Assembly (NCBI GenBank): GCA_002787355.1
Contig: PCWN01000003.1
Location: forward strand, 8,606-72,605
Direction: 5' to 3'
Length of the DNA stretch: 64,000 nucleotides
Source of the DNA: Candidatus Magasanikbacteria bacterium CG11_big_fil_rev_8_21_14_0_20_39_34
GTDB taxonomy: Bacteria > Patescibacteriota > Patescibacteriia > Magasanikbacterales > UBA922
Shown: positions 1-64,000 of the stretch, piece by piece
How positions within the stretch are numbered: position 1 is the first letter of the stretch
Layout of the letters: each line of letters begins with the position of its first letter
Program-made: the position numbers and the translations under genes
Notes under the pieces: generated by a model
Databases searched by the model: none
Told to the model about the DNA's origin: nothing
Seen by the model: only the letters and a program-made list of their open reading frames with translations

Positions 1-254
1 CTTGTTTTGCATGAAAATCAAGTAACAACTTTTTTGGGTCTTCCGCCCTATACTGATTTTTCTTTTCTTTCTGTACTCTACTTACCAACCCCATTTCCAT
101 AAGATCATCCAGAACAAGATATGCGGTAGGCCTTTTTATCCCTGCATATTTTGCTATATGTGCAACCGAATCTATCCCTAACTGTAAACAAGCAAGATAT
201 ATAAGGGATTGATTTTCAGATAATCCAAGTTTTTGCAAATCTTTTTTAAGATTC
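1..254 (-). CDS. TrmB-like HTH transcriptional regulator (partial, runs off window start)
   Basis: Reverse-complement translation from ATG at 252-254: MNLKKDLQKLGLSENQSLIYLACLQLGIDSVAHIAKYAGIKRPTAYLVLDDLMEMGLV... which is a TrmB/MarR-like N-terminal winged-helix pattern. No stop before position 1. Not in the ORF track because it is truncated. Confidence 0.55.
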
Positions 255-393
255 ATATTCAAAAAGGAATATAAAATACAAATGGTATTCTACCATTTTT
301 TCATTTTTTGTCAATTTTTATAACAACTTTTTTAAATATTTTTATCTAATTTTACTATTTTTTTATAAAAAATTGAATTTTTATAAAGAAATA

Positions 394-422
394 TTGACAT
401 AAAAAATATCAAAGGTTATTAT
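394..422 (+). promoter_or_regulatory. sigma70-type promoter (TTGACA-17nt-TATTAT) for the 464..1018 gene
   Basis: TTGACA at 394-399, a 17-nt spacer, TATTAT at 417-422, and GGAAAG Shine-Dalgarno about 9 nt before the ATG at 464. Confidence 0.5.
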
Positions 423-463
423 CTTATTGGTGTTGACCTATCATCTCCACGGAAAGAAAACCC

Positions 464-1018
464 ATGAAGTACCTAGACCCATTTTACCTTCTTCTTCGTT
501 TTGTCGTTCTGCGCCGCCTCTACAAAGCAAACCTCAGCCCTGCTCAGTTTGCTTTTCTGGAGGACAACACCGGCAAACAACGCCTTTCTCTCTGGGTTAC
601 CCTCATCGTGTCCGTCCCTCTTTACTTTGGTGTGGTTCAAAGTGAGGGAAACCAAGACCGACTCCTGATGGGGATGATTGGTTTCGTCGCTGTCACGGGA
701 TCCGGATGGTATGTCCTGAGCTTTGGAGGGATCCCAGCCAAGCTCCTGGACGCTGCCATGGAGATCACCTTCTACATGTGGACCAGTTTTGTGTGTGCCC
801 TCACAGCCACTCTGCTGGTACTGATCACCATGTTTCCGCCACTGTGCTGGCCTGCCCTTTTCATCATCTATCTGGGTGCCATTTTCTCCGGTATGCAGTA
901 TGACACCACGGACGGAATGAAAATTGGATTGGATGAAACTCTCCAAAGGCATTCCCGTGCAGCACTGCAATACTACAAACGAGAAGGTATCCACCCAGAC
1001 GAAGAACGAAACGAATAG
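464..1018 (+). CDS. hypothetical polytopic membrane protein (G+C-rich island 1)
   Basis: 184-aa ORF with several hydrophobic helices. G+C and GC3 are clearly higher than in the flanks. A C-rich tail (gtgccccacccacgcc) follows the stop. Confidence 0.55.
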   Translation: MKYLDPFYLLLRFVVLRRLYKANLSPAQFAFLEDNTGKQRLSLWVTLIVSVPLYFGVVQSEGNQDRLLMGMIGFVAVTGSGWYVLSFGGIPAKLLDAAMEITFYMWTSFVCALTATLLVLITMFPPLCWPALFIIYLGAIFSGMQYDTTDGMKIGLDETLQRHSRAALQYYKREGIHPDEERNE

Positions 1019-1052
1019 TCTTGTGCGTGCCCCACCCACGCCAAAAATTCCT

Positions 1053-1439
1053 CTATATAGGAATAATATACTTTACCAACTTTACAGAATCAGTATGGTT
1101 GGAAATATAAATACTTATCTGTTCAAATTGAATGGGTGTCCTATCAATATCAATTCCGTATTCTATACAATACTGTTTTGCGGAAAAAAATATATGCTCT
1201 AATTTTTTTTTACCAACAGCTCGCTCTGCACTTCCATTTTCTCCTCTTCGAGTCTTCACCTCTATAAAAGAAAGTGTTTTCTTTTTAAATATTCCTTCTT
1301 TTTTATAGGCAACAATATCTATCTCACCTTTTGAACATTTATAATTTCTTTCCTCTATTTTATATCCCTGCCGAATTAAAAAAAGAGCAGCCTGCTCCTC
1401 ACCCCACGAACCTAAGTGTTGTTTTTTTGTTTGTGTCAT
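1053..1439 (-). CDS. yraN: YraN/UPF0102 family endonuclease-like protein
   Basis: GEIDIVA and FIEVKTRR motifs with YraN-like length and architecture. Confidence 0.7.
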   Translation of the reverse strand: MTQTKKQHLGSWGEEQAALFLIRQGYKIEERNYKCSKGEIDIVAYKKEGIFKKKTLSFIEVKTRRGENGSAERAVGKKKLEHIFFSAKQYCIEYGIDIDRTPIQFEQISIYISNHTDSVKLVKYIIPI

Positions 1440-1456
1440 ACCCCCCCAAAAAAAAT

Positions 1457-1987
1457 CTACTGATTCCTATAGAGAACTATACCACTGTGATAGGGCCCAC
1501 AGATAAATTCTTCTTGAACTACAAACCCACGCATCTTTGCCCAATCCTTTATATCTTGGAAGTCGACAAACCGACCATCCTGTGGACCAAACCGCAGTCC
1601 TTTTTTTGACCAGTCTACAATGATCAGTCGTGCCTTGTCTTTTAACAACCGAGCACACTCCTCCAAAATAGCATGTCGATTATTGGACTGAACCAAAGTA
1701 TTTACCAAAAATCCAACATCCAAACTTTTGTTGGGAATATGCGAAGCCCCAATGCGTTCCAAATCTGCCCATACGGGTTGTACGTTGAAAAAACCATTAT
1801 CTTTTGCCCTTTTATCCACTTCATGAATAATATCTTTCATAATATCCACGGCATACACGATCCCTTTTTCTCCCACTATTCTTGCAGCGGGGAGTACCAC
1901 ATGCGCTGTTCGACCACAACCAAAATCTGCAATATGCATTCCCTGTTGCAGTTGTCCTTTTTCAAAAAGTAGATTGATATCTATCAT
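1457..1987 (-). CDS. class I SAM-dependent methyltransferase
   Basis: IADFGCGRTA (motif I) and a Rossmann-like pattern. The ORF extends to 2059, but that overlaps the neighbouring gene, so the start at MIDINLL (1987) is preferred. Confidence 0.6.
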   Translation of the reverse strand: MIDINLLFEKGQLQQGMHIADFGCGRTAHVVLPAARIVGEKGIVYAVDIMKDIIHEVDKRAKDNGFFNVQPVWADLERIGASHIPNKSLDVGFLVNTLVQSNNRHAILEECARLLKDKARLIIVDWSKKGLRFGPQDGRFVDFQDIKDWAKMRGFVVQEEFICGPYHSGIVLYRNQ

Positions 1988-2009
1988 ATGAAAATGTATG
2001 CTAACTCCC

Positions 2010-2243
2010 CTATGATATCCCAAACATGCTCCCAAATACACCCAAAATAATATCCCCAAGAGCCCCCGTCATCCCAAGGAAAGCAATAATGATTAAAATA
2101 ACGCCAATAAGCTTATAAAAATTGTAACTCCCCATGTGCATCTCTGCCCATTCGCTGGTTCCAAAATTTTGCACAAACCAATGTGTTTTCCAAACCATAA
2201 AAAAACCAACTAAAACCGCTAAGAATCCAAAAAAGTACCCCAT
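2010..2243 (-). CDS. small two-helix membrane protein, hypothetical
   Basis: 77 aa with two hydrophobic segments and no recognisable motif. Confidence 0.4.
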   Translation of the reverse strand: MGYFFGFLAVLVGFFMVWKTHWFVQNFGTSEWAEMHMGSYNFYKLIGVILIIIAFLGMTGALGDIILGVFGSMFGIS

Positions 2244-2285
2244 AAAATTTTATATATATTCAATACGGACATTATATCGTATTTT

Positions 2286-2912
2286 TTATTTTTGGGAAAG
2301 CAATGTAAATTCCAACCCCCAAACAACATGATCCGAAGATTGGCATTTGAAACATACATCTCGATACGGATGATCTTCAAACCGTGCTATAAAGTACGTT
2401 TCAATTTCAGGGATTTTTTGTTTTACCTCTTCTATATTTTCGGCCTTATCATCTATAAAATAAATGTGTTTATATTTTGATATAAGTGGAGATATAACAT
2501 TAACCTTCCTTTCGGTTGAAATAATATACTCATACCCCACTGGAAGATTACTGTGCTCAATTTTTTCTCTTTGAAGTTCCTTATCCCCGTGTGTTGCAAT
2601 GATAATATCAAATCTGTCCATGTGTCTTAAAAAAAATTCTCTCACATCTGGAAAAACACACTCTTTAGCGTGCTCTTTTATAACACTATGCACGGCATGA
2701 TGAAGTTTTTTTGAATCATAACCTAAGAAGGAGTCCACAAAATGGTCAATGTCTATGACATTATTAACCTTTTTAATAAGAGAACGATGCGCATCAAAAT
2801 CTTTTTCTGAGATATGAAAAACTCCACAGAATACTTCCTTTAGCTTTTGCACATATATGGTTGTATTAAAAAGAGTATGATCAAAGTCAATGATAATAAG
2901 ATTCTCTTTCAT
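2286..2912 (-). CDS. HAD-superfamily hydrolase
   Basis: N-terminal IIIDFDHTLF is the DxDxT HAD motif I. Downstream K and DD motifs are present. Confidence 0.65.
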   Translation of the reverse strand: MKENLIIIDFDHTLFNTTIYVQKLKEVFCGVFHISEKDFDAHRSLIKKVNNVIDIDHFVDSFLGYDSKKLHHAVHSVIKEHAKECVFPDVREFFLRHMDRFDIIIATHGDKELQREKIEHSNLPVGYEYIISTERKVNVISPLISKYKHIYFIDDKAENIEEVKQKIPEIETYFIARFEDHPYRDVCFKCQSSDHVVWGLEFTLLSQK

Positions 2913-2928
2913 ATATTCCTTTATTTTT

Positions 2929-3612
2929 TTATTCCTCGCAAAAGAATACGGACAAATTCTTATGCCCCAACAATTTTTTTGATGGAAATTGTAAAAATGG
3001 AATATCTCGATGCATGAAATCTTCCATTACCTGTTTTTTTTGTAGCCCAGATGCCAAAAGCAGCACATGTTTACTGTTCAAAATGGATTTCCATCCCAAG
3101 GTCATTCTGTCTTGAATGGGAGGATTTGGATCAAATGGATTATAGGCATAGAGCACCGAATCCGTTTCATTCTGCACCGCATCTTGCCCACACATCAATG
3201 ATGCTGTATGTCCATCCTCACCAATACCCAAAATACAAAGATCTAAACGTTCAATCGTATCAAATTGGTCTTTATATTCTTGAATACATCTCTCAATGGG
3301 AAGATGTGTATCAAAAAAATGAAAGGCACGTAACTTTCCCTCGAGAGGGGCAATCAATGTTTCTTGAATCATTTTTTGGTTTGAAAGTGGATCATCATGT
3401 GATACATATCTTTCATCAACCATCCAAAATTCCACTTTGGAAAAATCAATATTTTTCTCTTGAGCCAAAGCCTTATACAAAGATTTTGGAGTACTTCCAC
3501 CCGAAAGGGCAATATGTACAGCCTTTTCCGAAGAAATACAAATTTTTTTAATAAGCTGCAAAGAAGCTTGAATATAGGACTGCTGTTCTGAAAATATTTG
3601 ATAATTTGTCAT
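2929..3612 (-). CDS. pgl: 6-phosphogluconolactonase (NagB/Pgl family)
   Basis: GGSTP, WMVDERYV and ILGIGEDGHTASL motifs. Sits adjacent to zwf. Confidence 0.75.
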   Translation of the reverse strand: MTNYQIFSEQQSYIQASLQLIKKICISSEKAVHIALSGGSTPKSLYKALAQEKNIDFSKVEFWMVDERYVSHDDPLSNQKMIQETLIAPLEGKLRAFHFFDTHLPIERCIQEYKDQFDTIERLDLCILGIGEDGHTASLMCGQDAVQNETDSVLYAYNPFDPNPPIQDRMTLGWKSILNSKHVLLLASGLQKKQVMEDFMHRDIPFLQFPSKKLLGHKNLSVFFCEE

Positions 3613-3618
3613 AAATGC

Positions 3619-5034
3619 TTAATGAAGATCATACCATTCAAAACCATCCATCCTTGGAAGCCTGTGCTGTTCTTTGGGTCCTTCACTTCCATCTTCATAG
3701 CGATAAAGTTTCGAACACCGTTCCTTCATCAACATTTTCATTTCATCCACTACACGCCACGCAGAGAGAATTTCTGAAAAGCTTAAAAAATGAAGCCTCT
3801 TCCCATCCAATACATCCAAAAGAAGCGAACCATGTTCAGGGAGACATCCGTCAATATTACAAGCAATTGAGTCCGCAGTCGTAATGGATTGATAACGAGA
3901 AACACCTTCCTGTAGGTTCACCAATTCAATATTGATTCTTGGTTCCGGATGAAATTCAATGATAATTCTATTGGGCTGTTCTTTCTCATCTTGAAAAGGA
4001 AACTTTTTGAGCTCAATAGAAATATATGTATGTTTTTCGTGCAACTTTTTTCCAGTACGTATATATATAGGAACTTTGTACCAATTTTCTTTATCAATAA
4101 ACATGCGTACCGCTGCAAATGTTTCAGTAGTAGAAGTTTTTTTCACTCCCTCTTGAGAACGATAACTTTTGTATTGTCCTAAAACAACATTGTCATCTTC
4201 TGCCGGACAATCAATGGCTTCAATAACGTTGTTTTTTTCCCTTTTGAGACTCTCAGAACTTAACTTATTCGGAATAGTCATAGTGGTAAGCGCAAAAATT
4301 TGCAAAAGGTGTGACTGAATCATATCGCGTACAATACCCACATGCTCAAAATATCCAATTCTGTGTTGTACACCAACCTCTTCAAGCGCAGTTATTTGTA
4401 TATTTGCAATTTCGCTCCCCCGTATAATGTTGGACAAAATTCTATTGGAACGACGCATATTTAAAATAGACTGTACTGAAGATTTCCCTAAATAATGATC
4501 CAATAGATAAAACTGTTCCTCCCCAAAGTGTTCAGACACATAGTGAAAAAGCGCCTCTGCACTCTTGTAGTCATGACCAAAAGGTTTCTCTATAACCAAA
4601 CGGATATCTTCATTTTTATTCTTTCTTGACTTAGAAAGGTTCGTGATAATAGGGTGAAAAACAACGGGCGGAACAGAAAAGTATGCAATATGTGACATCT
4701 CCTTTTTTGAGAGTGATTTCAAAAAAGTTCTATATTCTTGAAAACTTTTTAATTCATTATATTGCCCGGAAAAATAATGAACATGGGAAAGAAGTTCCTT
4801 GAGAACGCTTGGTTTAACATTTTCATTGGTATACTCTTGAATACTCTTCTCAACTTCTTTACGAAATTCGTCTTGTGTCTTCTCTGAACGCGCAAAACCC
4901 ACTATAAAATAATTCTGTGGAAATCTTCCCTGACGCGCCAAGGTATACAATGCTGGAAAAATTTTGATTTTTGCAAGATCTCCGGAAGCGCCAAAGATAG
5001 TGAGAATAAATGATTTTTTTAATTTTGGAATCAT
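3619..5034 (-). CDS. zwf: glucose-6-phosphate 1-dehydrogenase
   Basis: FGASGDLA NADP-binding motif, LDHYLGK active-site motif, 471 aa. Confidence 0.9.
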   Translation of the reverse strand: MIPKLKKSFILTIFGASGDLAKIKIFPALYTLARQGRFPQNYFIVGFARSEKTQDEFRKEVEKSIQEYTNENVKPSVLKELLSHVHYFSGQYNELKSFQEYRTFLKSLSKKEMSHIAYFSVPPVVFHPIITNLSKSRKNKNEDIRLVIEKPFGHDYKSAEALFHYVSEHFGEEQFYLLDHYLGKSSVQSILNMRRSNRILSNIIRGSEIANIQITALEEVGVQHRIGYFEHVGIVRDMIQSHLLQIFALTTMTIPNKLSSESLKREKNNVIEAIDCPAEDDNVVLGQYKSYRSQEGVKKTSTTETFAAVRMFIDKENWYKVPIYIRTGKKLHEKHTYISIELKKFPFQDEKEQPNRIIIEFHPEPRINIELVNLQEGVSRYQSITTADSIACNIDGCLPEHGSLLLDVLDGKRLHFLSFSEILSAWRVVDEMKMLMKERCSKLYRYEDGSEGPKEQHRLPRMDGFEWYDLH

Positions 5035-5061
5035 ATGGAAAGTTATTGAATGGATTGTGTT

Positions 5062-6483
5062 TTATTCCCACTGTGTATGATAAATACCGGGTTTGTCATC
5101 ACGCTCATAGGTATGGGCACCAAAATAGTCTCGTAGTCCTTGTATGAAGTTGGCTGGCATATGTGCAGCTGTCATATATTCATAATAGTATAGTGCAGAA
5201 GAGAATGCAGGGAGTGATACCCCATTTTCACTCATATTTCCAACTAAAAATCGTAAATCCTGAATATTTTTTTTCATAATGCCGGCAATGGACGGAAGAG
5301 CAAAAAGGTGCTGAGACCGATTTTTTGTTTTTTGGTAAGCTTGATTCAATACATGGAGCAATTCTGCTCGAATAATGCATCCACCCTCCCAAATTCTTGA
5401 AACTTCTTTCATATCGATTTTCCACCCTTCCTCTTTTGCTGTTTTTGAGATGAGATGATAGCCCTGAGCATAAGAACTTATCATAGCGGCATACAAAGCA
5501 TTCTCTAAATGTTTTTCAAATTTTTTCCTTGAAACCGCCTTTATTTTTTTCTTTGAGGCATACATTTGAGAAAGAGAAACGCGCAAATCTTTTTCACTTG
5601 AAGTAAATCGAGCAAACACCGCCTCTGTAATAGTTGAGATGGTCACACCACGATCCAGTGCATCCAAAGAAGCCCATTTTCCGGTTCCCTTTTGTGAAGC
5701 CTTATCAAGAATATGATAGACAAGATATGGTGATTTTTTATCAATATCATCTTTTTTCGTCAAAACAGGCACTGCTATTTCAAATAAAAATGATTGAAGT
5801 TTCCCCTTATTATATTTTTGAAAAATTTTTGCAATGTCACCGGAGGAAAGTTTGTATACTGTCCTTAAAATTTCATACGTTTCAGCCATAAATTGCATAA
5901 CCGCATATTCAATTCCATTATGAACCATCTTTACATAATGTCCAGCCGCATCGTTTCCAATATGTGCAACACAGGCCCCACCTGAAAAATCCCGTGCAGC
6001 AATCTTGCTGAGAATAGGCTTTACTGCCTTCCACGCCTCTTTTGAGCCTCCAGGCATCAGTGAAGGTCCATGAAGGGCCCCTTCTTCACCACCGGAGACT
6101 CCACATCCCATAAATAAAATACCCTTTTCTTTCAATGCAGCTTCACGACGTTGCGTGTCTTTATAATAAGAATTCCCTCCGTCGATAATGATATCTCCCT
6201 TTTGCAAAAATGGGAGTAATGATTGGATCACCGCGTCGACAGGATCCCCTGCAGCTACCATTATCATTATTTTTCTTGGTCGATTCAAAGATTTTACAAA
6301 CTTTTGAAGACTCTCAAACCCTTTAAAATTTCCTTTAAATTCTTGTAAAAAATGTTCTGTTTTATCAAAACTTCTATTATAAACAGAAACAGAAAAACCA
6401 CGGGATTCAACATTTCGTGCCAAATTTGATCCCATCACAGCAAGCCCAATGAGACCAAAGTCCGAAAGATTATTTTTTTTCAT
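5062..6483 (-). CDS. gnd: 6-phosphogluconate dehydrogenase (decarboxylating)
   Basis: IGLAVMGSNLARN and HIGNDAAGHYVKMVHNGIEYAVMQ motifs. Start taken at the Met of MKKNNLS; the ORF extends 7 codons further upstream. Confidence 0.9.
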   Translation of the reverse strand: MKKNNLSDFGLIGLAVMGSNLARNVESRGFSVSVYNRSFDKTEHFLQEFKGNFKGFESLQKFVKSLNRPRKIMIMVAAGDPVDAVIQSLLPFLQKGDIIIDGGNSYYKDTQRREAALKEKGILFMGCGVSGGEEGALHGPSLMPGGSKEAWKAVKPILSKIAARDFSGGACVAHIGNDAAGHYVKMVHNGIEYAVMQFMAETYEILRTVYKLSSGDIAKIFQKYNKGKLQSFLFEIAVPVLTKKDDIDKKSPYLVYHILDKASQKGTGKWASLDALDRGVTISTITEAVFARFTSSEKDLRVSLSQMYASKKKIKAVSRKKFEKHLENALYAAMISSYAQGYHLISKTAKEEGWKIDMKEVSRIWEGGCIIRAELLHVLNQAYQKTKNRSQHLFALPSIAGIMKKNIQDLRFLVGNMSENGVSLPAFSSALYYYEYMTAAHMPANFIQGLRDYFGAHTYERDDKPGIYHTQWE

Positions 6484-6500
6484 AAAGTATATAAAATATA

Positions 6501-6842
6501 TCAAGTTCTTTTATAGTCGTCTTCAATTCTTACAATATCATCCTCTCCAAAATATGTTCCTGTTTGAATTTCAATAAAAACCATGGGTTCGTTCCCGAAG
6601 TTTGCTACTCTATGCTTTTGTAAAAGTGCCACATCCACGGAATCACCAGCTCGCTTTGTATATTCTACGTCATCGAGTGTAACGGTAGCCACCCCACTTA
6701 CAATAAACCAATGCTCTGACCTTTTTTGGTGATATTGATAGCTCAGTCTTTGAAGAGGATTTACATGAATTTCTTTTACTTTACATGTTGGTGATGAAAG
6801 CAAGACAAACATGTGTCCCCAGGGTCTTACAATTTTTTCCAT
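6501..6842 (-). CDS. cupin-domain protein (mannose-6-P isomerase-like / cupin_2)
   Basis: 113 aa. Conserved His and Glu spacing of a cupin barrel (HxH...E...H-like pattern: QYHQKRSEHWF...G). Lies between gnd and pgi. Confidence 0.6.
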   Translation of the reverse strand: MEKIVRPWGHMFVLLSSPTCKVKEIHVNPLQRLSYQYHQKRSEHWFIVSGVATVTLDDVEYTKRAGDSVDVALLQKHRVANFGNEPMVFIEIQTGTYFGEDDIVRIEDDYKRT

Positions 6843-6845
6843 ACA

Positions 6846-8141
6846 TTATGCTCGAGATAAATTTTTTCGAGTTAAATTTTTTGCCAACTCTACTCCTGGT
6901 TGGTTGAAGGCATCAATATTATAAAACTCACCCAAAAATGCTATAGATGCTTCAAATAGCATAAATAATGCTCCTACATGATAGGCATCCACCGTATCAA
7001 TATGGATGGTAAGGTTTGGGACATCATATTTTGTATATGCATTACAGGTTGCAATTCTTTCAACATCAATAAGCTTATTAAAACTAGCTCCTTTCATATA
7101 CTGCAATTCAGGTAACTCTTTATGCAGCATAGGAATAGGAACTGTTTTGTGTAAATTTTTTACCGCAAGAACCATAATAAGTTTATCCTTTGGCCCTTCA
7201 TTATACAACTGCGCCTGTGAGTGTTGATCCGTGGTACCGAGAGCCTTTACTGGGGTAATACCAACATTTACCATTTTTCCACTACGAGTTTTCTCTTTCC
7301 CAATACTTTCTGCTAAAAGCTGTCTATACCAATCTGCCATGAAAGCTAACTTTTGTGCATAGGGCATCATTACATTTATGGTCTTTCCCTTTTTCTCCAA
7401 CAGGTATTGTGCACGAGCAAGCTGAAACGGAAGATTCTTCTTTGCATCTGTACTCAAAAAAAGATCCCGCATATCTCTTGCACCTTTCAAAAGTGACTTT
7501 GTATCCATTCCTGCAAACGTTGCAGGAGTAAGCCCAACCGAACTGAGCACAGAAAAACGTCCTCCTACGGGTCCATGAGGAACCATGGGAATCCCTTCTC
7601 TCTCATGAATCTCACGCAAAACTCCCTTTTCGGGATCCGTGATAAATAAAATATGTTTTTCCGGATTCAACTTTGCCTTTTTTATTAAATTTTTAAAATA
7701 CATGTACTGAGAAATGGGCTCAGGAGTGGTGCCCGATTTTGAAACAATGAGAAAAAGTGTTTTGGGAAGGTCTATAACATCCAAAATTTCAACCATCATG
7801 GTTGGATCAATATTGTCCAATATGTAAAGTTGTGGTACTTTTTTACTTTTTCTTTGTTCCTGAAAAAGATGCTGAAGAGACCTTTGTAAACAAATAGTAC
7901 CCAACGCAGACCCACCAATCCCGCAAACCACGACATGTAAAATATCCTTATAATGCGAAGCAACTTCTGCAATTCTTTTCAGTTCATCCGTATCATCCAC
8001 AATAGAATAAAAATTTTGGTTCCGTGAATGGACATCCGATAATAAATTTTGCAAATCTTTTTTAGAGGCTTGTAAATCCTTTTGTGCTAAACCATGTTGT
8101 TTAGCAACTTTGAAAGTATTTTTAAAATCAATGGATAGCAT
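6846..8141 (-). CDS. pgi: glucose-6-phosphate isomerase
   Basis: SKSGTTPEP, PVGGRFSVLSSVG and FNQPGVELAK match both PGI signatures. Confidence 0.85.
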   Translation of the reverse strand: MLSIDFKNTFKVAKQHGLAQKDLQASKKDLQNLLSDVHSRNQNFYSIVDDTDELKRIAEVASHYKDILHVVVCGIGGSALGTICLQRSLQHLFQEQRKSKKVPQLYILDNIDPTMMVEILDVIDLPKTLFLIVSKSGTTPEPISQYMYFKNLIKKAKLNPEKHILFITDPEKGVLREIHEREGIPMVPHGPVGGRFSVLSSVGLTPATFAGMDTKSLLKGARDMRDLFLSTDAKKNLPFQLARAQYLLEKKGKTINVMMPYAQKLAFMADWYRQLLAESIGKEKTRSGKMVNVGITPVKALGTTDQHSQAQLYNEGPKDKLIMVLAVKNLHKTVPIPMLHKELPELQYMKGASFNKLIDVERIATCNAYTKYDVPNLTIHIDTVDAYHVGALFMLFEASIAFLGEFYNIDAFNQPGVELAKNLTRKNLSRA

Positions 8142-8153
8142 ATATTATTATAT

Positions 8154-8408
8154 TTATTCACCAAGTTTTTCCATGAGTTTTCCCTCTGAGTGTAATCTAT
8201 TTAAATCATCAAAACCACCAATCAACTCCTCATCAAAAGTAATTAAGGGAACGGTTTGCCACTGATACCGCTCAATCAGTTCATCTCGAAGTTGAGTATC
8301 TTGTTCTACATCCACTTCCTCAAACGGTACGTGAAGTGCCTTTAAAAGCTCCTTTGCCTTTTTACAATAAGGACAATATGTTGTGGTATAAACTTTTACT
8401 TGTTTCAT
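8154..8408 (-). CDS. glutaredoxin
   Basis: YCPYCKKAK (CPYC) active site, TVP and GGFDDL motifs, 84 aa. Confidence 0.85.
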   Translation of the reverse strand: MKQVKVYTTTYCPYCKKAKELLKALHVPFEEVDVEQDTQLRDELIERYQWQTVPLITFDEELIGGFDDLNRLHSEGKLMEKLGE

Positions 8409-8417
8409 ACAACTGCG

Positions 8418-9119
8418 CTATTTATTAAGAAAACGTATATCTACAAAATAAGATTTTGCATCTTTGGGATCAATAAAAACTTCAATCTCTTTTCCTATCT
8501 CCACATAAGACGATGGATCAAACCATACATGATCACTTTTCCACTGCATATTTTCATTGGTAAGTGGATTCAATCCTTCAACATATATACGATAGGGACT
8601 TTGACCATTTATTTTGTATGTTGTATCCACTTCAATATGATGAACTTTGCCCGAAACCCTTTGACCAAATGAAAACAAATATTCAACTTGTTTTTTTCTT
8701 CTTCGAGTAAAGTAAATCCCCACAAAACCAATTCCCCCAAAAATTAATCCGAAAAGCCCAAAAACCAATGGGAAAGTAAATTTACTTCCAAAGTCATTTA
8801 CACGTGCACCATAGGGTTTATCCTTAGCATATACAACTTCAACTTTATCACCCACTGAATAACTTGAAGGGTTTGAACCGGCATTAGAAACAAAAGTAAT
8901 ACTCTCTCCATCCGTAGTTTTAAACTCAACTTTTGGAGCATAATATACGGTTCCATCCTCTGAATCTTCTCTCGAAACAATTTCAGTAACCTTCCCCGAA
9001 CTATAAATCCCATTCTGAAAAAATGTATAAGTATTCCATGCAACCACCCCCGCAACCCCGAAAAACAATAGACCAAAGAGACTAAAAAGAATAAATATAA
9101 AATTTTTTGATTTTTTCAT
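8418..9119 (-). CDS. membrane-anchored protein with two DUF3592-like beta domains
   Basis: N-terminal TM, a soluble domain, a second TM (FPLVFGLFGLIFGGIGFVGIY), then a second similar domain. Confidence 0.45.
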   Translation of the reverse strand: MKKSKNFIFILFSLFGLLFFGVAGVVAWNTYTFFQNGIYSSGKVTEIVSREDSEDGTVYYAPKVEFKTTDGESITFVSNAGSNPSSYSVGDKVEVVYAKDKPYGARVNDFGSKFTFPLVFGLFGLIFGGIGFVGIYFTRRRKKQVEYLFSFGQRVSGKVHHIEVDTTYKINGQSPYRIYVEGLNPLTNENMQWKSDHVWFDPSSYVEIGKEIEVFIDPKDAKSYFVDIRFLNK

Positions 9120-9124
9120 AAATA

Positions 9125-10000
9125 CTAATTTAAAGCACCAATAAGTTTATTCCAATCATCTGCAAAACGTGCAAGTCCTTTGTCGGTAAGATCATGGTGT
9201 ATATCATACTGGGTCCAATCCTCATCCAACTGGATATCTAAAAAATCAAGATCTTCTCTCTCCTGTGTATCATAGACATAATCTCCACCCGGAATAGGCA
9301 AATCATGTTCCGCCCATGCAAGAAGTATATCTTTTGGAGCGGTAATGATATCTACCCCAAGGGCAAGCGCATACAAAAAGTGATCCAAATTTCGTACACT
9401 TGCAACTAAAATTTCAACATGGCTATCTCCATCACGATACATCTGAATCACATTTTCAATAAGACTCATACCATTTATTCCAATATCATCCAATCGTCCA
9501 ACAAAAGGAGAAAGAAAAACATCCCCTTTTTGTGCACCCACGGTTGCAGCATAAACGGCAGCAGACTGCTGCTGTGAAAATATTAAAGTCATATTTACAC
9601 GTCCATGATCCTCTTGAACAAACTGCTCCGCTGCTTCAAGACCAGCTGAGATAGTGGGAAATTTTATGTGACCATTTGGGATCCAAGTATTCATCTCTCT
9701 AGCTTGAGAAAGCATCTCTTCTGAGGAAGTATCTGCATCTGCGTATACCTCAATAGATACGGATCCTTCTGGTACCATCTTTGAGATTTCTTGTACGACT
9801 CCTTTATAAAAATCATTTACTTCAACACTCGTGAGGCTTTGACCTGATGCTATTTTTTCTTGCATCTGTGGGTTTTTTGCAACCAAAGAAGGGTTGGTTG
9901 TTTGCCCATCCAAAAATCCAAGCTTCTCCATCACTTCTTTGGTATCAAGGGGATCACCACTATCTAAAAAAATTCGTGTTTTAAGGTTTTGTGGACGCAT
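9125..10000 (-). CDS. tal: transaldolase (Fsa/TalC-type) with C-terminal acidic extension
   Basis: FLDSGDP and GQTTNPSLV motifs. Start taken at MRPQNLKTRIF; the ORF runs to 10087. Confidence 0.85.
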   Translation of the reverse strand: MRPQNLKTRIFLDSGDPLDTKEVMEKLGFLDGQTTNPSLVAKNPQMQEKIASGQSLTSVEVNDFYKGVVQEISKMVPEGSVSIEVYADADTSSEEMLSQAREMNTWIPNGHIKFPTISAGLEAAEQFVQEDHGRVNMTLIFSQQQSAAVYAATVGAQKGDVFLSPFVGRLDDIGINGMSLIENVIQMYRDGDSHVEILVASVRNLDHFLYALALGVDIITAPKDILLAWAEHDLPIPGGDYVYDTQEREDLDFLDIQLDEDWTQYDIHHDLTDKGLARFADDWNKLIGALN

Positions 10001-10061
10001 AAACGCACAGTTAAAATAAAATAAATGTATTCCTACTATACAGTAAAATACATTTGAAGTA

Positions 10062-10095
10062 TAGCACAAAGAAAAAAAGGGGCCCACTGTGGAAA
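10062..10095 (-). terminator. rho-independent terminator for the permease gene
   Basis: 9-bp stem AAAAGGGGC/GCCCCTTTT with a 13-nt loop, followed by a T-run on the minus strand. Confidence 0.5.
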
Positions 10096-10124
10096 AGCCC
10101 CTTTTATCCTAGATGCTCACGGTG

Positions 10125-11396
10125 TTAGAAGTACCTGACAAAAACATACGCCGTACAGATAAGCAGTGATACTATGGTCATAGGAAGTGCTACCTTCATG
10201 TACTTTCCAAAGCGAATACATTCTCCTTCTTTTTCTGCAATACCTTTCACTACTAAATTGGCTGAAGCTCCAACAAGCGTTGCATTTCCTCCAATGTCGG
10301 CACCAAGCGCAAGCACCCACCAAAGCACGGTAATATTTGCACCAGTAATAACTCCAATCTCTTTTATAAGAGGGATCATTGTAGCCACGAAAGGAACATT
10401 ATCTACAACCGCAGAAAGAACTGCGGAACCCCATAACACAATGAGAGTTGTAAGTTTTATATTTCCACCTGTTGCAACAATGAGCTTTTGTGCCATCAAT
10501 TCAATTACCCCAACATGTTCTATACCAGAAACCAGAATAAAAAGACCTATGAAAAAGAAAATCGTTATCCATTCAATCTCCTTTAAATGCACTTCAGGAT
10601 CGTGTACGGTCAGTAACAGCAAAAGTGCTGCTCCCCCCATTGCCATGGTTGCGGCTTCAATCCCGGTATAATCATATGTCATAAAACCTATGATAATCAA
10701 ACCAATAACAAATAACGATTTATACAACAATGGCCAGTCAGAGATTGCCTCTTTGGGATTAAACCTCATCACTTTTGCCCTATCTTCGTCGGTTGTCTTG
10801 AGTTCCTTTCTATAAAGGAAAATAAGCAACCCAGCCGCCACAATGCAAACTAAGAAAACAACTGGAGCGAGATTGTACACAAAATCATTGAAAGTCAAAT
10901 TGGCCGCACTTCCAATAAGCGTATTTGGAGGATCCCCAATAAGTGTTGCAGCACCTCCAAAGTTTGAAAAAAGGATAATGCCAACAAGATAGGGATACGG
11001 AGAAACTTTTAGGTTATTGGTAATAACAAAAGTTACCGGAACCATGAGTAACACCACGGTTACATTGTTTAAAAAAGCGGAAAAAATTGCAACAATAAAT
11101 GATAAAAAAATAAAAATTCCAATAGGTTTTCCCTTACAAAATTTCGCAACATACAATGCCATCGCCTGAAAAAAACCAGACTGCCTTGCAATACCCACCA
11201 CGATCATCATTCCCACCAATAGTCCAATAGTATTAAAATCAATTCCGTCAATTGCTTCCTTCTGATTTAATATGCCAAGCATAACCATAAGGACAGCTCC
11301 CGTGATTGAAATAATCGTTCTATGTACCTTTTCTGTAATGATAAAAAGGTATGTGACTATAAAAACAGAAAGAGCAATAATGACAGCAAGGTTCAT
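10125..11396 (-). CDS. ArsB/NhaD-superfamily permease (ion/anion transporter)
   Basis: 423 aa, about 10-12 TM segments, duplicated PNTLIGSAANL and NATLVGASANL motifs. Confidence 0.7.
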   Translation of the reverse strand: MNLAVIIALSVFIVTYLFIITEKVHRTIISITGAVLMVMLGILNQKEAIDGIDFNTIGLLVGMMIVVGIARQSGFFQAMALYVAKFCKGKPIGIFIFLSFIVAIFSAFLNNVTVVLLMVPVTFVITNNLKVSPYPYLVGIILFSNFGGAATLIGDPPNTLIGSAANLTFNDFVYNLAPVVFLVCIVAAGLLIFLYRKELKTTDEDRAKVMRFNPKEAISDWPLLYKSLFVIGLIIIGFMTYDYTGIEAATMAMGGAALLLLLTVHDPEVHLKEIEWITIFFFIGLFILVSGIEHVGVIELMAQKLIVATGGNIKLTTLIVLWGSAVLSAVVDNVPFVATMIPLIKEIGVITGANITVLWWVLALGADIGGNATLVGASANLVVKGIAEKEGECIRFGKYMKVALPMTIVSLLICTAYVFVRYF

Positions 11397-11450
11397 AAAA
11401 TTTTTCCAAATATAAAGCCCTCGCAGAGAAGGAGGGAATGTATTGATATA

Positions 11451-11903
11451 TTATTTTGTTTTTTTACCTTTCAGCACGTCTTCAACGGCTTTTTTAATGT
11501 CTGTTCTGTTTACATATTCATCGTCAACAACAGGCAATTGTCTAATGTGAAATTCAGAAAGAAGGGTAATGGCGACCATAAGACTACAATCTTCCTTTAC
11601 TGTTTTTACTTTTTTGGTCATAAAGTTGGAAATTTTGTCATCCCGAACCGCATGTACCCGTTTTGCAAAAACGTCACTTGCCTCAAAACTTGCCAGATGA
11701 CCATCTTCTTCCAAATAATCCGGTACGATATGTTTTATCATATCCCAACTGGAAAGGATTCCAACAACTTTGTTTTGCTCATCCAATACAACTACACCAT
11801 TGGTTTTTTTACCAATCATAACATGGATAACTTCTTCAACTGTGTTATCCGGATGAACCGTTACCACCTTTTTCTGCATGTAATCTTTTACAATGTATTC
11901 CAT
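11451..11903 (-). CDS. CBS-domain pair protein
   Basis: Two CBS repeats (VVTVHPDNTVEEVIHVM..., GVVVLDEQNKVVGILSSWDMIK). Sits adjacent to the transporter. Confidence 0.85.
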   Translation of the reverse strand: MEYIVKDYMQKKVVTVHPDNTVEEVIHVMIGKKTNGVVVLDEQNKVVGILSSWDMIKHIVPDYLEEDGHLASFEASDVFAKRVHAVRDDKISNFMTKKVKTVKEDCSLMVAITLLSEFHIRQLPVVDDEYVNRTDIKKAVEDVLKGKKTK

Positions 11904-11973
11904 ATTATATGAAATATGACTAATCTTCCAACTGGAAGGGTATCATAGAAAAACATCTTTTTCAAGACCACTT

Positions 11974-13209
11974 TTATTTTCCACGGTTGATATCTCGACG
12001 CATAAAAAGAGATATAGCCCAGTCAACTCCTACCTTTATACGTTGTTTCCAAGTGATAAGTTTCATCCAATAAATCGTTCTCCACACCCACCACATAAAA
12101 GGTCCTTTTAATTTGAGTTTCCCAATGGTTCCGGCGGCATGCAGTTTTCCAAGAGAAAGCAAAATTCCCTTTGAGTGAAAAGAAAAAGGCTGTGGTGCCA
12201 CACCATTGATGAGTGCCACAATATTTTTTGCAGCCTGTTTGGCTTGTACTACGGCAACCTGCGCCAAAGCAGGAAGACATCCATCCTCTGTTGGGAAATA
12301 AGCCATGTCCCCGAGTACAAAGATGTCTTTCTGATTTTTTACTTGTAAAGTGGGTTCTACCACAATTTTTCCCTTCTCTTTTTCTATATCTTGATCAAAA
12401 CCAAGCGAAACAGGAGACACACCAGCTGTCCAAATAGCTGTTTCTGTTTCTATGCAATTTTCTCCAAAAAAAATTCCTTTTTTAGTAATTTTTTCTACTG
12501 GAGTATTTAAAAGAAGTTCAATTTTTTCCCTTTTTAACGCTTTTTCTGCCTCAACACGAACAAAATTGGGGAAACCCGGAAGAATCTGTCCGGTAGCTTG
12601 AATCACAAAAATACGAACATTTTTTATTACTTCAGGTTTATAATAACGTGACAGCGTCCCAAAAATAAATTCAGAAATTTCTGTTGCTAACTCGATTCCT
12701 GTAGGCCCACCACCAATAATGGCATAGGTAAGTAATCTCTTTTTTTCTTCTTTGTCTTCAACTGCGCCTGCTTTTTCAATTGTATCAATAATTTGATTTT
12801 TAAGTGCAAAAGCATCTTCAAGCGTCTTGAGAAAATAGCTGTGCTCAAGAACTCCTGGAATTCCAAAAGAATTCGTCTGTGATCCAAGAGATATAACCAG
12901 ATAATCATAGGATATATCCCCTCCTTTTGTCTTTACTATTTTCTTTTCACATGACACCGATTCCACCTCCGTTTCATGAAACTCTGAAAGACAACACCCA
13001 ATGCTCTCCCGAATAGGATGAACGATGTCATCTGAAGAAATACCACCTGTTGCAACTTCATGTAACAAGGGAGTAAATAAAAAATAACTAGTTTTGTTGA
13101 CTAAAACAAGTTCAATATTCTTATTTTGGTGGAAATATTTATGTAAATACTTATATGTATATATTCCAGCAAACCCTGCCCCCAAAATAACAATCCGTTT
13201 TTTTTGCAT
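11974..13209 (-). CDS. ndh: type II NADH dehydrogenase / FAD-dependent pyridine nucleotide-disulfide oxidoreductase
   Basis: ILGAGFAGIY and IIGGGPTGIELA dinucleotide-binding motifs, 411 aa. Confidence 0.75.
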   Translation of the reverse strand: MQKKRIVILGAGFAGIYTYKYLHKYFHQNKNIELVLVNKTSYFLFTPLLHEVATGGISSDDIVHPIRESIGCCLSEFHETEVESVSCEKKIVKTKGGDISYDYLVISLGSQTNSFGIPGVLEHSYFLKTLEDAFALKNQIIDTIEKAGAVEDKEEKKRLLTYAIIGGGPTGIELATEISEFIFGTLSRYYKPEVIKNVRIFVIQATGQILPGFPNFVRVEAEKALKREKIELLLNTPVEKITKKGIFFGENCIETETAIWTAGVSPVSLGFDQDIEKEKGKIVVEPTLQVKNQKDIFVLGDMAYFPTEDGCLPALAQVAVVQAKQAAKNIVALINGVAPQPFSFHSKGILLSLGKLHAAGTIGKLKLKGPFMWWVWRTIYWMKLITWKQRIKVGVDWAISLFMRRDINRGK

Positions 13210-13213
13210 ATAT

Positions 13214-14200
13214 TTATCTCAAGCCTACCAGTCTATAGACTTCCTTGAGTGTTTTATCGGCCACTTTTTGTGCACCTTTAGCCCCTTCTTTCAATATTGT
13301 AAGAACACGCCTTTGATTAGATAAATATTTTTTTCGTTCCACTCGAAAATCTGAAAATGTATCAGAAATTATTTGCGCCAAATCCTTTTTAAGATTTCCA
13401 TACTGGATTGTCCCATCCTTTTCCTGTTTGAGATACATCTCATACACATCCTTTTCTCCAAATTCTTTCAATAAACCAAGCAGATTTTGCACACCCTGCG
13501 AACCCATGCCTCCCTCACTTGCCGTAACCGCTTTTTTCAGTTTATTTTGAATCACCTCAGGATCATCACAAAGAGCAATATAATTTTTTTCTCCATGACT
13601 CTTACTCATTTTTTTATCTGGTTCCTGCAAACTCTTTACCCTTGGGATATTGGTAAGTACAACCTCAGGAAGCGTAAAGTAGTCACCATACCTACCATTA
13701 AACCAACGAGCAATAGAGCGGGTAAGCTCCACATGTTGTACCTGATCCTCCCCCACGGGAATCCTCTGACTTTGATACAACAAAATATCTGAAGCCATAA
13801 GTGCAGGATACGTCAAAAGTCCTGCGTTAATATTTTTCATTTGTCTTGAAGACTTGTCTTTGAACTGGGTCATCCGTTCAAGTTCTCCAAGCGGTGTAAT
13901 ACAGTTGAACAACCACGCAAGCTCCGTATGACCGGTAACATGTGACTGAACAAATAATGTTGTTTTCTTAGGGTCTATACCCGCGGCTAACAGTTCTATG
14001 GCAAGATTCAGTGTGTTTTTTTTCACTTCTTCTGCTGACTGATTTCCCGTAAGTGCATGTAAATCTACAATACAAATAAACATCCGGTATTTTCCGGAAT
14101 TTTGTAGATCCACCCAATTTTTAACAGCACCCAAATAGTTTCCTATATGTAGATTCCCTGTTGGCTGAATGCCCGATATAAGTATTGGTTTTTTTGTCAT
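13214..14200 (-). CDS. trpS: tryptophan--tRNA ligase
   Basis: GIQPTGNLHIGNYLGA (HIGH region) and KMSKS motifs, 328 aa. Confidence 0.92.
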   Translation of the reverse strand: MTKKPILISGIQPTGNLHIGNYLGAVKNWVDLQNSGKYRMFICIVDLHALTGNQSAEEVKKNTLNLAIELLAAGIDPKKTTLFVQSHVTGHTELAWLFNCITPLGELERMTQFKDKSSRQMKNINAGLLTYPALMASDILLYQSQRIPVGEDQVQHVELTRSIARWFNGRYGDYFTLPEVVLTNIPRVKSLQEPDKKMSKSHGEKNYIALCDDPEVIQNKLKKAVTASEGGMGSQGVQNLLGLLKEFGEKDVYEMYLKQEKDGTIQYGNLKKDLAQIISDTFSDFRVERKKYLSNQRRVLTILKEGAKGAQKVADKTLKEVYRLVGLR

Positions 14201-14254
14201 ATGATATTTTTCTATGCACCAAGAGTATCACAAAAAAAAGCTTCGTTCAAGGAA

Positions 14255-14899
14255 CTACACCAGTTCCTCCAAACTCACTACATTTTGTCCTGCCCACTTA
14301 TGTGCAGGCAAAGCAACCACTCCTTTCCCAACAACAACGATATCTTTTTTTTTCAAATGGTACTCCACAATAATATCCAATAGATAAGTAAGCAAACCAA
14401 ATCTATTTGGTTCGTCCGTGAACTTATCCAGTAAATCATATTTTTCTAACTCTTTTTTTACCGCATCTTGATGGAAAATTTCAATTTTTTTTATCCCTGA
14501 AATACAAAAATCATCCAGTTCATAATCAAGACCATAGATATGATCCACCGCCCCCTGGACGAGAAGTTCCGTATATAAAGCCTTTGGATATGCAGTAAAA
14601 ATAAAAATTTTATCAAACTTTTTTCGTAAACGAGAAAACAGTTCTTTGATATTTTCCCTTTTATTTTCTTCCCAAAAATCAGAACAATTACTCAAAAACT
14701 CCCCCTCTTCTTCTCCTCCTGCGGCTACATCAAAAACTTCTAGAAGGAAATGAGGTCCTCTAAATTTTCCTTCTTCATACTGTCTATCCAAAACCAAAAA
14801 AGAAGAAAGCTTATTCCTTTGCTTTGATAAAAATCCATAGAGATTGGGACTGCCCACCCTCAATAGGGCTGAATTGGAAAATATGGCCAAAACTTTCAT
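14255..14899 (-). CDS. hypothetical protein
   Basis: 214-aa ORF with native composition and no motif I can name. Confidence 0.45.
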   Translation of the reverse strand: MKVLAIFSNSALLRVGSPNLYGFLSKQRNKLSSFLVLDRQYEEGKFRGPHFLLEVFDVAAGGEEEGEFLSNCSDFWEENKRENIKELFSRLRKKFDKIFIFTAYPKALYTELLVQGAVDHIYGLDYELDDFCISGIKKIEIFHQDAVKKELEKYDLLDKFTDEPNRFGLLTYLLDIIVEYHLKKKDIVVVGKGVVALPAHKWAGQNVVSLEELV

Positions 14900-14961
14900 T
14901 TTTTATTGCTTAAAAATCTCTTCACTTATTATAGTACGGACAGAAAAGAAGCATGTCAAGT

Positions 14962-14989
14962 AAAAAAAAACTCCTTTTTCAAGGAGTTT
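14962..14989 (-). terminator. rho-independent terminator after RNase J gene
   Basis: Stem AAACTCCTT/AAGGAGTTT with loop TTTC, followed by a T-run on the minus strand. Confidence 0.5.
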
Positions 14990-15003
14990 TCTCATATAAT
15001 TTT

Positions 15004-16926
15004 TTAGACTTCTATAACCACCGGAAGAACCATTGGTCTTTTTTCCGTACGAGTAAGGATAAATTGTCCTATTTTATCACGGATATCGTTCTTCACTTGA
15101 TTGGTATCTGCCCAAGTCAGTGGATCAGAATGAAGCACTAAATTCTTCACTTTGTGTCGAATATCTTCTATAAGTGTTCGATTATCTTTCAAAAATACAA
15201 ACCCTCGAGAAATAATATCCGGATTTTGAATCAACTTTCCGGTCTTGGTATCAATTGTAGTAATGATAACAATCATGCCATCCTCTGCCAAAACCTGACG
15301 ATCACGCAAAACAATATGCTGAGAATCTGAAATGCCAAGTCCGTCTACAAACACGTACTCTGTTGGAGCTTTTTCTTTCTGAACCTTCATCCCTTTATTT
15401 GAAAATTCAATGATGGTTCCGTTATCTGGCACTACCGTTTTCTGTTCATTAAATCCATTTTTTACTGCCAAACGCTGTGCTTCTTTGAGGAAATAGTGAT
15501 TTGCATAGATTGGAATAAAATAATCTGGTTGTATCATATCAATAACTTCCAAAATATCCTGACGTGTCGCATGCCCTGAAATATGTACATCCATAACATC
15601 ACCATGGTAAACATTATCACACTGTCTATAAATATTATCCTTCAATCTCTGGATGGTTCTTTCATTCCCCGGAATTACGGAAGAAGAAAAAATCACAGAA
15701 TCATTTTTTCTAAACTTAATATTTCTATGTTCTCCACGGACAATTTTTGAAAGAACAGCCCTCTCTTCTCCCTGACCACCGGTACAAATAATAACTACTT
15801 CCGTATCCGGATAGTCATCAATTTTTCGTACATCTATGAGTACTCCTTTTTTGGGGTTCACATATCCAAGCTTTTTTGCAAGTTCAATATTTACCTTCAT
15901 GCTGTATCCATCCAATGCCACTTTTTTCCCAAGTTGACTCGCAGCCTCAATAATCCATCGTACACGTTCTACTTGAGATGCAAAAGTTGCGACCACAATA
16001 CGACCTGGAGCATCTTTGAGGATGTTATAAATATTTTCATACATTTCCTCATAGGTTCCATGACTTTTATTGTTGGTAGCACCAAGACTTTCTAAAAGAA
16101 GAATCCTTGGGCTTTTCAATTTTCGCAAACCGGTATAATCAATGGCATGTTTTCCTTCATTGTCTCTTTCAAGCGTCCAGTCACCCGGATGAATGATCGT
16201 ACCTTGAGGAGATTCAATGATAACTCCCATAGCATCCATAATAGAATGCTCCACCTGAAAAAACTTTACCACCAATTCTCCAAAACGCATGACATCATTG
16301 AGTGATTTTACACGAACGACCTTCAACTTTTGTGCGGTACCTTTTTTATAATCTTCTTGTCTATGCTTGATAAGTGAAAGAGTCAAATCTCGAGCCACAA
16401 TAGGTGGATTTCCTAATTTTTCTAAAATGATTGGGGCAGCCCCAATGTGGTCCAAGTGACCATGAGTAAATATCACTGCACGAATATTTTTTTCCTTTCC
16501 TTCCAAATATTTTGTATTAGGAATTATATAGTCAATTCCTGGCATGTCTTCTTCAGGAAATTGAACCCCAACATCAACAATAATAATATCATTATTGTAT
16601 TCAAAAACGGTCATATTTCGCCCAACCTCTTCACATCCACCAATAGGGACAATTCGAAGAGTGTCTTTTTCTAACTCAGGAAGTTTCTTTTTATTTTTAT
16701 AGGAGAATGAGTGATCTTTTTTGACTCGAGGTCTTTGCATGCGTGAAGAAGATCGTGCTGTGGATGCTTTTGAAGCATGATGGTACACCTTCTTTTGATC
16801 ATCCCCTGTTGTTTCGGTAGACTTTTTCCCCCATGTACGAGTACTTGGAGTACTCGAGGTACTGCTTTTTCTTTTATCATTTGGTTGAGAAGCATAACTT
16901 CTTTTTCCGGAATTTTTTCGGATCAT
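15004..16926 (-). CDS. rnj: ribonuclease J (beta-CASP metallo-beta-lactamase) with basic low-complexity N-terminal tail
   Basis: HGHLDHIGA motif, beta-CASP and C-terminal domains. The first ~100 aa are Ser/Lys/Arg-rich. Confidence 0.88.
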   Translation of the reverse strand: MIRKNSGKRSYASQPNDKRKSSTSSTPSTRTWGKKSTETTGDDQKKVYHHASKASTARSSSRMQRPRVKKDHSFSYKNKKKLPELEKDTLRIVPIGGCEEVGRNMTVFEYNNDIIIVDVGVQFPEEDMPGIDYIIPNTKYLEGKEKNIRAVIFTHGHLDHIGAAPIILEKLGNPPIVARDLTLSLIKHRQEDYKKGTAQKLKVVRVKSLNDVMRFGELVVKFFQVEHSIMDAMGVIIESPQGTIIHPGDWTLERDNEGKHAIDYTGLRKLKSPRILLLESLGATNNKSHGTYEEMYENIYNILKDAPGRIVVATFASQVERVRWIIEAASQLGKKVALDGYSMKVNIELAKKLGYVNPKKGVLIDVRKIDDYPDTEVVIICTGGQGEERAVLSKIVRGEHRNIKFRKNDSVIFSSSVIPGNERTIQRLKDNIYRQCDNVYHGDVMDVHISGHATRQDILEVIDMIQPDYFIPIYANHYFLKEAQRLAVKNGFNEQKTVVPDNGTIIEFSNKGMKVQKEKAPTEYVFVDGLGISDSQHIVLRDRQVLAEDGMIVIITTIDTKTGKLIQNPDIISRGFVFLKDNRTLIEDIRHKVKNLVLHSDPLTWADTNQVKNDIRDKIGQFILTRTEKRPMVLPVVIEV

Positions 16927-17121
16927 AACTTTGTTACTTGTGTATGAATTAAATAAATAATGGTCATGTCGGTAGTATCTCTACGCTCAACATGAACCAT
17001 AAAAGGAATAACAGATAAGGAATTATGAATAAAGATTTTTCATCTCTATATCATCATTCGTAATCTATCATTCAATTTTTGGAGAAGAAGAAAATGTACT
17101 ATGGCTTTGTGATTCAAGCCA

Positions 17122-19110
17122 CTAAAATTGCCATTTCCCTTTTTCCTTTATATACCAAGATGTGACTCCACTGAATCGATCAGATGGTATAAATATACGT
17201 TGAAAGGTATACCCCTGAAGTTTATCCGTTGTGGCATAGGTATAGGTTGGCATGTATAAAAATACTGCCGGTACATCATTGAAAATCTTTTCTTGAATTT
17301 GTTTATAGATGTTTCCATATTCTTCAGGGTCAGAGGTTTCCCGTGCACTTCCAAGAAGTTTGTCCACTTCATCACTGGCATACAAGGAAAGATTCAGCCC
17401 CGGGTACTTTGTCTGTGAGGAATGCCAGAATGGATACAAATCCGGATCACTTCCTACAATCATACGATAAAGGAGAACATCATAGTCTCTATCTTTTAAG
17501 ACGTCCTTTACCATATTTTTTGCTGGAATAAACTCTAGTTTTGTTTTTACTCCTATTCCTTGCCAAAATCCTGCAATCATTTGTGCTGCTTGACGATATT
17601 CTTTGGTATCTGCCGTCACCAGTCGAATCTCCAAAACATTTTCTTTTTTATCCTGCCTATAAAAGGTTTGAGCTTCTTGCAACTCGGTATTCAGTTGATT
17701 TTCGACTTCCTTTTTAGCTTCCTCCCGCAAACTTGCAAGCTCTTCTTCAGTAGATGAACTCGCTTTCTGAGACTTATCCCACTCTTTCAACCGTTCTTCC
17801 AATAACGTTTCACGATACGTATCTCCAGAAATTTTTTCCCATGACTCCTCTAAAAGATCATTAGCTTTTTCCACGGAATAATCCCTCGTTTTCATCTCGT
17901 CTGTGCTATATCCCGGAAATCCTGGCAATATTGGTCCATGAATGACCTGACCATTGTCCCCAATGGTACTTCGCATGATCCTTCTCTTATCAAGAGAAAG
18001 TGCCAGTGCCTCTCGAAGTTTTGAATCTTTGAGAGCTGGTAAATTCTTTTGATTAAAGAAGAGTGCAGTATATTGTGGGAGCTGCAACGTATGCAATACA
18101 ATATGCTTTCGTTCCACCTTATCCTTGAGGTCATATGGAACAAAATCTAATCCATCTACTTTTTGCTCACGCATTGCCTGTATAGCTCCATCCAGACCAT
18201 CATAATCTCCAAAAAATTCAAAAATGAATTCATCAAGGTACGGTTTGGTTGCAAAATAGTTTTCGTTTCTTGCTAAAGTATAACTCAAAATGTATCCAGC
18301 ATCGTTTTTTTTGAGCTTTTCAAATTGAAAAGGCCCCGTTCCAATTGGTTGTAGATTTGATTTTGCCAAACGAATTCTATCTGGCCCCACATCTGACCAG
18401 ATATGTTCTGGAATAATCCCAACAGTAAGACTGGAAAGAAATGGAGCAAATGGTTCACTCAAAGTAAACTGTACCGTTTTTGGATCAGGTGTATCGATAG
18501 CTACTCCTTGAAAACTTACCATCAAGGGGCTATTCACTTGTGCATTTTGAATTGTTTTTATTGCAAACGCGACGTCAGAGCTGGTAAACGGCTCACCATC
18601 ATGCCAAACAACATTGTCTCGAAGAGTAAAGGTATATACTTTTTTATCCTCACTGACTTCATAGCTTTCTGCAAGATCGGTAATCAATTTTTGATTTTCG
18701 TCATATTGCATCAACCCATTAAACACAAGCCTACTAATGTCTGAATCAACATTATTGAGACTTGCAAACAATGGGTTAATCAGTTGTGGTGAACCAACAA
18801 CCGCTTCTCTATACTGACCACCTTGTGCCGCCACATGAACTCTCTTTGAGTCAATGATACCCACCGTAAACCATACCAACCCTACTAAAAAGACAACACT
18901 TGCTATGCGAAAAATAGTTTGCTCAAATGGAGACAAAAGACGCTGAATCTTTCCAAGCTGTTTGAGTGTTGGTACCCTTTTTTTATGAAGCCTCTGTAGA
19001 AGCTTAACATTCACATTATTTTTGTAAATGCTCTTATGGCTCCTCACACGCCTAAAATAGCGTTTCAAATGGTATACCGCCTTTTTGTAAAGATTTTTAA
19101 AAAGGTTCAC
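17122..19110 (-). CDS. ABC transporter substrate-binding protein, family 5 (OppA/DppA-like), N-terminally TM-anchored
   Basis: 662 aa, a TM helix near aa 65-90, and SBP_bac_5-like architecture. Confidence 0.7.
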   Translation of the reverse strand: MNLFKNLYKKAVYHLKRYFRRVRSHKSIYKNNVNVKLLQRLHKKRVPTLKQLGKIQRLLSPFEQTIFRIASVVFLVGLVWFTVGIIDSKRVHVAAQGGQYREAVVGSPQLINPLFASLNNVDSDISRLVFNGLMQYDENQKLITDLAESYEVSEDKKVYTFTLRDNVVWHDGEPFTSSDVAFAIKTIQNAQVNSPLMVSFQGVAIDTPDPKTVQFTLSEPFAPFLSSLTVGIIPEHIWSDVGPDRIRLAKSNLQPIGTGPFQFEKLKKNDAGYILSYTLARNENYFATKPYLDEFIFEFFGDYDGLDGAIQAMREQKVDGLDFVPYDLKDKVERKHIVLHTLQLPQYTALFFNQKNLPALKDSKLREALALSLDKRRIMRSTIGDNGQVIHGPILPGFPGYSTDEMKTRDYSVEKANDLLEESWEKISGDTYRETLLEERLKEWDKSQKASSSTEEELASLREEAKKEVENQLNTELQEAQTFYRQDKKENVLEIRLVTADTKEYRQAAQMIAGFWQGIGVKTKLEFIPAKNMVKDVLKDRDYDVLLYRMIVGSDPDLYPFWHSSQTKYPGLNLSLYASDEVDKLLGSARETSDPEEYGNIYKQIQEKIFNDVPAVFLYMPTYTYATTDKLQGYTFQRIFIPSDRFSGVTSWYIKEKGKWQF

Positions 19111-19167
19111 AAGAGAAACAATAAAAATGTAAAATTTTGAAGAAGAAGATACCTTTGATTCAAAGTC

Positions 19168-19389
19168 TTATGCTAGGAAAAGCATGACAATCCCAATAGC
19201 AAAGAAGACAAGAGCCAAGATAACAGATGCCCTGTGGAGAAACAAATCAACACCTCGCTTGGTAGCGGCAATTCCGCCACCCGTTCCACCAAATCCAGCA
19301 CCTAATCCATCTCCCTTTTGCTGTAAAAGAATTGCAGCAGAGAGTAGTATTCCAACCACGAGTTGTACAATAGTAAGTATCTGATTCAT
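19168..19389 (-). CDS. secG: preprotein translocase subunit SecG
   Basis: MNQILTIVQLVVGILLSAAILLQQKGDGLGAGFGG... is the typical SecG. The ORF extends to 19539, but the Met at 19389 gives a canonical 73-aa SecG. Confidence 0.85.
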   Translation of the reverse strand: MNQILTIVQLVVGILLSAAILLQQKGDGLGAGFGGTGGGIAATKRGVDLFLHRASVILALVFFAIGIVMLFLA

Positions 19390-19492
19390 AGTACGTTTAT
19401 TATACCAAAAAACTTTCAGTATTTCAAAATGTAATTTTTTCTGTGGCCATATAATACCTTTTCTTTCCATTTCTGTCAAGATAGCCCATACC

Positions 19493-19521
19493 TTGACAGG
19501 ACATTTTTTGCTGTGTATAGT
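19493..19521 (+). promoter_or_regulatory. sigma70-type promoter (TTGACA-17-TATAGT) for island-2 gene
   Basis: TTGACA at 19493-19498, a 17-nt spacer, TATAGT at 19516-19521. AGGGAG Shine-Dalgarno lies 8 nt before the ATG at 19554. Confidence 0.5.
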
Positions 19522-19553
19522 GTTTTTTGCATGTAACAACCAGGGAGCAGCAC

Positions 19554-20006
19554 ATGCACGGGCTCATCCTTGTAGTGGTGCTCGTTCTTGGAGCACTCTT
19601 CATGGGGAAGTTCATCTCCCCCATCCTGCATCAAGTCGCCCTCACGAAAACCCTCCTGGCCCACCCGGGGAAGGTACACACCATTTCTCATCCGGGCTCA
19701 TGGAACCCTCGTAACTGGAAGATGCGCTACATTCGCATCCACCCAAATGAAGGACTTCCATTCTCCGGAAGGATCGGCTTCACCTTTCTGGGGAAGACCT
19801 GGTTCTTCGGGAAGTTCGAGGCAGAAGAGGGGGAGGATATCTACCTCCACACCTTCTTTGGACGTGGGAGCACGAGGTTCCTCGTCCACATCGAGATCCA
19901 AGGCGATCAAGAAATCATGATCGGCCTAACGGAGTCCATTGACACGTCCTTCCCTCGACGAGTCATTGAATTTCCCCCCACCATCTTCCAACGCATCGGA
20001 ATCTAG
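19554..20006 (+). CDS. hypothetical protein with N-terminal TM/signal (G+C-rich island 2)
   Basis: 151-aa ORF with very high GC3. The ORF-track start at 19527 is a TTG; the ATG at 19554 has a proper Shine-Dalgarno. Confidence 0.55.
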   Translation: MHGLILVVVLVLGALFMGKFISPILHQVALTKTLLAHPGKVHTISHPGSWNPRNWKMRYIRIHPNEGLPFSGRIGFTFLGKTWFFGKFEAEEGEDIYLHTFFGRGSTRFLVHIEIQGDQEIMIGLTESIDTSFPRRVIEFPPTIFQRIGI

Positions 20007-20046
20007 GTCGAGCCCCCCGACCTTCCACACCCCAACTTGACATCAA

Positions 20047-20075
20047 AAATAATTCTTGCTATAATCGAGCCACTT
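20047..20075 (+). promoter_or_regulatory. sigma70-type promoter (TTGACA-17-TATAAT) for rpmE
   Basis: Perfect -35 and -10 hexamers with a 17-nt spacer. Confidence 0.5.
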
Positions 20076-20093
20076 GAAATAAGGTTATTTCCT

Positions 20094-20432
20094 ATGAAAA
20101 CAGAGACACATCCAGACGTACATCCAGTTGTTTTTATTGATACTTCTTGTGGAGTGGAGTTTATTACAACCTCTACCATGAAGTCAGATGAGACACGAGA
20201 AATTAATGGCGTTACACATTTTGTAATCCCTCTTGAAATTTCTTCTGCATCACATCCTTTTTATACTGGAAAACAAGTCTTTATCGATACCGCTCGCCGT
20301 GTGGAGAAATTCCAAGAAAAGATGAAAAAAGTGGAATCAGCTCAAGGAGAACGCAAAGGAAAAAAAGCAAAGCGAGCAGCAAAAGCAGCCGTAAAAGCGA
20401 AAAAGACTGAAAAAGAAAACGCTGAAGCGTAG
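20094..20432 (+). CDS. rpmE: 50S ribosomal protein L31 with Lys-rich C-terminal extension
   Basis: [12 protein letters not shown]...TSCG...SHPFYTGKQ...DTARRVEKF is the L31 pattern. Start at the internal Met of ORF 20037. Confidence 0.85.
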
Positions 20433-20446
20433 GTACAAACAATAAC

Positions 20447-20476
20447 AAACAGGCTTTTTTCAGCCTGTTTTTGTTT
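20447..20476 (+). terminator. rho-independent terminator after rpmE
   Basis: Stem AAACAGGCT/AGCCTGTTT followed by TTTTTGTTT. Confidence 0.55.
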
Positions 20477-20500
20477 GAAAAAATAATGTATCATAGAGCT

Positions 20501-21556
20501 ATGCTAGAAAAATACAAAGATATCAAAGAAAATTATCTTAAACTCCAAGAACAGCTTTCCGATCCAGCTGTTATTTCAGATAGTAAAAAACTTCAAGAGG
20601 TTTCCAAAGGATATAACGATATCAAGGAAACTGCAGAAAAAATTTCTGAACTTGAAAAAGCAGAGAAACAACTTCTTGAGACCAAAGAAATGATGACTCT
20701 TGATGAGAGTATGCGAGAACTTGGAGAAATAGAAGTTGAAACCCTTCAAAATTCTATTTTCTCTTTGGAAGAAGAACTCCGACAAATGACCCGTCCTACC
20801 GATCCTATGGACAAAAAGAATGTTATTGTGGAAATACGAGCCGGTGCAGGGGGAGATGAAGCAGGACTTTTTGCCGGTGACCTTTTCCGTATGTACTCAC
20901 GTTATGCAGAAAGAAAAAAATGGAAAATTAATCTGATATCTGAAAGCCAAAATGACTCCGGAGGTTACAAAGAAGTTATTTTCTCTGTTGAAGGACAAAA
21001 CATATACCGATATTTAAAGTATGAAATGGGAGTACACAGAGTACAAAGAATTCCAGAAACGGAAAAACAAGGACGCATCCATACCTCTACGGCCAGTGTT
21101 GCGGTATTGCCAGAGATTGAAGAAACAGAATTTGAAATACAAGACAAAGATCTGCGTATAGATACTTTTATGGCAGGTGGGAAAGGAGGACAAAGTGTCA
21201 ATACCACATATTCTGCAGTACGTATAACACATGCCCCAAGTGGAGTTGTGGTACAGTGTCAGGATGAGAGATCTCAACTGCAAAACAAAATTAAAGCCAT
21301 GAATGTTCTGCGAGCAAGACTCTATGAAATGGAACAAGAAAAACAGCAAGCAGAACTCGATGCAAAACGAAAAAGTCAGATTGGTTCTGCAGATCGTTCA
21401 GAAAAAATCCGTACATATAATTATCCTCAGGATAGAATTACCGATCATAGAATAAAAGAAAGCTGGAATAATATTACTTCTATTCTTGATGGTGACCTGG
21501 ATGATATGGTTACGGCTCTTATGCAAGCGGACTACGAAAAGATGGATACTATCTAA
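20501..21556 (+). CDS. prfA: peptide chain release factor 1
   Basis: GGQ motif ([16 protein letters not shown]). The RF1-type tripeptide region reads PET where P[AV]T is usual. N-terminus MLEKYKD.... Confidence 0.9.
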
Positions 21557-21589
21557 TTTTCCTTTCGTTATCAACTTTTTTTCAATCAA

Positions 21590-23044
21590 ATGCTTTTCTT
21601 TATTATCCTCTTGGGATTCCTTCTACGATTTATTTTTCTCATAAACAGAGGAACTTTTTGGTTTGACGAGCTCTTTTCTGTTCACTTCAGTTCACTCCCT
21701 TGGAAGGAAGCACTGCAGATGTGGACCCTTGAGACAAATCCCCCATTCCATACGTTTTTTCTAAGATACTTTATAAAAATATTTTCTGACTCTGAAATAA
21801 TTGTGCGTAGCACCTCTCTCTTTTTTGCATTGATAAGTATTTTTCTTCTTTATAAACTAGCTCTTCACCTTTTTGACAAAAAAACCGCCCTCTTTGCATC
21901 AACTCTTTTAGCGCTCTCGGGCACACATATTTTTGTAAGTACAGAAGCACGTGCCTACAGCCTCATTTTTATGCTCTCTATCTTTTCTTTTTTTCTTTTC
22001 TATACAATTTTTTATAAAGAAAATTTTAAAAAAAATTATTTTTATATATTTTCAATCGTGCAAACCTTGCTTTTCCTTTCTCATCTTACGATACTTCTTG
22101 TTCCTATAATACAGTTCCTTTCTTTGGCATCATTCCAGAAAAAAAAGGAGAACCTCTTACTCTTTTTGAAAGCACATATTTTTCCGATTCTCCTTTTCTT
22201 CATCTGGTTTGTTCCATCGGTCTTGGCTAAATGGAATCTTTCTACATTTAACGGATGGTTCTTCAACTATGATACAAAAATGGCAAATATTTTTACCACG
22301 TTTATTGCCTATTTTGTTGTTTCAGATGTCTCTTCATTTCTCCAAACATTGATAATCCTTTTACTTCTTGGGCTTCTTTTCTTTTTATACCACACTTTTT
22401 TAAGGAAACCCGCTCTGCGTCCGATTCTCGTATCCCTTATCCTTTGGGCATTTTTTCCAGCCTTACTTTCCAATCTTTTGGGTATCTATGTCCCCAAATA
22501 TTCACTTTTTGCACTTCCCGCACTTTATATTCTTATCGGGTATGCGATTTCACACATTGAAAATTCTACTTTACGACGAGCCTTTTTTTTAGTAATTTGT
22601 TTTCTTCATCTGGGTCCCCTGCTTGCACTTGTGTCCACTCCAGTGTATTCCGCATATAAGCATACGCAATACATTGAAAAACATGAAACAGAAAATAGTC
22701 TGGTCATGACGCTTCCTTTTCAAGAATCCCTTGTCCTCTCTCGTTACTTTAAGGGACATTCTCCTGTTATTGGATTTTATCCATACCCTGACCAAATGTC
22801 CCTTAATGAACGAATTGTTCGGCATAATTGGCAGTCGGCACCAATAGATGATGAGAAACTTGATGCGCTCATGAAGAGATACATTGCCAGTAAAAATATT
22901 GTTTTTTATACAACCTATCAAAAGAAAGATGATATGATCTACGACTGGTTTATAAAAAATGGCTGGACTGTTCAAGAAGGACCTGTCGCAGGAAATTACG
23001 TGTCTATATATTTATTTGAATTTCATGCGCCAGAAAACCATTAA
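21590..23044 (+). CDS. GT-C family glycosyltransferase (PMT_2/ArnT-like) integral membrane protein
   Basis: 484 aa, more than 10 TM segments, an N-terminal loop with a DE motif (WFDELFS), and ArnT/PMT-like topology. Confidence 0.6.
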   Translation: MLFFIILLGFLLRFIFLINRGTFWFDELFSVHFSSLPWKEALQMWTLETNPPFHTFFLRYFIKIFSDSEIIVRSTSLFFALISIFLLYKLALHLFDKKTALFASTLLALSGTHIFVSTEARAYSLIFMLSIFSFFLFYTIFYKENFKKNYFYIFSIVQTLLFLSHLTILLVPIIQFLSLASFQKKKENLLLFLKAHIFPILLFFIWFVPSVLAKWNLSTFNGWFFNYDTKMANIFTTFIAYFVVSDVSSFLQTLIILLLLGLLFFLYHTFLRKPALRPILVSLILWAFFPALLSNLLGIYVPKYSLFALPALYILIGYAISHIENSTLRRAFFLVICFLHLGPLLALVSTPVYSAYKHTQYIEKHETENSLVMTLPFQESLVLSRYFKGHSPVIGFYPYPDQMSLNERIVRHNWQSAPIDDEKLDALMKRYIASKNIVFYTTYQKKDDMIYDWFIKNGWTVQEGPVAGNYVSIYLFEFHAPENH

Positions 23045-23915
23045 ACAACTTTTGTCTCAGGCAACCACAAAATTGGATAGGCTAGATGCAGAAATTCTTT
23101 TGGCATTTGTTCTAAAAAAAGATCGTATCTTTCTCTTCACTCATGAAAATGATCCTGTGACTTTTTTTTCAAAATTAAAATTTTCCTCTCTTGTAAAAAA
23201 ACGCTTAAATCATGTTCCTGTTGCACAAATTCTTCAAAAAAAAGAGTTCTATGGAATACCTTTTTTGGTAAATAAACACACACTTATTCCAAGACCAGAA
23301 ACAGAAGAAATGATTGAAATCATTTTCAAAAAGTTCAAAGAAATTCATGAAAAAAAAATATTTTTTTTAGATGTTGGAACGGGCAGTGGATGTATTCCCA
23401 TTGCAGTTTCAAAAACGCTATTCAATGAAGCAGACGCTTTAAAAAAATCTCTTCAATTTTTTGCTTCAGACATTTCAAAAAAAGCACTTGCCCTTGCAGA
23501 GAAAAATTCCAAAATACAGCAAACTCCAATAACTTTTTTTCATGGAGATCTCCTCGATCCGTTTGCAAAACATATCAAACAGAATGATATCACACTTGAA
23601 TCTTCCTTTCTTTTTGTAACCGCGAATCTTCCCTACCTCACAGATGAGCAATTTCACTCTGAAGAATCAATACAAAAAGAACCTAAAAGTGCGCTTGTCG
23701 CAGATGACTCTGGTCTCGCATTCTATAAGAAGCTTCTTTTCCAAATTCATACATTTGTCAACTCCAAACCATGTAGGGTATGGTGTATTATGGAAATAAA
23801 TCCTGAACAAGCAAAACCCCTTGAGATATTTACATCCTCTCTTTTTCCAAATGCCAGAATAAAAATACATAAAGATCTTTCTTCAAATGAGAGATTCCTA
23901 TCCCTTAGCCTGTAG
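23025..23915 (+). CDS. prmC: release factor glutamine N5-methyltransferase
   Basis: VLIPRPETE, DVGTGSGCIPIA and the NLPY (NPPY-type) motif. Overlaps the 3' end of the glycosyltransferase gene. Confidence 0.85.
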   Translation: MRQKTIKQLLSQATTKLDRLDAEILLAFVLKKDRIFLFTHENDPVTFFSKLKFSSLVKKRLNHVPVAQILQKKEFYGIPFLVNKHTLIPRPETEEMIEIIFKKFKEIHEKKIFFLDVGTGSGCIPIAVSKTLFNEADALKKSLQFFASDISKKALALAEKNSKIQQTPITFFHGDLLDPFAKHIKQNDITLESSFLFVTANLPYLTDEQFHSEESIQKEPKSALVADDSGLAFYKKLLFQIHTFVNSKPCRVWCIMEINPEQAKPLEIFTSSLFPNARIKIHKDLSSNERFLSLSL

Positions 23916-23918
23916 TAT

Positions 23919-24389
23919 ATGCCCATATTTTACAATGCTCATTTTGAACAAATAGAAAAACCAAACCATAAGCCAGTACATATTCGTGCAGCAGGATATG
24001 CATTTATAGAACAAGAAGATAGTGTCCTTTTGATGAAACCTACGTGGTCAAAATTTTTTGAATGTCCCGGAGGAGGTATTGACCCAGGTGAATCGGTTAT
24101 TGAGGCTGTTATCCGAGAATGTAGGGAAGAAACAGGATATGATGTAGAAGTCAGCGATATCACTCCATTTACCGCCACAGAAAGTTTTTACGTCTCTCCG
24201 TCAAATGGGGAATTTTACCAAAATTATGGACTTTTTTTTACTGCAAAACTTCTCAACAATATACAAGATAAAACTGCTATTTTTGAATATGAAGTTGATA
24301 TGTTAAAATGGATACCAAAAAAAGATATTACCGAAGATATTATCCATCCAACACATTGGAAGGCACTAAAAATTATACTGAACAAATAA
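23919..24389 (+). CDS. NUDIX hydrolase
   Basis: Nudix box GGGIDPGESVIEAVIRECREETGY. Confidence 0.85.
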   Translation: MPIFYNAHFEQIEKPNHKPVHIRAAGYAFIEQEDSVLLMKPTWSKFFECPGGGIDPGESVIEAVIRECREETGYDVEVSDITPFTATESFYVSPSNGEFYQNYGLFFTAKLLNNIQDKTAIFEYEVDMLKWIPKKDITEDIIHPTHWKALKIILNK

Positions 24390-24399
24390 GAGGAACCCT

Positions 24400-24876
24400 A
24401 TGGCATTTCAACCACGCATGATACGAGGAGAACGTGCTGAACCATTTCCACAAGCAGATGTTGTTCGAGAAACCATTTTTGCAATAAGTGAAATAACTGA
24501 AAAACGCATTTTTACAGAAGCAGAAATACTTGGACTTATTGAACAGATAGCTTCTGAAGAAGGATATAAACTCAAAGACCTCCGTGTCAAACAGAAAGGC
24601 TATGATCAGAATGGAAACCTTGTTACCTTAATTGTTGTAGTCACACCAGAAAAAGCAAGATCACTTGGGGATGGAGAAACCGAATATGGCTATGTTCTTA
24701 AAGGGCGTCATGGTGGAAATTTTTCGGATACAAGTGTTCTCTACCGTACTTATAATATTTCCGATACTGACTACTGTGCAGGAGGAATTGTTGGCGAATA
24801 TATAAATGACGCATGGGTCATTACCCCACACGCCATGTCACATAAAGTTACACTTGAACCTTTAGATGAATCTTGA
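24400..24876 (+). CDS. hypothetical protein
   Basis: 158 aa with native composition and no recognisable motif. Confidence 0.45.
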   Translation: MAFQPRMIRGERAEPFPQADVVRETIFAISEITEKRIFTEAEILGLIEQIASEEGYKLKDLRVKQKGYDQNGNLVTLIVVVTPEKARSLGDGETEYGYVLKGRHGGNFSDTSVLYRTYNISDTDYCAGGIVGEYINDAWVITPHAMSHKVTLEPLDES

Positions 24877-24885
24877 ACAAATATT

Positions 24886-25950
24886 TTACTCAAACTCTAT
24901 GTCTGAAGTTTGAGGAACGATAGTAATCCAAATTTTTCCCGGATGAAGTGCTATTTCTTTGTCCTGTGCATCAAAGAAGCGAGTTCTCTCTTTTCTTCCT
25001 GTCTTTTTCCAAGTCCCCTCAATAACTTTTCCATTTTGGAATATAAGAACGTCTCCCTGACCAATAGTCTCTATTTTAAGACGCCCCACATCATCGATTA
25101 CCTGAGCCTGTACACTCTCTACGATAAGTGTGTCGGCAACAAAGGTTTCAGAATTGCCTTTCTCCGTTCTCTCATAGGTATTTTGGTCTTTTTGATATTC
25201 CCAAATTGGTTTGTAATAGGGTGATGAATACGTAATCTCCAAAGATTGTGCACAATCTTCTAAGCACTCGGTGGTAGAACTCACAGAATTTTTTTCAAAC
25301 ACCCAAGACTCTATGATAGTTTCGGTTTCTCCGCCATATTGCTCCCATGCCTTTTTGAGAAGATCACTTGAAGTGTAGGCATTGTGTGGAGCAAAGCGTG
25401 ATTGTGATCGCCAGAAAAACCATCCACGATAAAATTCATTGAGATCAAAGATTTGATAATTTTCAATGTCAATCAATGCCTCAGGAGATCCACCCACATG
25501 ACCATACAGGGCTCCATCATATTCTGAAATCCAATCAAGATAATAGGGACGCGCACTTCGCACCGGTCCAATCTGATCAACGTCGGTATCCCCCTCAAAA
25601 AGAGCAAGGAAACGAGTTATATTCCCCTCCACTGGAGCCTCATACACGACAGAAGCTTTCTCTAAACCAGAAAGAGGTCTTGCATCAATATGATTTTCTA
25701 TCATGACGGCACTTATGTGTTGTTGTTTTTCTTCAGCAAGACAAACTCCAGTAAGTGAATTCCTCCAAGGACAGCCATCTCCCTCCTGTGTGTTATGAGC
25801 ATCCCCCAATGATACAATCACTCCTTTTTTGGGTGCTGAAGTTCCCATGATAAAGAAATATAAAAGAATACATCCAAAGAAAAAAATAAGTCCTGCAATA
25901 GTGAACAAAACGGTACTTTGGCTTATTTTTTGTGTGGAAATTTTTTTCAT
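24886..25950 (-). CDS. DUF3048-like (YerB-like) secreted/lipoprotein
   Basis: N-terminal TM/signal. IENHIDARPLSGLEKASVVYEAPVEGNITRF matches the DUF3048 core. Confidence 0.55.
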   Translation of the reverse strand: MKKISTQKISQSTVLFTIAGLIFFFGCILLYFFIMGTSAPKKGVIVSLGDAHNTQEGDGCPWRNSLTGVCLAEEKQQHISAVMIENHIDARPLSGLEKASVVYEAPVEGNITRFLALFEGDTDVDQIGPVRSARPYYLDWISEYDGALYGHVGGSPEALIDIENYQIFDLNEFYRGWFFWRSQSRFAPHNAYTSSDLLKKAWEQYGGETETIIESWVFEKNSVSSTTECLEDCAQSLEITYSSPYYKPIWEYQKDQNTYERTEKGNSETFVADTLIVESVQAQVIDDVGRLKIETIGQGDVLIFQNGKVIEGTWKKTGRKERTRFFDAQDKEIALHPGKIWITIVPQTSDIEFE

Positions 25951-26034
25951 AATGTACGAACTATATCATAAAATCATAGAAAAACTCAAGAAAAAAATCC
26001 CGGGGATACCGGGATTTTTTTCTTCAGGCCAATC

Positions 26035-26691
26035 TTATTTCTTGTCCTCTGATTCTTCTTCTTTCTTTCCTTTCTTCTCAACCTCAACGTTCTCTACACT
26101 TGTAACGGCATTTTCACTATCCATAGCATCCAATTGCTCTTGGGTAAGTGGAGGAATCACTTTTGCTACCACTGTATCTGGTGCATCCGTAATAGTAATT
26201 CCTTCTCCGATGTTAATGTCTCCAATTTTAATGACATCATCAAAGGTTGCAAGAGTAGAAAGATCAATCTCAAAACTTGACACCAATGCTGTTGGCAAAC
26301 ATTTCACATTAACCATATCTACACCGGTAATCAAAGTACCACCCAATGTCTTTTCTGCAGGAGCAACTCCCACAAATTCAAGTGAAATACTTGCATGCAT
26401 TTCTTCACCCATCTTAATCTGACGAAAATCTGCATGAATGATCTTATGCTTTACTGGATCCATTTGGATATCCTGGATAAGCACCTTCACAGGTTCCTTT
26501 CCGTCAATACTTAGATCAATCAAGCTTGATTCTCCAGCCTCTTCAAAAAGCTTTTGAAATTCTGCAAATGAAACATCTAAAGAAATGTTTTCAACTCCGT
26601 GACCATACAAAACAGCGGGAATTCTTCCTTCGCTTCGCAATTCTTCAGGTTTAATATCGGTTCGGCTCTTTACTTGAATAGCAAATGTCAT
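26035..26691 (-). CDS. rplY: 50S ribosomal protein L25 / general stress protein Ctc
   Basis: RSEGRIPAVLYG plus beta-barrel and C-terminal domains, with an acidic/Lys-rich tail. Confidence 0.88.
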   Translation of the reverse strand: MTFAIQVKSRTDIKPEELRSEGRIPAVLYGHGVENISLDVSFAEFQKLFEEAGESSLIDLSIDGKEPVKVLIQDIQMDPVKHKIIHADFRQIKMGEEMHASISLEFVGVAPAEKTLGGTLITGVDMVNVKCLPTALVSSFEIDLSTLATFDDVIKIGDINIGEGITITDAPDTVVAKVIPPLTQEQLDAMDSENAVTSVENVEVEKKGKKEEESEDKK

Positions 26692-26693
26692 AC

Positions 26694-27047
26694 TTATTTA
26701 TGAACTAAATGAATAAATTTTGTAGGATTTTGGTCCAAGCACTCCGAGATATCAAGTATCCTATCGAGAGTCACTGGGCCATTTTTTTGTATCCTGAGAA
26801 CATCACTATGTTGAAGGTCTGTAACCAGTCCAAGAGAACTCATCCCTACACTGGAAATGACCACATAGGCCAAAATGGAGCGAGCACAGTCCTGACAACT
26901 CAGATGCAGCAGATTTGCCCCCGGAACCTGTTCCACAATGCGGATCTGCTCGAGTTTGTATTCTTGTGCACATACCGGGCACTCTTTGACTAATTTTAGC
27001 CCCAAGTTCCCTTCTGTCTTCTGAGGACGACTATTTTTATCTTCCAT
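26694..27047 (-). CDS. hypothetical Cys-rich small protein (possible zinc ribbon)
   Basis: CPVC...(24 aa)...CQDC pairs. Confidence 0.4.
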   Translation of the reverse strand: MEDKNSRPQKTEGNLGLKLVKECPVCAQEYKLEQIRIVEQVPGANLLHLSCQDCARSILAYVVISSVGMSSLGLVTDLQHSDVLRIQKNGPVTLDRILDISECLDQNPTKFIHLVHK

Positions 27048-27119
27048 AAAAGTAGCAAAAATATAACAAATACACAGTTCTTTGTCAAGATCTGTACAGA
27101 AAGTATATCATGAATAGAT

Positions 27120-28226
27120 TCAACGTCCAACTTTCCTACACCCCATGGAAATGCTTTCTGCCACAGCAATAAGCCCCATATTTGTAATGAGGGATGACCC
27201 ACCGTAGCTTAAAAATGGGAGAGTGATCCCAGTAAGTGGAAGAACACCCAAAGAAGCCCCAATATTTATTATAATTTGTATCACAAATACAGAAAATATA
27301 CCCAATAAGGTATAGGCCGAAAAATCATCGGAACAAATTTTTGCCAACCATACAATTCGTAAAAGAAGAATAGCATACAAAAAAATAACCATTGCAGCGC
27401 CAAAGAATCCTAATTCCTCACCAATAACCGAAAAAATAAAGTCGGACTGGGCTTCAGGGAGAAAATGTAACTGACTTTGAGACCCAAATCCAAGTCCCCT
27501 ACCAAATCCTTTTCCAGAACCAATTGCAATAATTGACTGCGTTATATTATACCCAGATCCCAAAGGATCCCGATCCGGGTAGAGAAAAGTAAAAAATCGT
27601 TCCTTCTGATATTCTTTAAAAAGAAAAAACCATGCCACCAAAAAAATAAGAAGAACACCCCCTATAAGAAGAAGCATCTTTTTCTTTGGTACTCGTGAAA
27701 ATATAAGAAGTCCAAACCAAATTCCTGAAAGTACAACCGCAGAACCTAAATCCGGTTGTAAAAGCACCAAACCAGCACATACGGCCATAAGCAGACCACT
27801 ATAGATAACAAAGACCCATGTATCATGCCGCCTCCTTTGTCTACTTATCCAATAACTCAAAAATATAATAAGAGCAAACTTTGCAAGCTCTGCCGGCTGA
27901 AAAGAAAATCCAAAAAAACGAAACCATCCCCTTGTTCCACGGATATCAACTCCAAAAAAAAGTACCGCTACCAATGCCAAAACAGCAATTATATAAAAAT
28001 ATTTTGCGTACGATTCGTAAAAAGTTTTATGCAAACTTCCTCCAACAAAAACAAGAATAACTCCTATTCCAATAGATAATGCCTGTGTTGGAAAAAAGGT
28101 AAGTTTATCGGCACGAGAAATATCTATACTATAAACTGCCAAAAGACCAATAATAGAAAGAATACACACCACCAAAAACATTATCCAATCAAACTTGCGT
28201 GCAAACACCAAGAGTTTATTCCACAT
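27120..28226 (-). CDS. SEDS family peptidoglycan glycosyltransferase (RodA/FtsW)
   Basis: 368 aa, about 10 TM segments, signature PEAQSDFIFSVIGEELGF. Confidence 0.88.
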   Translation of the reverse strand: MWNKLLVFARKFDWIMFLVVCILSIIGLLAVYSIDISRADKLTFFPTQALSIGIGVILVFVGGSLHKTFYESYAKYFYIIAVLALVAVLFFGVDIRGTRGWFRFFGFSFQPAELAKFALIIFLSYWISRQRRRHDTWVFVIYSGLLMAVCAGLVLLQPDLGSAVVLSGIWFGLLIFSRVPKKKMLLLIGGVLLIFLVAWFFLFKEYQKERFFTFLYPDRDPLGSGYNITQSIIAIGSGKGFGRGLGFGSQSQLHFLPEAQSDFIFSVIGEELGFFGAAMVIFLYAILLLRIVWLAKICSDDFSAYTLLGIFSVFVIQIIINIGASLGVLPLTGITLPFLSYGGSSLITNMGLIAVAESISMGCRKVGR

Positions 28227-28238
28227 AAGACACCAGAA

Positions 28239-29132
28239 CTACAGATCAATCTTCATGTAAACTGAACCATCAAAGACATTGGTTGTGGGTACAACTTCTA
28301 TATCACTGACTGATGAAATTCCCGTTCCAAAACGAAGATCCAACTCTTTTATTTCAAATGAACGAAAGTTATCAATATACAAGGGAAGGATACCCACAAG
28401 TTGTTCACCATTTAACAACTTAACATAAAATTCTGCTTCGTAAAAACTATATGCAGTTTCATTGGTGACTGAAAAACGTATACTATTATTTTGTAAACCA
28501 CTTCCCTGTGTACCGGCCTGAACAAAATGAAAATCTGAAAGTGAGAATGTATCTCGCGCTTTTGTATATTCAATAGCATCTGGGATATCATGCGGATCAA
28601 CCCGCCTCCATTCTACTTTTTGAATTTCCAGTCTCTCACCAAAAGGGAAAAAATCTTCTTGATGACCAAAAAAAGTTATAAACCTTTCCGCACCTGGAGG
28701 TAGCACTGCCTGAGAAACTTCTGTTGCACCACCGTTGTATACAAAGCGGTAGGTAATGCGTGCAATTTGTTTTTTGTTTGGATTGGTGACTTGTGCAAGA
28801 AAATCATATCGATCCTGTGTATGTGAATAAATTTCAGCCGGACGAATCCGAAGATTTTCTACAACAATTTTGTCATGAAGGGTACTAAAAGACTGAATCT
28901 CTGCAACTTGCAACTGCAAGTTTGTTTTATCTTGGAAATAGCCACTCAAGAAATACACAGCAAATCCCCCAACGCCATATATTCCCGTTACAAGGCAAAA
29001 AAAGATAAGCAAAGAGAGACCAATTTTTTGCAATAAGAGTTTATGACGAACATACCAGGTTGCTGCTTGTAACTCAGCATTGGTAAATTCGCCTGACGGA
29101 TCTTTATATTCTGAAAATTTATTATGAAACAT
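28239..29132 (-). CDS. hypothetical single-pass membrane protein upstream of SEDS gene
   Basis: The ORF runs to 29420, but that would overlap the gyrB promoter and start. The Met at 29132 precedes the TM helix (LSLLIFFCLVTGIYGVGGFAVYFLSGYF). Confidence 0.45.
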   Translation of the reverse strand: MFHNKFSEYKDPSGEFTNAELQAATWYVRHKLLLQKIGLSLLIFFCLVTGIYGVGGFAVYFLSGYFQDKTNLQLQVAEIQSFSTLHDKIVVENLRIRPAEIYSHTQDRYDFLAQVTNPNKKQIARITYRFVYNGGATEVSQAVLPPGAERFITFFGHQEDFFPFGERLEIQKVEWRRVDPHDIPDAIEYTKARDTFSLSDFHFVQAGTQGSGLQNNSIRFSVTNETAYSFYEAEFYVKLLNGEQLVGILPLYIDNFRSFEIKELDLRFGTGISSVSDIEVVPTTNVFDGSVYMKIDL

Positions 29133-29188
29133 TTTTGCAATTATTATCTTGTAATTATTATACCTAAAAATCGCATAAAAACAAAGGG

Positions 29189-29217
29189 TTGATTGTACCC
29201 CCCTTTCATGGTATACT
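29189..29217 (+). promoter_or_regulatory. sigma70-type promoter (TTGATT-17-TATACT) for gyrB
   Basis: Hexamers with a 17-nt spacer, 48 nt upstream of the gyrB ATG. Confidence 0.45.
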
Positions 29218-29243
29218 TTTCCTAGTTTTTCTGAAAAATATAA

Positions 29244-31316
<2,073 letters not shown>

Positions 31317-31340
31317 ATGAGAAAAATTTTATCAAAAAAA

Positions 31341-31366
31341 ATCTCGGGAAACCGAGATTTTTTTAT
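31341..31366 (+). terminator. rho-independent terminator after gyrB
   Basis: Stem ATCTCGG/CCGAGAT with loop GAAA, followed by TTTTTTT. Confidence 0.55.
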
Positions 31367-31370
31367 TCTT

Positions 31371-31411
31371 ACAAAACAATGGATATAAAAATTTTCTATG
31401 CATTGTTTTGT
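31371..31411. repeat. perfect 11-bp inverted repeat (ACAAAACAATG ... CATTGTTTTGT) with 19-nt loop
   Basis: Read directly from the sequence. Sits at the boundary between the gyrB terminator and G+C-rich island 3. Confidence 0.6.
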
Positions 31412-31452
31412 TTTGGTTCGGTGAGGAAAACCACCCTCCTTGTAGGTGGAAT

Positions 31453-31659
31453 TCATACGTTTGAGAAGGGTTCTGATGCAATGCACCAGCACACGGTATA
31501 GACCTCCCCCGTTTGAGGATCAATTTCTTGCCAACATTGAAGCTGCATTTCTTCTTGTGCATGTGCACGAGACATGTACAAGCACAGCACAATGATCATG
31601 ACAAGAATCCACAGCAATGCGCGAAACCATACATGATCAAACCACCGCTTGTTTCCCAC
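31453..31659 (-). CDS. small hypothetical membrane protein (distal gene of island 3)
   Basis: 68 aa with one TM helix. A TTGACA-17-TACTGT element lies upstream on the minus strand. Weakly supported. Confidence 0.3.
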   Translation of the reverse strand: MGNKRWFDHVWFRALLWILVMIIVLCLYMSRAHAQEEMQLQCWQEIDPQTGEVYTVCWCIASEPFSNV

Positions 31660-31833
31660 TGCCCACTCCCCGTTTGAAAATGACTCTCCACAACAGTATC
31701 AAGCGTTCTTGTTGGTGTCAAATTTTTTTCAATAAAAAAAACACAACGCTATATTAAAAAAAAAATTTTCAATACAAGGTTGTGTTTTGCTCGGCCAGAT
31801 GTGGGCGAAATGACCGAGCAGTGGTGGGTTTTT

Positions 31834-34779
31834 TTAAGGAGGCGGGAGGTCCTCATCGTCGGCCTGGTCTACACCGGCGTCCGGAAGGATCATTTTGGGA
31901 ACGTTATCTAGCATTGGTGTGACCACTTCTCCATCCTGGATGAATGGTGGTCCGGGATCCACAGAAGTTGGTTCCACATAGGGTTCCGTTGGTTCGGTAC
32001 CCTCAAGGAAGCACTCCTTTGGTGGATCCGGCTCATCCGTCTCAAGCAACATTCCATGCTCGAAGTCGAATGGGACACACACCACGCCTTCTGGCGGTGG
32101 GCCAAAACCGTTCAGTTCTTCCGGTCTGTCTTCCGTAGAACCGAAGAAACCTGCATTCCACATACTCTCCAGCGCCGACTTTACAATCGGCAGAGCAGCA
32201 GATGCTCCGGTCTCTGCACGACGTGCCCGCCCCTTGAGCGGCGCAGCATTATCAAAGCCCACCCATGAGACCACGACAGCCTCAGGAAGAACTCCGATAA
32301 ACCACGTCGACTTGGACTGGTTCGTCGTACCGGTCTTGCCCGCTACCGGAAGCGGAAAGTTCTTGAGTCTTGCGCCCGATCCGTCTGTCACGACCGAGCG
32401 CATCATGTTGCGCAGTAGCCACATGACCGCCTCGCTGAACTCTCGCTTTCGCACTGATGGAAGAGTCGCCTCAATCTCGATTTCATCTCCACCTAGGCTC
32501 TCGATGTGATCGATGAGCCTCCACTTTGCGTGGATACCACCACTTGCAACGGTGGCATAGGCAGTTGCGAGCTCAAGAGGAGAAACTTCACTTCCACCAA
32601 GAGCGATAGAAGGTCCCTGTGCCAACGCAGAAGTAATCCCAACCCGCCGAAGCGTGTTGGTCACCATCTCATAGCCAATATCCTCATGGCAAATGAGCTG
32701 CGCCGCGATAGAGTTGACCGACCCGGCCAATCCTTCTCGCAAGGTCATGGGGCCTTCCCGGTATTTTCCGCCGTAGTTCCCTGGTGACCATTCCTTCTCA
32801 TCGAATCCCTTTCCGTCTGCCCAGGGTATCCTGTAGTGGCAGGTGTAGGGTTCGTCGATGAGACGCTGCGGTGCAACACGATCCGCCGTACCCCAAGGGG
32901 TGAAGACCTTCATGTCGAGGGCCGTCAGGTACACCCCAAGAGGCTTGAACGTGGAACCGGGTTGCAATGCGGACAGGCACCGGTTGTAACGGGAGAGCGA
33001 GTAGCTGTCGCCGCACACCAGTGCACGAATCTCGTGGGTCTGTGGATCCAGATGAACCATGGCCGCTTGAGGGCCCATTTCGGGGCGAACCCAAACGTGG
33101 TTCTTCTTTCCAGCAACAGGTTCAATGACCTGTGCCTGGATCACATCTCCAGGAGACCAGCGGAAACGCTCCTTCGCAGGTTCCGGCTCAGTCGGCTTTT
33201 CACCAGACTTTGCCTTTGCCTTCTTCTGGGCGCGCTCCCACTTCCGCAAATCCCTCTGCCACTGCTTCTGCGCCTTTTTGTAGGCGTTCCGGTCCTCTTC
33301 CGAGATCCGGTAGTAGCGCGAGAGATTCCGCAAACGAATTTGTCCGGTGAGACCACCCCCAAGATCCAGGTAGAGAAAACCATTTTCCGGGTCATCTTCC
33401 ACCTTTTGGACCTTGGCAAGTACCAGGCTTGCGGGCTTCACGACCTGACTCTGCGGGATAGACTTGTGGAGAGGATCGGCGAACCCCTGTCGCTCATCAA
33501 CTTCTGCAAGCTGGTGAACAATGGCGTCCCGAGCCTCCCTCTGACGCTCGCTATTTATGGTGAGGTAAACTCGGATTCCTCCACGACGGAGCGTATCCTT
33601 GTCCAGACTCTCTTCCAAAATAGAAAGCGCCATGTCCTTGGCCCAACCACCCTCGTCCCCCTCTTGGGGTTGATCGATCAGGTTGAACTCCTCAGACAAA
33701 GCCTCGTCTCGCTGAGCAGTCGTGATGAATCCCTCGTGGTGCATGCGGTTGAGCACATACGCACGACGGACTCGCGCCGCTTCGGGGTGACGATCTGGAC
33801 GCAGGCGTTCCGGGGACTGCACCATACCGGCAAGCATGGCACATTGCGCCAGCGTGAGCTCGCTGAGGTCCTTTCCCCAATAGAACTTGGAGGCCTCGAT
33901 GGGACCAACGCGGCCTCCACCTAGATATGCCCAGTTCCAGTACAGGATCATGATGTCCTGCTTGGAGAACTTGTCCTCGAGCTTCCACGCCAGCAGCCAC
34001 TGGGCCAGCTTGTAGCCCAGCTTGCCCTTCCCCTTCTCCAGGCCAGCGATGTTCTTGACCACCTGCATGGAGATGGTGGAACCGCCGGGCCCGCTGTGCC
34101 TGTGCTTGAGGACGTATACGGCCGCGCGGGCAATTCCCTTGAGGTCCACACCATTGTGTGCGGACACACCATCTCGCTCGAGGAAGTTTTCATCCTCGGA
34201 AGAAATGATGGCCTGCACCAGGTGAGCCGGAAGCTCCTCGTAGCTCACAACCGGCGTGTAATACGTCGGCCGCTGCCAGAGAAGCACCTTGTCATGGGAG
34301 TAAACCTCAAGCGTTCCCGGCTGCTCCACTTCTGAAGCCGCCTGAACATCGGGGAGATCCTGCACGAACTTCGCAGCCACGTGCTCCAGCACAGGGCGGA
34401 AGAACACAAGGACACACAGTGCCCCCATGGCCGCGGTGATAATCCCCGAAAGGAAGATCGCCGTGAAAGGGCGGCGGCGCAGCTTGAAACTAAGGAAGGC
34501 CAGGAACGTCGGCGGCAAGGCCAGTGGCCAGTACAGCCAAAAGCCCAGGCCCATAGCCCCAAGCCATATGAGGATCGCCGGCCAGACGATTCCCCACGTA
34601 AGAGCGCGGCTGAACAAGCCGCGCTCGTCCTTCGGGCGAGATGGTTTTTCTTTCTTTGGCCGGCGCTCCCGCACCGGCCTCGTCTTGTCCCGACCAGCCG
34701 GCCGGGACGAGGTGGTCTTCTTGCTAGGGGGCGTATCATCCCCCCCGAGCTCGAAATCCTCATCCATCCAACTGGCCAT
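31834..34779 (-). CDS. ponA: class A penicillin-binding protein (PBP1A; GT51 transglycosylase + transpeptidase), G+C-rich
   Basis: GT51 motifs (IISSEDENFLERDG, GGSTISMQVVKNI), transpeptidase motifs (STFKP, SVNS, KTGTT), an N-terminal basic cytoplasmic tail with a TM helix, and a Pro/Glu-rich C-terminal tail. By eye the G+C is far above that of the flanking genes. Confidence 0.9.
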   Translation of the reverse strand: MASWMDEDFELGGDDTPPSKKTTSSRPAGRDKTRPVRERRPKKEKPSRPKDERGLFSRALTWGIVWPAILIWLGAMGLGFWLYWPLALPPTFLAFLSFKLRRRPFTAIFLSGIITAAMGALCVLVFFRPVLEHVAAKFVQDLPDVQAASEVEQPGTLEVYSHDKVLLWQRPTYYTPVVSYEELPAHLVQAIISSEDENFLERDGVSAHNGVDLKGIARAAVYVLKHRHSGPGGSTISMQVVKNIAGLEKGKGKLGYKLAQWLLAWKLEDKFSKQDIMILYWNWAYLGGGRVGPIEASKFYWGKDLSELTLAQCAMLAGMVQSPERLRPDRHPEAARVRRAYVLNRMHHEGFITTAQRDEALSEEFNLIDQPQEGDEGGWAKDMALSILEESLDKDTLRRGGIRVYLTINSERQREARDAIVHQLAEVDERQGFADPLHKSIPQSQVVKPASLVLAKVQKVEDDPENGFLYLDLGGGLTGQIRLRNLSRYYRISEEDRNAYKKAQKQWQRDLRKWERAQKKAKAKSGEKPTEPEPAKERFRWSPGDVIQAQVIEPVAGKKNHVWVRPEMGPQAAMVHLDPQTHEIRALVCGDSYSLSRYNRCLSALQPGSTFKPLGVYLTALDMKVFTPWGTADRVAPQRLIDEPYTCHYRIPWADGKGFDEKEWSPGNYGGKYREGPMTLREGLAGSVNSIAAQLICHEDIGYEMVTNTLRRVGITSALAQGPSIALGGSEVSPLELATAYATVASGGIHAKWRLIDHIESLGGDEIEIEATLPSVRKREFSEAVMWLLRNMMRSVVTDGSGARLKNFPLPVAGKTGTTNQSKSTWFIGVLPEAVVVSWVGFDNAAPLKGRARRAETGASAALPIVKSALESMWNAGFFGSTEDRPEELNGFGPPPEGVVCVPFDFEHGMLLETDEPDPPKECFLEGTEPTEPYVEPTSVDPGPPFIQDGEVVTPMLDNVPKMILPDAGVDQADDEDLPPP

Positions 34780-34982
34780 CTGACACCTCCAAAAATTGGA
34801 TTCGTACGAGAAAGGAACGTTCTTCTCTCAAAGAAGTTTCCTTTCTCGTACGAAATTTGTAAAAGAACATTCTCTTTCATTCCTCCCGAATACTTTATCT
34901 CCATTCCATTGATGAAAATAAACTATTTAAAAAGAAGGTTTTTTCTGGACGTTGCGGTGGGAACAACGTCCATGTGGTGGGT

Positions 34983-35816
34983 TTATGGGATGATGCAGCT
35001 CCCAGTCAGCTCCTGTGAAATTCTCTCCACAGACTCGCTGTAGAAAGCATCGACCTTGGGGTAGTCCAATGCCAGGTCACGAACTCGATCTCCTTCTGGC
35101 AGGAGCACAGCGCAGAGTCGAAAGAGTTCGCTTGCATCCAATGAAAGCCCATCTTCAATGGGTTCCACAACATGCAAGCAGGTCCTCACCATGTTCGCCC
35201 CCTTGTAAAAGGCGGCCACGATGAGCTCCTCGCTCCATCCTTCTTCAGCCTCTTGCTCAAAACTGTCGGCAAGGGCATACATGACCCGCCAAGGATCGAG
35301 ACGTTCGTCCTCCACATCGTCGTCCACCGTAAGACCGTATCCCTTTGCTTCCGCAAACGAGAGGGTCAGGAGGCCCCTCCCACCGAGCATGGTCCTCACA
35401 TCGTTTTGCCCTCGAGTCTGAGCAAAGGTGAGGAAGAAGAGCGGGCGGACTACGTTGCTTTGATACCCTTCTTGGACATCCGTGAGCAGCGTGTGGAGGT
35501 ACGCCGCACGCTCGCAGTAAGTGAAGTTCTCGGAGAGCACGTGCTGTGCATCTCCCTCCGGAACTCCATCCGACCAGTTTACCCCCGTAGGATTGGGGGT
35601 GGGTGTGGAAACCTGCTGCGACGGATTTGTTTGTTGGAACTCCCCTGGGCTCCACAGAGACGGGAGCTTGGGGAGCAGATGCCTGGGGACAATCGCGTCC
35701 CCACCCTGGTCCTTCCTCACCGTTTCACCCTGCTGAATACCCGTAGGCATCCAGAGGGCAAAGAGAATCGAGGAAAAGAACAGGGAGAACAGGAACACAA
35801 TGCCAAGACGCTTCAT
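34983..35816 (-). CDS. hypothetical secreted protein co-transcribed with PBP1A (G+C-rich)
   Basis: N-terminal signal/TM (MKRLGIVFLFSLFFSSILFALW), G+C-rich, no recognisable motif. First gene after the 35936-35964 promoter. Confidence 0.5.
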   Translation of the reverse strand: MKRLGIVFLFSLFFSSILFALWMPTGIQQGETVRKDQGGDAIVPRHLLPKLPSLWSPGEFQQTNPSQQVSTPTPNPTGVNWSDGVPEGDAQHVLSENFTYCERAAYLHTLLTDVQEGYQSNVVRPLFFLTFAQTRGQNDVRTMLGGRGLLTLSFAEAKGYGLTVDDDVEDERLDPWRVMYALADSFEQEAEEGWSEELIVAAFYKGANMVRTCLHVVEPIEDGLSLDASELFRLCAVLLPEGDRVRDLALDYPKVDAFYSESVERISQELTGSCIIP

Positions 35817-35935
35817 TTTGAAACCCTTGCAAAAAGAATCCAACAGAGATAAGTCCTCAAAAAAAGCACTCCCCTCTCCTAAATTCTTTATTTTTCTTCT
35901 TATTTTAGCAAAAAAATTTTCTTTTCGAACGGGCC

Positions 35936-35964
35936 ATTATAGCATAAATAAACCATTTTGTCAA
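35936..35964 (-). promoter_or_regulatory. perfect sigma70 consensus promoter (TTGACA-17-TATAAT) driving the island-3 operon
   Basis: Minus-strand TTGACA (35959-35964), a 17-nt spacer, TATAAT (35936-35941). Confidence 0.55.
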
Positions 35965-36036
35965 GTAAGTATTCCCTTTTATTCCTGAAGCTTTCCTCTG
36001 TATACACCAAAGAATTTTCCTTAGGCTGTTATCCAC

Positions 36037-36065
36037 TTGACTTTTTCTTTATTTTCACCTATAAT
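36037..36065 (+). promoter_or_regulatory. sigma70-type promoter (TTGACT-17-TATAAT) for secE-nusG-rplK
   Basis: Hexamers with a 17-nt spacer. The predicted TSS falls at or next to the ATG at 36073. Confidence 0.5.
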
Positions 36066-36114
36066 GCACTCGATGACTGGGCCAAAGGCCTTTTTTAAAT
36101 ACAAAAATTGTCCT

Positions 36115-36303
36115 ATGAATGCCGTACAGAAATTTAAGAACTATTTTGTAGAAGCGTTTGCTGAGGTAAAAAAAGTTACCTGGCCAACAAAGAAACAAAC
36201 CAAAAATTATTCCTTGGTTGTTATTGGTATTACACTTGGGCTTGCTGCCTTTTTTGGAATCCTTGACTATATCTTTAATTTTCTCTTGGGACTTATCGTT
36301 TAA
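36115..36303 (+). CDS. secE: preprotein translocase subunit SecE
   Basis: EVKKVTWPTKKQT conserved motif plus a single C-terminal TM helix. A 62-aa product from the Met at 36115; the ATG at 36073 is an alternative start. Confidence 0.8.
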   Translation: MNAVQKFKNYFVEAFAEVKKVTWPTKKQTKNYSLVVIGITLGLAAFFGILDYIFNFLLGLIV

Positions 36304-36344
36304 CCCCAAACGATATCATTCTTTAAAAGCCCTATTATTTTTCT

Positions 36345-36890
36345 ATGGCTAAACAAACCCTTGATCTTGGACGCAGATGGTACGTACTTCACACCTATAG
36401 CGGGTATGAAGAAAACGTAAAACGAAACCTTGAACAACGTATTGAAACCTTTGCAATGGAAGACAAAATCTTCAAGGTTTTGGTACCAAAAGAAAAAAAG
36501 ATTAAAATTAAAAATGGAAAACGTGTTACCACCGAAGAAAAAATTTATCCCGGTTATGTACTCATTGAAATGATTGTAACAGATGACTCTTGGTATGTAG
36601 TACGAAATACACCAAATGTAACAGGATTTGTGGGAGCCGGAACAACACCAACTCCGGTAGATATAAAAGAAATTACGGATCTACAAAAGCGTATGAGCAG
36701 CGGTGAGCCTATGCACAAGATTGATGTAGAGGTAGATCAACCAGTAAAAATTGTTGACGGGCCATTCAAAAACTTTGAAGGAAAGGTTTCTGCAGTTGAT
36801 GCAGAACGTGGAAAGGTAAAAGTTTTGGTCTCTATGTTTGGAAGAGAAACTCCGGTTGAATTGGATGTATTACAAGTAAAGAAAATGTAA
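36345..36890 (+). CDS. nusG: transcription termination/antitermination protein NusG
   Basis: WYVLHTYSGYEENV NGN domain and a C-terminal KOW (GKVSAVDAERGKVKVLVSMFGRETPVEL). Confidence 0.92.
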   Translation: MAKQTLDLGRRWYVLHTYSGYEENVKRNLEQRIETFAMEDKIFKVLVPKEKKIKIKNGKRVTTEEKIYPGYVLIEMIVTDDSWYVVRNTPNVTGFVGAGTTPTPVDIKEITDLQKRMSSGEPMHKIDVEVDQPVKIVDGPFKNFEGKVSAVDAERGKVKVLVSMFGRETPVELDVLQVKKM

Positions 36891-36956
36891 CAATTAAACA
36901 CATTCTGAGGTGGTCAACAAAAGACGCTTCTCGCCTCACAATAATGAAAAAATGAT

Positions 36957-37379
36957 ATGGCAAAGAAATTAACAACACAAATTAAACTTCAGATTGTAGG
37001 AGGAGCTGCAAACCCAGCACCACCAGTTGGACCAGCACTTGGTCAACATGGTCTCAATATTCAAGATTTTTGTACACAGTTCAACAACGCAACTGCAGAC
37101 AAAAAAGGTGATGTTGTACCAGTAGTTATCAATGTATACGATGACCGAACCTTTGATTTTATCATGAAGGTTGCACCTGCTTCTGAATTGATTAAGAAAG
37201 CAGCTGGACTCAAAAGTGGAAGTGGAAACCCTCTCAAAGAAAAAGTAGGAAAAATCACAAAAGCACAACTCCAAGAAATTGCGGAAAAGAAAATGCCTGA
37301 CCTCAATGCCAATGACATTGAAGCTGCTATGAAGATTATTGCAGGTACCGCAAGACAAATGGGAGTTACCGTTGAATAA
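36957..37379 (+). CDS. rplK: 50S ribosomal protein L11
   Basis: [28 protein letters not shown], 140 aa. Confidence 0.95.
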
Positions 37380-37399
37380 GATACATCAGTAATTAAAAA

Positions 37400-37424
37400 A
37401 ACAGCCTTTTGGCTGTTTTTTTGT
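37400..37424 (+). terminator. rho-independent terminator after rplK
   Basis: Stem AACAGCC/GGCTGTT with loop TTTT, followed by TTTTTGTG. Confidence 0.55.
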
Positions 37425-37451
37425 GCAGTATTTTTGATATTCTGGTATAAT
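37421..37451 (+). promoter_or_regulatory. extended -10 promoter (TGGTATAAT) for the 2-hydroxyacid dehydrogenase gene
   Basis: TGnTATAAT at 37443-37451. The -35 is weak (TTGTGC, 19-nt spacing). Confidence 0.4.
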
Positions 37452-37475
37452 AGAATGACTATCTTTATATAACCT

Positions 37476-38489
37476 ATGAAACCCAAAAAGTATCAGTGCC
37501 AATTTTTTCTCTCTTTAACCCCGGATCTTCGTAAATATATCCGCTCCAAACTTAAAGGACACAGAGTAAGTATCTCTGAGGAAATTCTTTCACTGGACAA
37601 ACTCCATCCTGATACAGAGGTTTTAGGAACATTTGTTGACTCAAAAATAGATAAAAAAGTCTTTGAGAAACTCAAGAAACTCAAGCTCATCATCACCCTT
37701 TCTACCGGTTTTGACCATATAGATTTGCAAACGGCAAAGAAAAAAAAGGTTACGGTTTGCAATGTTCCAACCTATGGGGAAAACACCGTCGCAGAATATG
37801 CTATTGGCATGATGCTTGCACTCTCCAGAAAATTTTTTCAAAGTGTAAAACGTGTAAAACAAGAAGGCATCTATGATTATCACGGTCTGCGTGGTTTTGA
37901 CTTAGCAGGGAAAACCATAGGTGTCATTGGAACCGGAAATATTGGTCAGCATGTGGTAAAGATGCTTCATGGTTTTGATGTAAAAATTATTGCATACGAT
38001 GTTTTTAAAAACCAAAATCTTATTGATAATTATGGTGTAGAATATATGCCGCTCAATAAGTTATTTTCTTTAAGTGATATCATTACACTCCATGTGCCAC
38101 TTTTGGATTCTACACGTTATATGATAAACAAAAAGTCCATAAAAAAAATGAAAAAAGGAGTCTATATTATTAATACGGCACGCGGTGGACTGATTGATTC
38201 TGAAGCACTTCTCTATGGACTCCAACAAGGTATGGTGGCCGGAGCTGGACTTGATGTATTGGATGACGAAGATCTTCTTGAAGACACACTCAAAATTCTG
38301 TGTGCAGAATGTAATCCTCAAAACACACGCAAAAGTCTCATGAACAGTCTCCTGATTGACCATCCCAATACCATTGTTACTCCACATAATGCATTTAATT
38401 CAAATGAAGCAGTGAAAAGAATTATTGATACGAGTGTCGATAACGTCCGACAGTTTGCTTTGGGAAAAGTGCAAAATAAGGTAAACTAA
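37476..38489 (+). CDS. D-isomer-specific 2-hydroxyacid dehydrogenase (NAD-dependent)
   Basis: GKTIGVIGTGNIGQHV NAD-binding motif, ARGGLID, a catalytic His region, 337 aa. Confidence 0.85.
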   Translation: MKPKKYQCQFFLSLTPDLRKYIRSKLKGHRVSISEEILSLDKLHPDTEVLGTFVDSKIDKKVFEKLKKLKLIITLSTGFDHIDLQTAKKKKVTVCNVPTYGENTVAEYAIGMMLALSRKFFQSVKRVKQEGIYDYHGLRGFDLAGKTIGVIGTGNIGQHVVKMLHGFDVKIIAYDVFKNQNLIDNYGVEYMPLNKLFSLSDIITLHVPLLDSTRYMINKKSIKKMKKGVYIINTARGGLIDSEALLYGLQQGMVAGAGLDVLDDEDLLEDTLKILCAECNPQNTRKSLMNSLLIDHPNTIVTPHNAFNSNEAVKRIIDTSVDNVRQFALGKVQNKVN

Positions 38490-38495
38490 TATAAT

Positions 38496-39407
38496 ATGAA
38501 AAGAATTTTTCGTTCATCTTGGTTTCTTGTTCTCCCACTTTTTTTTGGTGGTATGCTTCTCATCTCTGGTTGTGGAAATCAAACTGAAACTCAGCCTTCC
38601 CCTCAAAAGGTATCCAAGCAAACCGTTATCAAACAACCAGACCAAGAACAAACTCCCCTCCAAAAAGCGCTGGAGTATTGTTCAGACCAAGGATATGATA
38701 TTTCTTTTGTGGTAGATGAAAAAAATCAAGAGACACATGCTTTCTGCATTTTTGATGACAACAAAGCCTGTGAAGTGTTGGCCTATCAAGAAGGCATCTG
38801 TACACAAGATAATGGCTCCGGATGGCTTTCCGAGGATGATACCCTTGATGGACAACGAGCTTATAGATATTGTGATACCACCACAAAACCCGTTTGTGGC
38901 GAAGACGGAAAAACCTATGTCAGTGAATGTATTGCCCAAGCAGAAGGAATACATGTAAAACAAGAAGGACCTTGTCCATCTGACGAAAATGGGGCCGTTG
39001 TCTATCTTGATCCCATATATAAGCGCACTCCCACAAAAAAAATCTCTTCTGGAAACACAGGATCAAGTGGAAAAATCTCTCCATCCTCCCCCGCTCCGGC
39101 AACGGCAAATACGGAATCTTCAAAAATTGAAATCACAGATACTCCACAAAAACTGGATGATTGGTTTCAGGTACTGGTAAGTGTTTCGGAATATGAACGA
39201 AAAACTGATAACACACTCTTCATTGAAGAATGTGTTTATAACAAAAAATATTACTACTACAAAGCAAGTTCCCAAAATGGTTTTTCTGTACTCTATAATG
39301 ACAAAGGGACGGCTCTCTGCTTCCCCAACAATAATGTCAACAATTCCTGTCCAAGTTTTTTTGATGTCCTCGACCGAGCAAATATTTGTAAAAAACTTTG
39401 GCCATAA
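38496..39407 (+). CDS. lipoprotein with DUF333-like and Kazal-like Cys-rich domains
   Basis: Lipobox LISGC. A Cys pattern resembling DUF333 (CSDQGYD...AFCIFDDNKACEVLAYQEGIC). A Kazal-like C-x6-CGEDGKTYVSEC-x15-C segment. Confidence 0.55.
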   Translation: MKRIFRSSWFLVLPLFFGGMLLISGCGNQTETQPSPQKVSKQTVIKQPDQEQTPLQKALEYCSDQGYDISFVVDEKNQETHAFCIFDDNKACEVLAYQEGICTQDNGSGWLSEDDTLDGQRAYRYCDTTTKPVCGEDGKTYVSECIAQAEGIHVKQEGPCPSDENGAVVYLDPIYKRTPTKKISSGNTGSSGKISPSSPAPATANTESSKIEITDTPQKLDDWFQVLVSVSEYERKTDNTLFIEECVYNKKYYYYKASSQNGFSVLYNDKGTALCFPNNNVNNSCPSFFDVLDRANICKKLWP

Positions 39408-39408
39408 T

Positions 39409-39768
39409 ATGTTTTTTTCTCCTATCACGAAAAAAAATAGCCTTGAAGTTGAAGCGAGCATTGATTTAGACGTTGATGCAGACTTTGATGAAGTTTCTTT
39501 GCAAGTTCTCAAAGATTCAAGTACGCCTCAAAAATTTCTTGCTATTTATCAGGAATCTCACCGTGGCACATTGGGAACGGAAACCGTATATCATCGAGGA
39601 AGAGATTTTAACATAGATCAGATTTTAAAAATTTTGGACGCTATAAAAAATTCCAATATACCTATACTCAAAAAATTTTATCAAGAAAACAAAAATCTTT
39701 TTTTTGATGCAAGAAGTTTTAAAATTTTACTAGAAGTGGCTCCCTTAGAAGCTGATTTTCTCCTCTAG
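39409..39768 (+). CDS. hypothetical protein
   Basis: 119 aa from the Met at 39409. The ORF-track start at 39181 would overlap the lipoprotein gene. Confidence 0.35.
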   Translation: MFFSPITKKNSLEVEASIDLDVDADFDEVSLQVLKDSSTPQKFLAIYQESHRGTLGTETVYHRGRDFNIDQILKILDAIKNSNIPILKKFYQENKNLFFDARSFKILLEVAPLEADFLL

Positions 39769-39780
39769 AAACTCTAAAAA

Positions 39781-39812
39781 GAGAGATAGATCCCTATCTC
39801 TCTTTTTATTTG
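39781..39812 (+). terminator. rho-independent terminator
   Basis: Perfect 10-bp stem AGAGAGATAG/CTATCTCTCT with loop ATCCC, followed by TTTTTATTTG. Confidence 0.55.
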
Positions 39813-39847
39813 TAAAAATATTCCTTTATAAAAAACATAGACAGATA

Positions 39848-39876
39848 TTGACAAAAAGGCAAAATTGAGCTATATT
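39848..39876 (+). promoter_or_regulatory. sigma70-type promoter (TTGACA-17-TATATT) for island-4 gene
   Basis: Hexamers with a 17-nt spacer. AGGAAAGG Shine-Dalgarno lies 8 nt before the ATG at 39944. Confidence 0.5.
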
Positions 39877-39943
39877 CTCAGGTCAACTTTCGTGAAATTC
39901 TTTACGAAGATGACCTTTTTTGGTTTGTAGGAAAGGCAGAACC

Positions 39944-40354
39944 ATGCGCCGCACCCTGACCATCCTGATCACCGTGACCATCCTCATGACCACCATCTTC
40001 AACCGGGGGGGGTTCTGTGCCCCCGCGGTCTACCGCCCCAAAACGGGCCGTCTCTCGCCCGGAGAGTGGGGCAAGGGGATCTTCGTCGGGGGCCTGGCCC
40101 TCGGCGGATACGCCGTCTACCAGATGGGCAAAGACAACGGGATCAAGGCGGCACCGGAGGTGTTCGCCGTGGGTCTCGTGGCCGTCGTGCTGGGAGGCGT
40201 TCTCGCCTTCGCCGACCCGGAGACGCCCGTGGACCGCTTCCCCAACAACCCTCCAAAAAAGAAGGCCAAACCGGTCTACCACCTCTCACTTTCCCCCGCC
40301 ATGCTCCCAAACGGACATTTGGGAGCAGAAGCCTGTCTTGGCTTCACTTGGTAG
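39944..40354 (+). CDS. hypothetical small membrane/secreted Gly-rich protein (G+C-rich island 4)
   Basis: 136 aa with a signal-like N-terminus (MRRTLTILITVTILMTTIF), a Gly-zipper helix (GIFVGGLALGGYAVY ... AVGLVAVVLGGVLAF) and extreme GC3. Confidence 0.5.
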   Translation: MRRTLTILITVTILMTTIFNRGGFCAPAVYRPKTGRLSPGEWGKGIFVGGLALGGYAVYQMGKDNGIKAAPEVFAVGLVAVVLGGVLAFADPETPVDRFPNNPPKKKAKPVYHLSLSPAMLPNGHLGAEACLGFTW

Positions 40355-40437
40355 GTCCTGCCCCACCCAGGACCAATCCCCCACACTCCCTATCTTAAAA
40401 GAAGGTAATGAGTACCAAGGGATTTTCTGTCTTACCC

Positions 40438-40466
40438 TTGACATTTTTCGCTTATTTGGGTACTAT
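40438..40466 (+). promoter_or_regulatory. sigma70-type promoter (TTGACA-17-TACTAT) for rplA
   Basis: Hexamers with a 17-nt spacer, 127 nt upstream of the rplA ATG. Confidence 0.45.
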
Positions 40467-40592
40467 AGTGCCATTCATACAGAAAGGTCTTTCTTCAAAG
40501 AAAGCCCTGTGGGACCTCTGACCACTCAGAGGGATATCACCACAACTACGGAAGAACAAATATTTTATTTGTCGCCGTATTATCCATTTTTT
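40467..40592 (+). promoter_or_regulatory. structured rplA 5' leader (candidate L1 autoregulatory element)
   Basis: Two hairpins: GGTCTTTCTT-caa-AGAAAGCC, and CTCTGA-ccac-TCAGAG followed by GGGA. L1 mRNA operators mimic the 23S rRNA L1 site. Unverified. Confidence 0.3.
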
Positions 40593-41270
40593 ATGTCAAA
40601 AAGAATGAATGAGCTCTCAGCTCAGGTTGATAAAACCAAAGTTTATTCTATTGCAGAGGCAATTGAACTTGTAAAGAAAACAAGTACCGTGAAATTTGAT
40701 GCCTCAGTTGAAGTTCATGCACGCCTTGGAATTGATCCAAAACAGTCAGACCAACAAATCCGTTCTACCGTAGTACTCCCACATGGAACCGGTAAAACCA
40801 AAAAAATTGCAGCTTTCGTAGGACCAAATGATGAACAAGCAGCAAAAGATGCTGGTGCAGACTTTGTATACGGAGAACAAGAAATCAAAACTATTAAAGA
40901 TACCTCAAAAGTAGATTTTGAAGTTGCCATCGCAACTCCAGAGATGATGCCAAAAATTGCGGTTATTGCGCGACTCTTGGGGCCACGTGGTCTCATGCCA
41001 AACCCAAAGACAGGAACGGTGGGACCAGATGTAAAGAAAATGATTACCGAGTTAAAAGGTGGTAAGATTGCATTTAAAAATGATGCCACTTCAAATGTTC
41101 ACCTGATCATTGGAAAAGTAAGCTTTGAGAATGGAAAACTTGAAGAAAATTTTGCAGCGTTTCTCGATGCACTCAAAAAAGCAAAGCCAACTTCAAAAGG
41201 TACCTATATCAAGTCTCTCTTCCTCACCAGTTCTATGGGACCAAGTGTGAAGCTGGATATCAACCAATAA
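40593..41270 (+). CDS. rplA: 50S ribosomal protein L1
   Basis: 225 aa with the L1 pattern (KFDASVEVHARLGIDPKQSDQQIR, TPEMMPKIA, GPRGLMPNPKTGTV). The ORF-track start at 40017 is a read-through across the G+C-rich island. Confidence 0.93.
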   Translation: MSKRMNELSAQVDKTKVYSIAEAIELVKKTSTVKFDASVEVHARLGIDPKQSDQQIRSTVVLPHGTGKTKKIAAFVGPNDEQAAKDAGADFVYGEQEIKTIKDTSKVDFEVAIATPEMMPKIAVIARLLGPRGLMPNPKTGTVGPDVKKMITELKGGKIAFKNDATSNVHLIIGKVSFENGKLEENFAAFLDALKKAKPTSKGTYIKSLFLTSSMGPSVKLDINQ

Positions 41271-41286
41271 TACTCTATTTCAACAA

Positions 41287-41314
41287 AAAAAACCGGCAAT
41301 GACCGGTTTTTTTA
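41287..41314 (+). terminator. rho-independent terminator after rplA
   Basis: Stem AACCGG/CCGGTT with loop CAATGA, followed by TTTTTTT. Confidence 0.5.
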
Positions 41315-41416
41315 TTTGCGAAAAATTATTCACGTATTGAGTATATTTTCTGTTCAAAATTTGTTTGCTCTTCCGTTTACAATCTGATATAATTGAGAGA
41401 AGTTTTAACTATCCAC

Positions 41417-41908
41417 ATGACACAAGAAGCACACAAAAGACCTACCTGGGATGAATATTTTATGGAAATTGCACGAGCTGTAGCCAAACGTGCTACTTGT
41501 GATCGTGGCAGGTCTGGTTGTGTTATTGCAAAGAACAAACAAATTCTTGTAACTGGCTATGTTGGGGCTCCTTCCGGGCTTGGACATTGCGATGATGTTG
41601 GCCACCAAATGAAAACCGTAACCCATGAAGATGGCCACCAAAGCCAACACTGTGTTCGTACGACCCATGCAGAGCAAAATGCCATAGTTCAGGCAGCAAA
41701 GAATGGGACCCCTATTGACGGAGCAACTCTCTACTGCAAGATGACTCCTTGTACTACTTGTGCCAATATGATTATCAACTCAGGAATTAAGCGTATTGTC
41801 TGCGAAAAGCGTTACCATGCAGGAGAAGACAGTGAAAAAATGTTCCTTACGGTGGGAATGGAAATGCATTATTTACATGATGAAGTAGAAGAGTATGCCA
41901 ACCAATAA
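41417..41908 (+). CDS. dCMP deaminase (ComEB/cytidine-deoxycytidylate deaminase family)
   Basis: HAEQNAI and PCTTCANMI zinc-binding motifs. Confidence 0.85.
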   Translation: MTQEAHKRPTWDEYFMEIARAVAKRATCDRGRSGCVIAKNKQILVTGYVGAPSGLGHCDDVGHQMKTVTHEDGHQSQHCVRTTHAEQNAIVQAAKNGTPIDGATLYCKMTPCTTCANMIINSGIKRIVCEKRYHAGEDSEKMFLTVGMEMHYLHDEVEEYANQ

Positions 41909-42458
41909 GCTTATTTTGGGATTTACGGGTCTTATTTCAAGTGGAAAAGGGACCGCAGCAGAATACCTCCGTGATACTTATTCTGCAAGCATGTATACTT
42001 TTTCCACCATGCTCAAAGACGCCCTGAACAGATTTTATCTCGAGATCAATCGTGATCACCTGATAAAAATTTCCGAAATAATGCGAGGAACATTTGGAGA
42101 AGATGTCATGGCAAAAACAATGGCAAAGGATGTTGCATCAGATCCTAACCCAATTATTATTGTAGATGGTATTCGTCGTCTTGCAGATATAGAGCATCTC
42201 AAACGCCTTGAGGGTTTTGTCATGATAGAAATTTTTGCAGATCCAGAAGTCCGTTACCAAAGACTTATTGCTCGAAGTGAAAAAGCAGACGACAAAACAA
42301 AAACCTACGAACAATTTTTAGAAGACCATAAACGATCCACTGAAGTAAGTATTTTGGAAGTTGCCAAATATGCCACAGAACGCGTAGATAATAATGGTGA
42401 TATTGAAGATTTACATAAACAACTCGATGCACTTATTCAAAAGTATCGTAACAAGTAA
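41895..42458 (+). CDS. P-loop nucleotide kinase (dNMP kinase / CoaE-like fold)
   Basis: Walker A GLISSGKGT near the N-terminus, 187 aa. Sits between the dCMP deaminase and dUTPase genes. Confidence 0.5.
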   Translation: MPTNKLILGFTGLISSGKGTAAEYLRDTYSASMYTFSTMLKDALNRFYLEINRDHLIKISEIMRGTFGEDVMAKTMAKDVASDPNPIIIVDGIRRLADIEHLKRLEGFVMIEIFADPEVRYQRLIARSEKADDKTKTYEQFLEDHKRSTEVSILEVAKYATERVDNNGDIEDLHKQLDALIQKYRNK

Positions 42459-42903
42459 AAAAAACATGCAGGTAAATATTAAACGCATAGATTCCTCTCT
42501 CCCCCTTCCAGAATATCAGACGGAAGGAGCCGTTGCGTTTGATATGTACAGTCGGATTGAAGCAAAAATTCCACCGGGAAAAACAGCTCTCCTTCCCACA
42601 AACCTTATTATCGAGACTCCTCCTGGATACATGCTTATGCTTGCCGCAAGATCAAGCCTTGCAAAAAAACGTGGACTGAAACTTGCAAATGGAGTTGGAA
42701 TCATTGATCAAGATTATTGTGGGGATACCGATGAAATTTATATTCATATGCATAACTTTAGCGAGACCTTGGTAAAAATTTCACCCGGAGATCGCTTAGT
42801 CCAAGGTATGTTTGTCCCTATTGAAAAAGCTACCTGGAAAGAGCAAACCCGTATGAACAAAGAAAGTCGTGGTGGATTTGGAACAACGGGGGATCAAACC
42901 TAA
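42436..42903 (+). CDS. dut: dUTP diphosphatase
   Basis: dUTPase motifs GAVAFDMY, RSSLAKKRG, GIIDQDYCGD, GDRLVQ and RGGFGTTG. Confidence 0.85.
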   Translation, partial: FKSIVTSKKNMQVNIKRIDSSLPLPEYQTEGAVAFDMYSRIEAKIPPGKTALLPTNLIIETPPGYMLMLAARSSLAKKRGLKLANGVGIIDQDYCGDTDEIYIHMHNFSETLVKISPGDRLVQGMFVPIEKATWKEQTRMNKESRGGFGTTGDQT

Positions 42904-42942
42904 AACATTTCCAAAATTTTCAATCATATATTTTCTTGCAGT

Positions 42943-43134
42943 GTGCCTGTCGACCCTCAAAAAATTTTGAACCAATATCTGCAATATGCCAAGCAGCTTT
43001 TTGCCAACTACAAAAATGACATGGATACACTTGAAAAAAGTGAAAGAGCCTATGCAAAAGAACTCTTAGAAACCACGGAAAAAGGAAAAATGCTGAAAAT
43101 TTACAAAAAAATTGATAATATTGAGGATAAGTAA
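42943..43134 (+). CDS. small helical hypothetical protein (GTG start)
   Basis: 63 aa with coiled-coil-like composition. Lies immediately upstream of the giant-operon promoter. Weak support. Confidence 0.3.
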   Translation: MPVDPQKILNQYLQYAKQLFANYKNDMDTLEKSERAYAKELLETTEKGKMLKIYKKIDNIEDK

Positions 43135-43163
43135 TTGACGAATAAAGATCTTTTTAGTATAAT
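43135..43163 (+). promoter_or_regulatory. sigma70-type promoter (TTGACG-17-TATAAT) for the giant-ORF operon
   Basis: Hexamers with a 17-nt spacer, 33 nt upstream of the first giant ORF. Confidence 0.5.
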
Positions 43164-43195
43164 CGCCTGTTAAAATAGTTTTTAACTTTCACCCT

Positions 43196-45961
43196 ATGTG
43201 TCCAGCACCACAATCAGAATCTCAACCCCAATCTGACCCAAAAAAGTGGGAAGTTATTCAAGGAGAGAAACGCGCTGGTGAAGAATATCAACCACCACAC
43301 TACGGTGACCTTTTTTCTCAAGAAAAACAAGATGCTCTACTGGAGAGACTCCAAAGCTCTCAATTAAAATCTCGTGAAAAAATAGCTCACAGAACCAATA
43401 AAGAAATTGCTAAACTTTTACGAGATAACCGAGTCCCAAAAACGGCAAAAAGGTACCTTGAACAAGCGGCCAAAGCCTTAGAAAACGATGATCAATTTTT
43501 AGGAAAGGAACTCATCTACAAAGCAGCCGATACCTCTGCAGAAGACTCATTTGATCTCATTGAATACAAACCTTTCAGAAAAGTTTTGAATTTTCTTCGC
43601 GACCCCCTTGTCATTCCTCAAAGCGGAGCATCTCGTGCAGCAAAAATGGCAGAGTTCTTTGACTATGGTATCCGCGAATTTGTCTGGGGAAGGAAACTTC
43701 CAGATACACGTGCAAAAATCAAACTTACACCGGATCAAGCACGTGCCAAGGAAAAACAGCGAAAAAAAGAGCTTGACGAAGAAACAGCACCAGAATCCCC
43801 CAATCATATACCAGAGAATATCAAAGAACATGGCGAAAATATTCCGCATGTGTTTTTTGCAAAAACAAAACGTGGTATTGAAAATGCTCTTGACTTCACT
43901 CGAAAATTTTTGGGGGATCGAACTTCCTCAGAATATGCCGAAATTGCAAAAAAAGAAGATCGCAAACTCAGTGATATTGAGCTTGCACACGAAAGAAGAA
44001 AAGATAAACTTCCCTCAACATTTGACCGCTGGGCCCAAGAAAATCTAGCTTTAGAGCTCCAAGCAAAACAAGTAAGTGACCGCCTCCTTGAAATTGTACG
44101 TGGAAGCGAAGAGGAAGATCCCCTTACAGGACAAAAACCCGTACTTGGTATTTTTGATAAAGTTCGAGAAGTTGTGAAAGAAGCTCCACTCGTTGCAGAT
44201 AAAGAAAAAAATCCTTACGCTATTGATCCAGATGAATTGGAAGAGCACATTAATATGGTGCGACAACAAGTTGGAAGAAATTATGAAAACCTTACTGCAG
44301 CATTAAGAAACCTTTACTTTGGAGGAGCTGCAAAAAATTCTTCCGAAGAGGAAAAGAAAACAACTCCTTCCCTGATGGAATCTCTTGATAGAAATGGAAT
44401 ATTTATCCCAGAACTGCATAAAGAAAAACGCCTTCTTGAAGGCCTCAAGGAAGTAGATGGTACACACTCTCAAGACCTTTCTCTCATGCGTGAATCTGAA
44501 ATACAAGGTGAGATTTTAATAGTAGAAATTGAAGGTGAATCACCCTCCGTAGTAGAAGTTCTTGCTTACTATCCAGATGAGGATAAACTTGAACTCAAAA
44601 ACCTCTCTTCAAATACTGAAGAAATTTTTTCCATTCACCCCCATGAACATGATGTCCGACAAATTCAAAAAGGTGATTGTATTGAATTGGTAGACCGAAG
44701 TACTGGAGAAAAAACAGAAGCGGAGATTATAGGAGATATAATGGTCCTTGATAAAAAAATCCCGGTTGAAATTACGATGAATGGAGAAAAACAACAATAT
44801 CTTGTATCACTTCAAGATTTTGATGTTCATAAGATATATAAGGATGAAAAAGAACAAATTATAGACCCGTCATCAGAGGCCAGTCCAGAAGAATCCAACG
44901 CGGAATCTTCTACAGGGACTCTTCTCCCTCGTGAACAAAAAGCAGAAAAAGAACCAAAATTGGTCCCCTTTCTTGTTATACCAGAAAGTATTTCAGAATT
45001 TGATCAATTTGTCATGAAAAATTCTGATGGAAAAGAAATACAAGTGGAAGTGTCCAATCTAAGAAATAACGGTCCATATACTCAAGCTTCCATAAGAAAT
45101 CTTAGTGGACGTGAACAACGGTGGGAAGCACAAATTTTAAAAAATGAATCTGATGTATCACTCGATGAATCCGGAGAAAAGGAAGATCATTGGACACTGA
45201 AAGAAAAACTTCGTTCCACCGAATCAAAATCCGATGATCTTGCATCAGATATTTTATATGAATTTGTGGAAAACGAATATCCACAAGAACTTACAAAAAA
45301 AGATAAACAAGGAAAACTGACCCCTACGTATTCTATTCCAAACAGGGACTCTGTAGTATCCTTACTCGAAGAATCTGTAGATACCGGAAAAAAACCTACC
45401 CGGCTACAAAAAGCTTCCCTTTCCTCTCTACACCATCTTGCTGAGGACCCATTGGAAAAAGAAGGACTTGCTGAAAAAATTGCGGAAAAAATCAAAGGGA
45501 AAAAAGAAACACATCCTTTTACTAAGCGAATGCAAAAGTTTGTAGGTAAGTTCAAGAATAGAGAAATGCAGAAACAAATGAAAGATACTTTATTCGATGC
45601 TAGACGTGAGTTAAGAGATAAAATAAACCTTGCAATTTTAGATAATAAAAATTTGATTATCTCCACAGCAGGACAAGAGGCATTTAAAGATGCATTAAAA
45701 ACAGAAACGGTAGGTCTGATGTACCGACTCTGGAGAATGATAGAAATTTTGGAAAATAAACTTCTGGAGATGCATCGTTCTATACGCAACCCCCACGAAC
45801 TTAAAGTGGCAGAGCACATTCTTATTCAGGCAACAAAAAAAGCACTTGATAAAGTTGTTTCAGGAAGTTTAACTCAAGCGGAACAAATTATTAAAACGGT
45901 AAAAGGTGATACAGAGCCCAAACAAAATGACTCTGCATGGTCTTTTGATGACGCAGAGTAG
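43196..45961 (+). CDS. giant hypothetical protein 1 (921 aa, acidic, no signal peptide)
   Basis: Uninterrupted ORF with native AT-rich composition, Lys/Glu-rich, no TM helix, no motif I recognise. Confidence 0.7.
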   Translation: MCPAPQSESQPQSDPKKWEVIQGEKRAGEEYQPPHYGDLFSQEKQDALLERLQSSQLKSREKIAHRTNKEIAKLLRDNRVPKTAKRYLEQAAKALENDDQFLGKELIYKAADTSAEDSFDLIEYKPFRKVLNFLRDPLVIPQSGASRAAKMAEFFDYGIREFVWGRKLPDTRAKIKLTPDQARAKEKQRKKELDEETAPESPNHIPENIKEHGENIPHVFFAKTKRGIENALDFTRKFLGDRTSSEYAEIAKKEDRKLSDIELAHERRKDKLPSTFDRWAQENLALELQAKQVSDRLLEIVRGSEEEDPLTGQKPVLGIFDKVREVVKEAPLVADKEKNPYAIDPDELEEHINMVRQQVGRNYENLTAALRNLYFGGAAKNSSEEEKKTTPSLMESLDRNGIFIPELHKEKRLLEGLKEVDGTHSQDLSLMRESEIQGEILIVEIEGESPSVVEVLAYYPDEDKLELKNLSSNTEEIFSIHPHEHDVRQIQKGDCIELVDRSTGEKTEAEIIGDIMVLDKKIPVEITMNGEKQQYLVSLQDFDVHKIYKDEKEQIIDPSSEASPEESNAESSTGTLLPREQKAEKEPKLVPFLVIPESISEFDQFVMKNSDGKEIQVEVSNLRNNGPYTQASIRNLSGREQRWEAQILKNESDVSLDESGEKEDHWTLKEKLRSTESKSDDLASDILYEFVENEYPQELTKKDKQGKLTPTYSIPNRDSVVSLLEESVDTGKKPTRLQKASLSSLHHLAEDPLEKEGLAEKIAEKIKGKKETHPFTKRMQKFVGKFKNREMQKQMKDTLFDARRELRDKINLAILDNKNLIISTAGQEAFKDALKTETVGLMYRLWRMIEILENKLLEMHRSIRNPHELKVAEHILIQATKKALDKVVSGSLTQAEQIIKTVKGDTEPKQNDSAWSFDDAE

Positions 45962-45982
45962 TTCAGCTATGTAATTTTTTCT

Positions 45983-47737
45983 ATGGCACGAGGTGAATAC
46001 CGAGTCGCAAAACAACTCACACAAGAATCTGTACACAGGCAGGCCAATCTTGATGCACAACAAGGCAAGCGTGTTCGGGGTGGAACAGATGTTATTCGTG
46101 TTCGAAATGCCAGAAAGGTTTCCGGTTATACTTATGAGAAGATAGATCGTAGAGGTGAATACATGGGTATTCATGTGGGTGACCGTGTACAGTTTACTCC
46201 CCTTTCATCTTTTGGTCACAGTCCTGGACTCCTGAGTGGATATGTTGCAGAAGTGCGTGGCCACATGTTCAAAGTACATCTCACACACCCCAAAGGACAT
46301 CCCGATGCTGGAAAATTAACTTCTCCACCAGATTTTGAGTATGTAAACTATGACAATATCGTCAATCATGTTGACCTTTCAACAAAAGCTGAGACACCTG
46401 AAGTTGAAACTCCTCCAGAAGAAACTCCCCCCACCGAAGCGGCGAGAGAAACTGAGGCAGAACCCAAACGAGAACAACTCACCGACTTTATTTCCTGGGA
46501 ACCAAGTACACAAACAGCCAATGTAGCTGGGACAGAAGTGTCCTTTGATCTTGGTGTTCCCCCAGAATGTGTGCTTTTGTCTCAAGAAGATGAAAGCGGA
46601 AATACACGACTTCGTTTTTCCTATAGTGATGAAAATTTTCTTGAGCTCTCAGCACTTGGTACGGATCAATATGCGTTTAGTATTCTCCTGCAAGGACAAA
46701 ATCCTGAAGTTCCAACGGAAGACGGCACAGCTACCATTCCCCTTCTTGGTGTTGAAGTGAAAAAGGAAAACATGGTAAATATTTTTCAACAGTTTGTTCA
46801 TGCAGTAAAAGGTTTGGATATTGTGGCTCCGGAAAGTGAACCTACTCCTTCAATAGAAGGCGAAGAAGAAAATGTAGATGAAGAGCCAAAGGAAGAAGCG
46901 ATTGAACAAAAAAAGGAAAAAAGAAGACCTGATACAGATATTCGTACACACGTAGATGACCTTGTAGCACGACAACTTGGACGTGATATCGTTGGAGCCG
47001 CGGTAGATCAAGAATTGGATCGAATGCAAGAGATTGAAGAAGTGCTTGAAGCACAAATCGAAAGATACAAAAAAGAATTAAAAGAGAGGGTAAATACAGC
47101 AATATTACAACTACAAGCAAAAGATCATGGGAAAAACCGTCTTTGTTGTGATCCTTCTTACTTTGATGAAAAACTTTTAAAAGTTTTACAAGATACAGAA
47201 AAAATTCAAGATCTCCTTTCAATCATAGATGATCCCCAAAATTCAAATCTGTTTCCAACTGATAAAATTGTTTTTACCAGTGAAACCTTTGCAGATAATG
47301 TACTCATGCAGCCAGACACCAAAATGCTTTACATTAATAGAGATGCCACACCAGAAGATCTTAGAAATTTTTATGAGAATTGCAAACAAGCAAAAAATGA
47401 TCGTGAAGCATTTTTTAAGAGTCTTCAAGCATTAAATGCCCCTTTCGTATATTTCACCGATGAGGTTCATCATTTTGATCAAAGTTTTATAGATACCTCC
47501 ATTGGAACAGAAGGCACCAAAGCTATTAAAAAATGTGCCGAATTTATTACCAAAAACCCTGTAAAAGGAACCGTAGAAAAAATAGTTATTTCCGTGAAAG
47601 AAACGGATCAGTTATTTGTGTATGACAAAGAACAAAAATTCCTTATTATAAGCCCAAAGGCAGGTTGGGAAAACTATGAAGACAAACTAAGAGAAGTACT
47701 CCTTATCATAGAACAAACAGCTCCATCCAGATCTTAA
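45983..47737 (+). CDS. giant-operon protein 2 (584 aa, hypothetical; Pro/Glu/Thr-rich linker)
   Basis: 22 nt downstream of ORF1 on the same strand. Linker ETPEVETPPEETPPTEAARETEAEPK. Confidence 0.65.
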   Translation: MARGEYRVAKQLTQESVHRQANLDAQQGKRVRGGTDVIRVRNARKVSGYTYEKIDRRGEYMGIHVGDRVQFTPLSSFGHSPGLLSGYVAEVRGHMFKVHLTHPKGHPDAGKLTSPPDFEYVNYDNIVNHVDLSTKAETPEVETPPEETPPTEAARETEAEPKREQLTDFISWEPSTQTANVAGTEVSFDLGVPPECVLLSQEDESGNTRLRFSYSDENFLELSALGTDQYAFSILLQGQNPEVPTEDGTATIPLLGVEVKKENMVNIFQQFVHAVKGLDIVAPESEPTPSIEGEEENVDEEPKEEAIEQKKEKRRPDTDIRTHVDDLVARQLGRDIVGAAVDQELDRMQEIEEVLEAQIERYKKELKERVNTAILQLQAKDHGKNRLCCDPSYFDEKLLKVLQDTEKIQDLLSIIDDPQNSNLFPTDKIVFTSETFADNVLMQPDTKMLYINRDATPEDLRNFYENCKQAKNDREAFFKSLQALNAPFVYFTDEVHHFDQSFIDTSIGTEGTKAIKKCAEFITKNPVKGTVEKIVISVKETDQLFVYDKEQKFLIISPKAGWENYEDKLREVLLIIEQTAPSRS

Positions 47738-47742
47738 ATCTT

Positions 47743-50100
47743 ATGCATCAAGCCTACGAACGACTGAAAATAGCACTAAACGATGCCCGCAACGTAGTAG
47801 ATACTGCTGGATTTTTTGATATTGCAGAAACAGATCTCGAAAAAGCTGTGGAGAGAATGGACATAACAGACCTAAGGATGACACTTGAAGCATTAAAAGA
47901 AAAAAGAAAAATGGTTGCAGACGCACGCATGGCACTCCCAGAGCGTCCCCCCCGATTTGAAGCAGAAGTCATAGAAGAAGCAAAAAAAGATCCAGACTCC
48001 TTCTTTTCTGCACACCAAAAAGCTTTGAATGCAGCCACAAATGGTGAAGCCATAGGACGTGATGACTTAAACCAAGCTCTCCAAGGTGTGCTGTTAGACC
48101 TAAGTGACGCAACGTTCTTTTTTGAACCTGAAGCCCAAATGAACTTTTTAAAAGAAAAGAAAAAGGAAGAAGAAAGAAGAAAAATTATTTCAGATATACA
48201 AAGCAAATCTCTAGAACGTCCATTTTTTCCCTATACCCTTGCCCCTCTTGGCCGAGAACTAGATTTTATTTCAAACGAGGGACTGGAACTCATCCTCCAA
48301 AATCTTCCAGAGCTTGGGCATATCCTGAAAAAATATGAATTTGTTCCTGATGAAATCCTTCTTGAAGATACAGTACCTGTAGCATTTATAGACACTACCC
48401 CCCTAAATGGTCTCCATCATACCAAACTCCGGATTACACTCAATAATGAATACTGGAAAGAAGAGCTTGGAAAAGAAATTGCCGCCTCTCATCAACCTAC
48501 TACAGAAAGAGAAACAAATAATAACAAAATTCGCTTTATACTTTGGGATACACAGTTTGGAAAGAATCTGCATGCGCGGGTATATATTCAAAACGGATTT
48601 GTAGATGATAGACGTACACCTGCATTCCTTGCAGATACCACAGACACAGGTTTTAGAAACAAGTTATTACAGGTCCAGAGCTGGATAGAAGAATATGCAA
48701 GAGAAATTTTAGAAGATAGTACACTAGACATGTCCATTACAATAACTCAAACATGGAATGCAGGAGGTTCAGGAACTCTTGAAATTCCTATCTTTAAAGA
48801 TGAAGCAACCATTAAACTATTTATTATTGATTACGTAGATGACTACAAAAAATTAAAACTCTTTAACTCTGTTCGAAATACGTTTTCAGAACCAGAAAGA
48901 ATTAGTACTTCTTCTTCTGATATTCCAGACACCATCTCCGAAAACGAAATGCAAAAACGGATAGAAGAAATCCTGAATACCCTTGATCGTGCAGGATTGT
49001 CCAAAGTAAAAGTAGTCAATGCGGGGTACTCTCGGATAGACCTCTCAGATGAAAGTATTTTCGTTTGTTTTTTTGATGATGATTGGAGGGAACAACTCAA
49101 TGCTTGCATTGAAAAGTATACAAGAAAATTAGAAGACGATAGACAAGAGCAAGAGCAAAAAAAAGAACGCTCTGCAGCAATCCTGAGGGTACAAAGACTC
49201 GTTGAAGAATTTAATACTCGATCTGATCAGATAGAAATAATTATACGTGATAATTATTTTACATATCTTCAGACCTCAGAAATCATAGATCATGAACGAG
49301 ATTTGCCACTTATTTTTCGTCAACTCAGAACTGGAGATTATCCCCGCATACAAAAAATTGTTTTTCTCCCAGGTCTCATGCCTTCCTATAAAGATGAACA
49401 TGGTACAACATTTTTGAATATCAAGGGATGTACTTTTCAGGACGTTCAACGTGAATTGGACTTTTTTGGGCACGTCTCTTTTGCTCATAACCATGAAGCA
49501 GAATCGTCTTCATCTGACTGGAACAAAGGGTTCTACTTTAGTGGAAAACTTACAGACTCAAAAAAACGTAATGGTATTGGCACGACCTACTCAGGCACCA
49601 ACCTAAATGATCCCACTGAAGGGGGAGAATACAAAGATAATAGACTCGTGAAAGGAAAGCGCTATGTAGGTGATAATTGTTATATTTACATAACTGAGGA
49701 AACTGACGTATCCTATCAAAACGGAATGGTTGAAAGAATAGAAAATGGACCAGCCACAATTTTTGTTAATGAAAAAAATTCAGAAAAAAACCCCAGAGAA
49801 AATTATGATGTCGTCTTTAGGAATGGAGAAATTCAAGAACTTAAAAGCTCTTCTCACACTGGACAGACACTTCCCCTTACTGTCGGACAGCGCTATGAGT
49901 ATCTCCCCAAAAAAGGTGTCCTATCAAGACTCAAAACAGAAAAAGCGAGAGTTTCCAATATGTATATTTCAAGTCGCGGAGATAATCTACTGTATGTTGA
50001 TATAATTACTCCGGAAAATGAAACCATAACAGTACCCTATAATAAAATTGATAAATATCTAAGAACGCTACCAGAGCCCAAACCCAAAAAAAAATCCTAA
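47743..50100 (+). CDS. giant-operon protein 3 (785 aa, hypothetical; C-terminal MORN-like Gly/Tyr repeats)
   Basis: 5-nt gap from ORF2. C-terminal YFSGKLTDSKKRNGIGTTYSGTNLNDPTEGGEYKDNRLVKGKRYVGDNCYIY resembles MORN repeats. Confidence 0.65.
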   Translation: MHQAYERLKIALNDARNVVDTAGFFDIAETDLEKAVERMDITDLRMTLEALKEKRKMVADARMALPERPPRFEAEVIEEAKKDPDSFFSAHQKALNAATNGEAIGRDDLNQALQGVLLDLSDATFFFEPEAQMNFLKEKKKEEERRKIISDIQSKSLERPFFPYTLAPLGRELDFISNEGLELILQNLPELGHILKKYEFVPDEILLEDTVPVAFIDTTPLNGLHHTKLRITLNNEYWKEELGKEIAASHQPTTERETNNNKIRFILWDTQFGKNLHARVYIQNGFVDDRRTPAFLADTTDTGFRNKLLQVQSWIEEYAREILEDSTLDMSITITQTWNAGGSGTLEIPIFKDEATIKLFIIDYVDDYKKLKLFNSVRNTFSEPERISTSSSDIPDTISENEMQKRIEEILNTLDRAGLSKVKVVNAGYSRIDLSDESIFVCFFDDDWREQLNACIEKYTRKLEDDRQEQEQKKERSAAILRVQRLVEEFNTRSDQIEIIIRDNYFTYLQTSEIIDHERDLPLIFRQLRTGDYPRIQKIVFLPGLMPSYKDEHGTTFLNIKGCTFQDVQRELDFFGHVSFAHNHEAESSSSDWNKGFYFSGKLTDSKKRNGIGTTYSGTNLNDPTEGGEYKDNRLVKGKRYVGDNCYIYITEETDVSYQNGMVERIENGPATIFVNEKNSEKNPRENYDVVFRNGEIQELKSSSHTGQTLPLTVGQRYEYLPKKGVLSRLKTEKARVSNMYISSRGDNLLYVDIITPENETITVPYNKIDKYLRTLPEPKPKKKS

Positions 50101-50106
50101 AATAGT

Positions 50107-53100
50107 ATGCATGAACAATTTCGGGCACTTCCCGAAGCACAACGCAGTGAAGCACTCCTCAATCAAATTGGGGCTCTTGTCCATGTCTCCGGTTTTAAAT
50201 GGAAGGACGTTCTGGATGGAGGAAAACAAGCCTTAAGAGAGGGAAGACTTCATGAGGGAAATCTTTCTGTCTATCATGCCATGATGAGAGAACTTTATAC
50301 CCTCAAAGGAGAACTTGGTACCGCAATCTCAGAACACCCAAAAGAAGCAAAATTTGCTTTTCGTGAAAAAGAAATAGCCGGAAGAACCATACACATTGCA
50401 GAAAATGTTTCAGATATTGATCTTGCACTGCGAGAAGATGATATTGCATCATTTGTTGAATATACAAAAGATCCCCTCTTCTCAAAAGCACCTATAAACA
50501 GACTGGAGATAAGAAAAAAGAATTTTTCGCCCAAAAGAGCTGGTGCCCCCGCAAAAAGGGAAGAAAAAATTATTCTTCGTGTTACCTTTTCTTCAGGATA
50601 TCAAACGGATTTGCCAGATACTACGATTGGTGGATCCTCGCCACTCAAAATAAAATTTGAACATACCGCAAAAAATTCACATAATCCCCCAACACCATTT
50701 AGACTCTATGAAAGTGGTATTGATGAGAAAACTCTTGAAAAAAATCATTGGTCAAGAGATGTGGATGAGACCACAGATCCACCAATAACAACCATTAAAG
50801 ATGCCGCAGGAAGCATCATTCAAAAAGGAACCTTCAATCAAAAAGGAGAACTTTTACAAGGAGTAAGTAATTATAAAATACCTGTTATAGGCACGCAGGG
50901 AATGCGAATTACACAAGATACCCGCCAGGTTGACGGCTCTCTTATCCTTTTGGAAGAGCACATTGAGGACAATCCGGAAAATAAAATATATGCGAACACA
51001 AAATTAGTTGGTTTATTTGAAAAAAAACCAGATGGTGGAAAAGGAGAATCTCTCTCCCCACTTGCCGTGTACGACAAAGATGAAAAACTTATAGCGGTCA
51101 CCAACAGGAAACCACTCCAACGAGGAGAAAAAGAAACTGACTTCTCATTTCTCAAAGGGAGGTTAAGTACAGCGCTTTCTGAAGGAACGGGCTTAAAAAC
51201 ACTTGAAGCCTCTTTTGTAGATGAATACATCCATGGGGATGTTTCCACAGTGGCACAGGAGATCGCTCAGAATATTCTTCATCCAAAGGATTATAAAAGA
51301 GTTCCTGAACTTTCAGTTGCTATTGAACGGACACTTTTCCTCTTTGACTTGTATACAATGAATCCACTTGTAGAAAGTGCAAAAATCTCAACAGATACTT
51401 TGGATACTTTACAAGATGCCATAAATATTCTTCTACAAAATGCCGTCATAGATCTTCATGCAAGAATTGATAGACTGGCACAAGATTATATTGCGCTTGA
51501 CAAAGGAGGGTTCCTACCCGAAGAAAAAATTGGAGAATTTGCCATGCGACTTAAGGAGGAACGCAGACAAGTTGAACATACTTTTCAAACACAAAAAGCA
51601 GAGCTTTTTGAATTTGTCCAGAAAACCGGATCACTTGAAGCCACATTTGAGAATACAGCACTTGCAGTAGACCAAAATGATGGATCTGTTTCTATGGCAG
51701 AATCTGTACAACCAGCTCTTACAGTAATTGATAAAATTTTAGCCGCCATTGATGGTGATTTAGATCCGCCACCTACGCTATCGGAACCAGAGCCGGAGCC
51801 AGAACCTGAGCCAGAACCTGAGCCAGAGCCAGAACCAGAACCAGAGCCAGAACCTGAGCCAGAACCTGAGCCAGAACCTGAGCCTGAACCTGAGCCAGAA
51901 CCAGAGCCAGAACCTGAGCCTGAACCTGAGCCAGAACCTGAGCCAGAACCTGAGCCAATAAAACAAGAAACACTCCTTTCTCCAGAAAAAAAGGCGGAAA
52001 TGGAACGAGTGAAAGAACTCTACAAACCAACGTATCCGGTTACTCTTCTTGATGGAAGTTCAAAGTTTGAGAACTTTTCGTCAAATCCAGATACCAAAGC
52101 ATTTACTGAAATGAAGGAGTATCTTGAAAATGCTCGTCTGGTAGCACTGGAAGATGCCCATGGAAGTGCCTACAAAATTTTTGAACGTGCTATTCTTTCC
52201 GGATTTATCACGCTTCCCGAAGAGAAAGCAAAACGATTTCAAGAGCTCTACCAACAGGCCGTGAAACTTCGTTTTGGTGAATTAAAGACCGTGCCTGCAT
52301 ATGGCGTAATACTTAAAGATCCACTTGATGACCCGGCTTCTTTTGAAAATTTTAAAAAACTTCATGATGAAATGCTTACGATTATTGCTGAAATAGAATG
52401 GACGGGAGAAGATAGAACCTACCTTCTCCTTGGTGATACGGTCTATGACAGAGGCCTCTCAGATACACTCACCCTTGCGCTGATAGAAAAAATGCGCAAA
52501 GAAGGGGGAAAAGTCCCTATACTTGCCTCAAACCACGACCTTTCCGTGTTCTTACAGGACCTCCACATACAAACACTGTATATATCCCACATTACTGCAG
52601 AAAAACTTGGAGAAGATGAAGCGCGCAAAAAAGAATATGTGGCCAATCATGATGTCTTCTATTATGATGCAGAAACACAAAAAATCTTTGCGCATGCTCC
52701 TATAAACCTGGGAGTTATCAATGAGCTAAAAAAAGCTACAGGATTTACGGATGACATAGACCAAAAAAATCTTCCTGAATTTATAGAAAGATGTAATAAG
52801 TGGTACCATGATCTCCTGCACAAATGTCTTGAAGGCCATGTATTTACAAATGAGGAAATAATTCTACTAAAAAATGTTACTTGGAAAAGTGATCCCTACT
52901 CTGACCTGTACATATTTGAAAGAGGCCGTGAACCCGTTCGCCTGAGTGAAGATAACCTCCCAACAGAACAAAGACTGCCACTGAAAGGCGTTGTACGGCA
53001 GTTCATTCATGGACATGATTCTAGTAGTAAAAAAAGTCCATTTGATATACGTCAAAACCATGCGAATACACCAGACTACACAACCGTAAATCTTGATAAT

Positions 53101-53937
53101 GCAACGTACCGAGGTGAACGCGTTGGTGATAGAACGCCAGCCCTCTTCTTTGCTATAGGAGAAAAGAAAGAAGCACCTGAAAAAAAGAAAGAAGAAAATC
53201 CCTATCTCTCAGAATCTATTCTTGGACAACACATCACCCGGGTGGTCCATGACATTGTGGTAAAAACAGGAGACTATTTCCGTTTTTCAAATGATAACGG
53301 AAAAACATGGATCTATGGACGTGTCGCTTCTATCTCGGAAAAAAGAACAGATGCCGACCAAAGCTTTCCTTTTTTCAGAGAAGAAGATGGAAGAGTGATG
53401 TATTTTAATGGTTATAAAAAAAGCATGCACGATATAGGCACCCAGTTTGAAAAACTTGATGAACCTGGTAAACATGCAGAGGCTAAGAAAACACAGGAAG
53501 TGGATTCTGAAAAACTCTTGGCAATCCTCAACGATCTTCAACCATACTTACCAAGTATACAGCCCGAAAAAATTGTACCGACGTGGATTCAAAAAGCCAA
53601 AGAAACATCCAGTATTCCTATGGAAGTCCAAAGGCAAATCATCATCCTTTCTCAGAGAAATCATAAGAATCATGAATACTTTGATTGGTCAGAAGAGAAT
53701 CCACTTGCAACTAAACTCCGCGAATTGGCAGCAGTATTTGGAGTAACTCTTCTTACTTCAGAGGGGCAAATCCCAGATAGAGAGAAACATTATAACCAAA
53801 GAGGCATTGATCACGATGACCTGAAAGCCCAAGGGATAAATATACAACGCAATCGTATTTATAAAACACTTGCCCCAGGTTTTATTGCGTCAAATGGTGA
53901 AGTCATCAGTCAAGAAAATGTTTTGGTAACTTTTTAA
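50107..53937 (+). CDS. giant-operon protein 4 (1276 aa): N-terminal region, (Glu-Pro)x29 linker, calcineurin-like/PPP-type metallophosphatase-like domain
   Basis: EP repeat at aa 560-617. Downstream motifs in canonical order: LEDAHG (GDxHG-like), [11 protein letters not shown] (GDxxDRG) and ILASNHD (GNH[DE]-like), then FIHGHD. Confidence 0.7.
51784..51957 (+). repeat. 29 tandem copies of a 6-nt GAR-CCN unit encoding (Glu-Pro)29
   Basis: Counted codon by codon. The units are imperfect at synonymous positions (gaa/gag, cca/cct/ccg). Confidence 0.9.
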
Positions 53938-53962
53938 TAAAAATATAGTCTAAAATTATTTT

Positions 53963-56900
53963 ATGCCACAAAGCTCCGCATACAAAGAACGAGTACAACA
54001 AGAAGTACTCGGTACCAAAAAAGTACTGCGGGATTTTGGTATTGAAAAAATAAAATCCGATGCAGATCTTTTTAAGGCTTTACGTGCCCTTCGTGATGCA
54101 GGACGACTGGATGAGTTAAAAGCACTGCTTCATGCCCGTCGTGAGGCCATTACCACCGCTCTTGGAAAAACTATTATTCTTGGAGGAAGAGATGGAAAAT
54201 CAAGATATTTTGAAGGAGAAGTTGTGGATGATCTCCCCAATGGAGTTGGACGCATCATAGAGGGCAAGAAAGTAGAAGCAGACGGTGAATTTAAAGATGG
54301 CTACCTTCAGCATGGCATTGCATACAGATATGATGGTGAAACCCTACGATTTACTACCATAGTAGAAGAAGCATATCCAAATGGTAGGGTAAAAAGCGGA
54401 AGTATTATCAACGCAAAAGACGGAAGACGTCTTTCTTCCGAAGCATTTCACGAGGACGGAACCACAGACCAAGGTGAACTTATTGATGAAAATGGTATTG
54501 TGTTAAAAGAAGGTGCTTTTGTAGTTTATGATAAACACCTGCTCCTTTCTTCCGGACAGATTGAGCACTATCCCCACACACATACAGTCCATATTGGGGA
54601 TCAAGATATTCCAATAGTCCGCACAGACGCGAATTCATACCGATTTGAAAAGCAAGCGGATACTTATCAAGAAATGCCGGAAGGCAAAGGAACAACTACC
54701 GATACCAAAGGCCAAGTCTATGAAATTTACTTTGAAGACGGAAAAGACTATAGAGCACAAGGATATGTAAAGGTTTACAAATCAGCGGAAGAGCACAAAC
54801 TTCTCAGAATACTCAATCGTGAAATTTCCTTTGCTCCTCCAGCGCTTGATCAAGATGCTATACAACAAAAACTTGCAGAACTGCGCACCGGTAAGGGTGA
54901 AGAAGCAACTTTGCGAACTGAACTAAGTGATCTCTACAAAACAACTCATGATGCACATACTACCTTCAACAATGAACTGGTTCCCTTTATACAAAAAAAT
55001 TATGTAGATGCATCAGTAGGAGATATACAGAGTAAGCTGAAAATTGGTCATTTTGCTACCAAACTCAATGCAAAAATTACTACGCTCAAAAAACAAGCTA
55101 ACACTGAACCTGATCAAATAACCCTAAAACATGCACTGGATACAATCCGATACCAAGGTTTTACCAAAGGAGCAACGGAAAGCCTAAAAGATCTTCTTGC
55201 AGAATATTGCACTATAGACAATAGTACCGGTGGATTTATCTCTGACTCAAACAAAGATGCCTTCCTTGCAGCCTATTCTGCAAATATGGAAGCAACACTT
55301 GCACAAATTCGAAGCACCCTAGATACAACTGCGGAAGCCTTTTTGGATGAGAAAAAAGCACGTGAAATTACTTCAGGAAATATTCACAAATGGTTTAAAG
55401 AATTAGGTGAGGCAAAAGGATTTTCCTTTTCTGTAGCAGGATCCACCTTTGAATTTCGAGCAAATTTACAACCTGATGGATCTCTTCATGCTCAGTATGA
55501 TGAGGATGAAATGAATATTGTACTCAATGGAGATGCCCTCACTGCAACCGTACGTATTGCAGGAAAAGAATCTCAACGTAGCCTTCCAAATTCAAAAGAA
55601 TCACTAAAACTATTGCTTCTCGGTTTTAAAGCAGAGCTAGAGAAAAAAGAACAAAGCAGAGCCGTTGAAGCTGCTATTCAGACTGCTGCCAATGCACACA
55701 TTTGGCCTTGTTGGGACGAAAAAACCCAATCTCCCGCTTCTCCTGCAAAGCTTGATGAAGATACCGGGAAAAATTTTGATGCTGCCAGACGCAGAGTTCT
55801 CCATACCCTTGATTTTTCTATTGATCGAGATACCTATTTTGAAATTTATACGCAATGGTTTGATGCACATATTGCAGAATATGGAAGCAGTGGTGAATAT
55901 TTTGCAGATGTGTACAAAGGTGATCGAGAAAAGAAATTTCGCATTATTCAACTGCTTGAAAAAGATTCTTTTAATGAAGATGAAAAAGGAGAACTTACTG
56001 AACTTCTTTCTTATTTAGAAAAAGATGTAAAAGGAAACCACGATCTCATGAGTGCTCTTGAGTACTCCTCTGATACATTAAAAGAACAAATAAAAACTCT
56101 TAAAAAGAAACTTGGAATAAAAAAAGAAAAGAAAAGTCCGACTGATGCGCCCAAAAAAGTTGAAGTCACACAGACAGAGCAGTTTCAAAGAGATCTTCAA
56201 GATGCACAGAATGATATTGCGCAAATGCGTACGATTCTTGTAAAAGATTCACTGAGCGAATATGATGAAGCGACCCTGGGTGATTTAGCAGAAACACTAA
56301 GGTTCACCCTTGAGAGACTTGAACAGATTGATCCAACACTCTATGACCAACTTGATACCACAAAGAAAGCACTCTGGGCAGAGCTCAAACTTAATCAAGA
56401 AACAGCAGAACAACCCGGAAACGAATTTGTTCGTGACCATACGGAGACTCCTGAAGACAGTGAACCACGCATGGGTCCCTACGCTGAATATGATACAAAA
56501 AAGATATCTTCTGCAATTCATGCCGTAAAAGAATTAGTCATCCTGTTATCGGAAACTGATGAAGAGTTAGAAGATGCTACCCCCTTCATGGAGTTTGAAA
56601 TGGATTTAATAGCACTCCTTTATCTCACTTCAAATAAAAGTGGTAGAAAAACCGAAGTACTTTCCGCTCTTCATGGAGTCTTTGATAATCCAGGTCAATT
56701 TTTTGAATCTCTCAATAATATAGAAGATGTCATTGCAGATGAGTACCGAGAACGAACCCTTGAATCACCCATTTCAGCAGAAGACAGAGCACTTGCAATG
56801 AATATCTTAAATATCCTCAATAAAGATTCAGATCTTTCTCTTTCAGTATTAGAAAAAAGAGCGTATTATTGTGCAAAGTGCATTGTAGATGAACGGGAAG

Positions 56901-59212
56901 ATACTTTCTTGCGTATCTATAGAAGTACTGTCACCGATACTCCTGACGAATCAATTGAATCCCAAAGAATGCTCGCTCTTGTCGGACAAAAAAATATACC
57001 AGAAGCCCTTACTGCAGAAAAAGTAAATGAAATATTAAAAGGATATTATTACACACGCATAAATGAACATATAGAAAGAATGGAACGTGCGCAAGCTACG
57101 AAAGGAAGGGATTATGCCACACGTATAAAAGGAGTCGCACAACAAAAGTCCGTTTCTGAAATGGATGAAACTGAGCGAACTATCCTTGAATCAGATATAA
57201 ATGTTCTCTTACTTACCCGGGGGAAATCTGAATACAAAAAACAAAAACAAGAGGCAGTTATTGGAGCCTTGAATGGTCAGTTTGAAAATTACGAACAACT
57301 CCTTGAGGCCATATACAAAAAAAATCTTGAACTTGTCATATATAAAAGAGATCACTCTACGGCACTTCCCCCAGATGAATATGCCCTTGTACGTGCACTC
57401 ATTGATGCCAATAATGAAGAGGAAGAAATTGTACATAAAGACCGTCCTGAAGAAAAACAAATAGTGCCTGCAAAACATTCTTTATTTAGAATAGACAAAA
57501 ATATTCGGATGATCCGTGGTATTGTGCGTACTGGTGGAGCACAATGGCTTCGTATTCATCTTGGAGATCCTCTTCGTGTACAAGAAAGAAATGGTACTAT
57601 CACTCTCCCTGCACAAACAGAAAGACGGATTGCAAACCTCAAATCAAAGTATCCAGACCTCTGCAAAGATCCAGAAGGGAATGAAATTTCAGATATAGAA
57701 CTTACCCAAAAGCTTCAAAATCTTTTGGAAGACTATTATTATTTTGAAATAAAAACCAATCGTGCCAATCTAGAAGAAAGAAAAGAAAATGTCTTTGAAC
57801 ATAAAGCCTTTTCTGAGATGTCTCCTTCTGATGAACAACGTTTTGTAAATAATTTGGTATTCTTTGGGGTACACCACATAGAACGTAGACGAATGGTTAT
57901 GGGGATATTTGGTCTTACCCCAGAGGAATATAATGCATTTCTTTTAGAAGTGAAAAAGGTGGATGATGAATATACACGATTCAAAATAGCAAATGCTGAA
58001 AAACCAACCCAAGAAGAAATGTCACTCGCACATGCTCTAAGAAAAGGTAATGAACTTGATCCAAAACTCAAACACATCTTAGATGAACGACAAAAATACC
58101 GAAGAAATAGACGTGCTATCCCGAAAGATTTGGAGCTGAACAGAGACCAGCATAATCAAGTTCGGATGAGTCTCCATGATGTGGAGACACAGTTTATTGA
58201 ATTGCGAAGAGGACTTTTATCTAAAGATGCAGTGCGTTTGTATGCACTTGAACCTATTCTGCGAAAATACGGGGCCATAACAGAAGAAAGAATTAAAAAT
58301 GCACAACAAGCATATACCGGTACTCAAGATGTTTCTTCAATTTCACGACAAACCTGGAATGATGCATACACCAAGCATTTTTATTGGAGACTCAAACAGG
58401 CGCAAGAAAAGAAAATTGCTGATGATGCAGCAAGAGAGAAAAGAGTTCAAACAGGCCAACGCGTCCGTGCTACCGGTGGGACAAGCGATGCACAGCTCGC
58501 AGGAAAACTTGGAGGGCTTTTTGCAAATGTACTTCAAGATGTTGACCTATCCAGGGCACAGTATGCTCCAGAAAAAATAGACGCTATTCTGTCTGGACAC
58601 TCTGAGGTGCTTACCCGTTATGTGAAGGCACGTCCTGGCGCCACCTATACGACAGAATTTCTTACAAAGTATCTGACAAAAGAAAAACTAAAAGCACTTG
58701 AAAAAATTGTGGGAGACAAAAAATATTCTCCACTCTTTGAAGAATTATCTCTTACCATAGTACTTGTTGAACCTAAATTCAATGGAGAAGATGGAGCAGA
58801 CCAAGATATTGAAGGTGAAGAAATTGACTTGGATCTCTCTATTCCAAACTCCCTTGATTCTCTTCGAGAAGCTCTCGAAGACCTGCTCAAAGAACAAGAA
58901 GAGCAAAACGCTGAAGAAAAAATTAATGCCTATATATTAAAATTCTTAGAAAATTATGAGATACAGGGGAATCCCGGAGAAGATAACCTGGAAAACATAT
59001 TCCTGGTTCAAGGGGAGACCAGAATATCCGCAGCTGACTTTGCAACAGAAAAATTTGAGAACCTCTCAAATGAGTTTATAGAAAAGAATATTGCAAAAGG
59101 AGCAAATGTCCTTTCCATTACAGAAGCCTTCATTGATATTGTCAAAAACACCCTTTCTGAGTCAGCAGATGGTGAAGAGGATAATAATACAGAGACGCTT
59201 GACGAAGAATAA
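53963..59212 (+). CDS. giant-operon protein 5 (1749 aa, hypothetical; N-terminal MORN-like repeats, long helical remainder)
   Basis: N-terminal YFEGEVVDDLPNGVGRIIEGKKVEADGEFKDGYLQHGIAYRYDGE repeats. The rest is Glu/Lys/Leu-rich with an acidic C-terminus, no TM helix and no signal peptide. Confidence 0.7.
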   Translation: MPQSSAYKERVQQEVLGTKKVLRDFGIEKIKSDADLFKALRALRDAGRLDELKALLHARREAITTALGKTIILGGRDGKSRYFEGEVVDDLPNGVGRIIEGKKVEADGEFKDGYLQHGIAYRYDGETLRFTTIVEEAYPNGRVKSGSIINAKDGRRLSSEAFHEDGTTDQGELIDENGIVLKEGAFVVYDKHLLLSSGQIEHYPHTHTVHIGDQDIPIVRTDANSYRFEKQADTYQEMPEGKGTTTDTKGQVYEIYFEDGKDYRAQGYVKVYKSAEEHKLLRILNREISFAPPALDQDAIQQKLAELRTGKGEEATLRTELSDLYKTTHDAHTTFNNELVPFIQKNYVDASVGDIQSKLKIGHFATKLNAKITTLKKQANTEPDQITLKHALDTIRYQGFTKGATESLKDLLAEYCTIDNSTGGFISDSNKDAFLAAYSANMEATLAQIRSTLDTTAEAFLDEKKAREITSGNIHKWFKELGEAKGFSFSVAGSTFEFRANLQPDGSLHAQYDEDEMNIVLNGDALTATVRIAGKESQRSLPNSKESLKLLLLGFKAELEKKEQSRAVEAAIQTAANAHIWPCWDEKTQSPASPAKLDEDTGKNFDAARRRVLHTLDFSIDRDTYFEIYTQWFDAHIAEYGSSGEYFADVYKGDREKKFRIIQLLEKDSFNEDEKGELTELLSYLEKDVKGNHDLMSALEYSSDTLKEQIKTLKKKLGIKKEKKSPTDAPKKVEVTQTEQFQRDLQDAQNDIAQMRTILVKDSLSEYDEATLGDLAETLRFTLERLEQIDPTLYDQLDTTKKALWAELKLNQETAEQPGNEFVRDHTETPEDSEPRMGPYAEYDTKKISSAIHAVKELVILLSETDEELEDATPFMEFEMDLIALLYLTSNKSGRKTEVLSALHGVFDNPGQFFESLNNIEDVIADEYRERTLESPISAEDRALAMNILNILNKDSDLSLSVLEKRAYYCAKCIVDEREDTFLRIYRSTVTDTPDESIESQRMLALVGQKNIPEALTAEKVNEILKGYYYTRINEHIERMERAQATKGRDYATRIKGVAQQKSVSEMDETERTILESDINVLLLTRGKSEYKKQKQEAVIGALNGQFENYEQLLEAIYKKNLELVIYKRDHSTALPPDEYALVRALIDANNEEEEIVHKDRPEEKQIVPAKHSLFRIDKNIRMIRGIVRTGGAQWLRIHLGDPLRVQERNGTITLPAQTERRIANLKSKYPDLCKDPEGNEISDIELTQKLQNLLEDYYYFEIKTNRANLEERKENVFEHKAFSEMSPSDEQRFVNNLVFFGVHHIERRRMVMGIFGLTPEEYNAFLLEVKKVDDEYTRFKIANAEKPTQEEMSLAHALRKGNELDPKLKHILDERQKYRRNRRAIPKDLELNRDQHNQVRMSLHDVETQFIELRRGLLSKDAVRLYALEPILRKYGAITEERIKNAQQAYTGTQDVSSISRQTWNDAYTKHFYWRLKQAQEKKIADDAAREKRVQTGQRVRATGGTSDAQLAGKLGGLFANVLQDVDLSRAQYAPEKIDAILSGHSEVLTRYVKARPGATYTTEFLTKYLTKEKLKALEKIVGDKKYSPLFEELSLTIVLVEPKFNGEDGADQDIEGEEIDLDLSIPNSLDSLREALEDLLKEQEEQNAEEKINAYILKFLENYEIQGNPGEDNLENIFLVQGETRISAADFATEKFENLSNEFIEKNIAKGANVLSITEAFIDIVKNTLSESADGEEDNNTETLDEE

Positions 59213-59230
59213 TCCTCTCAAAAAATCGAA

Positions 59231-59262
59231 AAATCCGGTTTGCCAGACCCGGATTTTTTTTA
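59231..59262 (+). terminator. rho-independent terminator ending the giant operon
   Basis: Stem AAATCCGG/CCGGATTT followed by TTTTTTTATAT. Confidence 0.5.
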
Positions 59263-59297
59263 TATACTGAGCACAAGATTATTTGTAATAATACCCT

Positions 59298-60170
59298 ATG
59301 CAGGCATACCTTGATATTGTCAAAAAGATTCTCGAACATGGTGAGGAGAAAGAAAATAGGACCGGAACCAATACCCTATCCATTGCTGGAGTCCTGTTTG
59401 AACATGACATGAGCACAGGGTTTCCACTCCTTACTACCAAAAAAGTCCCCTTTCGTCTCATTGCCTCTGAGTTAGAATTTTTTATCAAAGGGATTACAGA
59501 TAAAGAATGGCTCAAAGAAAGAAATAATCACATCTGGGATGAATGGGCACACCCCCTCAAAGCCCCTTATGGACACGACGAGGCCTCAAAACAACGCATG
59601 ATGGAAGAAAGGGATTTGGGCCCTGTGTATGGCTTCCAGTGGAGACACTACAATGCAGAATATGAAAATTATAACTCAGACTATTCCGGAAAAGGAGTAG
59701 ATCAGCTTGCCAAAATTGTAGACTCACTCAAAAATAATCCCAATGATAGAAGAATGCTCGTGAGTGCATGGAATCCAATACAAATGAACCAAATGGCGTT
59801 GCCACCTTGCCACTACGCCTTTCAGGTAGTGGTAAATAATGGGAAACTCAATCTCATGTGGAACCAACGCTCCGTTGATGTAATGTTAGGACTCCCCTTC
59901 AATATTGCCAGCTATGCATTGCTCCTGCACCTACTTGCCAAAGAGGCAAATCTTCAAGAAGGGAGACTCGTTGGTTTCTTGGGAGACACCCATATCTACA
60001 CCAATCATAGGGATGGTGCACAAGAACAACTCTCACGTGACCCCAAAAAGTATCCCCTTCCACAGATTATAACCGAACCTTTTACCTCAATTTTTGACTG
60101 GTCTTATGAAGACAGTAAAATTGAAAATTATCAAAGTTACCCAAGAATATCCTTTGAAATTGCTGTCTAA
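59298..60170 (+). CDS. thyA: thymidylate synthase (ThyA)
   Basis: Motifs RTGTNT, GPVYGFQWRH, ALPPCH (catalytic Cys), WNQRSVDVMLGLPFNIASYALL (Asn, not Asp, at the dUMP-specificity position) and GDTHIYTNH. Confidence 0.93.
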   Translation: MQAYLDIVKKILEHGEEKENRTGTNTLSIAGVLFEHDMSTGFPLLTTKKVPFRLIASELEFFIKGITDKEWLKERNNHIWDEWAHPLKAPYGHDEASKQRMMEERDLGPVYGFQWRHYNAEYENYNSDYSGKGVDQLAKIVDSLKNNPNDRRMLVSAWNPIQMNQMALPPCHYAFQVVVNNGKLNLMWNQRSVDVMLGLPFNIASYALLLHLLAKEANLQEGRLVGFLGDTHIYTNHRDGAQEQLSRDPKKYPLPQIITEPFTSIFDWSYEDSKIENYQSYPRISFEIAV

Positions 60171-60179
60171 CACATACCT

Positions 60180-60653
60180 ATGATTACTCTCATTGCTGCT
60201 GTATCAGAAAATTTTTGTATAGGAAAAAATGGTGAGCTTCCTTGGAACATCCCTGAAGATCTAAAGCATTTTAAACGTCTTACGGAAGGGCATGTGGTCA
60301 TAATGGGAAGAAAGACATGGGAATCCATCCCCGAAAAATTTCGCCCACTTCCTAAGAGAAAAAATGTTGTCATTACACGGCAAACAAACTATCCGGTTCC
60401 AGAAGGTGTGGAAGTTTTCTCAAACCTCGAAGAGGCGCTTCTTGCCTTCTCTCAACAATCCGTCTTTATTATTGGTGGAGAACAGATTTATTCGGCAACA
60501 ATAGAAAAAGCAGACCAACTTGAAATAACACATATTCAAAAAACCATACCTGATGGTGATGCTTTTTTTCCCGCAATAGACTCAAACCTTTGGGAAAACG
60601 TATCCGAGGAAACACACGAAAATTTTTCTTTTGTGACGTACAAACGCAAATAA
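60180..60653 (+). CDS. folA: dihydrofolate reductase
   Basis: MITLIAAVSENFCIGKNGELPWNIPEDLKHFKRLT and VIMGRKTWESIP, 157 aa. Confidence 0.9.
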   Translation: MITLIAAVSENFCIGKNGELPWNIPEDLKHFKRLTEGHVVIMGRKTWESIPEKFRPLPKRKNVVITRQTNYPVPEGVEVFSNLEEALLAFSQQSVFIIGGEQIYSATIEKADQLEITHIQKTIPDGDAFFPAIDSNLWENVSEETHENFSFVTYKRK

Positions 60654-60703
60654 TTTTGCTCAAAAATCTTATCCCCAGGCTTTCTTTTTTTTCGCCGTTT
60701 TTT

Positions 60704-60733
60704 CAAAAAAATGCCTAAAATAAGCATTTTTTT
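60704..60733 (+). terminator. candidate rho-independent terminator after folA
   Basis: Stem AAATGC/GCATTT with a 9-nt loop, followed by TTTTTTTG. Confidence 0.35.
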
Positions 60734-60795
60734 GAAACTTGAATCTTCTGCTGTGCTCTGTTACAATCAAAGGGCAGATTTAGCCTATTGCGTCT

Positions 60796-61749
60796 ATGCC
60801 ATTTATTGATCTTGTTGTGGGTGGACCGGACATGAGTGGAACCGGAACACAAATTGAAGACATTATTTCTTTTTTTCAAAGTAAAGGGAAAAAAGTTCGT
60901 GATATGCGCAGAACAGAAGTTGATGCGCTTTTTCATGCAGAAATTTTTTCCCATATAAACCAAAACCACGTTAACCTAGGAAGCTTTTTGAGTGATGAAA
61001 GTATAGACCATGATGACAAAATTGCTTTTCTCTGGCAAGCATATGAACTCCTCTCCGGTGGTGGAACCAATGAAGACCTCAAAATTGCATCCTGTGTAAA
61101 AAATTTGGTGAGCAGCTATATAAATCCAAACAGTAGTGACGTATGGATATTTGAAGAACCCACCAAACGCGCAGCCGGGCAAAAAAATAGAGCTATAGAG
61201 CAACACAGAAGCCAGTACGAAAGCGAGACCGACCCAATTGCAGCGGCACTTTCACACCAAAATTATCGGATTGACGAGTTTCTTCGTTTTAGACGAGTCC
61301 TACGTCAAAAAGGAAAAATTATTATTCGCTCCCGTTCCGAAGAGTCTGCTTGTTATCAAATTTATCATCCGCAAAAATTAAAAAATGGAATTTCTCTGAA
61401 AGATTACCTTTCCCTTCCGGGACATAAAATTGCCTTCTCTCACCCCCCAACACATATATTTATTGTATGTGCTCCCAAAAATTGGACTAAAGATGAATAT
61501 CTTGAACTCAAAAAACAACGAAGTGGAAACCGACTCGTAGATGATTATGAGTCAAAAGCGGAATACCAGCTTCTCGTGAACTTTCGCTATGCCTCTTTGT
61601 GGGTAGAGAAACTCTATGAAGTTGGATGTGCACTCTATGGTGCAAAACCCCCTCAAATTATCCGTTTTGATATCTATAAGCCAAAAGAGGTTATAAAATT
61701 GGAAATGCAAAAAGCGCTTGAGACTATTCTTGAAAAATCTTTTGAATAA
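60796..61749 (+). CDS. thymidylate-kinase-like protein with lysine-less P-loop
   Basis: The N-terminal VVGGPDMSGTGTQ aligns to the dTMP-kinase P-loop (GxDGxGKxTQ), but Lys/Ser-Thr are replaced by T-G-T. IIRSRSEESACYQ resembles the DRY..S.AYQ lid region. Confidence 0.4.
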   Translation: MPFIDLVVGGPDMSGTGTQIEDIISFFQSKGKKVRDMRRTEVDALFHAEIFSHINQNHVNLGSFLSDESIDHDDKIAFLWQAYELLSGGGTNEDLKIASCVKNLVSSYINPNSSDVWIFEEPTKRAAGQKNRAIEQHRSQYESETDPIAAALSHQNYRIDEFLRFRRVLRQKGKIIIRSRSEESACYQIYHPQKLKNGISLKDYLSLPGHKIAFSHPPTHIFIVCAPKNWTKDEYLELKKQRSGNRLVDDYESKAEYQLLVNFRYASLWVEKLYEVGCALYGAKPPQIIRFDIYKPKEVIKLEMQKALETILEKSFE

Positions 61750-61856
61750 TAACCACTTTTTTGATATACTAAAAAGGTACGAGAAACACTCTTCAGTAGA
61801 CAGAACGGAATATTTTTTATTGCACTTTGTCTATTGTTCTTTGTAACCTTCCTTGT

Positions 61857-62891
61857 ATGCTTGAAACTTTAAAAAAATACCACCGCTATACCTATGGCAT
61901 AGCTTATGTTTTTTTTATTCTTATTCTCCTTTTGCTTTTGAAATATTTGAGCAGCCAACCAATTGTTTTTTTGGCCCTTTTTATTTATGGAAGTTTTGCT
62001 ATAAACTGGTTTTATGCTCGTTTTCTCAATGTTCCTATCCTCCCCCATGTGCTGGCATCCACTTTTAGTCCTATAGGCTTCTTTTATCTGATGGGTTATT
62101 CCCATGAGCTCCCCAATACTTGGAGCTTTATAAAAGGGACCATAGATCTCTACCGGCACAATATGAAAATTTTTTTGGAATATTCACTTGTATTTTTCAT
62201 CTTTAGTGTAGTCGTAACATCCCTTTCTACCTACATTGAAGTATGGGAAAACCATATTGGGAATACCTCCGGGATACTTTTAGGAATTTTTCTTTTATTC
62301 CGTCTTCTTGTAATTCTTTTTGGTTTTGTGCTCTCTATTGCCTTTTTGCGAGTTGTTGCCGCACGGATTATTGGCGTTGCTCCACATCATATGTCTTCTG
62401 AAATTTTTGATGCCTTTTCTCTCTTCTGGTCTTGTGTCTTTGTGACACTTGTCCTTATGGTACTCCTTTTTGTCCTCAATATTACACAGGCCTTTTTTCC
62501 AATATTTATCTTCCTGGCAATTCTTATTATTTGGTTTATTTTCTCCATCCATGCCGTTGTGATAGAAAATATCCGCGGGTTTTCCGCCTTTGGATATAGT
62601 AAAAAATTAGTCCGTGGAAGAGCCTGGTCCGTTCTCTGGATTCTCGTTGCTTTGACAGGACTCTTTGCCTTTATTGCGTACTTTATACAAGGTATACTGG
62701 TGGCCCCATTTTTTGACATGCTCTTACAGGTGGTCTCAACGGGAAGTAGTTTCTCAATTATTTTGAACAATATTTTTGCTCTTATCAATGCATTTGTTCA
62801 AACCATGCTCATGCCTCTATATGCCTTTATTCCGTCTACCCTTCTTTACTTCCAACTCAAAAGACTCCATGAAGAAAAAAAAGAAGTATGA
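61857..62891 (+). CDS. hypothetical polytopic membrane protein
   Basis: About 8 hydrophobic helices. The ORF-track start at 61827 is a TTG; the Met at 61857 is preferred. Confidence 0.5.
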   Translation: MLETLKKYHRYTYGIAYVFFILILLLLLKYLSSQPIVFLALFIYGSFAINWFYARFLNVPILPHVLASTFSPIGFFYLMGYSHELPNTWSFIKGTIDLYRHNMKIFLEYSLVFFIFSVVVTSLSTYIEVWENHIGNTSGILLGIFLLFRLLVILFGFVLSIAFLRVVAARIIGVAPHHMSSEIFDAFSLFWSCVFVTLVLMVLLFVLNITQAFFPIFIFLAILIIWFIFSIHAVVIENIRGFSAFGYSKKLVRGRAWSVLWILVALTGLFAFIAYFIQGILVAPFFDMLLQVVSTGSSFSIILNNIFALINAFVQTMLMPLYAFIPSTLLYFQLKRLHEEKKEV

Positions 62892-63517
62892 TAGATAGAT
62901 TTCAAAAACCTTCTGCCCCACTTTCAAGTATCATGAGTACCAATACCATTCGTGCAAAAAAATCTTTGTACTCTATTGTTCGAGATGTAAAAAAAACGCT
63001 CCCAGGGGAAAATCTGACGCATAAAAAAATGATTGCAAAAACTATCTATAAACTCAATAATGACCCCCATGCCGTAGTAACCAATAGAATGACCAAAGCA
63101 GCCGTAAAAGCATTGGGTGAGGCTGGGCATCTAAAAGGAAAATGGCACCAAAATGTTGGGGCAGCTATCACGCATGTAAAGCACATGCATGAAAAAACTT
63201 CCTCAAACACCGATACTTCCCACATGTCCCCGGAAGAGCGGTTAAAAAATGCCAAAACCTGGGAAGAAAAAAAAGCCGCACAAAAAGCCGAATCCATTCA
63301 AAGGAGACGACTGGAAGCGCGTGCAAGACAGGCAAGACAAGAAGCAGAGGACCAAGAAAAGGGAACAAAATTAGGACTCAAAGAATGGCAAGAATCTACT
63401 ACCTCCATAGGTGAAGCGGTAAAACAAAAAGAACGAGAACGAAAAAATCAAGCCGAACAAGATATGAGTGAACTGGAGCGACAAAGCAAGCAAATTATAG
63501 ATATGTCCATTGACTAA
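62888..63517 (+). CDS. hypothetical basic protein with Lys/Arg/Glu-rich C-terminus
   Basis: 209 aa. Overlaps the previous stop by 4 nt (ATGA). Confidence 0.45.
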   Translation: MIDRFQKPSAPLSSIMSTNTIRAKKSLYSIVRDVKKTLPGENLTHKKMIAKTIYKLNNDPHAVVTNRMTKAAVKALGEAGHLKGKWHQNVGAAITHVKHMHEKTSSNTDTSHMSPEERLKNAKTWEEKKAAQKAESIQRRRLEARARQARQEAEDQEKGTKLGLKEWQESTTSIGEAVKQKERERKNQAEQDMSELERQSKQIIDMSID

Positions 63518-63530
63518 ATATTCAACACCA

Positions 63531-63563
63531 AAAAAACCCATTAGATAGCTGATGGGTTTTTTA
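63531..63563. terminator. bidirectional rho-independent terminator
   Basis: Stem AAACCCAT/ATGGGTTT with a 10-nt loop, flanked by an A-run and a T-run. Sits between convergent genes. Confidence 0.5.
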
Positions 63564-63583
63564 TTTCTCTTTACCTCATTTTT

Positions 63584-64000
63584 TCATTCCTTCCACTCCA
63601 CTCCCCTTTTTTCAAATTTTTCTTTTAAGTCTTCTTTTAGCATTTCAAACATAGTCTCTATAGGTTCCTTCTTTCCCAGTGCATCACAAAAACTTTTTAC
63701 TGCAAATGCTGGATAATAACTATGGAAAATTTCTAGGGTATATTTTTCTACCCCATGTTCATTCAAATGAATAAAACTCTCTAGCTTATCCAGTGCATTT
63801 ATAAACTTTGCTTCCAAGGTTTTTTGTTCCTTGTATTCTTCCCACAAATCATACATGGTTTGAGAAGAAAAAAAGGTATCACTAAAGTTTCCCATAAAAA
63901 CAGCCTCTTGATGATTTTTTTCTTCACGACTTACTTTTCCATTTAAAACGTCCACCGCATCTTTATCACCCGTGTATACTTCTGGCAAATCATGAACTAA
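63584..64000 (-). CDS. HD-domain phosphohydrolase, YfbR-like 5'-deoxynucleotidase (partial, continues past window end)
   Basis: In-frame upstream codons at the window edge read HDLPEVYTGD, the HD-domain metal motif. No stop before position 64000. The ORF-track Met at 63988 is a TTG. Confidence 0.6.
   Translation of the reverse strand, partial: LVHDLPEVYTGDKDAVDVLNGKVSREEKNHQEAVFMGNFSDTFFSSQTMYDLWEEYKEQKTLEAKFINALDKLESFIHLNEHGVEKYTLEIFHSYYPAFAVKSFCDALGKKEPIETMFEMLKEDLKEKFEKRGVEWKE

What the first reader, a model, noticed from the sequence alone, without database searches (positions are those of the whole stretch)
430..40400. Four sharply bounded G+C-rich islands in an AT-rich genome, each fused to a native-style consensus promoter and followed by a C-rich tail
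The four islands are about 464-1050, 19554-20040, 31440-35850 and 39944-40400. Their G+C and especially third-codon-position G+C are far above the rest of the window, with transitions that coincide almost exactly with CDS boundaries. Upstream of each is an AT-rich TTGACA-17-TATAAT-like promoter plus a Shine-Dalgarno of the same style as the native genes. Downstream of each CDS is a 30-40-nt C-rich, G-poor stretch with a recurring CCCCACC-like motif: gtgccccacccacgcc, gagccccccgaccttccacaccccaac and ctgccccacccaggacc...cccccacactccc. Natural HGT normally brings donor flanks and ameliorates gradually. Here the pattern looks like donor CDSs placed precisely behind host promoters. That points to a cassette-capture mechanism, very recent acquisition from a high-G+C donor (for example an actinobacterial host of an episymbiont), or a chimeric or engineered assembly. 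The C-rich tails would also fit Rho-utilisation sites.
Basis: partly seen in the sequence, partly recalled or inferred. Interest (0 to 1): 0.82.

Follow-up and report, generated by a model that had tools for sequence, protein, structure and literature searches.

The report
Conserved G+C-rich gene islets in CPR bacterium
A small AT-rich candidate-phyla-radiation bacterium carries a handful of inserted genes (a cell-wall synthase operon and several small orphan proteins) whose coding sequences have stayed strikingly G+C-rich at the same chromosomal positions in at least four diverged relatives. Each is followed by the same odd C-rich hairpin, so this is not fresh foreign DNA or an assembly error but a long-maintained second "dialect" of genes whose cause is unknown.

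Summary
Native genes have GC3 of 0.30 +/- 0.04 (n=51). The island genes reach 0.58-0.82, which is 6.6-12 SD above that. Each has a near-consensus sigma-70 promoter and a C-rich tail.

The tail has a defined form: a CCCACC box just after the stop codon, then a hairpin with a roughly 7-nt YCCCACC loop and no U-tract. It follows 5 of 5 island genes and 0 of 51 native genes.

The junctions are identical in independent assemblies, so this is not a chimera. Three diverged relatives keep G+C-rich genes at the same positions (class A PBP 46-52% identical; a closer relative's 281-aa ortholog 52%). Their fourfold sites are near saturation and the PBP tree matches the core genes, so the acquisition is not recent.

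Island 3 is nevertheless an insertion, because gyrB and secE are adjacent in more distant relatives. The enrichment is confined to coding sequence: spacers inside and beside the islands stay AT-rich while diverging fast.

Best reading: old inserted genes whose coding G+C is actively maintained, tagged by a shared 3'UTR element. The maintaining force is unresolved. Candidates are selection on mRNA or codon composition, biased gene conversion, or re-import.

The parts
394..422 (+). Promoter of island 1 (TTGACA-17-TATTAT)
   Evidence: 11 of 12 consensus matches, among the best in 200-20150. The surrounding spacer 256-463 is 20% G+C.
464..1018 (+). Island 1 CDS: 184-aa multi-pass membrane protein with no family
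   Evidence: G+C 0.51, GC3 0.58 (z 6.6). Coding periodicity is present (GC2 0.38). No Pfam family above its curated cut-off (one sub-threshold CitMHS match, E 0.006) and no NCBIfam match. The exact protein is found on 16 contigs from JGI, ENA and Logan.
1025..1041 (+). Island 1 3' element: hairpin GCGUG-CCCCACC-CACGC
   Evidence: Begins 7 nt after the UAG stop. -7.8 kcal/mol, z -3.2. No U-tract.
19493..19521 (+). Promoter of island 2 (TTGACA-17-TATAGT)
   Evidence: 11 of 12 consensus matches.
19554..20006 (+). Island 2 CDS: 150-aa orphan with an N-terminal membrane helix
   Evidence: GC3 0.70 (z 9.5). The only match among 5.8 billion proteins is itself, an NCBI hypothetical protein COV59_00940 of Candidatus Magasanikbacteria bacterium CG11.
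20005..20036 (+). Island 2 3' element: hairpin with loop AGCCCCC (20005-20023) and C-rich tail CCUUCCACACCCCAAC
   Evidence: -7.9 kcal/mol, z -2.3. It abuts the rpmE promoter at 20037.
35936..35964 (-). Promoter of the island 3 operon (TTGACA-17-TATAAT with TG extension)
   Evidence: 12 of 12 consensus matches. It lies back to back with the secE promoter at 36037.
34983..35816 (-). Island 3 gene 1: 277-aa secreted protein, possibly a degenerate SLT-like lytic transglycosylase
   Evidence: GC3 0.65. It has a 52% identical ortholog, P0123, at the same position in L172 with GC3 0.62 against 0.30-0.36 in the flanks. The gene at this position in L003 has an SLT domain. Similarity to that gene is not significant, and the AF2 model is poor.
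34946..34981 (-). 3' element of the 277-aa gene: CCCACC box (34976-34981) and a 10-bp hairpin with loop UCCCACC (34946-34972)
   Evidence: -14.5 kcal/mol, z -4.9. The orthologous hairpin in L172 has three compensatory pair changes.
34801..34854 (-). Long hairpin in the PBP leader, within the AT-rich spacer inside island 3
   Evidence: 24-nt arms, 92% complementary. Leader fold z -4.3. A hairpin of different sequence sits at the same place in L172 (z -4.7); a long hairpin also folds in the L003 leader, but that fold is not significant (z -1.6). The spacer 34780-34982 is 38% G+C.
31834..34779 (-). Island 3 gene 2: 981-aa class A penicillin-binding protein
   Evidence: Pfam Transgly 1.2e-47 and Transpeptidase 5.4e-26. 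GC3 0.66. Orthologs are P0002 (L003, 52%, GC3 0.76) and P0003 (L004, 46%, GC3 0.64), both next to gyrB.
31788..31828 (-). PBP 3' element: CCCACC box (31823-31828) and a 10-bp hairpin with a 13-nt loop containing CGCCCAC (31788-31820)
   Evidence: -15.8 kcal/mol, z -4.9. The L003 and L004 orthologs have 8-bp stems with three compensatory changes and an identical UCCCACC loop.
31738..31788 (-). Canonical AT-rich intrinsic terminator directly after the PBP C-loop hairpin
   Evidence: Long hairpin followed by U8. A near-copy lies at 31371-31411.
31453..31659 (-). Island 3 gene 3 (tentative): 68-aa Cys-rich secreted peptide of intermediate composition
   Evidence: G+C 0.46, GC3 0.49 (z 4.6). It is followed by a hairpin plus U-tract at 31431-31449. 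There is a small gene at this position in L004 (157 aa, GC3 0.50).
39848..39876 (+). Promoter of island 4 (TTGACA-17-TATATT)
   Evidence: 11 of 12 consensus matches. The spacer 39769-39943 is 31% G+C.
39944..40354 (+). Island 4 CDS: 136-aa protein with a signal peptide, hydrophobic segments and a Pro/Lys-rich tail
   Evidence: G+C 0.64, GC3 0.82 (z 12.2). No homolog among 1.84 billion representatives. A 137-aa gene of similar layout (by eye) sits at the same position in L003 with GC3 0.79, but the pairwise E-value is only 0.009.
40354..40392 (+). Island 4 3' element: 7-bp hairpin with loop CCCCACC (40354-40374) and C-rich tail AAUCCCCCACACUCCC
   Evidence: -11.6 kcal/mol, z -4.0, 95% of the ensemble. 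22 C and 4 G in the first 40 nt after the stop.

Best explanation
The islands are real, long-resident, protein-coding insertions in the chromosome of a Magasanikbacteria/Nomurabacteria-like CPR bacterium. They comprise a cell-wall operon (an SLT-like protein, a class A PBP and a small secreted peptide) and several small orphan membrane or secreted proteins.

Each is its own transcription unit with three parts: a host-type sigma-70 promoter in AT-rich DNA, a G+C-rich coding sequence, and a distinctive 3'UTR element. That element is a stop-proximal CCCACC box followed by a hairpin that displays YCCCACC in its loop.

At least island 3 entered the gyrB-secE spacer in the common ancestor of a small clade, and its PBP has been inherited vertically since.

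The G+C richness is not a fading trace of that import. It is confined to codons and has persisted through roughly saturating synonymous divergence, so a gene-specific force keeps it up. I infer, but have not shown, that this force is selection on the nucleic-acid composition of the translated region. That selection would favour non-host codons and more structured mRNA, and would give these genes a separate translational or mRNA-stability regime. I also infer that the shared C-box and C-loop hairpin is a binding site for a common trans-acting factor, which would make the islets a small post-transcriptional regulon.

Shown: reality of the islands, conservation, the insertion, confinement to coding sequence, and the 3' motif. 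Inferred: the nature of the maintaining force and the function of the hairpin.

The confidence given (0.5) is a blend. It is about 0.85 for the descriptive part (real, old, conserved, coding-only, shared 3' element). It is about 0.35 for the proposed force and the regulon reading.
For: **Reality of the sequence**
- The window is 100% identical to contigs from two other JGI samples and one Logan run.
- The island-1 protein is on 16 contigs.

**Conservation**
- L003 (NCBI GCA_020632445.1) has the same gene order. Genes at the island positions have GC3 0.76-0.90 against a native median near 0.40 (range 0.32-0.48).
- L004: PBP GC3 0.64 against 0.29-0.35 in the flanking core genes.
- L172: 281-aa ortholog GC3 0.62 against 0.30-0.36.

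**Vertical descent**
- PBP identity is 52% (window vs L003), 46% (window vs L004) and 61% (L003 vs L004). This parallels FtsW (57/59/82), DUF3048 (48/46/65) and the 297-aa protein (43/42/59).

**Time elapsed**
- Identity at fourfold sites between the window and L003 is 0.30-0.53, against 0.25-0.33 expected at saturation. The PBP is at 0.39 against 0.27.
- Even the window and L172 have d4 of 0.7-1.4 in native genes other than secE (0.22 on only 26 sites).
- Protein distances put the window-L003 split about three times deeper than the window-L172 split. A simple neutral decay model then predicts PBP GC3 of 0.39 or less. The observed value is 0.66.

**Host adaptation**
- TGA is used for only 3 of 15 island-gene stops and 4 of 51 native stops.

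**Confinement to coding sequence**
- Spacers inside and beside the islands are 0.20-0.39 G+C.
- The spacer between the 277-aa gene and the PBP is only about 50% identical between the window and L172, yet it is AT-rich in both.
- An AT-rich family member, P0004 in L005, has GC3 0.33 and a normal U-tract terminator.

**Insertion**
- gyrB and secE are adjacent in at least 8 more distant relatives.

**3' element**
- define it. It lies upstream of canonical terminators.
- Stems covary while the loop is conserved.

**Rarity**
- 65 gyrB loci from other bacteria have almost no GC3-outlier genes.

**mRNA structure**
- Island coding sequences fold 2-5.6 kcal per 120 nt below block-wise synonymous shuffles. 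Native genes range from 0.8 above to 2.1 below.
Against: - There is no translational-accuracy signal. GC3 is the same at conserved and variable PBP residues (0.63 vs 0.65, 0.72 vs 0.75, 0.61 vs 0.65). Codon selection of the classical kind is therefore not supported.
- Ribosomal-protein, nusG and chaperonin genes (typically highly expressed; no expression data here) use AT-ending codons. The island codons would therefore be non-optimal, and a benefit has to be postulated.
- The excess mRNA structure is only modestly above that of some native genes (L003 gyrB z -4.3).
- Amino-acid composition is also shifted toward G, A, R and P. Biased gene conversion or a foreign origin would predict this as well.
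- The small island genes have no detectable sequence homologs in the sister genomes. Vertical descent is demonstrated only for the PBP and the 277/281-aa gene.
- Gene content at the island loci differs between lineages (a 259-aa TPR gene in L003, a 157-aa gene in L004). This fits ongoing import.
- No trans-acting factor has been identified. 5'UTR-to-3'-tail pairing is no better for a gene's own tail than for other islands' tails.
- The neutral-decay calculation is rough.
Confidence: 0.5

Rival explanations
1. Recurrent import from a G+C-rich gene pool. The pool could be an unseen mobile element or G+C-rich members of the same CPR class. It keeps delivering or replacing units made of a coding sequence plus a 3' hairpin at a few permissive intergenic sites. 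The C-box and C-loop hairpin would be the hallmark of that pool or its recombination site, making the units cassette-like.
For: - Each unit is a coding sequence plus a 3' hairpin inserted between conserved core genes. Island 3 is demonstrably an insertion.
- Gene content at the same loci differs between lineages: a 259-aa TPR gene with GC3 0.90 in L003 where the window has an AT-rich 119-aa gene, 396-aa against 277-aa upstream of the PBP, and 157-aa against 68-aa downstream.
- Most island genes are orphans.
- GC3 ranges from 0.49 to 0.95 across the island genes, as if they were of different ages.
- The nearest outgroups include genomes of 53-61% G+C.
Against: - The PBP, and the 277/281-aa gene in the one pair available (window-L172), follow the species tree and its relative depths.
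- No closer G+C-rich donor copy exists among 5.8 billion proteins.
- No viral relatives were found.
- No integrase, transposase, attC-like boxes or flanking direct repeats lie in or near the islands.
- G+C-rich relatives such as L087 and L088 use U-tract terminators and many TGA stops, unlike the islands.
- Hairpin stems differ and covary. They are not repeated copies of one sequence.
Confidence: 0.2
2. Localised GC-biased gene conversion. The island genes would be long-standing recombination hot spots, for example fast-evolving surface genes exchanged within populations. Biased repair of heteroduplexes would drive third positions, and some amino acids, toward G/C.
For: - GC3 is raised uniformly, whatever the residue conservation.
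- Amino-acid composition shifts toward G, A, R and P.
- Protein evolution is accelerated: the 277-aa protein is 54% identical against 86-99% for its neighbours.
- GC3 declines mildly from 5' to 3' in all three PBPs.
- Strains of this organism do recombine, as shown by clustered SNP tracts.
- Biased gene conversion has been proposed for bacteria (PMC4450053).
Against: - The boundaries coincide with coding-sequence ends.
- The fast-diverging spacer inside island 3 stays at 38% G+C in the window and is equally AT-rich by eye in L172.
- 5'UTRs are AT-rich.
- A GC3 shift of 0.3-0.65 is far larger than the effects reported for bacteria (my knowledge of PMC4450053).
- No hot-spot signal has been identified. 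The orientation of the CCCACC motif does not fit a Chi-like model given the observed 5'-high gradient (inference).
Confidence: 0.15
3. Passive, incomplete amelioration. A single ancient import from a donor with GC3 near 0.95 is still decaying, and no force maintains it.
For: - Island 3 is an insertion.
- The closest PBPs outside this small PBP group (P0002-P0004; the taxonomy of the AT-rich P0004 contig was not established) are from G+C-rich Gammaproteobacteria and Myxococcota, at about 31-33% identity.
- GC3 values are intermediate.
- Using only the saturated Jukes-Cantor distances (d4 1.0-1.3), the decay model gives 0.51-0.57. That is not far below the observed 0.64-0.76.
Against: - Calibrated on the closer pair, the window-L003 distance is about 2-4 substitutions per fourfold site, which predicts GC3 of 0.39 or less.
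- Faster-evolving genes should ameliorate first, yet the fastest-evolving small genes are the most G+C-rich (0.79-0.95).
- The logit shift of PBP GC3 over the native level is nearly constant in three lineages with different baselines (1.6, 1.6, 1.3).
- Stop-codon usage has already adapted to the host.
- The related PBP in L005 is fully AT-rich.
Confidence: 0.1
4. One reading: very recent transfer from a high-G+C donor such as a host, or a chimeric or engineered assembly.
For: Sharp boundaries and consensus promoters look artificial at first sight.
Against: - Identical junctions appear in independent assemblies from several samples and pipelines.
- G+C-rich orthologs sit at the same positions in three diverged genomes.
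- Synonymous sites are saturated.
- Stop-codon usage is host-like.
- No near-identical donor sequence exists anywhere.
Confidence: 0.02

Closest known systems
Horizontally acquired genomic islets and 'morons' (compositionally atypical, self-contained transcription units)
   Same: - Atypical G+C and codon usage.
- Each has its own promoter and 3' end.
- They are inserted between conserved core genes.
- Most are orphans or accessory envelope functions.
   Different: - They are conserved in position and composition across genomes whose synonymous sites are saturated.
- There are no mobility genes, tRNA targets or flanking repeats.
- The atypical composition has not ameliorated.
- All share one 3'UTR motif.
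Integron gene cassettes (CDS followed by a structured attC site)
   Same: The unit is a coding sequence followed by a hairpin whose stem sequence varies between units. Many of the coding sequences are orphans.
   Different: - The hairpins are 16-33 nt with a conserved loop. attC sites are 57-141 nt with conserved R/L boxes at the base.
- The units are dispersed singly, each with its own promoter, and are not in an array next to intI.
- No integrase was seen.
C-rich 3'UTR and sRNA motifs of Firmicutes: icaR 3'UTR UCCCCUG (PMC3868564) and the UCCC loops of RNAIII and Rsa RNAs (my knowledge)
   Same: A C-rich motif is displayed single-stranded or in a hairpin loop in the 3'UTR of an mRNA, upstream of the terminator.
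   Different: No preferential complementarity to the gene's own Shine-Dalgarno region was found. The motif is CCCACC rather than UCCC. The association with a recoded coding sequence is unprecedented.
Rho-utilisation sites, such as lambda tR1 with rutA-boxB hairpin-rutB (my knowledge)
   Same: C-rich, G-poor segments flank a hairpin immediately after a coding sequence. There is no U-tract on that hairpin.
   Different: - The tails are only about 35-50 nt.
- The hairpin loop itself carries the conserved motif.
- Canonical intrinsic terminators follow in at least three cases.
- Whether the organism has rho is unknown.
Codon-biased regulons: the bldA/TTA genes of Streptomyces and tRNA-modification-tunable transcripts (my knowledge)
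   Same: A minority of genes uses codons that are rare for the genome, which could tie their translation to a special tRNA or physiological state.
   Different: Here the whole codon table is shifted (AAG 82% against 21%, ATC 65% against 17%), together with the amino-acid composition. No regulatory tRNA has been identified.
gBGC-driven G+C islands, such as mouse Fxy (my knowledge) and bacterial recombination-GC3 correlations (PMC4450053)
   Same: High GC3, a shift toward G, A, R and P, and accelerated protein evolution in specific genes.
   Different: The enrichment stops at coding-sequence ends and spares fast-evolving internal spacers. Its magnitude is far beyond reported bacterial effects.

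Membership tests
Recently acquired genomic island (HGT) | Atypical base composition and codon usage relative to the host | tested here: met
   GC3 of 0.58-0.82 against 0.30 +/- 0.04. The codon table is shifted.
Recently acquired genomic island (HGT) | Absent from close relatives, with patchy distribution | tested here: not met
   G+C-rich orthologs or positional counterparts are present in L172, L003 and L004. They are absent only from much more distant relatives.
Recently acquired genomic island (HGT) | Mobility hallmarks: integrase or transposase, tRNA target, flanking direct repeats | tested here: not met
   The gene tables and Pfam results for the neighbourhoods show none. There is no tRNA next to an island. 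Only AT-rich terminator-like repeats were found.
Integron gene cassette | attC site of 57-141 nt with R''/L''-L'/R' boxes (RYYYAAC...GTTRRRY) | tested here: not met
   The hairpins are 16-33 nt, with conservation in the loop (YCCCACC) and not at the stem base.
Integron gene cassette | Promoterless cassettes arrayed next to intI and attI | tested here: not met
   The units are dispersed, each has its own consensus promoter, and no integrase lies in the roughly 84 kb examined.
Class A penicillin-binding protein (PBP1A type) | N-terminal membrane anchor, GT51 transglycosylase domain and transpeptidase domain | tested here: met
   PF00912 at 1.2e-47 and PF00905 at 5.4e-26. Hydrophobic segments precede the GT domain.
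Intrinsic (Rho-independent) terminator | G+C-rich hairpin immediately followed by a U-tract | tested here: not met
   No C-loop hairpin has a U-tract. Native genes do have one. Separate canonical terminators lie downstream.
Rho-dependent terminator (rut site) | C-rich, G-poor RNA downstream of the stop codon | tested here: met
   15-22 C against 4-7 G in the first 40 nt.
Rho-dependent terminator (rut site) | About 60-80 nt of unstructured RNA, and a rho gene in the genome | tested here: inconclusive
   The C-rich stretch is 35-50 nt and half of it is a stable hairpin.
icaR-type 3'UTR anti-SD element | The 3'UTR C-rich motif is complementary to the Shine-Dalgarno region of the same mRNA | tested here: not met
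   Duplex energy for a gene's own 5'UTR and tail (-14.8) equals that for other islands' tails (-14.6).
Structured non-coding RNA in a G+C-rich intergenic region | No coding periodicity, and a match to an RNA family | tested here: not met
   GC3 far exceeds GC2 in every island ORF. Rfam gives 0 matches at gathering thresholds.
Assembly chimera or engineered construct | Junctions not reproducible, and absent from natural relatives | tested here: not met
   Independent contigs are 100% identical, and the islands are conserved at the same positions in relatives. Read-level coverage could not be tested.

The most novel reading that the evidence does not exclude
A small CPR clade maintains, by selection, a second 'dialect' of genes. 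Their entire coding sequences are recoded to G/C-ending, non-host codons that give more structured mRNAs. They are tagged by a dedicated 3'UTR signal: a CCCACC box plus a hairpin presenting YCCCACC. An unknown factor, such as a dimeric RNA-binding protein or Rho, would read that signal.

This would form a post-transcriptional regulon for cell-wall and surface or host-interaction genes. Their expression would be gated by tRNA supply, ribonuclease or toxin resistance, or transcription-translation coupling. It would be a bacterial example of composition itself serving as a regulatory code, stable over long evolutionary time.
Probability: 0.25. Interest if true: 0.85.

Novelty: new variant of a known kind. 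Interest (0 to 1): 0.62.

Why it matters
Atypical G+C content is the standard marker for recent horizontal transfer, and it is assumed to fade (amelioration).

Here sharply bounded, coding-only G+C enrichment persists in the same genes through saturating synonymous divergence, in genomes whose baseline ranges from 37 to 44% G+C. Either something actively maintains a foreign composition gene by gene, or there is a hidden, continuing source of such genes. Either would matter in three ways:
- It would caution against composition-based dating of gene transfer in CPR bacteria.
- It would provide a natural system for separating selection on mRNA or codon composition from biased gene conversion in bacteria.
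- It would define a new 3'UTR motif with a testable partner.

The genes include the organism's class A peptidoglycan synthase and candidate surface proteins, which are relevant to how these ultra-small episymbionts build and remodel their envelope.

Tried and rejected
- **Known resistance, reporter or engineered cassettes.** Rejected once the ORFs were translated: they are a PBP and orphan membrane proteins.
- **Non-coding RNA in G+C-rich intergenic DNA.** Rejected by coding periodicity and the absence of Rfam matches.
- **Phage origin.** Two scans of viral contigs found nothing.
- **Specific k-mer avoidance, as for a toxin or nuclease recognition site.** Only generic depletion of TAA, TTA and GGAGG was seen against synonymous shuffles.
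- **Translational-accuracy (Akashi-type) test.** No difference in GC3 between conserved and variable residues.
- **icaR-like pairing of the 3' tail with the gene's own 5'UTR.** No specificity.
- **Chi-like hot-spot reading of CCCACC/GGTGGG.** The orientation is inconsistent with the 5'-high GC3 gradient (inference).
- **Fold of the 277-aa protein.** Single-sequence AF2 gave pLDDT 39 and was unusable. hhalign to the L003 SLT protein lines up the expected motifs (AQT/AES, GLLTL/GLWQL, AFYKG/AWNIG) but is not significant. The PDB profile search was empty.
- **SNP analysis between two strains (L166, L168).** All 198 differences fall in recombination tracts away from island 1, so it was uninformative.
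- **Metagenome scan with GyrB.** These served as controls and outgroups, not as new clade members.
- **Readthrough or recoding at the UAG-rich stops.** Considered, but there is no supporting evidence.
- **Literature.** Searches found no prior description.

Full report
**1. The observation**

The window is 39.4% G+C. A 100-nt scan finds only four extended stretches at or above 50%: 476-1050, 19526-20075, 31776-35800 and 39901-40425.

Translated in the correct frames, the islands hold these genes:
- 464-1018(+): 184-aa multi-pass membrane protein.
- 19554-20006(+): 150-aa protein with an N-terminal membrane helix.
- 34983-35816(-): 277-aa secreted protein.
- 31834-34779(-): 981-aa class A penicillin-binding protein (Transgly 1e-47, Transpeptidase 5e-26).
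- 39944-40354(+): 136-aa membrane protein.

Their GC3 is 0.58, 0.70, 0.65, 0.66 and 0.82. The 51 native genes have 0.297 +/- 0.043 with a maximum of 0.42, so the islands lie 6.6-12.2 SD above the mean. GC3 far exceeds GC2 in every case, so they are coding sequences and not G+C-rich RNA genes. Rfam finds nothing.

Codon choice is inverted relative to native genes: AAG 82% against 21%, ATC 65% against 17%, TTC 70% against 16%.

**2. The C-rich tail is a defined element**

All 13 island-gene 3' ends that I folded (in the window, L169, L003, L004 and L172) fold into a single hairpin. The loop is C-rich and 6-13 nt long, mostly 7 nt: CCCCACC, UCCCACC, AGCCCCC, UCCCCC. The z-scores run from -2.1 to -5.8. 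A single-stranded CCCACC(AC) box usually lies between the stop codon and the hairpin.

Stems differ in every copy. Orthologous hairpins show compensatory changes. Three of eight pairs differ between the L003 and L004 PBP hairpins while the loop stays identical. Three of eight pairs also differ between the window and L172 (read).

In the window, CCCAC or CCCCC occurs within 30 nt of the stop in 5 of 5 island genes and 0 of 51 native genes. Native operon ends carry ordinary hairpin-plus-U-tract terminators.

The C-loop hairpin has no U-tract. After the window PBP and after both L004 island genes, a canonical terminator follows 0-45 nt further on. The element therefore sits in the 3'UTR and is not itself the intrinsic terminator.

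**3. Not an artefact**

The window is 100% identical to contigs assembled from other JGI samples and a Logan run. The island-1 protein occurs on 16 contigs from JGI, ENA and Logan. NCBI holds the island-2 protein as a hypothetical protein of Candidatus Magasanikbacteria bacterium CG11.

**4. Not recent**

The PBP has only a few close relatives among 5.8 billion proteins. Their contexts are decisive.

L003 (NCBI GCA_020632445.1, labelled Nomurabacteria) has the same gene order: dUTPase, L1, [137 aa], [259 aa], Kazal, 2-Hacid_dh, L11, NusG, SecE, [396-aa SLT protein], [PBP], GyrB, FtsW, L25. Exactly the bracketed genes are G+C-rich there, with GC3 0.76-0.90 against a native median near 0.40 (range 0.32-0.48).

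L004 shows the same for the PBP (0.64 against 0.29-0.35 in the flanking core genes). The closer relative L172 shows it for the 281-aa ortholog of the 277-aa gene (0.62 against 0.30-0.36) and for the PBP N-terminus.

PBP identities are 52% (window vs L003), 46% (window vs L004) and 61% (L003 vs L004). These give the same topology and similar relative depths as FtsW, L25, DUF3048 and the 297-aa protein.

Fourfold-degenerate sites are close to saturation between the window and L003: identity 0.30-0.53 against 0.25-0.33 expected at random, and for the PBP 0.39 against 0.27. Even the window and L172 differ by d4 of 0.7-1.4 in native genes other than secE (0.22, n=26 sites).

Protein distances put the window-L003 split about three times deeper than the window-L172 split. 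A simple two-rate decay model from a starting GC3 of 0.95 then predicts 0.39 or less today. The PBP has 0.66, 0.76 and 0.64 in the three lineages. This calculation is rough.

The logit shift of PBP GC3 over each genome's native level is nearly constant: 1.6, 1.6 and 1.3.

Island genes also share the host's avoidance of TGA stops (3 of 15, against 4 of 51 native). This is unlike G+C-rich relatives such as L087.

**5. But foreign in origin**

In at least eight more distant relatives, gyrB is followed directly by secE-nusG with a gap of 43-387 nt. The 4.7-kb island 3 is therefore an insertion that arose in the ancestor of this small clade.

The next PBP relatives after the clade and one AT-rich homolog are from G+C-rich Gammaproteobacteria and Myxococcota, at about 31-33% identity.

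That AT-rich homolog is P0004 in L005, 39% identical. It has native-like GC3 of 0.33 and a normal U-tract terminator. It shows what an ameliorated or native member of the family looks like.

The phenomenon is not general. Sixty-five gyrB neighbourhoods from other bacteria contain almost no GC3-outlier genes.

**6. What maintains it?**

The enrichment is confined to coding sequence. The 203-nt spacer between the 277-aa gene and the PBP is 38% G+C in the window and equally AT-rich by eye in L172. It is only about 50% identical between the two genomes. Leaders and promoter regions are also AT-rich.

This argues against a regional process such as biased gene conversion or a local mutation bias. 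It also argues against a transcription-coupled process.

Classical selection for translational accuracy is not supported either. GC3 is the same at conserved and variable PBP residues, and there is only a mild 5'-to-3' decline in all three orthologs.

Island coding sequences fold 2-5.6 kcal per 120 nt more stably than block-wise synonymous shuffles. Native genes range from 0.8 kcal less stable to 2.1 more stable. This is suggestive of selection on mRNA structure but not decisive.

No single short motif is avoided.

Island proteins evolve fast. The 277-aa protein is 54% identical between the window and L172, while NusG, L11 and 2-Hacid_dh are 99, 96 and 86% identical. The smallest island genes have no detectable homologs at all.

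Gene content at the island loci also differs among lineages. Some continuing gain of G+C-rich genes from an unknown pool is therefore likely, alongside vertical inheritance of the PBP.

**7. Mechanistic proposal and its limits**

I rank the explanations as follows:
1. Selection on the nucleic-acid composition of the translated region, with the shared C-box and C-loop hairpin acting as a common post-transcriptional tag.
2. Recurrent import from a G+C-rich pool whose hallmark is the 3' element.
3. Localised biased gene conversion.
4. Passive slow decay.

The two copies of CCCACC, one single-stranded and one in a loop, recall bipartite sites for dimeric RNA-binding proteins. The C-rich, G-poor segments around a hairpin recall the rutA-boxB-rutB arrangement of lambda tR1 (my knowledge). 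Neither reading could be tested.

Pairing of the tail with the gene's own Shine-Dalgarno region, as in icaR (PMC3868564), is not supported.

**8. Verdict**

A foreign origin is supported for island 3.

What remains is unusual: insertions whose non-host coding composition and private 3'UTR motif are conserved over long divergence. I found no description of this in the searchable literature.

The mechanism is open, so I score it as a new variant of a known kind (compositional islets), with moderate-to-high interest.

Noticed in passing
L169 11577-13640 (same contig, about 1.0-3.1 kb beyond the window's 3' end): A fifth G+C-rich island. It holds a 400-aa orphan (11647-12849, GC3 0.87), a 76-aa Cys-rich peptide (13003-13233, GC3 0.95) and a 91-aa ORF (13340-13615, GC3 0.53). 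Each is followed by a stop-proximal CCCACC box, with or without a C-loop hairpin. The JGI gene calls there are antisense artefacts (a 360-aa ORF on the wrong strand).
   Followed up: partly
window 34801-34854 (minus-strand mRNA); L172 about 4896-4948; L003 9906-9954: A long hairpin (17-24 bp) in the PBP leader, about 25 nt upstream of the Shine-Dalgarno sequence. Its position is kept in the relatives although the sequence differs (z -4.3 and -4.7 in the window and L172; only -1.6 in L003). It may be a leader regulatory or processing structure.
   Followed up: partly
window 43196-59212 (+): A cluster of five very large AT-rich genes of 921, 584, 785, 1276 and 1749 aa. They have no Pfam match except a WipA-like phosphatase domain in the 1276-aa protein. 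They are not rpoB/rpoC despite their position after the L11/L1 region, and may be effector-like giant proteins.
   Followed up: partly
window 48269-48366 (-): ARAGORN calls a 98-nt tRNA-Glu(ttc) inside the 785-aa coding sequence. This is probably a false positive.
   Followed up: no
window 31834-34904; L001 9369-12415: The public gene call splits the PBP into an 804-aa protein and an out-of-frame 211-aa ORF. The 981-aa reading frame from ATG 34779, which has a GGAGGUG Shine-Dalgarno sequence, is supported by alignment to the L172 N-terminus. The G+C-rich islands generate many spurious overlapping ORFs in all six frames.
   Followed up: yes
window 31371-31411 and 31738-31788: Two similar AT-rich palindromes (ACAAAACA...TGTTTTGT, 83% alike over 29 nt) bracket the small 68-aa ORF unit. 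Both look like bidirectional intrinsic terminators. They may be a duplicated terminator left by stepwise insertion.
   Followed up: partly
window 1-255 (-) = L166 9035-9793; L169 14272-15027: TrmB-family transcription regulators lie next to island 1 (divergently transcribed) and close to island 5. They are paralogs, 23% identical with E 8e-13. They could be local regulators or the association could be coincidence.
   Followed up: partly
L166 vs L168, positions 500-3000 and 8500-9000 (upstream of the window start): Two strains are identical except for 198 differences clustered over the exosortase/GroEL region and the NusA region. This indicates recombination tracts within the population.
   Followed up: partly
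whole window: TGA is a rare stop codon (4 of 51 native genes, against TAA 36 and TAG 11). The nearest outgroup lineages by GyrB and NusG range from 35 to 61% G+C (L092 53%, L087 61%), so genomic G+C has shifted widely within this CPR group.
   Followed up: partly
window 36957-40604: The usually contiguous L11-L1 gene pair is interrupted by about 3.2 kb. The interruption holds AT-rich 2-hydroxyacid dehydrogenase, Kazal-domain and 119-aa genes, followed by G+C-rich island 4. In L003 a G+C-rich 259-aa TPR/membrane gene replaces the 119-aa gene, so this locus accumulates accessory genes of both compositions.
   Followed up: partly
window 19527-20432: The island-2 reading frame continues in frame through its UAG stop into the rpmE (L31) upstream region and coding sequence. 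This has a one-in-three chance of occurring by coincidence, and there is no evidence for readthrough.
   Followed up: no

Follow-up and report, generated by a model that had tools for sequence, protein, structure and literature searches.

A GC3-rich gene for a predicted membrane-anchored protein in the secG–rpmE slot of a Magasanikbacteria genome

Phage morons (Hendrix and colleagues) are autonomous promoter–ORF–terminator units lying between conserved genes, and their products are often small membrane proteins of unknown function. The gene analysed here, from Candidatus Magasanikbacteria bacterium CG11_big_fil_rev_8_21_14_0_20_39_34, resembles them: one ORF, preceded by a sigma-70 promoter of its own and followed by a hairpin, is wedged in between intact conserved genes, and its base composition is unlike that of its neighbours. 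In contrast to morons, it lies in a housekeeping stretch of the chromosome (secG, rpmE, prfA) and not in a prophage, and has no PHROGs or phage matches. It is also higher in G+C, a state that is seemingly maintained, and in its hairpin a C-rich loop is conserved and a U-tract is missing. Regarding ORFans and transferred islets, the gene shares the lack of detectable homologues, the patchy presence and the outlying composition. However, bacterial ORFans are typically AT-richer than their own genome, whereas genes of the class described below lie about 0.4 higher in GC3, the amino-acid composition of the present protein is host-like, and silent sites in a pair of related genes (the X1 pair, below) are at a GC-rich equilibrium. 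In replacement flexible genomic islands, one locus carries different surface-related genes from strain to strain. The secG–rpmE slot likewise carries unrelated membrane-protein genes in different lineages, but as single small genes and not as multi-gene clusters, and in deeply diverged genomes and not in strains. Lastly, integron cassettes also carry small, often orphan ORFs with a hairpin-forming site common to unrelated cassettes; the present units, unlike these, are dispersed singly, each with its own promoter, and no array was seen. The conserved part is the loop (CCCACC) in our class and the R″/R′ core sites at the stem base in attC; both R″ (RYYYAAC) and R′ (GTTRRRY) are absent from 20000–20040. 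Full-text searches of the literature turned up no account, for CPR bacteria, of orphan genes rich in G+C or of C-loop hairpins.

The features of the locus, in coordinates of the 64,000-nucleotide stretch that was analysed (the window), are as follows.

19168–19389, minus strand: secG, 73 aa, left flank (Pfam PF03840, E 1e-11; GC3 0.32)
19399–19479, minus strand: two candidate secG promoters (consensus scan, 11/12 each)
19479 to 19451, minus strand: candidate secG promoter TTGACA-17-TATTAT (11/12)
19427 to 19399, minus strand: candidate secG promoter TTGAAA-17-TATAAT (11/12)
19473–19499, no strand: palindrome CTGTCAAGATA/TACCTTGACAG, in which the −35 boxes of the secG and target promoters stand back-to-back, at the site of the ancestral divergent secG/rpmE promoter pair (inverted-repeat search)
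19493–19521, plus strand: predicted target promoter TTGACA-17-TATAGT (11/12) in AT-rich, host-like DNA (GC 0.30–0.42 at −120 to −1)
19542–19547, plus strand: Shine–Dalgarno sequence AGGGAG, 6 nt 5′ of the ATG (sequence reading)
19554–20006, plus strand: target coding region, 150 aa and TAG, GC3 0.70 (NCBI: hypothetical protein COV59_00940)
19560–19616, plus strand: predicted N-terminal transmembrane anchor, residues 3–21, GLILVVVLVLGALFMGKFI (hydropathy 2.58; AlphaFold helix 2–35)
19665–20003, plus strand: predicted all-beta domain and short C-terminal helix with motif EFPPTIFQRIGI (AlphaFold, low confidence)
20005–20023, plus strand: 3′ hairpin AGGTCG-AGCCCCC-CGACCT with C-rich loop and no U-tract, overlapping the final two bases of TAG
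20024–20036, plus strand: C/A-rich tail TCCACACCCCAAC, end of the GC-rich stretch (GC 0.60 over the 40 nt that follow the stop, 0.30 beyond)
20037–20065, plus strand: predicted rpmE promoter TTGACA-17-TATAAT with TG upstream (12/12; 5′UTR conserved with relative L085)
20094–20432, plus strand: rpmE (L31, 112 aa), right flank (Pfam PF01197, E 1e-21)

The elements listed around the gene in the original prediction were all recovered at or within a few bases of where it had placed them: the promoter, the AGGGAG and ATG, the GGTCG-agccccc-CGACC stem and the rpmE promoter behind it, together with the position between secG and rpmE, where the flanks are SecG and L31, followed by RF1. The protein length differs, since 150 sense codons and a TAG stop give 150 aa and not 151. 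By Pfam, the genes closest to it are secG, rpmE and prfA, together with one of the SBP_bac_5 family. Fourteen contigs, drawn from at least three samples, carry the gene in the same context, which excludes an assembly chimera. Regarding composition, the ORF has a GC of 0.543, with GC1, GC2 and GC3 of 0.54, 0.38 and 0.70. The extreme GC3 that had been predicted is thus borne out, lying about 7.5 SD above the 0.305 ± 0.053 of the 49 host-like ORFs of the window, and the deviation is in GC3 alone: GC1, GC2, FYMINK (0.29) and GARP (0.25) are all in the host range. In the neighbouring genes for PBP1A (31834–34779) and a 286-aa protein, the amino-acid composition is GC-rich as well, which gives them a foreign look. 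High G+C begins at the start codon of the target and ends about 40 nt after its stop. The original prediction had also counted four or more shadow ORFs, of which we found five (66–110 aa, both strands), and had proposed comparing the coding signal between frames; an open frame with GC3 > GC1 > GC2 is present in the named frame only. When the region was shuffled 2000 times, a stop-free run as long as the ORF arose 35 times (1.75%). Judged from these signals, the target is a genuine protein-coding gene with its own predicted transcription signals. An intrinsic terminator was not called by the terminator scan at the 3′ end, where the hairpin is present and the tail TCCACACCCCAAC supplies no U-tract.

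The protein is predicted to combine a single membrane anchor at its N-terminus with an all-beta domain that spans about 110 aa. As had been proposed, a hydrophobic helix lies at the N-terminus (Kyte–Doolittle 2.58 for residues 3–21) and no recognisable motif follows, in that Pfam gives no match. The N-terminus reads MH and then the hydrophobic core, with no preceding K/R and no lipobox Cys, which fits neither a Sec signal peptide nor a lipoprotein; the helix is more likely an uncleaved anchor. The N side of the anchor carries no positive charge and Lys residues stand on its C side, and the positive-inside rule suggests that the beta domain most plausibly faces the cytoplasm. The AlphaFold model places eight beta strands at residues ~38–139, followed by a short C-terminal helix, and is of low confidence given its mean pLDDT of 60. 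A Foldseek search of the PDB and BFVD with this model gave generic beta-sandwich matches only (E ≥ 0.01), and a search of the PDB with the sequence gave no match.

To place the gene among its relatives, we compared the slot between secG and rpmE. The two genes are directly adjacent in the more distant relatives L087, L088, L169 and L174. The slot is filled by GC3-rich ORFs for membrane proteins with no Pfam match in the window and in L084, L085, L170 and L171. A comparable ORF lies upstream of rpmE in L172 and L173, where the left neighbour is rpsB and not secG (L172) or the contig stops short of it (L173). In one relative the slot gene had been called in the wrong frame. The empty sites of L169 and L088 have back-to-back −35 boxes, and the TGTCAA..TTGACA arrangement of the target locus is found at both of them and at L084 and L171. 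Compared in this way, the target gene is an insertion relative to the ancestral secG/rpmE state. The predicted 'island' stands in this sense, but the evidence speaks against a recent, genome-specific foreign import. The cassettes found in the slot of other lineages are GC3-rich orphans on either strand and mutually unrelated; a comparison of 16 island proteins gave no similarity beyond the X1 pair. Even sister genomes differ, with an empty slot in L169 and an occupied one in L171. Every cassette that was read at the sequence level carries or follows a consensus promoter, with a second promoter after the cassette where this was read. The left and right promoters of the target have little in common beyond the consensus hexamers, and with likeness limited to these we do not claim the promoter duplication as a target-site duplication. 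The target promoter takes the place of the ancestral rpmE promoter, back-to-back with that of secG, and rpmE retains its own consensus promoter straight after the cassette; the slot between the divergent secG and rpmE units is a permissive site.

The genomes compared are deeply diverged (RF1 about 68% identical), and the RF1 tree is star-like and does not place the window organism with L084 and L085. L31 is most similar in two relatives (77–78% identity), and in both of them the slot holds, in matching orientation, a GC3-rich gene for a membrane protein, with a GC3 of 0.74–0.79, about 0.35–0.40 above the host. The original prediction had held that relatives with the same gene at the same place and of matching composition would speak against an island; slot, orientation and high GC3 do agree, but the similarity of sequence is weak. 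The candidate orthologues are the X1 proteins (206–212 aa) of related Magasanikbacteria, P0122 (GCA_020632445.1, H6758_04085) and P0123 (SRR29965072). X1 of L084 and of L085 are 51% identical (E 6e-75), with pN 0.33, pS 0.51 and a codon-position identity that falls from position 2 to 1 to 3, which marks X1 as a true gene. Its pS is below that of RF1 (0.75), as is the pS of the flanking secG and rpmE, so X1 could have been transferred between lineages later. The target and X1 lie in the same slot and on the same strand (plus relative to rpmE). In BLASTP the target matches X1 of L085 in collinear segments (E 0.008) and that of L084 with an E of 0.33; the HMM score is exceeded in 31 of 2000 shuffles, hhalign gives an E of 0.07 with a probability of 0.8%, and X1 is its top non-self match among the 16 island proteins. 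Both proteins have the C-terminal motif FPP-x-h-h-Q-+-h-G-I. In low-confidence models of the two (pLDDT 55–60), the predicted beta strands and the C-terminal helix correspond one to one and in order, although these two predictions are not independent because both were built on one three-sequence alignment. X1 further resembles the target in its N-terminal membrane anchor and in its TAG stop followed by a C-loop hairpin; it differs in being 56–62 residues longer and in having two membrane helices instead of one. X1 evolves about three times as fast as RF1, which predicts roughly the 20–30% identity observed. The target is thus probably an orthologue of X1, at a level of similarity that falls short of establishing homology. 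Homology to a second gene of L085, X2, was rejected (E 3.8).

Islands 1, 2 (the target), 3b and 4 of the window are built alike. Their promoters, where read (islands 1, 2 and 4), are near-consensus, high G+C is limited to the coding region and ~40 nt, and the loop of the 3′ hairpin is C-rich and of the CCCACC type. Magasanikbacteria DNA totalling 146 kb contains seven strict CCCACC-loop hairpins, all of them 0–22 nt past the stop of a GC3-rich ORF, compared with two of 12 in 1.27 Mb of control DNA. The loop of the target, AGCCCCC, is a variant missed by the strict CCCACC/CCACCC/CCCCCC pattern, and its 6-bp stem begins within the TAG stop. In GC3 and extent of high G+C, in its hairpin and in its excess of predicted folding, the target fits this class, whose members lie in low-GC Magasanikbacteria genomes and share promoter, G+C extent and hairpin.

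We then examined the silent sites and the predicted mRNA folding. The X1 pair has 62 four-fold sites at which both members encode the same amino acid. Of these, 31 differ: C↔G accounts for 16, S↔W for 14 and W↔W for one, compared with 7 C↔G, 51 S↔W and 14 W↔W four-fold differences in RF1 of the same genomes. Most of the turnover in X1 is between C and G, which keeps GC3 at equilibrium in this single orthologue pair, to which, and not to the target itself, the argument applies. The predicted folding of the target coding region gives a synonymous-shuffle z of −3.6, and most class members lie at −3.5 to −7.3; the controls are at −0.24 ± 1.05 (18 host genes) and −0.58 ± 0.88 (12 GC-matched genes). 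Excess structure is absent in L084_X1, L171_193, L086_188 and L085_X2. Shuffling within 30-codon blocks leaves a z of −2.4 for the target, and shuffling within the same GC class one of −3.1, which rules out regional GC heterogeneity as the source of the excess. The target transcript gives a dinucleotide-shuffle z of −2.9 to −3.2, and the sense strand is predicted to be more structured than the antisense strand in nine of 10 cases. The gene is lineage-restricted and fast-evolving, and we give an even chance to the fuller reading that its synonymous sites are selected for a structured transcript. High GC3 would then be kept up at silent sites and not be a leftover of recent import; most plausibly, G and C at these sites would build a heavily base-paired mRNA, which is probably long-lived or slowly translated.

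The homology search that the original prediction had proposed revealed no donor. The single target sequence found no homologue among 5.8 billion clustered proteins, and phmmer found none, X1 included, among 1.84 billion representative proteins; a profile of the three-sequence family gave no donor homologue in protein collections. No family match was found in Pfam, NCBIfam, PHROGs or PADLOC, tblastn against phages and plasmids and a search of viral contigs returned nothing, and Rfam gave no family, either at the gathering threshold or at E ≤ 10, where two chance-level matches appeared. The family profile found nothing in a metagenome scan, a scan with L31 gave no close relatives among the matches listed, and an RF1 search of genome contigs found Acidobacteria only, at about 52% identity. 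No transposon-type repeats were found flanking the gene, a Pfam scan of a few flanking ORFs gave no mobility gene, and no tRNA lies at the insertion site, the window's only one being 28 kb off.

Recent horizontal gain from an ordinary GC-rich donor, with donor codon usage and terminator kept and unameliorated, would account for a GC3 7.5 SD over the host, for a GC-rich 3′ flank and a hairpin lacking a U-tract, like those of many high-GC bacteria, for a slot empty in several relatives, and for the GC-rich amino-acid composition of the class genes PBP1A and the 286-aa ORF. It is unlikely, however. Host-like GC1, GC2 and amino-acid composition argue against recent import, as does high G+C that starts at the start codon, behind an AT-rich promoter and with no foreign 5′ flank. 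The silent substitutions of the X1 pair show GC3 maintained and not decaying, GC3-rich genes occupy the same slot in relatives, and the protein, phage, plasmid and viral collections hold no donor homologue. The flanks offer neither repeats nor a tRNA nor, as far as scanned, a mobility gene, and GC-matched genes of real GC-rich genomes have no excess mRNA structure. A moron-like cassette confined to Magasanikbacteria, or to an unsampled element of theirs, and swapped at the slot by recombination in flanks or promoters is a minority possibility, in which composition and 3′ hairpin would mirror the gene pool and not selection in this genome. Unrelated cassettes on either strand in one slot across lineages, the difference between the sisters L169 and L171, the consensus promoter with or before each cassette examined and the second behind it where read, the common hairpin style, and the lower pS of X1, secG and rpmE compared with RF1 speak for such exchange. 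Yet the flanks, as far as scanned, showed neither a recombinase nor repeats nor the ends of an element, viral contigs gave no match, and the two promoters are alike only in their consensus hexamers. Exchange would also leave unexplained both the G+C edge at the start codon and a synonymous codon arrangement that maximises folding.

Two further explanations were considered. The gene may have arisen de novo from a GC-rich, structured non-coding insert without stops, translated after capture of the rpmE-side promoter; the absence of homologues in all searches, the stop-poor nature of GC-rich DNA (with five shadow ORFs here), the strong predicted RNA structure and the simple design of membrane anchor and beta strands are in keeping with this. 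We consider it improbable, given the strong GC3 > GC1 > GC2 periodicity, the protein-like amino-acid composition, the probable orthologues under purifying selection and the lack of an Rfam match. Most improbable is that the locus is not a gene at all but a GC-rich structured RNA or DNA element with a chance long ORF. The dinucleotide-shuffle z and the 1.75% of shuffles with an equally long stop-free run would allow it, but the GC periodicity is specific to the frame, a ribosome-binding site and ATG are correctly spaced, a hydrophobic anchor precedes a plausible beta domain, the X1 pair evolves with position 2 conserved, and no Rfam family matches.

The preferred reading, a lineage-restricted gene selected for transcript structure, can be extended to the class. 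Tentatively, and with more doubt than confidence, we propose that Magasanikbacteria keep genes in a 'GC3-rich dialect', whose selected, hyper-structured transcripts would be long-lived and would all finish in a C-loop stem-loop recognised by a dedicated RNA-binding factor. If this is true, the dialect would amount to a post-transcriptional regulon for the fast-evolving membrane proteins of an episymbiont, and compositional 'islands' in these genomes would be native and not foreign. High-GC patches in low-GC genomes are routinely taken as foreign, and the usual tests for import fail at the target. If the pattern is general, an entire class of CPR genes that are native would be mislabelled wherever horizontal transfer is detected from composition, its members would come out wrong in gene callers trained on the bulk genome, and the class would provide a tractable case of strong silent-site selection for mRNA structure in a tiny-genome bacterium. 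Lastly, the secG–rpmE slot has been used repeatedly and lends itself to the study of how CPR genomes gain new small membrane proteins.

The GC-rich gene between secG and rpmE (island 2) lies among flanks identified by Pfam as SecG, L31 and RF1, in a window with an overall G+C content of about 39%. The signals at the locus are as follows.

Signals of the island 2 locus (window positions)
19493–19521: promoter TTGACA-17-TATAGT, 11/12 consensus positions
6 nt 5′ of the ATG: ribosome-binding site AGGGAG
19554–20006, + strand: ORF, 150 sense codons plus TAG stop
20005–20023: 3′ hairpin AGGTCG-AGCCCCC-CGACCT
20037–20065: rpmE promoter, 12/12 consensus positions

The gene and all signals listed in the original prediction, namely the promoter, Shine–Dalgarno sequence, GC3-rich ORF, shadow ORFs (five), hydrophobic helix, hairpin and rpmE promoter, are real and were read at the locus; the ORF encodes 150 residues and not the 151 proposed. 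Its GC is 0.543 (GC1/2/3 = 0.54/0.38/0.70), and GC3 lies about 7.5 SD from that of the host-like ORFs of the window (0.305 ± 0.053, n = 49). The preferred frame carries the coding signal: no other of the six is both open and ordered GC3 > GC1 > GC2. Stop-free runs of that length arose in 35/2000 shuffles. The gene and its context recur on 14 contigs that come from three or more independent samples; this rules out a chimera of the assembly. Three to four copies of a (C/T)TTC-x-x-GGGGAAG motif, with Gly-Lys pairs as GGG-AAG, lie inside the ORF (19598–19817) and enter local hairpins, e.g. GGGGAAGTTCATCTCCCC.

Residues 3–21 of the protein form a strongly hydrophobic helix with no positive charge on the N side and lysines on the C side. 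Since the charges only follow the helix, the positive-inside rule favours an uncleaved anchor with a C-terminal domain predicted to lie in the cytoplasm. The AlphaFold model, calculated from a three-sequence alignment, contains a helix (2–35), eight β-strands and a short C-terminal helix at low confidence (mean pLDDT 60), and Foldseek against PDB and BFVD returned generic β-sandwiches only (E ≥ 0.01). The predicted lack of a recognizable motif is borne out by empty searches of Pfam, NCBIfam, PHROGs, PADLOC and PDB sequences, and phmmer against 1.84 billion representative proteins recovered only the query itself. Our working guess is that this may be a membrane-tethered cytoplasmic β-domain protein of a fast-evolving, lineage-specific family.

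Related contigs were located via RF1 and their neighbourhoods were read. The block RNase J, SBP_bac_5 and secG, with rpmE and prfA across the interval, is kept in most of them. The secG–rpmE intervals (slots) of relatives, which the original prediction had singled out for comparison, give a divided answer: some are empty and others carry a GC3-rich gene.

Contents of the slot in related contigs
L087, L088, L169, L174: empty 5′ of rpmE
L086: ferredoxin gene, not secG, 5′ of rpmE; insert absent
L084: ORF (X1) of 223 aa in the gene call and 206 aa when begun at the likely start, GC3 0.79
L085: homologue of the L084 ORF (X1), 212 aa (242 aa from the first ATG), GC3 0.74; additional ORF (X2), 148 aa
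L170: 163-aa ORF on the opposite strand, GC3 0.80
L171: 193-aa ORF, GC3 0.75
L172, L173: ORFs of 103 and 93 aa, lipoprotein-like and homologous to each other, GC3 0.65–0.66; in L172, rpsB replaces secG as left neighbour

Host GC3 across these genomes is 0.30–0.45. Apart from the L084/L085 and L172/L173 pairs, the slot ORFs are unrelated to one another; all those tested (every one but the L173 homologue) have a membrane segment and lack a family match. At two empty slots (L169, L088), the promoter of rpmE stands back to back with that of secG (TGTCAA..TTGACA). The cassette promoter takes the rpmE half of this divergent pair in the window, L084 and L171, and a second consensus promoter lies 5′ of rpmE. 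The RF1 tree pairs L169 (empty) with L171 (occupied) as sisters, so gain or loss at the slot is ongoing. Regarding gene calls, rpmE was missed in L174 and an antisense ORF called in its place (2479–2934), and on one contig the call for L085 X1 follows a wrong frame (3081–3809; 135 aa, GC1 0.82). Because these public calls are wrong, protein databases may under-represent GC-rich genes of low-GC CPR genomes.

The two X1 proteins share 51% identity (E = 6e-75), with pN 0.33 against pS 0.51 and codon-position identities of 0.64/0.72/0.52; judged by this pattern, X1 is clearly a genuine gene. Its similarity to the island 2 protein is marginal by BLASTP (E = 0.008 for L085 and 0.33 for L084) and hhalign (E = 0.07), and the HMM score was reached in 31/2000 shuffles. 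Both genes occupy the same slot and strand, the aligned segments are collinear, a C-terminal FPP-x-x-x-Q-(R/K)-x-G-I is common to both, and the predicted order of strands and helices matches one for one, the two models not being independent. X1 is also the top match among 16 island proteins compared, and the L31 proteins nearest to that of the window are from L084 and L085 (77–78%, against 48–56% for L087 and L088 in the same alignment). The amino-acid divergence of X1 is about three times that of RF1; therefore, about 20–30% identity is expected at the window–L084 distance, roughly as seen. On this evidence, we lean slightly towards orthology. The X1 genes have two serial 3′ hairpins, a C-loop hairpin right after the TAG (L084 4343–4362; L085 3813–3834) and, about 60 nt beyond, a canonical U-tract terminator (GCGCC-AATA-GGCG + T7 at about 4410–4432; GTGCC-AAATA-GGCAC + T6 at about 3885–3907). 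Island 2 has the C-loop hairpin alone, followed by the rpmE promoter.

Between the X1 genes, 31 of the 62 four-fold sites with a shared amino acid differ: 16 changes are C↔G, 14 S↔W and one W↔W, compared with 7, 51 and 14 in RF1. C↔G should be the rarest class under the AT-biased host spectrum, and its excess means that G/C losses in X1 are removed or reversed. By these counts, the silent sites of X1 are at compositional equilibrium and not in decay.

Four GC-rich genes of the window, islands 1, 2, 3b and 4, share common features.

Islands 1, 3, 3b and 4 (window positions)
about 394–422: island 1 promoter TTGACA-17-TATTAT
464–1018, + strand: island 1 ORF, 184 aa, multi-pass membrane, GC3 0.58, TAG stop
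1025–1041: island 1 hairpin GCGTG-CCCCACC-CACGC
31834–34779, − strand: island 3 class A PBP (Transgly + Transpeptidase), 981 aa, GC 0.58, GC3 0.66
34946–34972: island 3b 3′ hairpin, 10 bp, TCCCACC loop
34983–35843, − strand: island 3b ORF, 286 aa, signal peptide, GC3 0.64, 5′ of the PBP gene
39849–40395, + strand: island 4, up to 70% G+C, between rplK and rplA
39849–39877: island 4 promoter
39944 (ATG) to 40354 (TAG): island 4 ORF, 136-aa membrane protein, GC3 0.80
40354–40374: island 4 hairpin GGTCCTG-CCCCACC-CAGGACC

A near-consensus promoter within AT-rich DNA precedes islands 1, 2 and 4, and high G+C spans from about the start codon to about 40 nt past the stop. All four have a GC-stem 3′ hairpin with a CCCCACC, AGCCCCC or TCCCACC loop, as do both X1 genes, X2 and one L172 gene. 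Islands 2 and 4 continue past the hairpin into a tail rich in C and A (CCCCCACACTCCC in island 4); in island 4 a consensus rplA promoter comes next, at about 40439–40467. A strict hairpin scan of 146 kb of Magasanikbacteria found seven, all 0–22 nt past the stop of a GC3-rich ORF, against 2/12 so positioned in 1.27 Mb of unrelated loci. TAG is the stop in 7/9 hairpin-class genes and 8/36 host ORFs. The island 1 and 3b proteins have no family match. Amino-acid usage, too, is GC-rich in the PBP and 286-aa proteins (GARP 0.25–0.31), and ACCCACCAC lies directly past the TAA stop of both genes. GC3-rich ORFs (0.63–0.82) also occur outside the rpmE slot, in L087 (7445–8698, −), L086 (1816–2382, −) and L172 (33–674, 811–1182 and 8010–8819), so the phenomenon extends beyond it; Pfam gave nothing significant for those of L086 and L087 and has no match on record for two of the three in L172, the third reaching the contig end.

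A mechanical ORF at 40017–41270 is a false fusion of island 4 to L1, whose domain begins at residue 219. A fifth GC-rich patch (51787–51957, +) was rejected as a cassette; it is an ordinary low-complexity (Glu-Pro)n linker, 14 copies of a 12-nt repeat inside a 1276-aa protein. ARAGORN calls a 98-nt tRNA-Glu(UUC) at 48269–48366 (−), antisense to a 785-aa ORF (47743–50100), and Rfam at the gathering threshold finds zero RNAs anywhere in the window. ARAGORN may have picked up an intron-containing tRNA or produced a false positive.

The whole island 2 transcript folds more stably than dinucleotide shuffles (z −2.9 to −3.2). Under synonymous permutation, which preserves protein and codon counts, z is −3.6 for island 2, −3.5, −5.05 and −5.0 for islands 4, 1 and 3b, −2.1 to −5.8 for PBP1A segments, −4.0 for X1 of L085, −4.5 for L170 and, most extreme, about −7 to −8 for the 417-aa L087 gene, against −0.24 ± 1.05 for 18 host genes and −0.58 ± 0.88 for 12 GC-matched acidobacterial genes. 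Stricter shuffles gave −2.4 (30-codon blocks) and −3.1 (same GC class) for island 2, −1.8 to −6.5 for other members and −2.2 to +0.2 for controls. The excess is absent in five class members (L084_X1, L171, L172_123, L086 and L085_X2), and the sense strand exceeds the antisense in predicted structure in 9/10 cases. Three findings, namely the excess structure, an AT-rich 5′UTR and a G+C enrichment that stays within the coding region, are consistent with selection for a base-paired transcript, which, on these predicted energies, may drive the high GC3.

The term island is apt in that the gene was inserted at an ancestral site of divergent promoters; the recent foreign import implied by the original prediction is probably wrong. 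Import from a GC-rich donor by classical horizontal transfer would account for the high GC3, but GC1, GC2 and amino-acid usage are all host-like, a pattern that suits a gene long resident in the lineage and not one from a typical donor of this kind. That reading is a less probable alternative, alongside cassette exchange within Magasanikbacteria, at a slot holding largely unrelated ORFs, and de novo birth of a gene whose search returned only itself. No account of the 3′ C-loop hairpin, maintained GC3 and hyper-structured coding regions as class features was found in the searchable literature, and these merit genome-wide follow-up.

Follow-up and report, generated by a model that had tools for sequence, protein, structure and literature searches.

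A lysine-less thymidylate kinase-like protein in a dTTP module divided by a giant-protein operon in Candidatus Magasanikbacteria

How a dTTP module might phosphorylate dTMP when its thymidylate kinase-like product lacks the Walker-A lysine is the question raised by contig PCWN01000003.1 of Candidatus Magasanikbacteria bacterium CG11_big_fil_rev_8_21_14_0_20_39_34, an organism with a small genome. Canonical P-loop kinases use this lysine, together with the Asp of the DRY motif, for ATP phosphates and Mg2+, and the lysine is thought indispensable for kinases such as thymidylate kinase (Tmk). The window analysed here is the whole stretch of 64,000 nucleotides that carries the module, and no Tmk homolog other than the lysine-less protein, hereafter TmkL, was found within these 64 kb. 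We propose, with a probability of about 0.5, that TmkL is the dTMP kinase of the module with a rewired donor site.

Organization of the dTTP module

The module genes were found in two blocks, one at 41.4-42.9 kb composed of a dCMP deaminase, a P-loop kinase, and a dUTPase, and the other at 59.3-61.7 kb composed of ThyA, DHFR, and the gene encoding the 317-aa TmkL. The gene identities given in an earlier, sequence-only reading of this DNA were borne out, each named gene lying at or near the position assigned to it. The first gene of the module, situated directly 3' of rplA, encodes a zinc-dependent cytidine deaminase of the dCMP/dCTP type (41417..41908, plus strand; ORF from 41393; PF00383, 91.6 bits); its ComEB-like score of 107.8 bits was under the equivalog cutoff, and its position was syntenic with that of the deaminase in loci L058, L010, and L061. 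The following gene (41895..42458, plus strand) shares 14 nt with the end of the deaminase gene, and its product bears a canonical Walker A (GLISSGKG; AAA_17, 36.9 bits), with SSO1041 of UPF0200 as the top PDB match (E 6e-14). Profile searches of this product against CoaE, dNK, ADK, and DNMK gave scores under cutoff in every case, as did PRK08356 (67.7 bits, cutoff 189), and the CoaE identity that the sequence-only reading had entertained was rejected (CoaE 18 bits, cutoff 27; TIGR00152 20 bits, cutoff 65.6). The protein is a UPF0200/AdkA-like kinase that repeatedly adjoins or is fused with dCMP deaminase; for example, a relative in the archaeal locus L003 is fused to the deaminase (E 3e-56). 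The dUTPase gene comes next (42466..42903, plus strand, with a probable ATG start at 42466 in an ORF that opens at 42394; PF00692, 71.5 bits; NF001862, 114 bits, cutoff 103).

In the second block, a promoter-like site (59240-59268) precedes the thymidylate synthase gene thyA (59298..60170, plus strand; PF00303, 332 bits; TIGR03284, 315 bits, cutoff 108). Direct reading shows the PPCH cysteine and the Asn of PFNIASY, and the enzyme is canonical and dUMP-specific, as previously claimed. The dihydrofolate reductase gene folA (60180..60653, plus strand; PF00186, 187 bits) is followed by a second promoter-like site (TTGAAT-17-TACAAT, 60739-60767) and then by the TmkL gene (60796..61749, plus strand).

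Between the two blocks is a giant operon (43196..59212, plus strand) of five ORFs of 921, 584, 785, 1276, and 1749 aa, preceded by a promoter-like site of its own (TTGACG-17-TATAAT, 43135-43163). A Pfam search of these proteins gave no matches beyond two features of the 1276-aa protein, namely a WipA-like phosphatase domain and an (EP)n repeat, and the operon does not belong to the nucleotide module. In the CPR contigs L057/L058, the order is GyrB-SecE-NusG-L11-L1-deaminase-kinase-dUTPase-ThyX-Tmk, with neither the giant operon nor any other large insert between dUTPase and ThyX. Because the module genes of these related contigs are contiguous after nusG-rplK-rplA, the module of our window is regarded as one unit split by the 16-kb giant operon, in agreement with the sequence-only reading. 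The region is best explained as a single operon for dTTP supply, ancestral in this CPR lineage and situated 3' of nusG-rplK-rplA; in the source genome, the giant-protein operon would have been inserted between the dUTPase gene and thyA. Giant ORFs are similarly placed in the Nomurabacteria locus L004, their similarity to those of the window being weak (E 2e-4).

The deaminase and its partner kinase would convert dC nucleotides to dU nucleotides, the dUTPase step would yield dUMP, and ThyA with FolA would convert dUMP to dTMP. The pathway is one from dC/dU-nucleotide to dUMP to dTMP via deaminase, dUTPase, and ThyA/FolA, not the salvage-oriented route suggested earlier, and no thymidine kinase was found in the module. 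In line with the earlier reading, no phage link was found, and TmkL did not occur in IMG/VR contigs or INPHARED phages.

Fold and homology of TmkL

A search of Pfam and NCBIfam models with TmkL gave no match, the protein scored under every curated Tmk model, and phmmer against the PDB returned nothing significant. These results could suggest that the resemblance to Tmk proposed from the sequence is spurious, or that the ORF is a decaying pseudogene. On the other side, a homology search gave 189 sequences at 50-67% identity, with one from an independent assembly being 100% identical, and the AF2 model was confident (pLDDT 91.4, pTM 0.89). All of the 50 top PDB matches listed by Foldseek for this model were thymidylate kinases (E about 1e-5, target-normalised TM about 0.78), with no sulfotransferase or other non-kinase fold among the matches listed. 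The hhalign matches were significant: the value was 92.7% for four canonical Tmk, and it rose to 99.8% (E 1.7e-29, end to end over 248 columns) for the long Tmk, a subfamily of about 240 aa of DPANN and CPR whose HMM scores TmkL at 85.8 bits. A spurious resemblance or pseudogene is very improbable and is effectively refuted by the homologs, the AF2 model, Foldseek, and hhalign; TmkL is, as judged from profiles and the predicted structure, a real Tmk relative with the Tmk fold that the sequence-only reading had assumed.

When compared to Tmk (EC 2.7.4.9; PF02223; type II as in E. coli), TmkL shares the fold, the Gly-rich P-loop with the 3'-OH-binding Asp, the cis-Pro EP motif, the Arg that holds the dTMP phosphate (equivalent to R78), the Arg of DR[YHF], the S..YQ thymine-recognition motif, the LID arginines spaced R-x3-R, and the operon position directly after thymidylate synthase. 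It differs in length, exceeding Tmk by about 110 residues and bearing an insert of about 55 aa (residues ~48-103) that is found only in the TmkL family, and in carrying Thr for the Walker-A Lys, Ser for the DRY Asp, and His for the stacking Phe, in addition to the loss of the Glu before the P-loop. The long Tmk of Woesearchaeota and Patescibacteria, annotated by NCBI/JGI in various ways as thymidylate kinase, dTMP kinase, or deoxynucleoside kinase, shows full-length homology with TmkL, including the motifs EPT..G..R, xRSxxSSxxYQ, and LPG[NH]..A, an extra strand (KVFD) after helix 1, the gene neighbours, and the coupling to ThyX or ThyA-DHFR. Unlike TmkL, it passes PF02223, retains the GK[GST] lysine (in at least 90%), and is without the 55-aa insert and the TmkL-specific set of invariant Arg/Glu/His.

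Active-site residues and conservation

The missing lysine was correctly noticed in the sequence-only reading: Thr occupies the Walker-A lysine position of TmkL, since residues 10-19 read GPDMSGTGTQ. This Thr16 was present in 132 of the 135 full-length family members, as was Ser at the DRY Asp position (132/135). Lys16 occurs in two members, P0052 and P0103, so the P-loop still tolerates it. Together with a small residue for Glu9, Thr16 for Lys16 and Ser179 for Asp99 make up the three changes in the Mg-ATP site, and the Mg-ligand position 17 varies (S in 80, T in 28, and G in 24 members, Gly being the residue in our window). The residues that hold dTMP are kept, namely the P-loop Asp12, Arg158 (E. 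coli R78), Arg180 (R100 of DRH), Ser184, Tyr187, and Gln188, the last four within the DRY-equivalent segment RSRSEESACYQ (178-188), whose RSRSEES is found in 133 of 135 members. Likewise, Arg242 and Arg246, the LID arginines typical of type II (R149 and R153 in E. coli), are retained in 134 and 131 of the 135 members, and R158, R180, R132, and R166 in all of them. New invariant residues comprise Arg178, Glu182/Glu183, His47/154/210, and several arginines. Across bacteria and archaea 55 columns are invariant and the mean column identity is 51%, and five residues (G10, P122, R158, R180, and R242) do not vary among TmkL, the long and short Tmk, and the four canonical Tmk. The family is under very strong purifying selection.

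Distribution and gene neighbourhood of TmkL

The TmkL family is tight, being composed mostly of DPANN archaea and a few CPR bacteria, and in its tree a long stem leads to a tight crown. TmkL is best explained as a fast-diverged, mostly archaeal offshoot of the long Tmk of DPANN and CPR, and a transfer from DPANN probably brought it to the source bacterium. In sister CPR and Woesearchaeota genomes, the operon slot that TmkL occupies, after ThyX or ThyA-FolA, is that of a Lys-bearing Tmk. For instance, it is a long Tmk that follows ThyX in the L11/L1-linked cluster of L057/L058; in Woesearchaeota, ThyX leads directly into long Tmk in L060, with stop and start 1 nt apart, and long Tmk faces DHFR-ThyA in L059. 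A Lys-bearing second Tmk is situated immediately upstream of ThyX in the CPR locus L061. ThyA or ThyX was present in the fetched flank of 31 of 52 TmkL loci, a synthase or DHFR gene was immediately upstream on the same strand in 21, and 38 had at least one dNTP gene, with SHMT, RNR, NrdR, and thioredoxin recurring. No Lys-bearing Tmk was found within 10 kb of TmkL in 51 loci, nor in our window. TmkL is not always the sole Tmk-like gene, because it adjoins a second, short Tmk, likewise lysine-less, in the CPR loci L009 and L010. The Walker lysine was missing from 105 of 116 sampled "short" Patescibacteria dTMP kinases.

Proposed function of TmkL

As the dTMP kinase of the module, TmkL would fill the thymidylate-kinase slot and transfer a phosphoryl group to dTMP to form dTDP, the donor being ATP or something else. 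Contacts with the beta/gamma phosphates and the metal would be made by relocated side chains, for which Arg178 and Glu182/183 are candidates. This would be analogous to the WNK ("with no lysine") protein kinases, a conserved kinase family in which a residue at another place in the active site stands in for the canonical catalytic lysine; WNK differ in having a protein-kinase fold and not that of a P-loop NMP kinase, and the relocation of a basic residue in TmkL is hypothetical. No biochemical data on TmkL were found in the literature searched. Against the kinase proposal, a dead ATP site is likewise marked by the absence of both Walker-A Lys and DRY Asp, position 17 is variable, and TmkL adjoins a short Tmk in L009 and L010. 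The same observations, combined with the retained NMP site, would fit a pseudokinase that serves as a dTMP/dUMP-binding sensor, regulator, or scaffold for thymidylate synthase, the real Tmk being encoded elsewhere, and the tight translational coupling to ThyX, ThyA, or DHFR in 21 loci would fit such a physical partnership. This reading, suggested in the sequence-only account, appears improbable to us, as the bacteria-archaea column identity, the invariant LID arginines, and the Gly-rich loop exceed the usual needs of ligand binding, and TmkL replaces the Lys-bearing Tmk at the same operon position and is not added to it. The lack of a Lys-bearing Tmk within 10 kb in the 51 loci, and in the window, also argues against it, as does the fact that the Tmk next to TmkL in L009 and L010 is lysine-less as well.

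A Tmk-scaffold enzyme that performs new chemistry on a thymidylate-related substrate is unlikely, if less so than a pseudokinase; it could be a dTDP-to-dTTP kinase, a kinase whose non-ATP donor is bound without Mg2+, or a group transferase. In this last version, the Thr-rich loop of TmkL (MSGT[ST]T), which may resemble the sulfotransferase PSB loop, would bind phosphate as the PKSGTT loop binds PAPS. The active site appears remodelled, not decayed: K16, D99, and E9 are gone, T16 is 98% conserved, about 15 new Arg/Glu/His are invariant (including R125, R138, R164, R166, R170, R178, E182, E183, H47, H154, and H210), and the base-stacking Phe is replaced by the invariant His154. The long stem and tight crown of the tree suggest a functional shift followed by constraint, and the coexistence of two Tmk-like genes side by side in L009 and L010 points the same way. 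However, this reading would leave no gene to account for the dTMP kinase step of the window or of about 46 archaeal dNTP clusters that encode every other step, TmkL keeps intact both the clamp for the dTMP phosphate and the LID arginines for phosphotransfer, and the listed Foldseek matches are free of sulfotransferase and other non-kinase folds.

Flanking genes and relation to the anti-phage dCTP deaminase

Downstream of TmkL, two genes (61827..63517, plus strand) encode a polytopic membrane protein of 354 aa and a charged protein of 209 aa, both without Pfam matches. The genes that follow TmkL in the Nomurabacteria locus L004 are syntenic with this pair, at 41% and 52% identity. In the window, the pair is followed by a fragment of the HD_3 family (YfbR-type 5'-deoxynucleotidase; 63584..64000, minus strand; PF13023, 56.2 bits, profile positions 55-135 of 165), whose N-terminus is beyond the window end. 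The sequence-only reading had included this gene in the module, to which it cannot be assigned because it is on the opposite strand, truncated, and not syntenic in the closest relative, L004, which has no HD_3 counterpart and a HAD hydrolase at that place.

Regarding the first two genes of the module (41417-42458), a comparison can be made with the anti-phage dCTP deaminase, in which a kinase is fused to a deaminase (Tal et al., bioRxiv 10.1101/2021.04.26.441389). Each of the two proteins of our window matched one half of the PADLOC dCTP-deaminase model (deaminase, E 2e-23; kinase, E 4e-11), and archaeal relatives of the pair are fused in the order kinase-deaminase. In contrast to the anti-phage system, the window bears two separate genes in reversed order, which score 68 bits on NCBIfam NF041025 (cutoff 400) and whose setting is not a defence island but a conserved housekeeping operon that follows genes for ribosomal proteins.

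Gene content of the thymidylate region

Genes were read by ORF listing and translation, followed by Pfam and NCBIfam scans. The dTTP-supply genes begin with a dCMP deaminase gene (41417-41908; PF00383, 91.6 bits), followed by a P-loop kinase gene with a canonical Walker A motif (41895-42458; AAA_17, 36.9 bits) and a dUTPase gene (42466-42903; NF001862, 114 bits against a cutoff of 103). The giant operon, composed of five very large ORFs (43196-59212), separates these genes from ThyA (59298-60170; TIGR03284, 315 bits against an equivalog cutoff of 108.35), DHFR (60180-60653; 187 bits), and a 317-aa ORF at 60796-61749 on the plus strand, for which neither Pfam nor NCBIfam gave a family match and which we call, together with its family, TmkL. 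Two genes of no assigned function are situated between TmkL and a minus-strand gene at the window edge, which encodes the C-terminal part of an HD_3 (YfbR-type) protein (PF13023, 56 bits against 22.5, with only profile positions 55-135 falling inside the window). The scans and translations recovered all genes named in the sequence-only reading. ThyA, described there as canonical, scores above the equivalog cutoff and carries, as read in translation, the PPCH catalytic cysteine and the dUMP-specificity asparagine of PFNIASY, and the GPDMSGTGTQ P-loop ascribed to the Tmk-like ORF is found at residues 10-19 of its translation. The observation made there is confirmed, and its interpretation is supported in part.

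Relationship of TmkL to thymidylate kinases

A word-indexed search returned 189 TmkL homologs with 50-67% identity, none of which bears a Pfam domain; most are labelled as hypothetical, with a few called "thymidylate kinase" (JGI). These approximately 190 proteins belong mostly to Nanoarchaeota, Woesearchaeota, and Pacearchaeota, with a few from CPR. When 1.8 billion representatives were searched exhaustively by HMM, the family appeared as a compact set of 26 clusters at E < 1e-30, followed after a gap by proteins of 230-305 aa (E 1e-11 to 1e-3). The latter correspond to a lysine-bearing Tmk subfamily of DPANN and CPR, here long Tmk, which scores above the Pfam Tmk threshold and has a normal GxDxxGK[GST] loop. 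Profile–profile alignment of TmkL with long Tmk gave a probability of 99.8% (E 1.7e-29, 248 columns) and revealed a TmkL-specific insert of about 55 residues, and the window protein reached 85.8 bits with the long-Tmk HMM. An AlphaFold model (AF2; 30 family members as input) had a pLDDT of 91.4 and a pTM of 0.89, and the best 50 matches listed by Foldseek against the PDB were all thymidylate kinases (probability 1.00, target-normalised TM about 0.78). The alignment to long Tmk and the structural matches of the model identify TmkL as a Tmk derivative. The sequence-only reading had made its Tmk assignment depend on similarity to the Tmk fold, and this similarity was recovered by both Foldseek and hhalign.

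The window protein lies below the curated family thresholds, with no PF02223 or NCBIfam Tmk match, and PF02223 produced one weak match among 30 TmkL members (E 0.046). A phmmer search with TmkL against the PDB yielded no match, the TmkL profile gave only weak P-loop matches there, to guanylate kinase and Tmk, and a PADLOC scan returned nothing for TmkL. Against four canonical Tmk, hhalign gave 92.7% with an unreliable register after the P-loop, so the alignment to long Tmk was used as a bridge. TmkL did not match the deoxynucleoside kinase model PF01712, and no dNK/dCK structure was present among the 50 Foldseek matches listed. TmkL belongs to a known enzyme family, of which it is a new variant lacking annotation. 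In one Nanoarchaeota MAG (L045:5053-6000), TmkL is broken into two adjacent ORFs; the gene may be frameshifted or a pseudogene there, or the break may be an error of sequencing.

Active-site residues of TmkL and of the short Tmk

TmkL was aligned jointly with long Tmk, the four canonical Tmk, and the short Tmk (the approximately 205-aa dTMP kinases of Patescibacteria); residue counts were taken over 135 full-length TmkL, numbered as in the window protein. All aligned proteins have in common G10, the cis-proline P122, R158 (equivalent to E. coli R78, which contacts the dTMP phosphate), R180 (the arginine of DRH), and R242 of the LID. The dTMP-site residues kept in TmkL comprise the P-loop Asp12, R158, and S184/Y187/Q188 of the S..YQ thymine motif. 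Both LID arginines are retained as well: R242, which aligns to E. coli R149, in 134 of the 135 proteins, and R246, equivalent to the type-II catalytic LID arginine R153 of E. coli, in 131. The Walker-A lysine at position 16 is lost, being replaced by threonine in 132/135 and serine in 1/135, with lysine found in 2/135. In the DR[YHF] motif, the aspartate acts on Mg2+ through a water molecule and the arginine serves as a phosphate clamp; in TmkL, the arginine (R180) is invariant and the aspartate is replaced by Ser179 in all 135 proteins. Other losses concern the glutamate preceding the P-loop and the base-stacking phenylalanine, which is replaced by His154; the Mg-ligand position 17 is occupied by S, T, or G (glycine in the window protein). 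At the same time, the family has gained invariant or nearly invariant residues, including R178, E182, E183, H47, H154, H210, R125, R138, R164, R166, and R170, and an RSRSEES motif is found in 133/135 members. Bacterial and archaeal TmkL share a mean column identity of 51%. This pattern of lost, kept, and gained residues is that of an active site re-engineered under strong constraint rather than decayed.

The loss of the lysine extends to the short Tmk. Those encoded at two CPR loci (L009, 9387-10004, and L010, 9384-10001) have GIDGSGTTSQ or GIDGSGATGQ as P-loop and KRY for DRY. Their 116 closest full-length relatives (among proteins P0183-P0302) were all from Patescibacteria and above PF02223, many carrying the NCBI label "dTMP kinase"; the Walker lysine is present in 11 of them and replaced by A, Q, S, T, G, N, or C in the other 105. 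The other Tmk catalytic residues are conserved; essentially invariant in this sample are E9, G10, D12, G13, G15, S/T17, E40, P41, F74, R78, R100, Y101, S104, and R149. In one subclade, the lysine position is occupied by T or A and KRY likewise replaces DRY; its members adjoin TmkL. In one contig (L062:10001-10618), the flank of the ThyX operon holds no Tmk other than a lysine-less short one with the loop GIDGSGQST. In another (L061:10001-10615), a lysine-less short Tmk accompanies a second, lysine-bearing Tmk. Loss of the Walker lysine is common in these lineages, even allowing for the bias of the sample to relatives of a lysine-less query. Our literature search found no report of such a loss in these lineages.

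Genomic neighbourhood of TmkL

TmkL occupies the genomic position of a thymidylate kinase. ThyA or ThyX was present within the fetched flank at 31 of 52 TmkL loci, at least one dNTP gene at 38, and at 21 the gene directly preceding TmkL on its strand was a synthase or DHFR gene, often with an overlap. Within three genes on either side of TmkL, the Pfam counts were ThyX 18, ThyA 11, DHFR 7, dCMP deaminase 17, AAA_17/18 kinase about 17, dUTPase/DCD 9, SHMT 6, and thioredoxin 7, with NrdR and ATP-cone also represented. One archaeal contig has in a row the genes for thioredoxin, ThyX, TmkL, dUTPase, DCD, deaminase, NrdG, NrdD, class II RNR, and NrdR, and thereby encodes all steps to dTTP except for a recognised Tmk. 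In other genomes, the same slot is taken by a lysine-bearing Tmk, which follows ThyX in two CPR contigs (L057/L058) and in a Woesearchaeota contig (L060), where the ThyX stop and the Tmk start are 1 nt apart. The lysine-bearing enzyme also lies beside ThyA-DHFR in another Woesearchaeota contig (L059) and immediately upstream of ThyX in L061. No TmkL had a lysine-bearing Tmk within 10 kb, and TmkL is the only Tmk homolog in the window. Matching records by the length of their longest contig gave, as a weak indication, four pairs of TmkL with short Tmk and no convincing pair of TmkL with long Tmk. As a complication, the gene order at L009 and L010 is the 205-aa short Tmk, TmkL, and ThyX.

Possible functions of TmkL

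P-loop kinases are regarded as unable to do without the Walker-A lysine, a residue on which annotation pipelines and pseudoenzyme calls depend. TmkL contrasts with this view as a compact, strongly conserved family with a fixed threonine at the lysine position, encoded where an essential enzyme would be expected. One far-reaching reading, to which we assign a probability of roughly 35%, is that TmkL and, more widely, the lysine-less Tmk of CPR and DPANN actively transfer phosphoryl groups without the Walker-A lysine, by means of relocated Arg/Glu residues or a non-ATP donor. The same facts would fit an enzyme performing altered chemistry on the Tmk scaffold, an explanation we hold only tentatively, and they would also fit a dTMP-binding pseudokinase, a possibility raised in the sequence-only reading, which we consider unlikely.

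If TmkL and its lysine-less relatives are active phosphotransferases, whole radiations of small-genome prokaryotes would depend, for an essential P-loop kinase step, on a catalytic centre considered inactive in textbooks. An active TmkL would represent a new way of transferring phosphoryl groups, and genes now labelled "hypothetical" would fill the dTMP-to-dTDP step when DPANN and CPR metabolism is reconstructed. Under altered chemistry, the Tmk scaffold would have been turned to an undescribed reaction in those radiations, and if TmkL is inactive, the dTTP supply of these organisms would need another explanation. A literature survey covering lysine-less Tmk, Tmk in CPR/DPANN, UPF0200, and Ca. 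Forterrea yielded no relevant work.

Distribution and phylogeny of TmkL

TmkL was present in 51 GTDB species, about 46 of them DPANN and 4-5 CPR. In a rough NJ tree, protein P0145 and two divergent Woesearchaeota proteins were placed at the base of a long stem leading to a tight crown, in which the few CPR sequences were nested among archaeal ones. P0145 is an intermediate, being likewise lysine-less and scoring slightly over the Pfam threshold. Transfer of TmkL from DPANN to CPR would be the simplest reading, and the family could serve to trace, as a clean marker, how genes passed from archaea to bacteria among episymbiont radiations. A phage derivation was rejected, as no TmkL homolog was found in the IMG/VR viral contigs or INPHARED phage genomes.

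The deaminase–kinase pair

The kinase at 41895-42458 is not CoaE, since it falls below both curated thresholds (PF01121, 18 bits against 27 and limited to the P-loop at residues 6-29; TIGR00152, 20 bits against 65.55); its gene context also argues against CoaE. Its best solved relative was the Sulfolobus UPF0200/AdkA-like protein SSO1041 (E 6e-14). The PADLOC dCTP-deaminase model (PDLC02373) matched the deaminase (E 2e-23) and the kinase (E 4e-11) with one half each, and an archaeal relative (L003:7218-8225) is a true kinase–deaminase fusion (E 3e-56). This fusion architecture is that of the anti-phage dCTP deaminase (Tal et al., bioRxiv 10.1101/2021.04.26.441389). [quoted passage not shown] The deaminase and the kinase would together provide the dC-to-dU step of the pathway, and the adjacent dUTPase would make sense if their substrate were dCTP. 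In many DPANN genomes, the deaminase and a UPF0200-like kinase form a fusion of about 335-360 aa, encoded within housekeeping dNTP clusters, and these proteins may be non-defence relatives of the anti-phage enzyme.

Ancestral operon and insertions

The genes gyrB, nusG, rplK, and rplA are located closely upstream of the module in the window, and this backbone is common to CPR contigs carrying homologs. In L057/L058, whose housekeeping proteins share 52-74% identity with those of the window, the order is GyrB-SecE-NusG-L11-L1-deaminase-AAA_17 kinase-dUTPase-ThyX-Tmk, and the operon start is identical in order in a Buchananbacteria contig (L010) and in L061. The closest relative of the window is a Nomurabacteria MAG (L001 = L004), in which giant ORFs are likewise found upstream of the thymidylate synthase and the two genes 3' of TmkL are kept (41% and 52% identity). 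Because of this synteny with L057/L058, L010, L061, and L004, the nucleotide genes are taken as one ancestral operon. The dUTPase and ThyX genes of L057/L058 are about 500 bp apart and lack the large insert, in agreement with the earlier suggestion that the giant operon splits the module; the giant operon was inserted, and a strong promoter-like site of its own is located at 43135-43163. The thymidylate synthase type was exchanged in place: directly upstream of TmkL, the window has ThyA-FolA (59298-60653) and L004 a 457-aa ThyX (8631-10004), so that these loci show the two types swapped next to one gene. The same alternation was observed among archaeal loci.

The giant proteins show marginal similarity to the Nomurabacteria giant ORFs at the same position (E 2e-4), and their sole Pfam matches, a WipA-like phosphatase domain, which is a Legionella effector type, and an (EP)n repeat, both lie in the 1276-aa protein. 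The five proteins are Glu/Lys-rich, and the operon has a strong A-skew. ARAGORN predicted a 98-nt tRNA-Glu(UUC) at 48269-48366 on the minus strand, inside the 785-aa ORF; it is probably a false positive, as an Rfam scan of the whole window at gathering thresholds returned no tRNA and no other RNA family.

Further features were observed in the housekeeping backbone. A GC-rich island at 31800-35850, between gyrB and nusG (53-61% GC against 34-39% in the flanks), encodes a 981-aa class A penicillin-binding protein (transglycosylase and transpeptidase) on the minus strand and a 286-aa ORF without a Pfam hit. Since related CPR contigs have only secE at this place, the island could have been acquired horizontally in recent times or could stem from a chimeric assembly. 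A second, small GC-rich patch at 39920-40354, just upstream of rplA (67% GC over 40000-40299), holds a 144-aa Gly/Ala/Pro-rich ORF and is joined to the L1 reading frame by a GTG-started ORF (40017-41270). Between rplK and rplA, a gene for a 303-aa lipoprotein-like protein with a Kazal-type protease-inhibitor domain (38496-39407) is inserted together with an ORF at 37476-38489, and a Kazal-domain protein is also encoded near the equivalent operon in L062.
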